From assembly GCF_035084215.1 (NCBI RefSeq), contig NW_027138525.1:1-44241 (forward strand): 44,241 nucleotides of DNA, in the 5' to 3' direction. Below the pieces are notes generated by a model. The model searched no databases. It worked only from the letters and a program-made list of their open reading frames with translations, and had not been told where the DNA came from. Both the position numbers and the translations under genes were made by a program. Positions within the stretch are counted from its first letter, which is position 1. Every line of letters begins with the position of its first letter. The stretch comes from Heptranchias perlo. Taxonomy: Eukaryota. Shown piece after piece: positions 1 through 44,241 of this stretch.

Positions 1-2880
1 TGGGGAGAGAGAGAGGGAGGTTTGGGGGGTTGGTGAGAGAGGATTTGGAGGGTCGGGAGAGAGGAGTTTGCAGGGTCGGAGAGTGGGGATTTGGAGGGTC
101 GGAGAGACAGGGGGTCCAGAGGGTCGGAGGGTGAGGGGGTCCGGAGTGTCGGAGAGGGAGGATTTGGAGGGTGGGAGAGAGAGGATTTGGAGGGTCAGAG
201 GGAGGAGTTTGGAGGATCAGAGAGAGAGGAGTTTGGAGGGTCAGGGAGAGGAGTTTGGAGGGTCAGAGAGAAGAGTTTGGAGGGTCAGAGGGAGGAGTTT
301 GGAGGATCAGAGAGAGAGGAGTTTGGAGGGTCAGGGAGAGGAGTTTGGAGGGTCAGAGAGAAGAGTTTGGAGGGTCGGAGGGAGCGGAGTTTGGAGCGTT
401 GGTGAGAGAGGAGTTTGGAGGGTCAGGGAGAGGAGTTTGGAGGGTCGGAGAGAGAGGAGTTTGGAGAGTCAGAGAGAGAGGAGTTTGGAGGGTCGGAGAG
501 AGGAGTTTGGAGGGTCAGAGAGAGGAGTTTGGAGGGTCGGAGAGAGAGGAGTTTGGAGGGTCGGAGAGAGAGGAGTTTGGAGGGTCAGAGAGAGAGGAGT
601 TTGGAGGGTCGGAGAGAGGAGTTTGGAGGGTCGGAGAGAGAGGAGTTTGGAGAGTCGGGAGAGCGAGGAGTTTGGAGGGTCAGAGAGAGAGGAGTTTGGA
701 GGGTCGGAGAGAGGAGTTTGGAGGGTCGGAGAGAGAGGAGTTTGGAGGGTCAGAGAGAGGAGTTTGGAGGGTCGGAGAGAGGAGTTTGGAGGGTCGGAGA
801 GAGAGGAGTTTGGAGGGTCGGAGAGCGAGGAGTTTGGAAGGTCAGAGAGAGAGGAGTTTGGAGGGTCGGAGAGTGGGGATTTGGAGGGTCGGAGAGAGGA
901 GTTTGGAGGGTCAGAGAGAGGAGTTTGGGGGGTTGGCGAATGGGGATTTGGAGGGTCGGAGAGAGGAGTTTGGAGGGTCAGAGAGAGGAGTTTGGAGGGT
1001 CAGAGAGAGGAGTTTGGAGGGTCAGAGAGAGAGGAGTTTGGAAGGTCAGAGAGAGGAGTTTGGAGGGTCGGAGAGCAAGGAGTTTGGAGGGTCAGAGGGA
1101 GAGGGGTTTAGAGGGTTGGTGAGAGAGGAGTTTGGAGGGTCAGAGAGAGGAGTTTGGAGGGTCGGAGAGAGAGGAGTTTGGAGGGTCAGAGAGAGGAGTT
1201 TGGAGGGTCGGAGAGAGGAGTTTAGAGGGTTGGTGAGAGATGAGTTTGGAGGGTCAGAGAGAGGAGTTTGGAGGGTCAAAGAGAGAGGAGTTTGGCGGGA
1301 CAAAGAGAGAGGAGTTTGGAGGGTCGGAGAGAGAGGAGTTTGGAGGGTCAGAGAGAGGAGTTTGGAGGGTCGGAGAGAGGAGTTTGGAGGGTCGGAGAGA
1401 GAGGAGTTTGGAGGGTCGGAGAGTGGGGATTTGGAGGGTCGGAGAGAGGAGTTTGGAGGGTCGGAGAGAGAGGAGTTTGGAGGGTCGGAGAGTGGGGATT
1501 TGGAGAATTGGAGGGAGAGGACTTTGGAGGGTCGGAAAGAGGAGTTTGGAGAGTCGGAGAGAGAGGATTTGGAGATTGGGAGAGAGGGGAGTTTGGAGGG
1601 TCGGAGAGAGGAGTTTGGAGGGTCGGAGAAAGAGAGGGGTTCAGAGGGTTGGAGAGGGAAGTGGTTCGGAGGGTCAGAGGGGGAGGGGGTTCGGAGGGTC
1701 GGAGAGGGAGGTGGTTCGGAGGGTCGGAGAGGGGAGGGGGTTCGGAGGGTCAGAGAGGGATGGGAATTCGGAGGGTCGGAGAGGGAGGGGGGTTCGGAGG
1801 GTCGGAGATGGAGGAATTTGGAGGGTCGGAGAGGTAGAGGGTTCGGAGGGTCGGAGACGGAGGTGTTCGGAGGGTCGGAGACGGAGGTGTTCGGAGGGTC
1901 GGACAGGGAGGGGGTCCGGAGGGTTGCAGAGGGAGGGGGTTCGGCAGGGTCAGAGAGGGAGGGGAGTTCGGAGGGTCGGAGAGAGAGGGGGGTTCGGAGG
2001 GTCGGAGGGCGAGGGGGGAGTTTGGAGGGGTCGGAGACGGAAGGGGGGTTCGGAGGGTCGGAGAGGGAGGGGTTCGAGGGCGAGGGGATTCGGAGGGTCG
2101 GAGAGGGAGGGGGGTTCGGAGGGTCGGAGAGGGAAGGGGGGTTCGGAGGGTCGGAGAGAGAGGGGGGTTCGGAGGGTCGGAGAGAGGGGGGTTCGGAGGG
2201 TCGAGTGGGAGGGGGGTTCGGAGGGTCGGAGAGGGAGGGGGTTCGGAGGGCGAGGGGATTCGGAGGGTCGGAGAGGGAGGGGGTTCGGAGGGCGAGGGAT
2301 TCGGAGGGTCGACGGAGGGACGGAGGGGTTCGAAGGGGTCGGAGAGGAGGGGGGTTCGGAGGGTCGGAGAGAGGGGGGTTCGGAGGGTCGGAGAGGGAGG
2401 GGGGTTCGGAGGGGAGTCGGAGAGGGAGGGGGTTCGGAGGGCGAGGGGATTCGGAGGGTCGGAGAGGGAGGGGGTTCGGAGGGCGAGGGGATTCGGAGGG
2501 TCGGAGACGGAGGTGTTCGAAGGGTCGGAGAGGGAGGGGGGTTCGGAGGGTCAGAGAGGGAGGGGGGTTTGGAGGGTCGGAGAGAGAGGGGGGTTCGGAG
2601 GGTCGGAGAGGAGAGGGGAGTTCGGAGGGTCGGAGAGGAGCGGGGTTCGGAGGGTCGAGAGGAGGGTCGGAGGGCGGAGGGGGTCGGAGGGTCGGAGAGG
2701 AGGGTGTCGGAGGGTCGGAGAGGAGGAGGGGGGTTCGGAGGTCGAGCGAGGGGTCGGAGGGTCGAGAGGGGTCGGAGGGTAGGAGGGCGAGGGGGTCCGG
2801 AGGGTCGGAGACGGCGAGGGGGGAGAGGGGGTCCGGAGGGTCGGAGAGAGAGGGGCGTTCAGAGGGTGGAGGGTCAGCGG
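1..2880 (+). repeat. G/purine-rich minisatellite (~21-25 bp unit GGAGTTTGGAGGGTCGGAGAGA, grading into GGGGGTTCGGAGGGTCGGAGAGGGA); presumed last intron of the SCNN1A-like gene
   Basis: Core GGAGGGTC(G/A)GAGA recurs throughout. The + strand is almost devoid of C. The array ends just before a polypyrimidine tract and TAG acceptor at 2941-2943. Confidence 0.95.
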
Positions 2881-2943
2881 GGAGGGAACCTCAGCCTGCT
2901 CCCCCTCCCTGACCCCCCCCTCTTCCCCTCCGTCCCTCCGTAG

Positions 2944-3326
2944 GTGGGTCCTGATGTTGTCCAGTCTGGGGCAGCCAGTGGAGCCTTCTGGTTTGGCTCG
3001 TCCGTCCTCTCCGTGGCCGAGCTGCTCGAACTCGTCCTCGACACCCTGGCCCTCACCGCCATCGTGGGCCTGGGTCTCCGTTCGGGCCGCCGCTGACCCC
3101 CCCGCCCCAGGAGACTCGCCCCGCGCCCCCCTCCCCTCGCCCCGGACCCCCGCCTTGCAAGGGACGCGGGACCCCCGGAGCCCAGGGGGAGCCCCCGGGC
3201 CCCCATCCCACCTCCCGACCTCGGCCTCTTCGACCCCCCTGGCCCATTACAGCCCGCCCCCGGCTTACGATTCCCTCGGGGGGACGGAGAGGGGGGAGCG
3301 AGGAGGAGATGGGAACGGCCCTCTGA
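2944..3326 (+). CDS. SCNN1A: Terminal coding exon of epithelial sodium channel alpha-type subunit (pre-M2/TM2 and C-terminal PY motif), frameshifted as assembled
   Basis: Polypyrimidine tract + TAG|GTG. Removing three single extra bases (GGG, GGGG, TT) gives [40 protein letters not shown], matching ENaC-alpha [32 protein letters not shown] at the same phase-0 exon start. PPPAYDSL (3254-3277) is the Nedd4-binding PY motif. The 3' end (TGA 3324-3326) is tentative because further frameshifts are needed to reach it. Confidence 0.85.
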
Positions 3327-5949
3327 GACCTCGGACCCCCCCCCCCCCCGTCCCCCCGAAACTGGGGGGGTCTCCTCACCCCCCCAAAACTGAGGGGACT
3401 CCTCACCTCCCCCCAAACTGAGGGGACTCCTCACCCCCCAAACTGTGGGGTCTCCTCACCCCCCCAAACTGAGGGGACTCCTCACCCCCCAAACTGTGGG
3501 GACTCCTCACCCCCCAAACTGAGGGGACTCCTCACCCCCCCCCCAAACTGTGGGGACTCCTCACCCCCCCCCCAAACTGTGGGGTCTCCTCACCCCCCAA
3601 ACTGTGGGGGTCTCCTCACCCCCCCAAACTGTGGGGGACTCCTCACCCCCCCCCCAAACTGTGGGGACTCCTCACCCCCCCCAAACTGTGGGGACTCCTC
3701 ACCCCCCCCCCAAACTGTGGGGACTCCTCACCCCCCCCCAAAACTGTGGGGGACTCCTCACCCCCCCAAACTGTGGGGACTCCTCACCCCCCCAAACTGA
3801 GGGGACTCCTCACCCCCCAAACTGAGGGGACTCCTCACCCCCCCAAACTGTGGGGACTCCTCACCCCCCAAACTGTGGGGACTCCTCACCTCCCCCCAAA
3901 CTGTGGGGACTCCTCACCTCCCAAACTGTGGGGACTCCTCACACCCCCAAACTGTGGGGACTCCTCACCCCCCCAAAACTGTGGGGACTCCTCACCTCCC
4001 CCCCAAACTCTGAGGGACTCCTCACCCCCCCAAACTGTGGGGACTCCTCACCCCCCCCCCCAAACTCGTGGGGACTCCTCACCCCCCCCAAACTGTGGGG
4101 ACTCCTCACCCCCCAAACTGAGGGGACTCACCCCTCCCAAACTGAGGGGACTCCTCACCCCCCAAACTGTGGGGACTCCTCACCCCCCCCCCAAACTGAG
4201 GGGACTCCTCACCCCCCCAAACTGAGGGGACTCCTCACCCCCCCAAACTGTGGGGACTCCTCACCCCCCCCCAAACTGAGGGGACTCTTCACCCCCCCAA
4301 ACTGAGGGGACTCCTCACCCCCCAAACTGAGGGGACTCCTCACCCCCCCCAAACTGTGGGGTCTCCTCACCCCCCCAAACTGTGGGGACTCCTCACCCCC
4401 CCCAAACTGTGGGGACTCCTCACCCCCCCCAAACTGAGGGGGACTCCTCACCCCCCCCAAACTGTGGGGTCTCCTCACCCCCCCAAACTGTGGGGACTCC
4501 TCACCCCCCCAAACTGTGGGGACTCCTCACCCCTCAAACTGAGGGGACTCCTCACCCCCCAAACTCTGGGGACTCCTCACCCCCCCAAACTGAGGGGACT
4601 CCTCGCCCCCCCAAACTGTGGGGTCTCCTCACCCCCCCAAACTGTGGGGACTCCTCACCCCCCCCCCCAAACTGTGGGGACTCCTCACCCCCCCCCCCAA
4701 ACTGTGGGGACTCCTCACCCCCAAACTGTGGGGACTCCTCACCCCCCAAACTGTGGGGACTCCTCACCCCCCCAAACTGTGGGGACTCCTCACCTCCCCC
4801 CAAACTGTGGGGACTCCTCACCCCCCTCAAACTGTGGGGACTCCTCACCCCCGCCAAACTGTGGGGACTCCTCACCCCCCCCAAACTGTGGGGACTCCTC
4901 ACCCCCCCCAAACTGTGGGGACTCCTCACCCCCCCCAAAACTGTGGGGACTCCTCACCCCCCAAACTGTGGGGACTCCTCACCCCCCCCAAACTGAGGGG
5001 GACTCCTCACCCCCCCCAAACTGAGGGGACTCCTCACCCCCCCCAAACTGTGGGGACTCCTCACCCCCCAAACTGTGGGGACTCCTCACCCCCCCAAACT
5101 GTGGGGACTCCTCACCCCCCCCAAACTGTGGGGACTCCTCACCCCCCCAAACTGTGGGGACTCCTCACTCCCCCAAACTGTGGGGACTCCTCACCCCCCC
5201 CCAAACTGTGGGGACTCCTCACCCCCCCCCCCCAAACTGTGGGGACTCCTCACCCCCCCCCAAACTGTGGGGGACTCCTCACCCCCCCCAAACTGTGGGG
5301 ACTCCTCACCCCCCCAAACTGTGGGGACTCCTCACCCCCCAAACTGTGGGGACTCCTCAACCCCCCCCCCAAACTGTGGGGACTCCTCACCCCCCCCAAA
5401 CTGTGGGGACTCCTCACCCCCCAAACTGTGGGGACTCCTCACCCCCCCCCAAACTGAGGGGGACTCCTCACCCCCCCCCCCAAACTGAGGGGGACTCCTC
5501 ACCCCCCCCAAACTGTGGGGACTCCTCACCCCCAAACTGTGGGGACTCCTCACCCCCCCCCCAAACTGTGGGGTCTCCTCACCCCCCAAACTGAGGGGAC
5601 TCCTCACCCCCCCCAAACTGTGGGGACTCCTCACCCCCCCCCAAACTGTGGGGTCTCCTCACCCCCCAAACTGTGGGACTCCTCACCTCCCCCCCAAACT
5701 GTGGGGTCTCCTCACCCCCCAAACTGTGGGACTCCTCACCCCCCCAAACTGTGGGGACTCCTCACCCTCCCAAACTGTGGGGACTCCTCACCCCCCCAAA
5801 CTGTCGGGACTCCTCACCCCCCAAACTGTGGGGACTCCTCAACCCCCCCCAAACTGTGGGGACTCCTCACCCCCCCAAACTGTGGGGTCTCCTCACCCCC
5901 CCCAAACTGTGGGGTCTCCTCACCCCCCAAACTGTGGGGACTCCTCACC

Positions 5950-6420
5950 ACCCCCGCCCCCCCCATCAGCAGGACCTCGCTCCAGGAGATTGCTCGCCCT
6001 CCATCGAAGCTCGCTCCCCGAGGAGGGACTACGTTTCGTTGCCGAGTTCCGTGACAAGAACGGACGAGTCGCAAAGGACTCGATGGGGAGCGGACGATGA
6101 AAGATGGAGCTTTCCCCCGTCAACCAGATCGTCACAGTCAACGGAGGGGAAGGGAGCCGAGCTCTGGCGTCGCTCGAGACTGGAGATCGGCCTGGGGAGG
6201 GCGGGGGGGGGGGGGGGAAAGGGGTGCGGTGGGGGGGGAGGGGGCACGTTTGGGAATAAAAGCCAGCCCGGGGTCCGCACTCCTGATCCCTGACCCGGAA
6301 AACCCCCGGTCGGATGTAACCTGGGGGGCGAGCGGTGTGATTCGAGGCGATGCCCCCCGCAGTCGAATAGCTGGCCGGGGAGAACTGCCCGGGGGGTGGC
6401 GTGGGGTCTCCGCCCTACGC
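5950..6420 (+). repeat. CpG-rich ~460-bp cassette, copy 1 (AATAAA at 6255-6260); probable SCNN1A-like 3' end
   Basis: ATCAGCAGGACC...GGGAATAAAAGCC...CCGCCC, near-identical to the copies at ~7040, ~9495 and ~11650. Confidence 0.85.
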
Positions 6421-7039
6421 CCCTCCCAAACTGTGCAGACTCCTCACCCCCCCCAAACTGTGGGGACTCCTCACCCCCCCCAAACTGTGGGGACTCCTCA
6501 CCCCCCCCAAACTGTGGGGACACCTCACCCCCCAAACTGTGGGGACTCCTCACCCCCCCCCCCAAACTGTGGGGACTCCTCACCCCCCCAAACTGAGGGG
6601 ACTCCTCACTCCCCCAAACTGTGGGGACTCCTCACCCCCCCAAACTGTGGGGACTCCTCACCCCCCAAACTGTGGGGACTCCTCACCCCCCCAAACTGTG
6701 GGGACTCCTCACCTCCCCCCAAACTGAGGGGACTCCTCACTCCCCCAAACTGTGGGGACTCCTCACCCCCCCCCCCCAAACTGAGGGGACTCCTCACCCC
6801 CCCAAACTGAGGGGACTCCTCAACCCTCAAACTGAGGGGACTCCTCACCCCCAAACTGAGGGGACTCCTCACCTCCCCCCAAACTGTGGGGACTCCTCAC
6901 CCACCCCCAAACTGTGGGGACTCCTCACCCACCCCCCAAACTGTGGGGTCTCCTCACCCCCCAAACTGTGGGGACTCCTCACCCCCCCCAAACTGTGGGG
7001 ACTCCTCACCCCTCCAAACTGTGGGGACTCCTCACCACC

Positions 7040-7510
7040 CCGCCCCCCCCATCAGCAGGACCCTCGCTCCAGGAGATTGCTCGCCCCTCCATCGAAGCTC
7101 GCTCCCCGAGGAGGGACTACGTTTCGTTGCCGAGTTCCGTGACAAGAACGGACGAGTCGCAAAGGACTCGATGGGGAGCGGACGATGAAAGATGGAGCTT
7201 TCCCCCGTCAACCAGATCGTCACAGTCAACGGAGGGGAAGGGAGCCGAGCTCTGGCGTCGCTCGAGACTGGAGATCGGCCTGGGGAGGGCGGGGGGGGGG
7301 GGAAAGGGGTGCGGTGGGGGGGGGAGGGGGCACGTTTGGGAATAAAAGCCAGCCCGGGGTCCGCACTCCTGATCCCTGACCCCGGAAAACCCCGGTCGGA
7401 AGTAACCTTGGGGGCGAGCGGTGTGATTCGAGGCGATGCCCCACGCAGTCGAATAGCTGGCCAGGGAGAACTGCCCGGGGGGTGGCGTGGGGTCTCCGCC
7501 CTACGCCCCT
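7040..7510 (+). repeat. Cassette copy 2 (AATAAA at 7341-7346)
   Basis: Direct sequence identity to copy 1 with a few substitutions. Confidence 0.85.
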
Positions 7511-9494
7511 CCCAAACTGTGCGGACTCCTCACCCCCCCAAACTTTGGGGACTCCTCACCACCCCCCAAACTGTGGGGACTCCTCACCCCTCAAACTGTG
7601 GGGACTCCTCACCCCCCCAAACTGTGGGGACTCCTCACCCCCCCCAAACTGTGGGGACTCCTCACCCCCCCAAACTGTGGGGACTCCTCACCCCCCCAAA
7701 CTGTGGGGACTCCTCACCCCCCCCAAACTGTGGGGACACCTCACCCCCCCAAACTGTGGGGACTCCTCACCTCCCCAAACTGTGGGGACTCCTCACCCCC
7801 CCCCCAAACTGTGGGGACTCCTCACCACCCCCCCAAACTGTGGGGACTCCTCACCCCCCCCCCAAACTGTGGGGACTCCTCACCCCCCCAAACTGTGGGG
7901 ACTCCTCACCCCCCCAAACTGTGGGGACTCCTCACCCCCCAAACTGTGGGGACTCCTCACCCCCCCCCAAACTGAGGGGACTCCTCACCCCCAAACTGTG
8001 GGGGACTCCTCACCCCCCAAACTGTGGGGACTCCTCACCCCCCCAAACTGTGGGGACTCCTCACCTCCCCAAACTGTGGGGACTCCTCACCTCCCCCAAA
8101 CTGTGGGGACTCCTCACCTCCCCAAACTGTGGGGACTCCTCACCTCCCCCAAACTGTGGGGACTCCTCACCTCCCCCCAAACTGTGGGGACTCCTCACCC
8201 CCCCAAACTGTGGGGACTCCTCACCCCCCCCAAACTGTGGGGACTCCTCACCTCCCCCCAAACTGTGGGGACTCCTCACCCCCCAAACTGAGGGGACTCC
8301 TCACCTCCCCAAACTGAGGGGACTCCTCACCTCCCCAAACTGAGGGGACTCCTCACCCCCACAAACTGTGGGGACTCCTCACCCCCCCCCAAACTGAGGG
8401 GACTCCTCACCCCCCCCAAACTGTGGGGACTCCTCACCCCCCCAAACTGTGGGGACTCCTCACCCCCCCCAAACTGTGGGGACTCCTCACCCCCCCCAAA
8501 CTGTGGGGACTCCTCACCCCCCCAAACTGAGGGGACTCCTCACCCCCCCAAACTGAGGGGACTCCTCACCTCCCAAACTGTGGGGACTCCTCACCCCCCC
8601 AAACTGTGGGGTCTCCTCACCCCCCAAACTGTGGGGACTCCTCACCTCCCCAAACTGTGGGGACTCCTCACCCCCCAAACTGTGGGGACTCCTCACCCCC
8701 CCCAAACTGTGGGGACTCCTCACCCCCCCCCCCCCAAACTGAGGGGACTCCTCACCCCCCCAAACTGAGGGGACTCCTCAACCCTCAAACTGAGGGGACT
8801 CCTCAACCCTCAAACTGAGGGGACTCCTCACCCCCTCAAACTGTGGGGACTCCTCACCCCCAAACTGTGGGGACTCCTCACCCCCCCCCCAAACTGTGGG
8901 GTCTCCTCACCCCCCAAAACTGAGGGGACTCCTCACCCCCCCCCCAAACTGAGGGGACTCCTCACCCCCCCAAACTGAGGGGACTCCTCAACCCTCAAAC
9001 TGAGGGGACTCCTCACCCCCTCAAACTGTGGGGACTCCTCACCCCCAAACTGTGGGGACTCCTCACCCCCCCCCCAAACTGTGGGGTCTCCTCACCCCCC
9101 AAACTGAGGGGACTCCTCACCCCCCCCCCAAACTGTGGGGACTCCTCACCCCCCCCAAACTGTGGGGTCTCCTCACCCCCCAAACTGTGGGGACTCCTCA
9201 CCTCCCCCCAAACTGTGGGGTCTCCTCACCCCCCAAACTGTGGGGACTCCTCACCCCCCCCAAACTGTGGGGACTCCTCACCCTCCCAAACTGTGGGGAC
9301 TCCTCACCCCCCCAAACTGTCGGGACTCCTCACCCCCCCAAACTGTCGGGACTCCTCACCCCCCAAACTGTGGGGACTCCTCACCCCCCCCAAACTGTGG
9401 GGACTCCTCACCCCCCCAAACTGTGGGGTCTCCTCACCCCCCCCAAACTGTGGGGTCTCCTCACCCCCCAAACTGTGGGGACTCCTCACCACCC

Positions 9495-9970
9495 CCGCCC
9501 CCCCATCAGCAGGACCCTCGCTCCAGGAGATTGCTCGCCCTCCATCGAAGCTCGCTCCCCGAGGAGGGACTACGTTTCGTTGCCGAGTTCCGTGACAAGA
9601 ACGGACGAGTCGCAAAGGACTCGATGGGGAGCGGGCGATGAAAGATGGAGGTTCTCCCCGTCAACCAGATCGTCACAGTCAACGGAGGGGAAGGGAGCCG
9701 AGCTCTGGCGTCGCTCGAGACTGGAGATCGGCCTGGGGAGGGCGGGGGGGGGGGGGGAAAGGGGTGCGGTGGGGGGGGGAGGGGGCACGTTTGGGAATAA
9801 AAGCCAGCCCGGGGTCCGCACCCCTGATCCCTGACCCGGAAAACCCCGGTCGGAAGTAACCTTGGTGGCGAGCGGTGTGATTCGAGGTGATGCCCCCCGC
9901 AGTCGAATAGCTGGCCAGGGAGAACTGCCCGGGGGGTGGCGGGAGGTCTCCGCCATCCGCCCCCCCCCCC
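9495..9970 (+). repeat. Cassette copy 3 (AATAAA at 9796-9801)
   Basis: Direct sequence identity to copies 1 and 2. Confidence 0.85.
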
Positions 9971-11649
9971 CCGCAAACTGTGGGGACTCCTCACCCACCA
10001 GATTCTGGAGACTCCTCACCCCCCCCCTCAACCCGAGGGGACTCCTCACCCCGCAAACTGAGGGGACTCCTCACCCCCCAAACTGAGGGGACTCCTCACC
10101 TCCCCCCAAACTGTGGGGACTCCTCACCCCCCCAAACTGAGGGGACTCCTCACCCCCCCCAAACTGTGGGGACTCCTCACCCCCCCCCCCCAAACTGTGA
10201 GGACTCCTCACCCCCCCCAAACTGTGGGGACTCCTCACCCCCCCCAAACTGTGGGGACTCCTCACCCCCCCAAACTGTGGGGACTCCTCACCCCCCCCAA
10301 ACTGAGGGGACTCCTCACCCCCCCAAACTGTGGGGACTCCTCACCCCCCCAAACTGTGGGGACTCCTCACCCCCCCAAACTGTGGGGACTCCTCACCCCC
10401 CCAAACTGTGGGGACTCCTCACCCCCCCCAAACTGAGGGGACTCCTCACCCCCCCCAAACTGAGGGGACTCCTCACCTCCCAAACTGTGGGGACTCCTCA
10501 CCCCCCCCCCCAAACTGTGAGGACTCCTCACCCCCCCCAAACTGTGGGGACTCCTCACCCCCCCAAACTGAGGGGACTCCTCACCCCCCCAAACTGAGGG
10601 GACTCCGCACCCCCAAACTGAGGGGACTCCTCACCTCCCAAACTGTGGGGACTCCTCACCTCCCCCCAAACTGTGGGGACTCCTCACCCCCCCAAACTGT
10701 GGGGACTCCTCACCCCCCCAAACTGTGGGGGACTCCTCACCTCCCCCCAAACTGTGGGGACTCCTCACCCCCCCCAAACTGTGGGGACTCCTCACCTCCC
10801 CCCAAACTGTGGGGACTCCTCACCCCCCCCCCAAACTGTGGGGACTCCTCACCCCCCCCCAAACTGTGGGGACTCCTCACCCCCCCCCCCCCCAAACTGA
10901 GGGGACTCCTCACCCCCCCAAACTGAGGGGACTCCTCAACCCTCAAACTGAGGGGACTCCTCAACCCTCAAACTGAGGGGACTCCTCACCCCCTCAAACT
11001 GTGGGGACTCCTCACCCCCAAACTGTGGGGACTCCTCACCCCCCCCAAACTGTGGGGTCTCCTCACCCCCCAAACTGAGGGGACTCCTCACCCCCCCCCA
11101 AACTGAGGGGACTCCTCACCCCCCCCAAACTGAGGGGACTCCTCAACCCTCAAACTGAGGGGACTCCTCACCCCCTCAAACTGTGGGGACTCCTCACCCC
11201 CAAACTGTGGGGACTCCTCACCCCCCCCCCAAACTGTGGGGTCTCCTCACCCCCCAAACTGAGGGGACTCCTCACCCCCCCCCCAAACTGTGGGGACTCC
11301 TCACCCCCCCCCAAACTGTGGGGTCTCCTCACCCCCCAAACTGTGGGGACTCCTCACCTCCCCCCAAACTGTGGGTTCTCCTCACCCCCCAAACTGTGGG
11401 GACTCCTCACCCCCCCAAACTGTGGGGACTCCTCACCCTCCCAAACTGTGGGGACTCCTCACCCCCCCAAACTGTCGGGACTCCTCACCCCCCAAACTGT
11501 GGGGACTCCTCACCCCCCCAAACTGTGGGGACTCCTCACCCCCCCAAACTGTGGGGTCTCCTCACCCCCCCAAACTGTGGGGTCTCCTCACCCCCCAAAC
11601 TGTGGGGACTCCTCACCACCCCCCAAACTGTGGGGTCTCCTCACCCCGC

Positions 11650-12120
11650 CCCCCCCATCAGCAGGACCCTCGCTCCAGGAGATTGCTCGCCCTCCATCGA
11701 AGCTCGCTCCCCGAGGAGGGACTACGTTTCGTTGCCGAGTTCCGTGACAAGAACGGACGAGTCGCAAAGGACTCGATGGGGAGCGGGCGATGAAAGATGG
11801 AGCTTTCCCCCGTCAACCAGATCGTCACAGTCAACGGAGGGGAAGGGAGCCGAGCTCTGGCGTCGCTCGAGACTGGAGATCGGCCTGGGGAGGGCGGGGG
11901 GGGGGGGGGGAAAGGGGTGCGGTGGGGGGGCGCACGTTTGGGAATAAAAGCCAGCCCGGGGTCCGCACTCCTGATCCCTGACCCGGAAAACCCCGGTCGG
12001 ATGTAACCTGGGGGGCGAGCGGTGTGATTCGAGGCGATGCCCCACGCAGTCGAATAGCCGACGGGGGAGAACCGCCCGGTGGGTGGCGGGAGGTGTCCGC
12101 CCTCCGCCCCCGCCCCCCCC
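11650..12120 (+). repeat. Cassette copy 4 (AATAAA at 11943-11948), continuous with the unique TAPBPL promoter
   Basis: Same cassette, but it runs into unique CpG-rich sequence instead of back into the minisatellite, so it is probably the source copy. Confidence 0.85.
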
Positions 12121-12199
12121 CACCTCGACCCCCGGCGACCATTCCCCGGGGAGAGAGGAGATCATACCGTTCCGGGCGACCGACGGTTAACTTCGAAAG

Positions 12200-12280
12200 G
12201 CGGAGAGATTGGCTGCAGAGCCCGGAACGGAAGACAATGAGAGAAGCTTCCTGCAGCAGGAGAGAAAGTGAAAGCAGAAC
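12200..12280 (+). promoter_or_regulatory. Putative TAPBPL proximal promoter: inverted CCAAT (ATTGG 12208-12212), tandem ETS-like CCGGAACGGAAG (~12222-12233), ISRE/IRF-E GAAAGTGAAAGC (12264-12275)
   Basis: Motif matches 100-170 nt upstream of the ATG in CpG-rich sequence. IRF elements are typical of interferon-inducible MHC class I pathway genes. Confidence 0.65.
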
Positions 12281-12377
12281 ATGTCTCTCCCCTGCGAGGC
12301 CCTACCCCATCGAACGACCCTGAACCAGCCGGAGAGGACAGGACAGGACACGACCTGGGGGACAGAGACCACCGACA

Positions 12378-12414
12378 ATGAACCTCGCACTCCCCTGTCT
12401 CCTTCTCTCGCTGG
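12378..12414 (+). CDS. TAPBPL: TAPBPL exon 1 (signal peptide MNLALPCLLLSL)
   Basis: ACAATG in an A(-3) context, hydrophobic peptide, G|GTAAGA donor in phase 1 that matches exon 2. Confidence 0.85.
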
Positions 12415-15400
12415 GTAAGAAACTTGCCTCTCGTCCAGACCTGGGAGCGTTTGATGGGGACGGTGTAGAGGGAGCTTTACTCTGTATCTCACCCTGAGAG
12501 TGTTTGATGGGACAGTGTAGAGGGAGCTTTACTCTGTATCTAACCCTGTACCTGCCCTGGGAGTGTTTGATGGGACAGTGTAGAGGGAGCTTTACTCTGT
12601 ATCTAACCCTGTACCTGCCCTGGGAGTGTTTGATGGGACAGTGTAGAGGGAGCTTTACTCTGTATCTAACCCTGTACCTGCCCTGGGAGTGATTGATGGG
12701 ACAGTGTAGAGGGAGCTTTACTCTGTATCTAACCCTGTACCTGCCCTGGGAGTGTTTGATGGGACAGTGCAGAGGGAGCTTTACTCTGTATCTAACCCTG
12801 TACCTGCCCTGGGAGTGTTTGATGGGACAGTGTAGAGGGAGCTTTACTCTGTATCTAACCCTGTACCTGCCCCTGGGAGTGTTTGACGGGACAGTGTAGA
12901 GGGAGCTTTACTCTGTATCTAACCCTGTACCTGACCCTGGGAGTGTTTGACGGGACGGTGTAGAGGGAGCTTTACTCTGTGTCTAACCCTGTACCTGCCC
13001 TGGGAGTGTTTGATGGGACAGTGTAGAGGGAGCTTTACTCTGTATCTAACCCTGTACCTGCCCCTGGGAGTGTTTGACGGGACAGTGTAGAGGGAGCTTT
13101 ACTCTGTATCTAACCCTGTACCTGACCCTGGGAGTGTTTGACGGGACGGTGTAGAGGGAGCTTTACTCTGTATCTAACCCTGTACCTGCCCTGGGAGTGT
13201 TTGACGGGACAGTGTAGAGGGAGCTTTACTCTGTATCTAACCCTGTACCTGACCCTGGGAGTGTTTGATGGGACAGTGTAGAGGGAGCTTTACTCTGTAT
13301 CTAACCCTGTACCTGCCCTGGGAGTGTTTGATGGGACAGTGTAGAGGGAGCTTTACTCTGTATCTAACCCTGTACCTGCCCTGGGAGTGTTTGACGGGAC
13401 GGTGTAGAGGGAGCTTTACTCTGCATCTAACCCTGTACCTGACCCTGGGAGTGTTTGACGGGACAGTGTAGAGGGAGCTTTACTCTGTATCTAACCCTGT
13501 ACCTGCCCTGGGAGTGTTTGATGGGACAGTGTAGAGGGAGCTTTACTCTGTATCGAACCCTGTACCTGCCCTGGGAGTGTTTGACGGGATGGTGTAGAGG
13601 GAGCTTTACTCTGTATCTAACCCTGTACCTGACCCTGGGAGTGTTTGATGGGACGTTGTAGAGGGAGCTTTACTCTGTATCTAACCCTGTACCTGCCCTG
13701 GGAGTGTTTGATGGGACAGTGTAGAGGGAGCTTTACTCTGTATCTAACCCTGTACCTGCCCTGGGAGTGTTTGATGGGACAGTGTAGAGGGAGCTTTACT
13801 CTGTATCTAACCCTGTACCTGCCCTGGGAGTGTTTGACGGGACAGTGTAGAGGGAGCTTTACTCTGTATCTAACCCTGTACCTGACCCTGGGAGTGTTTG
13901 ACGGGACAGTGTAGAGGGAGCTTTACTCTGTATCTAACCCTGTACCTGCCCTGGGAGTGTTTGATGGGACAGTGTCGAGGGAGCTTTACTCTGTATCTAA
14001 CCCTGTACCTGCCCTGGGAGTGTTTGATGGGACAGTGTAGAGGGAGCTTTACTCTGTATCTAACCCTGTACCTGACCCTGGGAGTGTTTGATGGGACAGT
14101 GTCGAGGGAGCTTTACTCTGTATCTAACCCTGTACCTGCCCTGGGAGTGTTTGATGGGACGGTGTAGAGGGAGCTTTACTCTGTATCTAACCCTGTACCT
14201 GCCCTGGGAGTGTTTGATGGGACAGTGTAGAGGGAGCTTTACTCTGTATCTAACCCTGTACCTGCCCTGGGAGTGTTTGACGGGACAGTGTAGAGGGAGC
14301 TTTACTCTGTATCTAACCCTGTACCTGCCCTGGGAGTGTTTGATGGGACAGTGTAGAGGGAGCTTTACTCTGTATCTAACCCTGTACCTGCCCTGGGAGT
14401 GTTTGACGGGACAGTGTAGAGGGAGCTTTACTCTGTATCTAACCCTGCACCTGCCCTGGGAGTGTTTGATGGGACAGTGTAGAGGGAGCTTTACTCTGTA
14501 TCCAACCCTGTACCTGCCCTGGGAGTGTTTGACGGGACAGTGTAGAGGGAGCTTTACTCTGTATCTAACCCTGTACCTGCCCTGGGAGTGTTTGATGGGA
14601 CAGTGTAGAGGGAGCTTTACTCTGTATCTAACCCTGTACCTGCCCTGGGAGTGTTTGACGGGACAGTGTAGAGGGAGCTTTACTCTGTATCTAACCCTGT
14701 ACCTGCCCTGGGAGTGTTTGATGGGACAGTGTAGAGGGAGCTTTACTCTGTATCTAACCCTGTACCTGCCCTGGGAGTGTTTGATGGGACGGTGTAGAGG
14801 GAGCTTTACTCTGTATCTAACCCTGTAACTGCCCTGTGAGTGTTTGATGGGACAGTGTAGAGGGAGCTTTACTCTGTATCTAACCCTGTACCTGCCCTGG
14901 GAGTGTTTGACGGGACAGTGTAGAGGGAGCTTTACTCTGTATCTAACCCTGTACCTGCCCTGGGAGTGTTTGACGGGACAGTGTAGAGGGAGCTTTACTC
15001 TGTATCTAACCCTGTACCTGCCCTGGGAGTGTTTGATGGGACGGTGTAGAGGGAGCTTTACTCTGTATCTAACCCTGTACCTGCCCTGGGAGTGTTTGAT
15101 GGGACAGTGTAGAGGGAGCTTTACTCTGTATCTAACCCTGTACCTGCCCTGGGAGTGTTTGATGGGACAGTGTAGAGGGAGCTTTACTCTGTATCTAACC
15201 CTGTACCTGCCCTGGGAGTGTTTGATGGGACAGTGTAGAGGGAGCTTTACTCTGTATCTAACCCTGTACCTGCCCTGGGAGTGTTTGATGGGACGGTGTA
15301 GAGGGAGCTTTACTCTGTATCTAACCCTGTACCTGCCCTGGGAGTGTTTGATGGGACGGTGTAGAGGGAGCTTTACTCTGTATCTAACCCTGTACCTGAC

Positions 15401-18400
15401 CCTGGGAGTGTTTGATGGGACAGTGCAGAGGGAGCTTTACTCTGTATCTAACCCTGTACCTGCCCTGGGAGTGTTTGACGGGACAGTGTAGAGGGAGCTT
15501 TACTCTGTATCTAACCCTGTACCTGACCCTGGGAGTGTTTGACGGGACAGTGTAGAGGGAGCTTTACTCTGTATCTAACCCTGTACCTGACCCTGGGAGT
15601 GTTTGACGGGACAGTGTAGAGGGAGCTTTACTCTGTATCTAACCCTGTACCTGCCCTGGGAGTGTTTGACGGGACAGTGTAGAGGGAGCTTTACTCTGTA
15701 TCTAACCCTGTACCTGCCCTGGGAGTGTTTGATGGGACAGTGTAGAGGGAGCTTTACTCTGTATCTAACCCTGTACCTGCCCTGGGGGTGTTTGATGGGA
15801 CAGTGTAGAGGGAGCTTTACTCTGTATCTAACCCTGAACCTGCCCTGGGAGTGTTTGATGGGACAGTGTAGAGGGAGCTTTACTCTGTATCTAACCCTGT
15901 ACCTGCCCTGGGAGTGTTTGATGGGACAGTGTAGAGGGAGCTTTACTCTGTATCTAACCCTGTACCTGCCCTGGGTGTGTTTGATGGGACAGTGTAGAGG
16001 GAGCTTTACTCTGTATCTAACCCTGTACCTGCCCTGGGAGTGTTTGATGGGACAGTGTAGAGGGAGCTTTACTCTGTATCTAACCCTGTACCTGCCCTGG
16101 GAGTGTTTGATGGGACAGTGTAGAGGGAGCTTTACTCTGTATCTAACCCTGTACCTGACCCTGGGAGTGTTTGATGGGACAGTGTAGAGGGAGCTTTACT
16201 CTGTATCTAACCCTGTACCTGACCCTGGGAGTGTTTGATGGGACAGTGTGGAGGGAGCTTTACTCTGTATCTAACCCTGTACCTGACCCTGGGAGTGTTT
16301 GATGGGACAGTGTGGAGGGAGCTTTACTCTGTATCTAACCCTGTACCTGCCCTGGGAGTGTTTGACGGGACAGTGTAGAGGGAGCTTTACTCTGTATCTC
16401 ACCCTGTTGTATTCGTTCCCAGTCTTGGGCCTGCGAGCTCAATCTGAGCCCCTCTCTCCCCGTCAGGCCGTGGACCTGGTCCTGGATTGCTGGTTTGTGA
16501 AGCAGGGCGGGCGACTGACGACCTTCGGAGGGGGATTCAACCGGGACAAAGCTCTTTTCGTCCTGCGAAACATCAGTGTCCCTGAAGACGAAAGCAGCTC
16601 CACCTGGACTGGCTACGAACCCCGGGACGAGGACCGAGATCTGATCATCTTCGAGGGCGTTGGTGAGAGATCACATCAAGTTTACAGTCCAGAATCAGGC
16701 CGTTCGGCCCATCGTGCTCCGTGCTGGTGCTCATGCTCCACACGAGCCTCCTCCCTCCCCTCCTCCATCTCCCCCCTCTCCTTCCGTTCCTTTCTCCCTC
16801 ATGTGTCTATCCAGCTTCCCCCCTTAAATCCATCTCCACTATTCCCCTCGACTACTCCTCGAGGGACCGAGTTCCACATTCCCACCGCTCTCTGGGGAAA
16901 GAAGGTTCTCCTGAATTCCCCGATTGGATTTATTGGTGACTCTCTTATATTTATGGCCCCCCCCCTAGTTCTGGTCTCTCCCCCACAAATGGAGACATCT
17001 TCTCTACGTCTACCCTATCGAAACCCTTTCATAATCTTAAAGACCTCCATCAGGTCACACAGTGCTCCAAGTGTGGTCTAACCAAGGTATATGGAGACCA
17101 GAACTGTGCACAGTGCTCCGAGTGTGGTCTAACCAAGATATATGGAGACCAGAACTGTGCACAGTGCTCCAAGTGTGGTCTAACCCAGGTATCTGGAGAC
17201 CAGAACTGTGCACAGTGCTCCAAGTGTGGTCTAACCAAGGTATATGGAGACCAGAACTGTGCACAGTGCTCCAAGTGTGGTCTAACCAGGGTATATGGAG
17301 ACCAGAACTGTGCACAGTGCTCCAAGTGTGGTCTAACCAAGGTATATGGAGACCAGAACTGTGCACAGTGCTCCGAGTGTGGTCTAACCAAGGTATATGG
17401 AGACCAGAACTGTGCACAGTGCTCCGAGTGTGGTCTAACCAAGGTATATGGAGACCAGAACTGTGCACAGTGCTCCGAGTGTGGTCTAACCAAGGTATAT
17501 GGAGACCAGAACTGTGCACAGTGCTCCAAGTGTGGTCTAACCCAGGTATATGGAGACCAGAACTATGCACAGTGCTCCAAGTGTGGTCTAACCCAGGTAT
17601 ATGGAGACCAGAACTGCGCACAGTGCTCCAAGTGTGGTCTAACCAACGTATATGGAGACCAGAACTGTGCACAGTGCTCCAAGTGTGGTCTAACCAAGGT
17701 ATATGGAGACCAGAACTGTGCACAGTGCTCCAAGTGTGGTCTAACCCAGGTATATGGAGACCAGTACTGTGCACAGTGCTCCGAGTGTGGTCTAACCAAG
17801 GTATATGGAGACCAGAACTGTGCACAGTGCTCCGAGTGTGGTCTAACCAAGGTATATGGAGACCAGAACTGTGCACAGTGCTCCAAGTGTGGTCTAACCC
17901 AGGTATATGGAGACCAGAACTGTGCACAGTGCTCCGAGTGTGGTCTAACCAAGGTATATGGAGACCAGAACTGTGCACAGTGCTCCAAGTGTGGTCTAAC
18001 CAAGGTATATGGAGACCAGAACTGTGCACAGTGCTCCAAGTGTGGTCTAACCAAGGTATATGGAGACCAGAACTGTGCACAGTGCTCCAAGTGTGGTCTA
18101 ACCAAGGTATATGGAGACCAGAACTGTGCACAGTGCTCCAAGTGTGGTCTAACCAAGGTATATGGAGACCAGAACTGTGCACAGTGCTCCAAGTGTGGTC
18201 TAACCAAGGTATATGGAGACCAGAACTGTGCACAGTGCTCCAAGTGTGGTCTAACCAAGGTATATGGAGACCAGAACTGTGCACAGTGCTCCAAGTGTGG
18301 TCTAACCAAGGTATATGGAGACCAGAACTGTGCACAGTGCTCCGAGTGTGGTCTAACCAAGGTATATGGAGACCAGGACTGTGCACAGTGCTCCAAGTGT

Positions 18401-21400
18401 GGTCTAACCAAGGTATATGGAGACCAGAACTGTGCACAGTGCTCCGAGTGTGGTCTAACCAAGGTGTATGGAGACCAGAACTGTGCACAGTGCTCCAAGT
18501 GTGGTCTAACCAAGGTATATGGAGACCAGAACTGTACACAGTGCTCCAAGTGTGGTCTAACCAAGGTATATGGAGACCAGAACTGTGCACAGTGCTCCAA
18601 GTGTGGTCTAACCAAGGTATATGGAGACCAGAACTGTGCACAGTGCTCCAAGTGTGGTCTCACCAAGGTATATGGAGACCATAACTGTGCCCAGTGCTCC
18701 AAGTGTGGACTAACCCAGGTATATGGAGACCAGAACTGTGCATAGTGCTCCGAGTGTGGTCTAACCCAGGTATATGGAGACCAGAACTGTGCACAGTGCT
18801 CCGAGTGTGGACTAACCCAGGTATATGGAGACCAGAACTGTGCGCAGTGCTCCGAGTGTGGTCTAACCCAGGTATATGGAGACCAGAACTGTGCACAGTG
18901 CTCCGAGTGTGGTCTAACCCAGGTATATGGAGACCAGAACTGTGCACAGTGCTCCGAGTGTGGACTAACCCAGGTATATGGAGACCAGAACTGTGCACAG
19001 TGCTCCGAGTGTGGACTCACCAAGGTTCTATACAAGTTTAACAGAACTTCTCTGCTTTTCAATTCTATCAGGTTCTATTTCAGATTCCCTGCCCATTTTG
19101 CTCGGTAGAATGAGGAGAGGCGATATAAACTCTTTGGAACCTCCTCCAGCCCCTCCAACCCTCCGAGATCTCTGCACTCCTCCAATTCTGGCCCCTTGCG
19201 CCTCTCCCCGATTTCCATAGGCAGCCTGTGCCTTCAGCTGTCTGGGCGCCTTGCTCTGGAATATCCCCCCAAACATCCTCGCCTCAGTACTGACCCTCCG
19301 ACAGTGCGGCGCTCCCTCAGTACCGACCCTCCCACAGTGCGGCGCTCCCTCAGTACTGACCCTCCGACAGTGCGGCGCTCCCTCAGTACTGACCCTCCGA
19401 CAGTGCGGCGCTCCCTCAGTACTGACCCTCCGACAGTGCGGCCCTCCCTCAGTACTGACCCTCCGACAGTGCGGCGCTCCCTCAGTACTGACCCTCCGAC
19501 AGTGCAGCGTTCCCTCAGAACCGACCCTCCGACAGTGCGGCGCTCCCTCAGTACTGACCCTCCGACAGTGCGGCGCTCCCTCAGTACTGACCCTCCGACA
19601 GTGCGGCGCTCCCTCAGTACTGACCCTCCGACAGTGCGGCGCTCCCTCAGTACTGACCCTCCGACAGTGCGGCGCTCCCTCGGCACTGTCCCTCCCGGGG
19701 GAGTGGGAATAATCGGACAGCTCCCTCGAAAGAGCTGGCACGCTCCCCTCGGCCGGTTTCCCTCCTTTTTTGACTCTCCCTCCTCCCTCCAGTTTCAGAT
19801 GTCCCGATCCCAGACGGGGATCTGCTGCTTCACGCAGACTGTGGAGGGCAAGACGTTAGCTGTGAGATCGCCAGCTTCCACCCGGAGAGGGGCCCGGGAG
19901 AGGAGGAGGAGGACGAGGCCTCCGCGTCCTGGTTCATCGGGAGCCTCCGGATCGAGGGAGGGGCTCTGAGCATCTGCCTGGTGATGCGGAACGTGCCTGT
20001 CCCCGGGGAGGAGAGGGTGGGGCGGGCCTCGAACGAGGGGCTAAACCTGCCACTCAGTGCGAGAGGGACCATCAGTCTATCAGGTACGCAGAGAGGGAAT
20101 GGTCAGGAAGGGGCTTGGGTCCATTGGGATTGTGTACAGTGGGAGTGAATGGGAAGGGGTTTGGTCCATTGGGATTGTGTACAGTGGGAGTGAATGGGAA
20201 GGGGTTTGGTCCCTTGGGATTGTGTACAGTGGGAGTGAATGGGAAGGGGTTTGGTCCATTGGGATTGTGTACAGTGGGAGTGAACGGGAAGGGGTTTGGA
20301 CCATTGGGATTGTGTACAGTGGGAGTGAATGGGAAGGGGTTTGGTCCATTGGGATTGTGTAGAGTGGGAGTGAACGGGAAGGGGTTTGGTCCATTGGGAT
20401 TGTGTACAGTGGGAGTGAATGGGAAGGGGTTTGGTCCATTGGGATTGTGTACAGTGGGAGTGAATGGGAAGGGGTTTGATCCATTGGGATTGTGTACAGG
20501 GGGAGTGAATAGGAAGGGGTTTGGTCCATTGGGATTGTGTACAGTGGGAGTGAATGGGAAGGGGTTTGGTCCATTGGGATTGTGTACAGTGGGAGTGAAT
20601 GGGAAGGGGTTTGGTCCATTGGGATTGTGTACAGTGGGAGTGAATGGGAAGGGGTTTGGTCCATTGGGATTGTGTACAGTAGCAGTGAATGGGAAGGGGT
20701 TTGGTCCATTGGGATTGTGTACAGTGGGAGTGAATGGGAAGGGGTTTGGTCCATTGGGATTGTGTACAGTGGGAGTGAATGGGAAGGGGTTTGGTCCATT
20801 GGGATTGTGTACAGTGGGAGTGAATGGGAAGGGATTTGATCCATTGGGATTGTGTACAGGGGGAGTGAATAGGAAGGGGTTTGGTCCATTGGGATTGTGT
20901 ACAGTGGGAGTGAATGGGAAGGGGTTTGGTCCATTGGGATTGTGTACAGTGGGAGTGAATGGGAAGGGGTTTGGTCCATTGGGATTGTGTACAGTGGGAG
21001 CGAACGGGAAGGGGTTTGGTCCATTGGGATTGTGTACAGTGGGAGTGAATGGGAAGGGGTTTGGTCCCATTGGGATTGTGTACAGTGGGAGTGAATGGGA
21101 AGGGGTTTGGTCCCATTGGGATTGTGTACAGTGGGAGTGAATGGGAAGGGGTTTGGTCCATTGGGATTGTGTACAGTGGGAGTGAACGGGAAGGGGTTTG
21201 ATCCATTGGGATTGTGTAGAGTGGGAGTGAATGGGAAGGGGTTGGTCCATTGGGATTGTGTACGGTGGGAGTGAATGGGAAGGGGTTTGGTCCATTGGGA
21301 TTGTGTACGGTGGGAGTGAACGGGAAGGGGTTTGATCCATTGGGATTGTGTACAGTGGGAGTGAATGGGAAGGGGTTTGGTCCATTGGGATTGTGTACAG

Positions 21401-24400
21401 TGGGAGTGAATGGGAAGGGGTTTGGTCCATTGGGATTGTGTAGAGTGGGAGTGAATGGGAAGGGGTTTGGTCCATTGGGATTGTGTACAGTGGGAGTGAA
21501 TGGGAAGGGGTTTGGACCATTGGGATTGTGTACAGTGGGAGTGAACGGGAAGGGGTTTGGTCCATTGGGATTGTGTACAGTGGGAGTGAATGGGAAGGGG
21601 TTTGGTCCATTGGGATTGTGTACAGTGGGAGTGAATGGGAAGGGGTTTGTTCCATTGGGATTGTGTAGAGTGGGAGTGAACGGGAAGGGGTTTGATCCAT
21701 TGGGATTGTGTAGAGTGGGAGTGAATGGGAAGGTGTTTGGTCCATTGGGATTGTGTACAGTGGGAGTGAATGGGAAGGGGTTTGATCCATTGGGATTGTG
21801 TAGAGTGGGAGTGAATGGGAAGGGGTTTGGTCCATTGGGATTGTGTACAGTGGGAGTGAACGGGAAGGGGTTTGGTCCATTGGGATTGTGTACAGTGGGA
21901 GTGAATGGGAAGGGGTTTGGTCCATTGGGATTGTGTACAGTGGGAGTGAATGGGAAGGGGTTTGGTCCATTGGGATTGTGTACAGTGGGAGTGAATGGGA
22001 AGGGGTTTGTTCCATTGGGATTGTGTAGAGTGGGAGTGAACGGGAAGGGGTTTGATCCATTGGGATTGTGTAGAGTGGGAGTGAATGGGAAGGTGTTTGG
22101 TCCATTGGGATTGTGTACAGTGGGAGTGAATGGGAAGGGGTTTGATCCATTGGGATTGTGTACAGTGGGAGTGAATGGGAAGGGGTTTGGTCCATTGGGA
22201 TTGTGTACAGTGGGAGTGAATGGGAAGGGGTTTGGTCCATTGGGATTGTGTAGAGTGGGAGTGAACGGGAAGGGGTTTGGTCCATTGGGATTCATCCTCA
22301 TTATCTTCCCCTGATTCCCCAGTGAATTTCCTGGTCTTCACCCGCACCCCGACCATCAAGACAGGTCTGGGACAGAGTGTCCTCCTGGATTGCGGCTTTG
22401 CCGGTGGTGAGGGTTCCGGGGTCTCGGTCGAGTGGCGTTTGCAGCACAAGGGGAGCGGACGTATGGTTTACACACTGACAGAGGGCGAGGGGAAGGCCAA
22501 GAGGCTCGGGGCTGAGATGGACTTGGAGAAGGTGCTGACAGAGGGCAACGTCTCGCTGCGTCTGGACGATTTCACGGTACGAGACGAAGGGACCTACATC
22601 TGCACAGTCCGAGGGTCAGTCGGCCAAGCGCAGCAGACAATCCAGGTCCAGGTCCTTGGTACGTATTAGACACCAGTCAGTGTACAGATATCTCCCCGAG
22701 AGAGAGAGAGGGGACTGAGAGACACCAGTCAGTGTACAGATATCTCCCTGAGAGAGAGGGGACTGAGAGACACCAGTCAGTGTACAGATATCTCCCTGAG
22801 AGAGGGGGGACTGAGAGACACCAGTCAGTGTACAGATATCTCCCTGAGAGAGGGGGGACTGAGAGACACCAGTCAGTGTACAGATATCTCCCTGAGAGAG
22901 AGGGACTGAGAGACACCAGTCTGTGTACAGATATCTCCCTGAGAGAGAGGGGACTGAGAGACACCAGTCAGTGTACAGATATCTCCCTGAGAGAGAGGGG
23001 ACTGAGAGACACCAGTCAGTGTACAGATATCACCCTGAGAGAGGGGACTGAGAGACACCAGTCAGTGTACAGATATCTCCCTGAGAGAGAGGGGACTGAG
23101 AGACACCAGTCAGTGTACAGATATCTCCCTGAGAGAGAGGGGACTGAGAGACACCAGTCAGTGTACAGATATCTCCCCGAGAGAGAGGGGACTGAGAGAC
23201 ACCAGTCAGTGTACAGATATCTCCCTGAGAGAGAGGGGACTGAGAGACACCAGTCAGTGTACAGATATCTCGCTGAGAGAGAGGGGACTGAGAGACACCA
23301 GTCAGTGTACAGATATCTCCCTGAGAGAGAGAGGACTGAGAGACACCAGTCAGTGTACAGATATCTCCCTGAGAGAGAGGGGACTGAGAGACACCAGTCA
23401 GTGTACAGATATCTCCCTGAGAGAGAGGGGACTGAGAGACACCAGTCAGTGTACAGATATCTCCCTGAGAGAGAGGGGACTGAGAGACACCAGTCAGTGT
23501 ACAGATATCTCCCTGAGAGAGAGGGGACTGAGAGACACCAGTCAGTGTACAGATATCACCCTGAGAGAGGGGACTGAGAGACACCAGTCAGTGTACAGAT
23601 ATCTCCCTGAGAGAGAGGGGACTGAGAGACACCAGTCAGTGTACAGATATCTCCCTGAGAGAGAGGGGACTGAGAGACACCAGTCAGTGTACAGATATCT
23701 CCCCGAGAGAGAGGGGACTGAGAGACACCAGTCAGTGTACAGATATCTCCCTGAGAGAGAGGGGACTGAGAGACACCAGTCAGTGTACAGATATCTCCCT
23801 GAGAGAGAGGGACTGAGAGACACCAGTCAGTGTACAGATATCTCCCTGAGAGAGGGGACTGAGAGACACCAGTCAGTGTACAGATATCTCGCTGAGAGAG
23901 AGGGGACTGAGATACACCAGTCAGTGTACAGATATCTCCCTGAGAGAGAGAGGACTGAGAGACACCAGTCAGTGTACAGATATCTCCCTGAGAGAGAGGG
24001 GACTGAGAGACACCAGTCAGTGTACAGATATCTCCCTGAGAGAGAGGGGACTGAGAGACACCAGTCAGTGTACAGATATCACCCTGAGAGAGAGAGGGAC
24101 TGAGAGACACCAGTCAGTGTACAGATATCTCCCTGAGAGAGAGGGACTGAGAGACACCAGTCAGTGTACAGATATCTCCCTGAGAGAGAGGGGACTGAGA
24201 GACACCAGTCAGTGTACAGATATCTCCCTGAGAGAGAGGGGACTGAGAGACACCAGTCAGTGTACAGATATCTCCCTGAGAGAGAGGGGACTGAGAGACA
24301 CCAGTCAGTGTACAGATATCTCCCTGAGAGAGAGGGACTGAGAGACACCAGTCAGTGTACAGATATCTCCCTGAGAGAGAGGGACTGAGAGACACCAGTC

Positions 24401-27400
24401 AGTGTACAGATATATCCCTGAGAGAGAGGGGACTGAGAGACACCAGTCAGTGTACAGATATCTCCCTGAGAGAGAGAGGGACTGAGAGACACCAGTCAGT
24501 GTACAGATATCTCCCTGAGAGAGGGGACTGAGAGACACCAGTCAGTGTACAGATATCACCCTGAGAGAGAGGGACTGAGAGACACCAGTCAGTGTACAGA
24601 TATCTCCCTGAGAGAGAGGGACTGAGAGACACCAGTCAGTGTACAGATATCTCCCTGAGAGAGAGGGGACTGAGAGACACCAGTCAGTGTACAGATATCT
24701 CCCTGAGAGAGAGGGGACTGAGAGACACCAGTCAGTGTACAGATATCTCCCTGAGAGAGAGGGACTGAGAGACACCAGTCAGTGTACAGATATCACCCTG
24801 AGAGAGAGGGACTGAGAGACACCAGTCAGTGTACAGATATCTCCCTGAGAGAGAGGGGACTGAGAGACACCAGTCAGTGTACAGATATCTCCCTGAGAGA
24901 GAGGGACTGAGAGACACCAGTCAGTGTACAGATATCTCCCTGAGAGAGAGGGGACTGAGAGACACCAGTCAGTGTACAGATATCTCCCTGAGAGAGGGGA
25001 CTGAGAGACACCAGTCAGTGTACAGATATCACCCTGAGAGAGAGGGGACTGAGAGACACCAGTCAGTGTACAGATATCACCCTGAGAGAGAGGGGACTGA
25101 GAGACACCAGTCAGTGTACAGATATCTCCCTGAGAGAGAGAGGACTGAGAGACACCAGTCAGTGTACAGATATCTCCCAGAGAGAGAGGGGACTGAGAGA
25201 CACCAGTCAGTGTACAGATATCTCCCTGAGAGAGAGGGGACTGAGAGACACCAGTCAGTGTACAGATATCACCCTGAGAGAGAGGGACTGAGAGACACCA
25301 GTCAGTGTACAGATATCTCCCTGAGAGAGGGGAGACTGAGAGACACCAGTCAGTGTACAGATATCTCCCTGAGAGAGAGAGGACTGAGAGACACCAGTCA
25401 GTGTACAGATATCTCCCCGAGAGAGAGGGGACTGAGAGACACCAGTCAGTGTACAGATATCTCCCTGAGAGAGGGGAGACTGAGAGACACCAGTCAGTGT
25501 ACAGATATCTCCCCGAGAGAGAGGGGACTGAGAGACACCAGTCAGTGTACAGATATCTCCCTGAGAGAGAGGGGACTGAGAGACACCAGTCAGTGTACAG
25601 ATATCTCCCTTAGAGAGAGGGGACTGAGAGACACCAGTCAGTGTACAGATATCTCCCTGAGAGAGAGGGGACTGAGAGACACCAGTCAGTGTACAGATAT
25701 CTCCCTGAGAGAGAGGGGACTGAGAGACACCAGTCAGTGTACAGATATCTCCCTGAGAGAGAGGGGACTGAGAGACACCAGTCAGTGTACAGATATCTCC
25801 CTGAGAGAGAGGGACTGAGAGACACCAGTCAGTGTACAGATATCTCGCGAGAGAGAGAGAGGGGACTGAGAGACACCAGTCAGTGTACAGATATCTCCCC
25901 GAGAGAGAGAGGGGACTGAGAGACACCAGTCAGTGTACAGATATCTCGCCGAGAGAGAGAGGGGACTGAGAGACACCAGTCAGTGTACAGATATCTCCCT
26001 GAGAGAGAGGGACTGAGAGACACCAGTCAGTGTACAGATATCACCCTTAGAGAGAGGGGACTGAGAGACACCAGTCTGTGTACAGATATCACCCTGAGAG
26101 AGAGGGGACTGAGAGACACCAGTCAGTGTACAGATATCTCCCTGAGAGAGAGAGGGACTGAGAGACACCAGTCAGTGTACAGATATCTCCCTGAGAGAGA
26201 GAGGGGACTGAGAGACACCAGTCAGTGTGCAGATATCTCCCTGAGAGAGAGGGACTGAGAGACACCAGTCAGTGTACAGATATCTCCCTGAGAGAGAGGG
26301 GACTGAGAGACACCAGTCAGTGTACAGATATCACCCTGAGAGAGAGGGACTGAGAGACACCAGTCAGTGTACAGATATCTCCCTGAGAGAGAGAGGGACT
26401 GAGAGACACCAGTCAGTGTACAGATATCTCCCCGAGAGAGAGGGGACTGAGAGACACCAGTCAGTGTACAGATATCTCCCTGAGAGAGAGGGACTGAGAG
26501 ACACCAGTCAGTGTACAGATATCTCCCTGAGAGAGAGGGACTGAGAGACACCAGTCAGTGTACAGATATCTCCCTGAGAGAGAGAGAGGGGACTGAGAGA
26601 CACCAGTCAGTGTACAGATATCTCCCTGAGAGAGAGGGACTGAGAGACACCAGTCAGTGTACAGATATCTCCCTGAGAGAGAGGGACTGAGAGACACCAG
26701 TCAGTGTACAGATATCTCCCTGAGAGAGAGAGAGGGGACTGAGAGACACCAGTCAGTGTACAGATATCTCGCGAGAGAGAGAGAGAGGGGACTGAGAGAC
26801 ACCAGTCAGTGTACAGATATCTCCCTGAGAGAGAGAGGACTGAGAGACACCAGTCAGTGTACAGATATCTCCCTGAGAGAGAGGGGACTGAGAGACACCA
26901 GTCAGTGTACAGATATCTCCCTGAGAGAGAGGGGACTGAGAGACACCAGTCACTGTACAGATATCTCCCTGAGGGAGAGGGGACTGAGAGACACCAGTCA
27001 GTGTACAGATATCTCCCTGAGAGAGAGGGGACTGAGAGACACCAGTCAGTTTACAGATATCTCCCTGAGAGAGAGGGGACTGAGAGACACCAGTCAGTGT
27101 ACAGATATCTCCCTGAGAGAGAGGGACTGAGAGACACCAGTCAGTGTACAGATATCTCCCTGAGAGAGAGGGACTGAGAGACACCAGTCAGTGTACAGAT
27201 ATCTCCCTGAGAGAGAGGGACTGAGAGACACCAGTCAGTGTACAGATATCTCCCTGAGAGAGAGGGACTGAGAGACACCAGTCAGTGTACAGATATCTCC
27301 CTGAGAGAGAGAGGACTGAGAGACACCAGTCAGTGTACAGATATCTCCCTGAGAGAGAGGGACTGAGAGACACCAGTCAGTGTACAGATATCTCCCTGAG

Positions 27401-30400
27401 AGAGAGGGGACTGAGAGACACCAGTCAGTGTACAGATATCTCCCTGAGAGAGAGAGGGGACTGAGAGACACCAGTCAGTGTACAGATATCTCCCTGAGAG
27501 AGAGGGACTGAGAGACACCAGTCAGTGTACAGATATCTCCCTGAGAGAGAGGGACTGAGAGACACCAGTCAGTGTACAGATATCTCCCTGAGAGAGAGGG
27601 GACTGAGAGACACCAGTCAGTGTACAGATATCTCCCTGAGAGAGAGAGGACTGAGAGACACCAGTCAGTGTACAGATATCTCCCTGAGAGAGAGGGACTG
27701 AGAGACACCAGTCAGTGTACAGATATCTCCCTGAGAGAGAGGGACTGAGAGACACCAGTCAGTGTACAGATATCTCCCTGAGAGAGAGAGGGGACTGAGA
27801 GACACCAGTCAGTGTACAGATATCTCCCTGAGAGAGAGGGGACTGAGAGACACCAGTCAGTGTACAGATATCTCCCTGAGAGAGAGAGGGGACTGAGAGA
27901 CACCAGTCAGTGTACAGATATCTCCCTGAGAGAGAGGGACTGAGAGACACCAGTCAGTGTACAGATATCTCCCTGAGAGAGAGAGGGGACTGAGAGACAC
28001 CAGTCAGTGTACAGATATCTCCCTGAGAGAGAGGGGACTGAGAGACACCAGTCAGTGTACAGATATCTCCCTGAGAGAGAGGGACTGAGAGACACCAGTC
28101 AGTGTACAGATATCTCCCTGAGAGAGAGGGGACTGAGAGACACCAGTCAGTGTACAGATATCTCCCTGAGAGAGAGGGGACTGAGAGACACCAGTCAGTG
28201 TACAGATATCTCCCTGAGAGAGAGGGGACTGAGAGACACCAGTCAGTGTGCAGATATCTCCCTGAGAGAGAGAGGACTGAGAGACACCAGTCAGTGTACA
28301 GATATCTCCCTGAGAGAGAGGGACTGAGAGACACCAGTCAGTGTACAGATATCTCCCTGAGAGAGAGGGACTGAGAGACACCAGTCAGTGTACAGATATC
28401 TCCCTGAGAGAGAGGGGACTGAGAGACACCAGTCAGTGTACAGATATCTCCCTGAGAGAGAGGGGACTGAGAGACACCAGTCAGTGTACAGATATCTCCC
28501 TGAGAGAGAGGGGACTGAGAGACACCAGTCAGTGTACAGATATCTCCCTGAGAGAGAGGGACTGAGAGACACCAGTCAGTGTACAGATATCTCCCTGAGA
28601 GAGAGAGAGAGAGGGGACTGAATTCTCTCTGATCTTTTCCAGAACCTCCGCAGGTGAGGCTATTGCCAGAGGTGCTGTATTTCCGGGAGGGAATGAGAGA
28701 GACGTTGTCCTGTGAGATTGGGCGATATTACCCTCTGGACGTGACAGTGACCTGGTCGCTGGTCAATCCCCTGGACAATCTCGGAGCTCGACCCATGTCC
28801 CCGGTCACCTACACCAGCCACCGTCAAAACAAGGAAGGCACTTTTAACATCACAGCTCAGATTGAACTGGCCCCAGGTCCAGACGAGACAGAGGTTGTCT
28901 ACACCTGTGAGGTCTCCCACGTCGCCTTGGAGACTCCTCTCTCCAGGAGCCTCCGTCTGCGAAGATCGGCCGGTAAGGAGAGGGTTAATCCCCCCCCTCC
29001 GATAGGGGAACGGGCCGGTGTCTGTAACCGGGAGGAGGTGGGCGAGAGGGTTAATCCCCCTCCGATAGGGGAACGGGCCGGTGTCTGTAACCGGGAGGAG
29101 GTGGGCGAGAGGGTTAATCCCCCTCCGATAGGGGAACGGGCCGCCCTGGTGTCTGTAACCGGGAGGAGGTGGGCGAGAGGGTTAATCCCCCTTCCGATCG
29201 GGGCTGGATTATTTGCCTCCGTGCCGCCTCCCATAGTCGAATGGCCTCTGGCTCCCTCTGCCTTCGCTCAGAAAGTGGAAAGTGTCAGGGGCGGGGGGAG
29301 GTGGGATGGAATTGTCGTGAGGTTAACCCGGACCCCCGGGGAGGTTTGGGCGGGGACAGAGAGAGTTTCGAGGTTGGAATCCATCCAATGTTCCCATTTC
29401 CCCCCTCTCGTTGGTCTCTAATCTTCTCCCTCCTCTTCCTCCCCCCCCACCCCGCCTTCCCCCCTCTTTCAGAATCCACGGAGAGCAGTCACTCAGCGCT
29501 GTACGGGACCCTCATCGCCTCCGTCCTGTTCGTCCTCGCAATCGTACATTACTGTCGACAGCATCGAGGACCAGCGGGTAAGGTAGCAGAACACTCCGAG
29601 AACCTCGGAGGAGATTGAGTTAACGGGACCCCTTTTAAAGAGGGAGTCTCTCTCTCTCTCCATCAGAGACCCCTTTTAAAGGGGGAGTCTCTCTATCAGG
29701 GACCCCCTTTAAAGAGGGAGTCTCTCTATCAGGGACCCCCTTTAAAGAGGGAGTCTCTCTATCAGGGACCCCTTTTAAAGAGGGAGTCTCACCGTCAGGG
29801 ACCCCTTTTAAAAAGGGAGTCTCTCTCCGTCAGGGACCCCTTTTAAAGAGGGAGTCTCTCTATCAGGGACCCCTTTTAAAGAGGGAGTCTCTCTATCAGG
29901 GACCCCTTTTAAAGAGGGAGTCTCTCTATCAGGGACCCCCTTTAAAGAGGGAGTCTCTCTATCAGGGACCCCTTTTAAAGAGGGAGTCTCTCCGTCAGAG
30001 ACCCCTTTTAAAGAGGGAGTCTCTCTCTCTCCATCAGGGACCCCTTTTAAAGAGGGAGTCTCTCTCCGTCAGGGACCCCTTTTAAAGAGGGAGTCTCTCT
30101 ATCAGGGACCCCTTTTAAAGAGAGAGTCTCTCCGTCAGAGACCCCTTTTAAAGAGGGAGTCTCTCTCTCTCCATCAGGGACCCCCTTTAAAGAGGGAGTC
30201 TCTCTATCAGGGACCCCTTTTAAAGAGGGAGTCTCTCTCTCTCCGTCAGAGACCCCTTTTAAAGAGGGAGTCTCTCTCTCTCTCCGTCAGAGACCCCTTT
30301 TAAAGAGGGAGTCTCTCTCTCTCCATCAGGGACCCCTTTTAAAGAGGGAGTCTCTCCGTCAGGGACCCCTTTCAAAGAGGGAGTCTCTCTCTCTCTCCAT

Positions 30401-33400
30401 CAGGGACCCCTTTTAAAGAGGGAATCTCTCTCTCTCTCCGTCAGAGACCCCTTTTAAAGAGGGAGTCTCTCCATCAGGGACCCCTTTTAAAGAGGGAGTC
30501 TCTCCGTCAGGGACCCCTTTTAAAGAGGGAGTCTCCCTCCCTCCGTCAGGGACCCCTTTTAAAGAGGGAGTCTCTCCGTCAGGGACCCCTTTTAAAGAGG
30601 GAGTCTCTCTCCCTCCGTCAGGGACCCCTTTTAAAGAGGGAGTCTCTCTCCGTCAGAGACCCCTTTTAAAGAGGGAGTCTCTCCATCAGGGACCCCTTTT
30701 AAAGAGGGAGTCTCTCTCTCTCTATCAGGGACCCCTTTTAAAGAGGGAGTCTCTCCGTCAGAGACCCCTTTTAAAGAGAGAGTCTCTCTCTCTCCGTCAG
30801 AGACCCCTTTTAAAGAGGGAGTCTCTCCATCAGGGACCCCTTTTAAAGAGAGAGTCTCTCCATCAGGGACCCCTTTTAAAGAGGGAGTCTCTCTCTCTCT
30901 CCATCAGGGACCCCTTTTAAAGAGGGAGTCTCTCCATCAGGGACCCCTTTTAAAGAGGGAGTCTCTCCGTCAGGGACCCCTTTTAAAGAGGGAGTCTCTC
31001 TCCCTCCATCAGGGACCCCTTTTAAAGAGGGAGTCTCTCTCTCTCTCCATCAGGGACCCCTTTTAAAGAGGGAGTCTCTCCATCAGGGACCCCTTTTAAA
31101 GAGGGAGTCTCTCTCCCTCCGTCAGGGACCCCTTTTAAAGAGGGAGTCTCTCTCTCTCTCCGTCAGGGACCCCTTTTAAAGAGGGAGTCTCTCTCTCTCT
31201 ATCAGGGACCCCCTTTAAAGAGGGAGTCTCTCCGTCAGAGACCCCTTTTAAAGAGGGAGTCTCTCTCTCTCCATCAGGGACCCCTTTTAAAGAGGGAGTC
31301 TCTCTCCCTCCGTCAGGGACCCCTTTTAAAGAGGGAGTCTCTCTCTCTCTATCAGGGACCCCTTTTAAAGAGGGAGTCTCTCTCTCTCTATCAGGGACCC
31401 CCTTTAAAGAGGGAGTCTCTCTGTCGGGACCCCTTTTAAAGAGGGAGTCTCTCCGTCAGTGACCCCTTTTAAAGAGGGAGCCTCTCTCTCTCTATCAGGG
31501 ACCCCCTTTAAAGAGGGAGTCTCTCTGTCGGGACCCCTTTTAAAGAGGGAGTCTCTCCGTCAGGGACCCCTTTTAAAGAGGGAGTCTCTCTCCCTCCGTC
31601 AGGGACCCCTTTTAAAGAGGGAGTCTCTCTCTCTCTATCAGGGACCCCTTTTAAAGAGGGAGTCTCTCCATCAGGGACCCCTTTTAAAGAGGGAGTCTCT
31701 CCGTCAGAGACCCCTTTGAAAGAGGGAGTCTCTCCGTCAGAGACCCCTTTTAAAGAGGGAGTCTCTCCATCAGGGACCCCTTTTAAAGAGGGAGTCTCTC
31801 TCTCTCTATCAGGGACCCCTTTTAAAGAGGGAGTCTCTCCGTCAGGGACCCCTTTTAAAGAGGGAGTCTCTCTCTCTCCGTCAGAGACCCCTTTTAAAGA
31901 GAGAGTCTCTCCATCAGGGACCCCTTTTAAAGAGGGAGTCTCTCCGTCAGGGACCCCTTTTAAAGAGGGAGTCTCTCTCTCTCCGTCAGAGACCCCTTTT
32001 AAAGAGAGAGTCTCTCCATCAGGGACCCCTTTTAAAGAGGGAGTCTCTCCGTCAGGGACCCCTTTTAAAGAGGGAGTCTCTCTCTCTCTATCAGGGACCC
32101 CCTTTAAAGAGGGAGTCTCTCTGTCGGGACCCCTTTTAAAGAGGGAGTCTCTCTCCCTCCGTCAGGGACCCCTTTTAAAGAGGGAGTCTCTCTCTCTCTA
32201 TCAGGGACCCCTTTAAAAGAGGGAGTCTCTCTCTCTCTATCAGGGACCCCTTTTAAAGAGGGAGTCTCTCTCTCTCTATCAGGGACCCCCTTTAAAGAGG
32301 GAGTCTCTCTGTCGGGACCCCTTTTAAAGAGGGAGTCTCTCCGTCAGTGACCCCTTTTAAAGAGGGAGTCTCTCCGTCAGTGACCCCTTTTAAAGAGGAA
32401 GCCTCTCTCTCTCTATCAGGGACCCCCTTTAAAGAGGGAGTCTCTCTGTCGGGACCCCTTTTAAAGAGGGAGTCTCTCCGTCAGGGACCCCTTTTAAAGA
32501 GGGAGTCTCTCTCCCTCCGTCAGGGACCCCTTTTAAAGAGGGAGTCTCTCTCCCTCCGTCAGAGACCCCTTTAAAGAGGGAGTCTCTCTGTCAGGGACCC
32601 CTTTTAAAGAGGGAGTCTCTCTCTCTCTCCATCAGGGACCCCTTTTAAAGAGGGAATCTCTCTCTCTCTCCGTCAGAGACCCCTTTTAAAGAGGGAGTCT
32701 CTCCATCAGGGACCCCTTTTAAAGAGGGAGTCTCTCCGTCAGGGACCCCTTTTAAAGAGGGAGTCTCCCTCCCTCCGTCAGGGACCCCTTTTAAAGAGGG
32801 AGTCTCTCCGTCAGGGACCCCTTTTAAAGAGGGAGTCTCTCTCCCTCCGTCAGGGACCCCTTTTAAAGAGGGAGTCTCTCTCCGTCAGAGACCCCTTTTA
32901 AAGAGGGAGTCTCTCCATCAGGGACCCCTTTTAAAGAGGGAGTCTCTCTCCGTCAGAGACCCCTTTTAAAGAGGGAGTCTCTCCGTCAGAGACCCCTTTT
33001 AAAGAGAGAGTCTCTCTCTCTCCGTCAGAGACCCCTTTTAAAGAGGGAGTCTCTCCATCAGGGACCCCTTTTAAAGAGAGAGTCTCTCTCTCTCCGTCAG
33101 AGACCCCTTTTAAAGAGAGAGTCTCTCTCTCTCCGTCAGAGACCCCTTTTAAAGAGGGAGTCTCTCCATCAGGGACCCCTTTTAAAGAGAGAGTCTCTCC
33201 ATCAGGGACCCCTTTTAAAGAGGGAGTCTCTCTCTCTCTCCATCAGGGACCCCTTTTAAAGAGGGAGTCTCTCCATCAGGGACCCCTTTTAAAGAGGGAG
33301 TCTCTCCGTCAGGGACCCCTTTTAAAGAGGGAGTCTCTCTCCCTCCGTCAGGGACCCCTTTTAAAGAGCGAGTCTCTCTCTCTCCGTCAGGGACCCCTTT

Positions 33401-35215
33401 TAAAGAGGGAGTCTCTCCATCAGGGACCCCCTTTAAAGAGGGAGTCTCTCTGTCGGGACCCCTTTTAAAGAGGGAGTCTCTCCGTCAGAGACCCCTTTTA
33501 AAGAGGGAATCTCTCTGTCAGGGACCCCTTTTAAAGAGGGAGTCTCTCTGTTAGAGACCCCTTTTAAAGAGGGAGTCTCTCCATCAGGGACCCCTTTTAA
33601 AGAGGGAGTCTCTCCGTCAGAGACCCCTTTGAAAGAGGGAGTCTCTCTGTTAGAGACCCCTTTTAAAGAGGGAGTCTCTCCATCAGGGACCCCTTTTAAA
33701 GAGGGAGTCTCTCCGTCAGAGACCCCTTTGAAAGAGGGAGTCTCTCTGTTAGAGACCCCTTTTAAAGAGGGAGTCTCTCCATCAGGGACCCCTTTTAAAG
33801 AGGGAGTCTCTCCGTCAGAGACCCCTTTTAAAGAGGGAGTCTCTCTATCAGGGACCCCTTTTAAAGAGGGAGTCTCTCTATCAGGGACCCCTTTTAAAGA
33901 GGGAGTCTCTCCATCAGGGACCCCTTTTAAAGAGGGAGTCTCTCCGTCAGAGACCCCTTTGAAAGAGGGAGTCTCTCCGTCAGAGACCCCTTTTAAAGAG
34001 GGAGTCTCTCCATCAGGGACCCCTTTTAAAGAGGGAGTCTCTCCGTCAGAGACCCCTTTGAAAGAGGGAGTCTCTCCATCAGGGACCCCTTTTAAAGAGG
34101 GAGTCTCTCCGTCAGAGACCCCTTTTAAAGAGGGAGTCTCTCCATCAGGGACCCCTTTTAAAGAGGGAGTCTCTCCCTCTCTGTCAGGGACCCCTTTTAA
34201 AGAGGGAGTCTCACCGTCAGAGACCCCTTTTAAAGAGGGAGTCTCTCTCTCTCCATCAGAGACCCCTTTTAAAGAGGGAGTCTCTCTATCAGGGACCCCC
34301 TTTAAAGAGGGAGTCTCTCTATCAGGGACCCCCTTTAAAGAGGGAGTCTCTCTCTATCTGGGACCCCTTTTAAAGTGGGAGTTTCTCTCCGTCAGGGACC
34401 CCTTTTAAAGAGGGAGTCTCTCCGTCAGGGACCCCTTTTAAAGAGGGAGTCTCTCTATCAGGGACCCCTTTTAAAGAGGGAGTCTCTCTATCAGGGACCC
34501 CTTTTAAAGAGGGAGTCTCTCTCTCTCCGTCAGAGACCCCTTTTAAAGAGAGAGTCTCTCCGTCAGGGACCCCTTTTAAAGAGGGAGTCTCTCCGTCAGG
34601 GACCCCTTTTAAAGAGGGAGTCTCTCTCTCTCCGTCAGAGACCCCTTTTAAAGAGAGAGTCTCTCCGTCAGGGACCCCTTTTAAAGAGAGAGTCTCTCCG
34701 TCAGAGACCCCTTTTAAAGAGGGAGTCTCTCCGTCAGGGACCCCTTTTAAAGAGGGAGTCTCTCCGTCAGGGACCCCTTTTAAAGAGGGAATCTCTCTCT
34801 CTCTCTCCATCAGGGACCCCTTTTAAAGAGGGAGTCTCTCTATCAGGGACCCCTTTTAAAGAGGGAGTCTCTCCGTCATGGGAACGCAGAGCAGGAAACA
34901 CCCAGGCTGTATCCCCGGCCTTGGCTGTCTCGAGGACCCCCTCCCCCCATTAGAAATCTAACCCCTTTCTCCTTCTCTCCTTCTCCCCCAGGACCCCTGA
35001 ACGGAGCAGGACAGGCCGAGGTGAGTTCGTCGCCCATTCTCCCCGACCCCAGCCCATCGCGCCCTCTTGGCGCAAAAGAAAATGGCCGCCGGGCCACTGG
35101 GCCCCAGAGCCTGCCTCTCGATTAGCCCTGGCAAACCCGCCGTCTGGCGTCACTGACCGCCCACCCCCGCCAACTGCTTTCAACTTTCGTCCCATCGCAG
35201 GTGAGGCCGAACTGA
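12378..35215 (+). CDS. TAPBPL: TAPBPR (tapasin-related protein), complete 8-exon gene, 460 aa: join(12378..12414,16423..16662,19793..20083,22323..22658,28643..28972,29473..29577,34992..35020,35201..35215)
   Basis: All introns are GT-AG with consistent phases (1,1,1,1,1,1,0) and there is no internal stop. Motifs RQAVDLVLDCW, IIFEG, LLHADC..VSCEI, LNLPLS.RGT, LDCGF..SVEWRLQHKG.G, DEGTYIC, YYPLDV.VTW, YTCEVSH.ALE.PL and the TM IASVLFVLAI align co-linearly with human TAPBPR as recalled. Confidence 0.92.
12440..16405 (+). repeat. 63-bp minisatellite filling TAPBPL intron 1 (CTGGGAGTGTTTGATGGGACAGTGTAGAGGGAGCTTTACTCTGTATCTAACCCTGTACCTGCC), ~63 copies
   Basis: Highly homogeneous tandem units, with 64-bp variants containing CTGACCC. 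Confidence 0.97.
16423..16662 (+). CDS. TAPBPL: TAPBPL exon 2 (N-terminal domain including the peptide-editing loop)
   Basis: CCCAG|TC acceptor; VLGLRAQSEPLSPRQAVDLVLDCWFVKQGGRLTTFGGGFNRDKALFVLRNISV...DLIIFEGV; G|GTGAGA donor. Confidence 0.93.
16672..19075 (-). mobile_element. CR1-type LINE 3' fragment with an internal deletion, hosting the 51-bp array
   Basis: The minus strand reads KSREVLLNLYRTLV.PH.EHCAQFWSPY (CR1 ORF2 C-terminal region). After the array it reads DLMEVFKIMKGFDRVDVEK... and continues into CR1-like 3' sequence toward 16680. Confidence 0.85.
17056..19025 (-). repeat. 51-bp minisatellite, ~38 copies, derived from CR1 ORF2 (YTLVRPHLEHCAQFWSP)n
   Basis: Unit CACAGTGCTCCAAGTGTGGTCTAACCAAGGTATATGGAGACCAGAACTGTG, in frame with the flanking unique CR1 sequence. 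Confidence 0.95.
19138..19283 (+). mobile_element. Short degenerate L2-type LINE 3' fragment
   Basis: CTCCTCCAGCCCC...CCCTCCGAGATCTCTGCACTCCTCCAATTCTGGCC...CTCTGGAAT resembles the reverse complement of the L2 sequence at ~39410-39555. Confidence 0.6.
19283..19690 (+). repeat. 33-bp minisatellite CTCAGTACTGACCCTCCGACAGTGCGGCGCTCC, ~12 copies
   Basis: Direct tandem units. The reverse complement (CAGTACTGAGGGAGCGCCGCACTGTCGGAGG) resembles Deu-domain SINE sequence (from memory, unverified). Confidence 0.9.
19793..20083 (+). CDS. TAPBPL: TAPBPL exon 3 (second half of the N-terminal domain); not present as an ORF in the supplied track
   Basis: Long polypyrimidine tract + CCAG|TT. Reads VSDVPIPDGDLLLHADCGGQDVSCEIASFHPERGPGEEEEDEASASWFIGSLRIEGGALSICLVMRNVPVPGEERVGRASNEGLNLPLSARGTISLS, then G|GTACGC donor. 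291 nt, phase preserved. Confidence 0.93.
20107..22291 (+). repeat. 45-bp minisatellite filling intron 3 (CCATTGGGATTGTGTACAGTGGGAGTGAATGGGAAGGGGTTTGGT), ~48 copies
   Basis: Homogeneous tandem units, each with four GGG(G) runs. Confidence 0.97.
22323..22658 (+). CDS. TAPBPL: TAPBPL exon 4 (IgV domain)
   Basis: CCCAG|TG; VNFLVFTRTPTIKTGLGQSVLLDCGF...SVEWRLQHKGSGRMVY...EGNVSLRLDDFTVRDEGTYICTVRGSVGQAQQTIQVQVL; G|GTACGT. Confidence 0.95.
22668..28620 (+). repeat. ~48-bp minisatellite filling intron 4 (GAGAGACACCAGTCAGTGTACAGATATCTCCCT(GA)nGGGGACT), ~120-125 copies
   Basis: Tandem units whose length varies with the internal (GA)n microsatellite. Confidence 0.97.
28643..28972 (+). CDS. TAPBPL: TAPBPL exon 5 (IgC1 domain)
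   Basis: TTTTCCAG|AA; EPPQVRLLPE...LSCEIGRYYPLDVTVTW...TSHRQNKEGTFNITA...YTCEVSHVALETPLSRSLRLRRSA; G|GTAAGG. Confidence 0.95.
28978..29200 (+). repeat. Short ~63-bp tandem repeat (~3.5 copies) at the start of intron 5
   Basis: GAGAGGGTTAATCCCC..CCGATAGGGGAACGGGCCGGTGTCTGTAACCGGGAGGAGGTGGGC at ~28978, 29044, 29107 and (partial) 29175. Confidence 0.9.
29473..29577 (+). CDS. TAPBPL: TAPBPL exon 6 (transmembrane)
   Basis: Polypyrimidine + TTTCAG|AA; ESTESSHSALYGTLIASVLFVLAIVHYCRQHRGPA; G|GTAAGG. Confidence 0.9.
29625..34877 (+). repeat. 33-41 bp quasi-palindromic minisatellite filling intron 6 (CAGGGACCCCTTTTAAAGAGGGAGTC(TC)nCGT), roughly 145 copies
   Basis: Tandem units with a variable (TC)n spacer. 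The core is an imperfect inverted repeat centred on TTTAAA. Confidence 0.97.
34992..35020 (+). CDS. TAPBPL: TAPBPL exon 7 (29-nt cytoplasmic exon, GPLNGAGQAE)
   Basis: CTAAC branch site, 25+ nt pyrimidine tract, CCAG| acceptor and consensus GAG|GTGAGT donor; phase 1 to 0. Confidence 0.75.
35201..35215 (+). CDS. TAPBPL: TAPBPL exon 8 coding part (VRPN*)
   Basis: CTGAC branch site and pyrimidine-rich CCCATCGCAG| acceptor 180 nt after exon 7. In-frame TGA at 35213-35215; downstream AATAAA at 37677. Confidence 0.6.
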   Translation: MRPN

Positions 35216-35371
35216 GCTCTTCGACATTTGGGCCGAGTCCGGGAGAGACCCGGTGGGGGGGACACCCCGTCCATCGAGAAGAGGAGACACGGAGCAGCGA
35301 GTCGGGACCAGGATCTCGGGCCGAGTGCCGAGTTCCCCAGCTCCCAGCCGGTGTGGTGAGCAGGGACTCGA

Positions 35372-37650
35372 GCCTTCCCATCGGAGACCCTCCCTCTAAT
35401 CCCCCTAACCCTCCCATCGGAGACCCTCCCTCTAATCCCCCGAACCCTCCCATCGGAGACCCTCCCTCTAATCCCCCTAACCCTCCCATCGGAGACCCTC
35501 CCTCTAATCCCCCGAACCCTCCCATCGAAGACCCTCCCTCTAATCCCCCGAACCCTCCCATCGGAGACCCTCCCTCTAATCCCCCGAACCCTCCCATCGG
35601 AGACCCTCCCTCTAATCCCCCTAACCCTCCCATCGGAGACCCTCCCTCTAATCCCCCTAACCCTCCCATCGGAGACCCTCCCTCTAATCCCCCGAACCCT
35701 CCCATCGGAGACCCTCCCTCTAATCCCCCTAACCCTCCCATCGGAGACCCTCCCTCTAATCCCCCGAACCCTCCCATCGGAGACCCTCCCTCTAATCCCC
35801 CTAACCCTCCCATCGGAGACCCTCCCTCTAATCCCCCTAACCCTCCCATCGGAGACCCTCCCTCTAATCCCCCGAACCCTCCCATCGGAGACCCTCCCTC
35901 TAATCCCCCGAACCCTCCCATCGGAGACCCTCCCTCTAATCCCCCTAACCCTCCCATCGGAGACCCTCCCTCTAATCCGCCTATCCCTCCCATCAAAGAC
36001 CCTCCCTCTAATCCCCCTAACCCTCCCATCGGAGACCCTCCCTCCAGTCCCCTAACCCTCCCATCGAAGACCCTCCCTCTAATCCCCCTAACCCTCCCAT
36101 CGGAGACCCTCCCTCTAATCCCCCTAACCCTCCCATCGGAGACCCTCCCTCTAATCCCCTGAACCCTCCCATCGAAGACCCTCCCTCTAATCCCCCTAAC
36201 CCTCCCATCGAAGACCCACCCTCTAATCCCCCTAACCCTCCCATCGAAGACCCTCCCTCTAATCCCCCTAACCCTCCCATCGAAGACCCTCCCTCTAATC
36301 CCCCTAACCCTCCCATCGAAGACCCTCCCTCCAGCCCCCTAACCCTCCCATCGGAGACCCTCCCTCTAATCCCCCTAACCCTCCCATCGAAGACCCTCCC
36401 TCTAATCCCCCTAACCCTCCCATCGGAGACCCTCCCTCTAATCCCCCTAACCCTCCCATCGAAGACCCTCCCTCTAATCCCCCTAACCCTCCCATCGAAG
36501 ACCCTCCCTCTAATCCCCCTAACCTTCCCATCGAAGACCCTCCCTCTAATCCCCTGAACCCTCCCATCGAAGACCCTCCCTCTAATCCCCCTAACCCTCC
36601 CATCGAAGACCCTCCCTCCAGCCCCCTAACCCTCCCATCGAAGACCCTCCCTCCAGTCCCCTAACCCTCCCATCAAAGACCCTCCCTCTAATCCCCCTAA
36701 CCCTCCCATCGAAGCCCCTCCCTCCAGTCCCCTAACTCATCGAAGACCCTCCCTCCAGTCCCTTAACCCATCGAAGCCCCTCCCTCCAGTCCCCTAACTC
36801 ATCGAAGACCCTCCCTCCAGTCCCTTAACCCATCGAAGACCCTCCCTCCAGTCCCCTAACTCATCGAAGACCCTCCCTCCAGTCCCCTAACTCATCGAAG
36901 CCCCTCCCTCCAGTCCCCCTTAACCCATCGAAGACCCTCCCTCCAGTCACCCTAACCCATCGAAGACCCTCCCTCCAGTCCCCCTAACCCATCGAAGACC
37001 CTCCCTCCAGTCCCCTAACCCATCGAAGCCCCTCCCTCCAGTCCCCAACCCATCGAAGCCCCTCCCTCCAGTCCCCTAACCCATCGAAGCCCCTCCCTCC
37101 AGTCCCCCTTAACCCATCGAAGACCCTCCCTCCAGTCCCCCTAACCCATCGAAGACCCTCCCTCCAGTCCCCCTAACCCATCGAAGACCCTCCCTCCAGT
37201 CTCCCTAACCCATCGAAGCCCCTCCCTCCAGTCCCCCTAACCCAGCGAAGACCCTCCCTCCAGTCCCTTAACCCAGCGAAGACCCTCCCTCCAGTCCCCC
37301 TAACCCATCGAAGACCCTCCCTCCAGTCCCCTAACCCATCGAAGACCCTCCCTCCAGTCCCCCCAACCCATCGAAGCCCCTCCCTCCAGTCCCTTAACCC
37401 ATCGAAGACCCTCCCTCCAGTCCCCTAACCCATCGAAGCCCCTCCCTCCAGTCCCCCTAACCCATCGAAGCCCCTCCCTCCAGTCCCTTAACCCATCGAA
37501 GACCCTCCCTCCAGTCCCCTAACTCATCGAAGCCCCTCCCTCCAGTCCCCCTTAACCCATCGAAGACCCTCCCTCCAGTCACCCTAACCCATCGAAGACC
37601 CTCCCTCCAGTCCCCCTAACCCATCGAAGACCCTCCCTCCAGTCCCCCAA
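35372..37650 (+). repeat. C-rich minisatellite in the presumed TAPBPL 3' UTR: 36-bp unit CCCTCCCATCGGAGACCCTCCCTCTAATCCCCCTAA grading (~36700) into a ~31-bp unit CCCATCGAAGACCCTCCCTCCAGTCCCCCTAA
   Basis: Tandem units lying between the stop codon and the first downstream AATAAA. Confidence 0.95.
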
Positions 37651-37676
37651 TGTGTTGTTTGACCAATGATGGTGTG

Positions 37677-37682
37677 AATAAA
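37677..37682 (+). terminator. Putative TAPBPL polyadenylation signal AATAAA
   Basis: First AATAAA after the stop codon, with TGTGTTGTTT upstream and a GT-rich element (GTGTCTTGTGTG) ~27-38 nt downstream. Confidence 0.7.
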
Positions 37683-37782
37683 GTTTGATTGAATGAATCC
37701 CTGTGACGGTGTCTTGTGTGACATACCGGGAAGTGAGGTGACCTCACTTCCTGCCTCCAGCTCGGCCAGTTTGGAGGGTCCG

Positions 37783-39283
37783 GATTGCCTTTATATCAAT
37801 GGGGATTGGAGTACAAGAGTGAGGAGGTCTTACTACAATTGTACAGGGGCTTTGGTGAGACCTCACCTGGAGCACGGCGTCCAGTTTTGGTCTCCTTATC
37901 TAAGGAAGGAGATACTTGCCTTGGAGGCGGTGCAACGAAGGTTCACCAGATTGATTCCTGGGGATGAGAGGGTTGTCCTATGAGGAGAGGTTGAGTAGAA
38001 CGGGCCGAGACTCTCTGGAGTTTAGAGGAACGAGAGGCGATCTCATTGAAACAGAGAAGATTCTGAGGGGGGCTTGACAGGGTAGATGCCGAGAGGAGAT
38101 GGCAGTGGTTGTTGGAGGCCAATCATCTCAGCCCCAGGACATTGCTGCAGGAGTTCCTCAGGGCAGTGTCCTAGGCCCAACCATCTTCAGCTGCTTCATC
38201 AATGACCTTCCCTCCATCATAAGGTCAGAAATGGGGATGTTTGCTGATGACTGCACAGTGTTCAGTTCCATTCGCAACCCCTCAGATAATGAAGCAGTCC
38301 GAGCCCGCATGCAGCAAGACCTGGACAACATCCAGGCTTGGGCTCATAAGTGGCAAGTAACATTCGCGCCAGATAAGTGCCAGGCAATGACCATCTCCAA
38401 CAAGAGAGAGTCTAACCACCTCCCCTTGACATTCAACGGCATTACCATCGCCGAATCCCCCACCGTCAACATCCTGGGGGTCACCATTGACCAGAAACTT
38501 AACTGGACCAGCCATATAAATACTGTGGCTACGAGAGCAGGTCAGAGGCTGGGTATTCTGCGGCGAGTGACTCACCTCCTGACTCCCCAAAGCCTTTCCA
38601 CCATCTACAAGGCACAAGTCAGGAGTGTGATGGAATACTCTCCACTTGCCTGGATGAGTGCAGCTCCAACAACTCTCAAGAAGCTCGACACCATCCAGGA
38701 CAAAGCAGCCCCGCTCGATTGGCACCCTAAACATTCACTCCCTTCACCACCGGCGCACCGTGGCTGCAGTGTGGACCATCCACAGGATGCACTGCAGCAA
38801 CTCGCCAAGGCTTCTTCGACAGCACCTCCCAAACCCACGACCTCTACCACCTAGAAGGACAAGGGCAGCAGGTACATGGGAACAACATCACCTGCACGTT
38901 CCCCTCCAAGTCACACACCATCCCGACTTGGAAATATATCGCCGTTCCTTCATCGTCGCTGGGTCAAAATCCTGGAACTCCCTTCCTAACAGCACTGTGG
39001 GAGAACCTTCACCACACGGACTGCAGCGGTTCAAGAAGGCGGCTCACCACCACCTTCTCAAGGGGCAATTAGGGATGGGCAATAAATGCCGGCCTCGCCA
39101 GCGACGCCCACATCCCGTGAACGAATAAAAAAAAGGGTGTTTCCCCCTGACCGGAGAGTCTAGAACCAGGGGGCACAGTCTCGGGATAAGGGGTCGGCCA
39201 TCCGAGATTGAGATGAGGAGGAATTTCTTCACTCGGAGGGTTGAGAATCTTTGGAATTCTCCACCCCCCAGAGGGCTGCGGAG
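37783..39283 (+). mobile_element. CR1-type LINE fragment split by a nested LINE (5' part 37783-~38095, 3' part 39135-~39283)
   Basis: GLEYKSEEVLLQLYR.LVRPHLEHGVQFWSPYLRKEILALEAVQRRFTRLIPG...GLDRVDAER resumes after the insert as VFPLTGESRTRGHSL...RRNFFTRRVENLWNS. Confidence 0.88.
38095..39134 (+). mobile_element. 5'-truncated non-LTR retrotransposon (CR1/L2-group) RT fragment with intact 3' end and polyA
   Basis: GVPQGSVLGPTIFSCFINDL and FADD RT motifs, ILGVTID, YKAQVRSVMEYS and SWNSLP. Ends in AATAAAAAAAA (39124-39134). A frameshift lies near 38710. Confidence 0.92.
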
Positions 39284-42095
39284 CGATTATCAGACAAAAT
39301 TTGACACCGAGACACGTAAGGAGATATCAGGGACAGGTGACCAAAAGCTTGGTCAAAGAGGGAGGTTTTAAGGAGCGTCTTAAAGGAGGAGAGAGGGAGG
39401 CGGAGAGGTTTAGGGAGGGAATTCCAGAGCTTACGGCCCGAGGCAGCTGAAGGCACGGCCGCCAATGGTGGAGCGATGGGAATCGGGGGGATGAGCGAGA
39501 GGCCGGAATTGGAGGAACGCAGAGATCTCGGAGGGTCGTAGGGGGCTGGAGGAGGTTACAGAGATAGGGAGGGAGGGCGAGGGCCATGGAGGGATTTGAA
39601 GAGGAGGATGAGAATTGTAGGGGGCTGGAGGAGGTTACAGAGATAGGGAGGGAGGGGCGAGGGCCATGGAGGGATTTGAAGAGGAGGATGAGAATTGTAG
39701 GGGGCTGGAGGAGGTTACAGAGATAGGGAGGGAGGGGACGAGGGCCATGGAGGGATTTGAACAGGAGGATGAGAATTGTAGGGGGCTGAAGGAGGTTACA
39801 GAGATAGGGAGGGAGGGGGACGAGGGCCATGGAGGGATTTGAACAGGAGGATGAGAATTGTAGGGGGCTGGAGGAGGTTACAGAGATAGGGAGGGGGGCG
39901 AGGGCCATGGAGGGATTTGAAGAGGAGGATGAGAATTGTAGGGGGCTGGAGGAGGTTACAGAGATAGGGAGGGGGGGCGAGGGCCATGGAGGATTTGAAG
40001 AGGAGGATGAGAATTGTAGGGGGCTGGAGGAGGTTACAGAGATAGGGAGGGGGGGGGCGAGGGCCATGGAGGGATTTGAAGAGGAGGATGAGAATTGTAG
40101 GGGCTGGAGGAGGTTACAGAGATAGGGAGGGAGGGGGCGAGGGCCATGGAGGGACTTGAACAGGAGGATGAGAATTGTAGGGGCTGGAGGAGGTTACAGA
40201 GATAGGGAGGGAGGGGGCGAGGGCCATGGAGGGATTTGAACAGGAGGATGAGAATTGTAGGGGGCTGGAGGAGGTTACAGAGATAGGGAGGGGGGCGAGG
40301 GCCATGGAGGGATTTGAACAGGAGGATGAGAATTGTAGGGGCTGGAGGAGGTTACAGAGATAGGGAGGGAGGGCGAGGGCCATGGAGGGATTTGAACAGG
40401 AGGATGAGAATTGTAGGGGCTGGAGGAGGTTACAGAGATAGGGAGGGAGGGGGCCGAGGGTCATGGAGGGATTTGAACAGGAGGATGAGAATTGTAGGGG
40501 GCTGGAGAGGTTACAGAGATAGGGAGGGAGGGGGGCGAGGGCCATGGAGGGATTTGAAGAGGAGGATGAGAATTGTAGGGGGCTGGAGGAGGTTACAGAG
40601 ATAGGGAGGGGGCCGAGGGCCATGGAGGGATTTGAAGAGGAGGATGAGAATTGTAGGGGGCTGGAGGAGGTTACGGAGATAGGGAGGGGGGGCGAGGGCC
40701 ATGGAGGGATTTGAACAGGAGGATGAGAATTGTAGGGGGCTGGAGGAGGTTACAGAGATAGGGAGGGGGGTGGGCGAGGGCCATGGAGGGATTTGAAGAG
40801 GATGAGAATTTTAAATTCGAGGCGTTCCCGGATTGGGAGCCAACGTTGGTCCAGCGAGCACAGAGGGGGTGAGGGGTGAACGGGACTCGGTGCGAGTTAG
40901 GATACGGGGGGGGGCAGCAGAGTTTTGGATGAGCTGGAGTTTACAGAGGGTGGGCGATGGAGAGGCCGGCCAGGAGAGCACTGGGATAGTCCAGTCTGGA
41001 GGTGACAAAGGCACGGAAGAGGGGTCCAGCAGCAGATGAGCTGAGGCAGGGGCGGAGACGGGAGATGTTACAGAGGTGGGAGTCGGCGGTCTCGGTGACG
41101 GAGCGGAGATGGGCTCAGAAACTCATCTCAGGGTCAAATCGGACGCCAAGGTCGCGGACAGTCTGGTTCAGCCTCAGGCAGAGGCCCGGGAGAGGGACGG
41201 AGTCGGTGGCCAGGGGCCGGAGACGATGGCCTCGAGCGTCGCAGGCGATTCTCCGGCTACGACTGGACGGGTAACCAGCCGAGGGCGGTCCCACCCGGCT
41301 GGACGACGGAGAAGAGGCTTTGGACGAGGATGGTGTGGTCGCCCGTGTCAAAAAGCTACGGACAGACGGAGAAGGACGAGGAGGGATGGTTTTAACCATC
41401 GCCGCGATCGCAGAGGGTGTCACTTGCGACTTCGATGAGGGCCCTTTCAGTACCCTGACAGGGGTGGACACCTGATTGGAGGGGTTCACACATCGAAAGA
41501 TGGGGAATGGTCTTGGGGGGGCAACAAGACGTCCAAGGACTTTGGAGAAGGAAGGGAGGTTGGAGATTGGGGTGGTGGTTTGCAAGGACAGAGGCGGGGG
41601 GTCAAGGGTTTTTTTTTGAGGAGGGGGGGCGATAACGGCAGATTTGAAGGAGAGGGGACAGTACCTGAGGAGAGGGAGGCCCAGGACGGACAGTTGGGCC
41701 GTCAGCAGTTTGGTGGGAATAGTGTCGAGGGAGCAGGAGATGGTCAAGATGAGCTCGTGATGGAGAGGGAGGTCAGCCTTGCCCGTGATTGGCGCGATGG
41801 GAGTCGAGCGAGGCCACGTTCAGAGGGCAGGGCGGAGAGGGCGGCCGTGGATATGGACAGGGGGAGTCTGTATTGGAGGGCGAGATTCAGGGAGGACCGG
41901 AGGGCGGCGATCCCAGAGGAGAGAGAGCACGAGGAGTCGAGACGAAGCCTGAAACCTTCGAGGACGAGGGGCCGCTCGGTGCAGAGGCTGAGGGAGGAAA
42001 GCAGAGAAGGTATCTGGGTGAGGAACTTGGCCTGGTACTCGGGCGGGTGGAGGGTTTTAAAGGAGAGGTGAGAGGGGTGAGATGCTCGAAGGTGG
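39284..42095 (-). mobile_element. Degenerate L2-type LINE (endonuclease and RT fragments) hosting an ~80-bp array
   Basis: Minus-strand peptides FLTQIPSLLSSLSLCTERPLVL (APE-like), SCSLDTIPTKLL, PISNLPSFSKVL, VRDLGVRFDPEMSF, KLQLIQNSAA..ILTRT and LWNSLPKPLR..SSFKTLLKTSLFDQAF. Confidence 0.85.
39535..40812 (-). repeat. ~80-bp minisatellite, ~16 copies, derived from the L2 ORF2 segment ILILLFKSLHG...PPYLCNLLQP
   Basis: GGGCCATGGA recurs at 39581, 39661, 39742 and onward; continuous with unique L2 sequence on both sides. Confidence 0.93.
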
Positions 42096-42114
42096 AGGGA
42101 GGTGCCGGAGGAGC

Positions 42115-42848
42115 AGGGGGACAGAGGGATCTGGGGGTATATGTGCACAAATCGTTGAAGGTGGCAGGGCAGGTTGAGAACGTGGTTAGAAAAGTCTACG
42201 GGATCCTGGGCTTTATAAATAGAGGCATAGAGTCCAAAAGTAAGGAAGTCATGATGGACCTTTATATAAAACACTGGTTCGGCCACAACTGGAGTATTGG
42301 GTCCAGTTCTGGGCACCGCACTTTAGGAAAGATGTGAAGGCCTCAGAGAGGGTGCAGAGGAGATTTACTGGAATGGTTCCAGGGATGAGGGACTTTAGTT
42401 ACGGGGATAGACTGGAGAAGCTGGGGTTGTTCTTGGATCAGAGACGGTCGCGAGGAGATTTGATCGAGGGGGTCAAAATCATGGAGGGTCCAGACAGAGT
42501 AGATAGAGAGAAACTGTCCCCATTGGGGGAAGGGTCAAGAACCAGAGGACACGGATTTAAGGTGATTGGTGAAAGGAGCAAAGGTGAGATGAGGAGAGGC
42601 TTTTTCACACAGCGAGTGATCGAGATCTGGAATGCACTGCCCGAGGGGGAGGTGGAGGCAGATTCAATCATGGCCTTCAAAAGGGAACTGGATAAATACT
42701 TGAAGGGAAAAAATGTGCAGGGGCTTCGGGGAAAGGGCGGGGGAGTGGGACTGGCTGGGTTGCTCTTCCAGAGAGCCGGCACGGACTCGATGGGCAGAAT
42801 GGCCTCCTTCCATGCTGTCACCTCTCTATGGTTCTATGATTCTAATGT
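42115..42848 (+). mobile_element. CR1 LINE 3' fragment with (TTCTATG)-type tail
   Basis: QRDLGVYVHKSLKV...GILGFINRGIESKSKEV; ERVQRRFTGMVPGMRDFSY...SRTRGHGFK...FFTQRVIEIWNALP...AFKRELDKYL. Tail TCTATGGTTCTATGATTCTAATG. Confidence 0.92.
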
Positions 42849-44002
42849 TATATTCTATTATATTTTATTTTATATATTATTATATTATTACTATATTGTA
42901 TTATTGCATATAGTATGTTACATATTCTGATAATTATCATATTATTTTATATATTACATTATATTATGATATTGTATATTTTGATAACTTAAATTATATT
43001 TATATCAAAGATTATTCTATATTATTATAGTGAAGATTATTCTATATTATATTTATATTATATTGATGAGTATTCTATATTATATTGTATTAATGATTAT
43101 TCTATATTATATTATATTGATGATTATTATATTATATTATATTATATTATATTGATGATTATTCTATATTATATTATATTGATGATTATTATATTATATT
43201 ATATTGATGATTATTATATTATATTATATTGATGATTATTATATTATATTATATTGATGGTTATTATATTATATTATATTGATGATTATTCTATATTATA
43301 TTATATTGATGGTTATTCTATATTATATTATATTGATGATTATTATATTATATTATATTGATGATTATTATATTATATTGATGATTATTATATTTATATT
43401 ATATTGATGATTATTCTATATTATATTATATTGATGATTATTATATTATATTATATTGATGATTATTCTATATTATATTTATATTATATTGATGATTATT
43501 CTATATTATATTATATTGATGATTATTATATTATATTATATTGATGATTATTATATTATATTGATGATTATTATATTTATATTATATTGATGATTATTCT
43601 ATATTATATTATATTGATGATTATTCTATATTATATTATATTGATGATTATTCTATGACATATTATGGTGATTATTTTATGATCTTTTCTATATTTTGAT
43701 TATTGTTTGTTTTATTATATATTATGATATTTTATATATTGATGATTATATTATTATAGATTGTCTATTTTGATGATTATATTGATATTAAATTAGAGTT
43801 TATATATTTCGTGGTATTTCGATCATTGTTTTATATTAATTTATATTATTTTACATTTTATGATAATTTGATTATTGTTTTAATGTTAGATTTTATATAT
43901 TGATTTTATTTATGATATTTCTTTTTTTTTACTTTATTATGTTCTATTTTTAAATTTTTTTTCAATTTTTCAATTTTAAATTTTAATTTTTTAATTTTAT
44001 TT
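42849..44002 (+). repeat. AT-rich low-complexity array (ATTGATGATTATT(CT)ATATTATATTAT)n degrading into T-rich sequence
   Basis: Over 85% AT; recurrent unit most regular at ~43060-43660. Confidence 0.9.
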
Positions 44003-44132
44003 NNNNNNNNNNNNNNNNNNNNNNNNNNNNNNNNNNNNNNNNNNNNNNNNNNNNNNNNNNNNNNNNNNNNNNNNNNNNNNNNNNNNNNNNNNNNNNNNNN
44101 NNNNNNNNNNNNNNNNNNNNNNNNNNNNNNNN
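44003..44132. other. Assembly gap (130 N)
   Basis: Run of N flanked by low-quality T-rich sequence. Confidence 1.
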
Positions 44133-44241
44133 AGTTTTTTTAACTATTTATTTTTAAATTTTGTTCTTTTTAAAATTTTAATTTTTTAATTTTTAATTTT
44201 TAAAATTTTTTTGGTGAAATTTTAAATTTTCTTTTTTTTCA

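Follow-up and report, generated by a model that had tools for sequence, protein, structure and literature searches.

The window analyzed here is an entire unplaced contig of 44,241 bases from the sevengill shark Heptranchias perlo, with an N gap inside. It carries TAPBPL on the forward strand in eight exons, with all seven introns bounded by GT..AG and a coding sequence (CDS) of 1,383 nt. The CDS has no lesion, as the first-pass annotation of this DNA had claimed; its translation is identical to RefSeq XP_067833217.1 and its GC3 is 71%. The coding part of exon 1 (12378..12414; signal peptide) is followed by exon 2 (16423..16662), exon 3 (19793..20083), exon 4 (22323..22658; Ig V-set domain), exon 5 (28643..28972; Ig C1-set domain), the hydrophobic, transmembrane-like exon 6 (29473..29577), exon 7 (34992..35020) and the coding part of exon 8 including the stop codon (35201..35215). 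RefSeq isoform X1 of TAPBPL reads through into intron 7.

The protein has an N-terminal domain, an Ig V domain and an Ig C1 domain, and the top PDB matches of exons 3 and 4 were human TAPBPR. In pairwise comparisons it was 38% identical to human TAPBPR, 42% to gar TAPBPR (filed as TAPBPR in the available text of Grimholt, 2018; PMC5824609) and 32% to lungfish tapasin; orthologs from other shark orders were only 51–54% identical to it. Judged by these comparisons, the gene is the ortholog of TAPBPR (human TAPBPL), nearer TAPBPR than tapasin, and peptide editing would be its putative role in the shark. Four shark TAPBPL orthologs were found; the contigs that carry them measure 44 kb, 24 kb, 2.15 Mb and 3.7 Mb. 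Elsewhere the region lies on big chromosomes (188 Mb in coelacanth and 197 Mb in reedfish). Upstream of TAPBPL, the last coding exon of an ENaC alpha/delta-type subunit was detected by phmmer on the forward strand (2945..3097; human ENaC delta, 1.9e-5; alpha, 0.0024). In the present assembly, the ENaC-like reading moves between frames toward the 5' end of this exon. We take this neighbor to be SCNN1A by synteny, an ENaC gene presumably lying beside TAPBPL on human 12p13 as well.

Between the two genes, a unique, array-free and CpG-rich promoter/5' UTR region precedes exon 1 on the forward strand (11650..12377; GC 0.65 and CpG observed/expected 0.83 over 11,650–12,414). Positions 12,150–12,414 were covered by a single contig in sequencing run X1 and by a single contig in run X5. 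The 1,809-nt contig of run X5 (putative RNA, depth 508) ended precisely at 12,414, the first donor, whereas the DNA contig of run X1 continued past it. Cover of exon 1 was zero in the runs of organisms B and C, which is no sign that the gene is absent there; for organism A, eight runs are listed, all of one sample and read as contigs.

Tandem arrays occupied six of the seven TAPBPL introns, and one more lay ahead of the poly(A) signal. Intron 1 held 62 units of 63/64 bp (12440..16407), as indicated by TRF, unit lengths and run contigs. TRF further placed 38.6 copies of 51 bp (array A, 17058..19026; also by unit analysis) and 12.5 copies of 33 bp (array B, 19282..19695) in intron 2, 48.6 copies of 45 bp in intron 3 (20106..22292), about 124 copies of 48 bp in intron 4 (22668..28621) and 3.4 units of 63–68 bp in intron 5 (28978..29203). 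Unit analysis resolved 148 units of 32–43 bp in intron 6 (29625..34878) and, in the presumed 3' UTR (35376..37648), a polarized array whose unit length falls from 36 to 31 bp; the AATAAA at 37,677 is the only one within 35,200–37,800 and the sole basis for calling this a 3' UTR. The unit periods listed by the first-pass annotation (63; 51 + 33; 45; 48; 63; 33–41; 36/31 bp) were thus borne out by TRF. Arrays made up 19,972 of 21,455 intron bases (93.1%), with 45–99% cover per array-bearing intron, and no coding base lay in an array. All array data come from one locus in one individual.

The annotation had also claimed that the units are mutually unrelated and that the arrays stop just short of the splice signals. 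No full-length resemblance was found between units; of the 66 unit pairs, 10 differed from shuffles at P ≤ 0.05, each with a low local score (15–24). The claimed margins between the array and the donor/acceptor agreed with ours (25/15 nt in intron 1, 22/30 nt in intron 3 and 9/21 nt in intron 4), but flushness at both ends was confined to these three introns, the margins being 395/97 nt in intron 2, 5/269 nt in intron 5 and 47/113 nt in intron 6. Since the non-array remainder was so small in the flush introns (intron 1, 40 nt; intron 3, 52 nt; intron 4, 30 nt), flushness was rejected as an independent signal. Remainders of 40 and 30 nt are below the usual size of a vertebrate intron, and therefore the older unique DNA of introns 1 and 4 has probably been lost or replaced.

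The unit of intron 1, at 63 bp, represents a local variant of a family that is abundant and has a unit of about 67–68 bp. Four of 24 runs were examined for the family (the small shares in organisms D–G and the metagenomes were not counted as evidence), with 24,457 contigs placed in run X1 and 16,197 in run X10; it was also present in run contigs of two other organisms, and go-back joints showed that it is tandem elsewhere in all four runs examined. At the TAPBPL locus, 61 of 62 units were 63 or 64 bp long and none was longer; given the family form of about 67–68 bp, the intron 1 array is therefore one local variant multiplied. The last unit contained the only branch-point-like motif of the final 60 nt, with its A at −22, and shared one variant of this motif with the first unit. 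Exact DNA searches of viral and metagenome contigs with the intron 1 unit gave no match, a blank that is uninformative; as the family is abundant in shark runs, shark DNA is probably absent from the collections scanned. When the array was translated and compared with proteins, none of 8,000 candidates matched, and this search is insensitive because the unit length of the family differs from that in intron 1.

In a gene model of a catshark, an LXR exon is followed by the same unit family as in intron 4. The last unit of intron 4 also has a branch-like motif at −22. In the search with this unit, 57 of 60 matches were less than 50% identical and were taken as chance periodic matches, and two further matches of 80–84% were to metagenome proteins and were not used as evidence; exact matches in metagenome contigs numbered zero, which is again uninformative.

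In intron 2, the 51-bp array lies within an antisense LINE 3' fragment (16692..19080, reverse strand), which is presumably CR1-type. Both flanks of the array and the unit itself aligned in order to a LINE copy at 42,100–42,850, the unit corresponded to 17 codons of the LINE ORF, in frame, and about 130–155 nt of the LINE were absent beside the array. A second dispersed-element fragment (19131..19285), which we take to be L2-type, was homologous to 39,397–39,565 (129 identities, 24 mismatches, 17 gaps; blastn E = 1e-15). A Pfam search of the LINE and dispersed-element fragments gave no match. The adjoining 33-bp unit is a candidate for SINE origin, on our assumption.

Arrays of this kind were not restricted to TAPBPL. 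A G-rich array with a unit of about 23 bp filled the last intron of the ENaC neighbor (9..2811; TRF; 20 G-quadruplex [G4] motif matches on the forward strand), and about 311 copies of an approximately 26-bp unit occupied the intergenic stretch (3352..11647; TRF). Downstream, an array with a unit of about 79 bp lay inside a dispersed element, presumably L2-type (39538..40810; TRF and blastn); its left flank and the unit start were aligned to the element, and its right flank was assigned by reading only. Arrays accounted for 92% of the non-coding DNA in 1–37,700 and for only 38.5% of 37,701–44,003. This supports the earlier proposal of a regional process in which non-coding DNA is amplified and exons set the limits. 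Since the ENaC neighbor and the intergenic DNA look the same as TAPBPL, array growth is regional rather than immune-specific, and nothing points to an immune-specific role of the arrays. G4 motifs occurred in 5 of 11 arrays; G4 stress as a common trigger was rejected, as the other six had none.

The internal order of the units indicated that they were amplified in place. Identical multi-unit blocks exceeded those in unit-order shuffles in five of seven arrays (introns 3, 4 and 6, presumed 3' UTR and intergenic; P ≤ 0.005), including an 8-unit block repeated identically at 30,412 and 32,644 in intron 6; no such signal was present in the intron 1 and intron 2A arrays. In introns 1 and 2A, units resembled their neighbors more closely than distant units, and this difference was strong in the presumed 3' UTR (1.98 vs 7.29 edits), whereas neighboring and distant units were about equally similar in introns 3, 4 and 6. 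In intron 5, the three full units differed by indels alone, and an array at birth, as first proposed, is indistinguishable from one that has recently contracted.

We favor, with a probability of roughly 0.65, the reading that shark DNA which is GC-rich, gene-dense and difficult to assemble has a regional instability, by which short stretches between exons grow into tandem arrays, as in the sequence stuttering of birds. The seed would be whatever the locus contains, be it a stretch from inside a LINE or a single copy of a minisatellite family that is widespread in sharks; such an origin was found for the downstream array and for three of the intronic ones. Amplification and homogenization in place would follow, a pattern that we observed, with slippage, gene conversion or unequal exchange as possible mechanisms. 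Turnover would delete unique intron DNA until the donor, polypyrimidine tract and acceptor were left, and the last unit may provide the branch point. Exons, promoter and CDS were spared, and the first donor was used exactly. Most likely, the arrays are by-products that the gene tolerates and not a device of an immune gene. Several observations count against this scheme: interspersed-repeat fragments persist in intron 2 and downstream, exon stuttering was not seen, the block signal was missing from introns 1 and 2A, neighboring units were no more similar than distant ones in introns 3, 4 and 6, the array share fell to 38.5% in 37,701–44,003, and the data cover one locus in one individual.

Alternatively, ready-made satellite arrays might have been inserted or copied from other loci, with introns as tolerated landing sites. 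The abundance and tandem arrangement of the intron 1 family elsewhere and the occurrence of the intron 4 family in a catshark gene fit this explanation. We consider it unlikely, however, given the local unit of 63/64 bp against about 67–68 bp in the family, the collinearity of the 51-bp and 79-bp arrays with their host elements, and the internal block duplications and polarity that argue for growth in place.

Still less likely is the model of the first-pass annotation, which derives every array from unique DNA inside a short ancestral intron, amplified privately at that site. With the array reduced to a single unit, introns 1, 3, 4 and 6 shrank to 103, 97, 78 and 193 nt, respectively, within the proposed range of 80–200 nt or close to it and resembling the array-free intron 7 (35021..35200; 180 nt), but introns 2 and 5 collapsed no further than 831 and 337 nt. 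The branch-like variant shared by the edge units of intron 1 also looks as if an older single copy had been kept. All three intronic units compared with outside sequences (intron 1, intron 4 and 51-bp) nevertheless proved not to be private; the model keeps some room for the 33-bp unit of array 2B, the 45-bp unit of intron 3 and the units of introns 5 and 6 and the presumed 3' UTR. Further, the units of introns 1 and 4 belong to families common to other species, so that equating a collapsed array with the ancestral intron is unsupported.

It seems very improbable that the arrays serve as selected regulators, for expression timing, splicing or allelic diversity, of an MHC class I editor. The presumed 3' UTR does contain one array, that of intron 3 has a G-rich coding strand that is G4-prone (43 long-loop motif matches), and intron 6 contains 59 acceptor-like motifs, but the same architecture was present in the intron of the ENaC neighbor, the intergenic stretch and the downstream LINE. 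An assembly artefact, in the arrays themselves or in their lengths, is equally improbable: the window does span a whole contig with an N gap, unit lengths are noisy in arrays near the contig ends and the neighbor's exon is frameshifted, but the inner arrays have clean unit lengths, many distinct variants and non-random order, and contig 1 of run X1, possibly from the assembly's own sample, matched 12,150–12,478 across the array start with no differences.

The annotation had called this architecture unusually systematic, but it is already known gene-wide on bird dot chromosomes (PMC12954441). In the available text of Hron (2026; PMC12954441), sequence stuttering is named on avian dot chromosomes and found outside birds in gerbils only, with no case in fishes reported. 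As at the shark locus, the arrays there are confined between exons and the CDS is intact. The repeat clusters in birds are described as arising from local, originally unique sequence, whereas the shark seeds compared were LINE pieces or dispersed families; bird dot euchromatin is GC-rich and said to be depleted of interspersed repeats (PMC12954441), whereas LINE fragments persist at the shark locus, where the CDS has a GC3 of 71%. Exon edges are expanded at 3.4% of dot introns (PMC12954441), but we saw no exon stuttering at TAPBPL, where no exon-to-intron match rose above shuffles (best match, 30.1 bits; maxima in 20 shuffles, 26.5–31.0) and, with just eight introns, none was expected. Further, extensive within-species variation of intron length, which is a defining feature of stuttering, stands beside shark lengths read from the contigs of one individual, and the VNTR haplotype of the first-pass annotation would be a prediction.

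According to the portions available, more than 70% of intron sequence on the dot chromosomes of zebra finch is tandem repeat, and in chicken the minisatellite PO41 is shared across dot euchromatin, so that birds also use common families (bioRxiv 10.1101/2025.10.17.683159; PMC9974502). The units of bird intronic minisatellites are often multiples of 10–11 bp and G4-rich in these accounts, in contrast to shark units of 23–79 bp with G4-free arrays in the majority. In elasmobranchs, smaller chromosomes are reported to have a higher simple tandem repeat content, with regions of 50–100% tandem repeat in a stingray and the epaulette shark (PMC10620051; bioRxiv 10.1101/2025.06.08.657570; PMC11406177); the parts consulted describe windows and chromosomes, not per-intron architecture or unit origin. 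The 51-bp and 79-bp arrays resemble reported TE-derived minisatellites in being amplified internal LINE pieces, the chicken HinfI repeat having a known link to CR1 ORF2 (PMC9659126, as available), but such derivation accounts for single arrays and not for their occurrence in nearly every intron. The amphioxus "mirage" minisatellites are likewise intronic, harmless to splicing and evolving in concert, but their units cross the exon–intron boundary in the text available (PMC3087553), which none of the TAPBPL array units did.

The TAPBPL locus shows a stuttering-like pattern in a shark, with the traced seeds being mobile-element scraps and widespread shark families, not private sequence; no new function of TAPBPL is revealed. 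Sharks and birds are about 400 million years apart. The TAPBPL region, presumably on chromosome 1 in chicken, is not known to correspond to a dot chromosome. The accessible portions of Lamb (2021) and Hara and Kuraku (2023) do not place it on a defined ancestral microchromosome. Hron (2026; PMC12954441, available text) proposed that stuttering and gene loss are driven by a chromosome having stayed small and unfused for long. We tentatively suggest, at somewhat less than even odds, that stuttering is the fate of small, long-unfused gnathostome chromosomes and that it arose independently in sharks, on a region that is macrochromosomal in birds, fed by old shark minisatellites and LINE scraps. 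If so, the array-bearing introns would be hypervariable in length, and the fragmented or missing TAPBPL/CD4/LAG3 region in shark and ray assemblies would be explained. Incomplete assembly has been noted for the elasmobranch immune genes of this region (PMC10751288, in part), and the arrays offer a concrete reason why these genes elude assembly. The same genes can be compared on small scaffolds in sharks and on large chromosomes in coelacanth and reedfish, and the shark case would thus serve as an independent test of the unfused-chromosome proposal.

The TAPBPL gene comprises eight exons spanning positions 12,378-35,215, with GT..AG at every intron. As the first-pass annotation had claimed, its 1,383-nt coding sequence carries no lesion, and the translation was identical to RefSeq XP_067833217.1 ('tapasin-related protein-like isoform X2', Heptranchias perlo). 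The best PDB match of exons 3 and 4 was human TAPBPR; exon 4 encodes an Ig V-set domain and exon 5 a C1-set domain. The product was 42% identical to gar XP_015193320, filed as TAPBPR in excerpts from Grimholt (2018, PMC5824609), 38% to human TAPBPR and 32% to lungfish tapasin. RefSeq isoform X1 (490 aa) continues from exon 7 into intron 7 (35,021-35,200), the sole array-free intron, which is CpG-rich (o/e 0.8 over 35,021-35,375). TAPBPR identity between shark orders was just 51-55% (homologs P0005, P0127, P0009 and P0010), which seems fast for sharks, and 84% between two lamniforms.

Tandem Repeats Finder reproduced the array periods reported at first pass. With array edges set by hand, arrays occupied 19,972 of the 21,455 intron bases (93.1%) and left the coding sequence entirely free. 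The donor/acceptor margins of introns 1-6 were 25/15, 395/97, 22/30, 9/21, 5/269 and 47/113 nt; the proposal that arrays abut the splice signals thus holds at both ends in three of the six array-bearing introns and not in the other three. Collapsing each array to one unit shortened introns 1-6 to 103, 831, 97, 78, 337 and 193 nt.

Each array had been described as private to its intron. Of the eight units, those of introns 1, 2A (the 51-bp array of intron 2) and 4 were put to the test, and this was contradicted in all three cases. The 51-bp unit of intron 2A is a piece of a surrounding LINE. On the minus strand, this unit and its two flanks (right flank first) are collinear with the element copy at 42,100-42,850; ~130-155 nt of the element is absent beside the array, and the unit equals 17 in-frame codons of the element's ORF. 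Array 2A was thus amplified in place from the LINE. A downstream 79-bp array likewise lies inside a second element, a fragment of which also occurs in intron 2. We take the elements to be CR1 and L2; Pfam detected RVT_1 in a third fragment only.

For intron 1, positions 12,150-12,560 were compared with the assembled contigs of four of the 24 sequencing runs listed for the region (85% likeness threshold). Matching contigs numbered 24,457 of 26.0 million records in X1 and 3,895 of 1.6 million in X5 (one sample of organism A), 902 of 1.0 million in X9 (organism B) and 16,197 of 29.8 million in X10 (organism C), where neither counts nor summed depth are copy numbers. Nearly all fell on the intron 1 repeat. 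The promoter and exon 1 of TAPBPL were found in one contig each of X1 and X5 and, at the same likeness, in none of X9 or X10. Joints and loose ends of the run contigs indicated that the family elsewhere is tandem with a period of ~67-68 bp, whereas no local unit exceeds 64 bp and 61 of the 62 measure 63 or 64 bp. What was multiplied in intron 1 is therefore a single local variant of a family that occurs genome-wide and across species. X5, a putative RNA run, is likewise rich in the ~67-68-bp family (3,895 matching contigs), which may therefore be widely transcribed.

The translated intron 4 array yielded 60 protein matches; of 10 looked up, one was named as shark. The top match was Scyliorhinus torazame scyTo_0024318 (P0138; 91% identity over 67 residues), a gene model on a 3-kb contig that passes from an LXR-type DNA-binding domain directly into the 48-bp repeat family. 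From the protein, this model would represent an exon plus, directly downstream, an intronic array of that family. It hints at the same exon-then-array architecture in another shark order.

Substitutions relative to the commonest unit type amounted to 0.9-4.1% in intronic arrays; intron 5 units differ by indels alone. Identical multi-unit blocks exceeded 200 unit-order shuffles in five of seven arrays (for example, eight identical units at 30,412 and 32,644) and were not found in introns 1 and 2A. The UTR array is graded from 36-bp to 31-bp units. In introns 1, 2A and the UTR a unit resembled its neighbours more closely than remote units; introns 3, 4 and 6 showed hardly any such difference. 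Block duplications, gradient and neighbour similarity fit local turnover by unequal exchange or conversion. The non-array remainder is 40 nt in intron 1 and 30 nt in intron 4, with branch-like motifs at -22 within the last unit of both, which suggests erosion or replacement of older unique DNA there.

An X5 contig (1,809 nt, depth 508) stops matching exactly at the first TAPBPL donor, past which a DNA contig runs into the intron 1 array. By length alone, its 1,468 further bases would correspond to exons 2-7 (1,331 nt) plus 137 nt. Exon edges copied into TAPBPL introns were not detected above shuffles (best match 30.1 bits; shuffle maxima 26.5-31.0). Intron 6 (29,625-34,878) contains 59 pyrimidine-tract-plus-AG motifs, potential decoy acceptors; branch-like motifs number 72 in intron 1 and 47 in intron 2.

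The suggested regional process was borne out: arrays constitute 92% of non-coding DNA in 1-37,700, including the last intron of the upstream ENaC-type neighbour and 8.3 kb of intergenic DNA. Because the pattern extends to these sequences, the immune angle was abandoned; a 'VNTR haplotype' is at most hypothetical. The array share drops to 38.5% in 37,701-44,003, where LINE fragments dominate. The upstream exon (2,945-3,097) is ENaC alpha/delta-like, which fits what we take to be the SCNN1A-TAPBPL neighbourhood of human 12p13. This last exon of the neighbour has two frame changes near its 5' end; the gene may be decaying, or the consensus may be wrong at this noisy end of the contig. A CR1-type fragment (37,790-39,290) encloses a LINE 3' fragment (38,090-39,135) that carries an A-tail and an open RVT_1 frame. 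The contig is otherwise GC-rich, but its end (42,848-44,241) contrasts sharply in comprising an AT-rich satellite (11% GC over 43,001-44,000) and an N gap. Among 120 listed of 144 TAPBPL homologs were four shark species, on contigs of 44 kb, 24 kb, 2.15 Mb and 3.7 Mb, and no named ray or chimaera, an absence that is weak given 8,000 scored candidates. The homolog lies on a 188-Mb sequence in coelacanth, 197-Mb in reedfish and 16-Mb in gar.

Amphioxus mirages are known (PMC3087553, in part), a class not applicable to the TAPBPL arrays. Excerpts from other studies describe transposon-derived minisatellites (PMC9659126) and, at window level, small shark chromosomes rich in tandem repeats (PMC10620051; bioRxiv 10.1101/2025.06.08.657570; PMC11406177). 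A literature search covering few subscription papers found no prior shark report of such architecture. On chicken dot chromosomes, according to excerpts from Hron et al. (2026, PMC12954441), 'sequence stuttering' denotes introns that each hold one or more expanded motifs, confined between exons; 86% of dot introns are length-variable and 3.4% copy exon edges. TAPBPL shares two of these features, per-intron expanded motifs and their confinement between exons. Unlike the 'unique local seed' of stuttering in that account, however, none of the three intronic arrays tested arose from one. The locus probably works like sequence stuttering; we stop short of counting it as a full member of that class. 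TAPBPL is a real, clear single-locus example. Birds, too, use shared minisatellites (bioRxiv 10.1101/2025.10.17.683159 and PMC9974502, both in part), and thus the difference between shark and bird may be one of degree.
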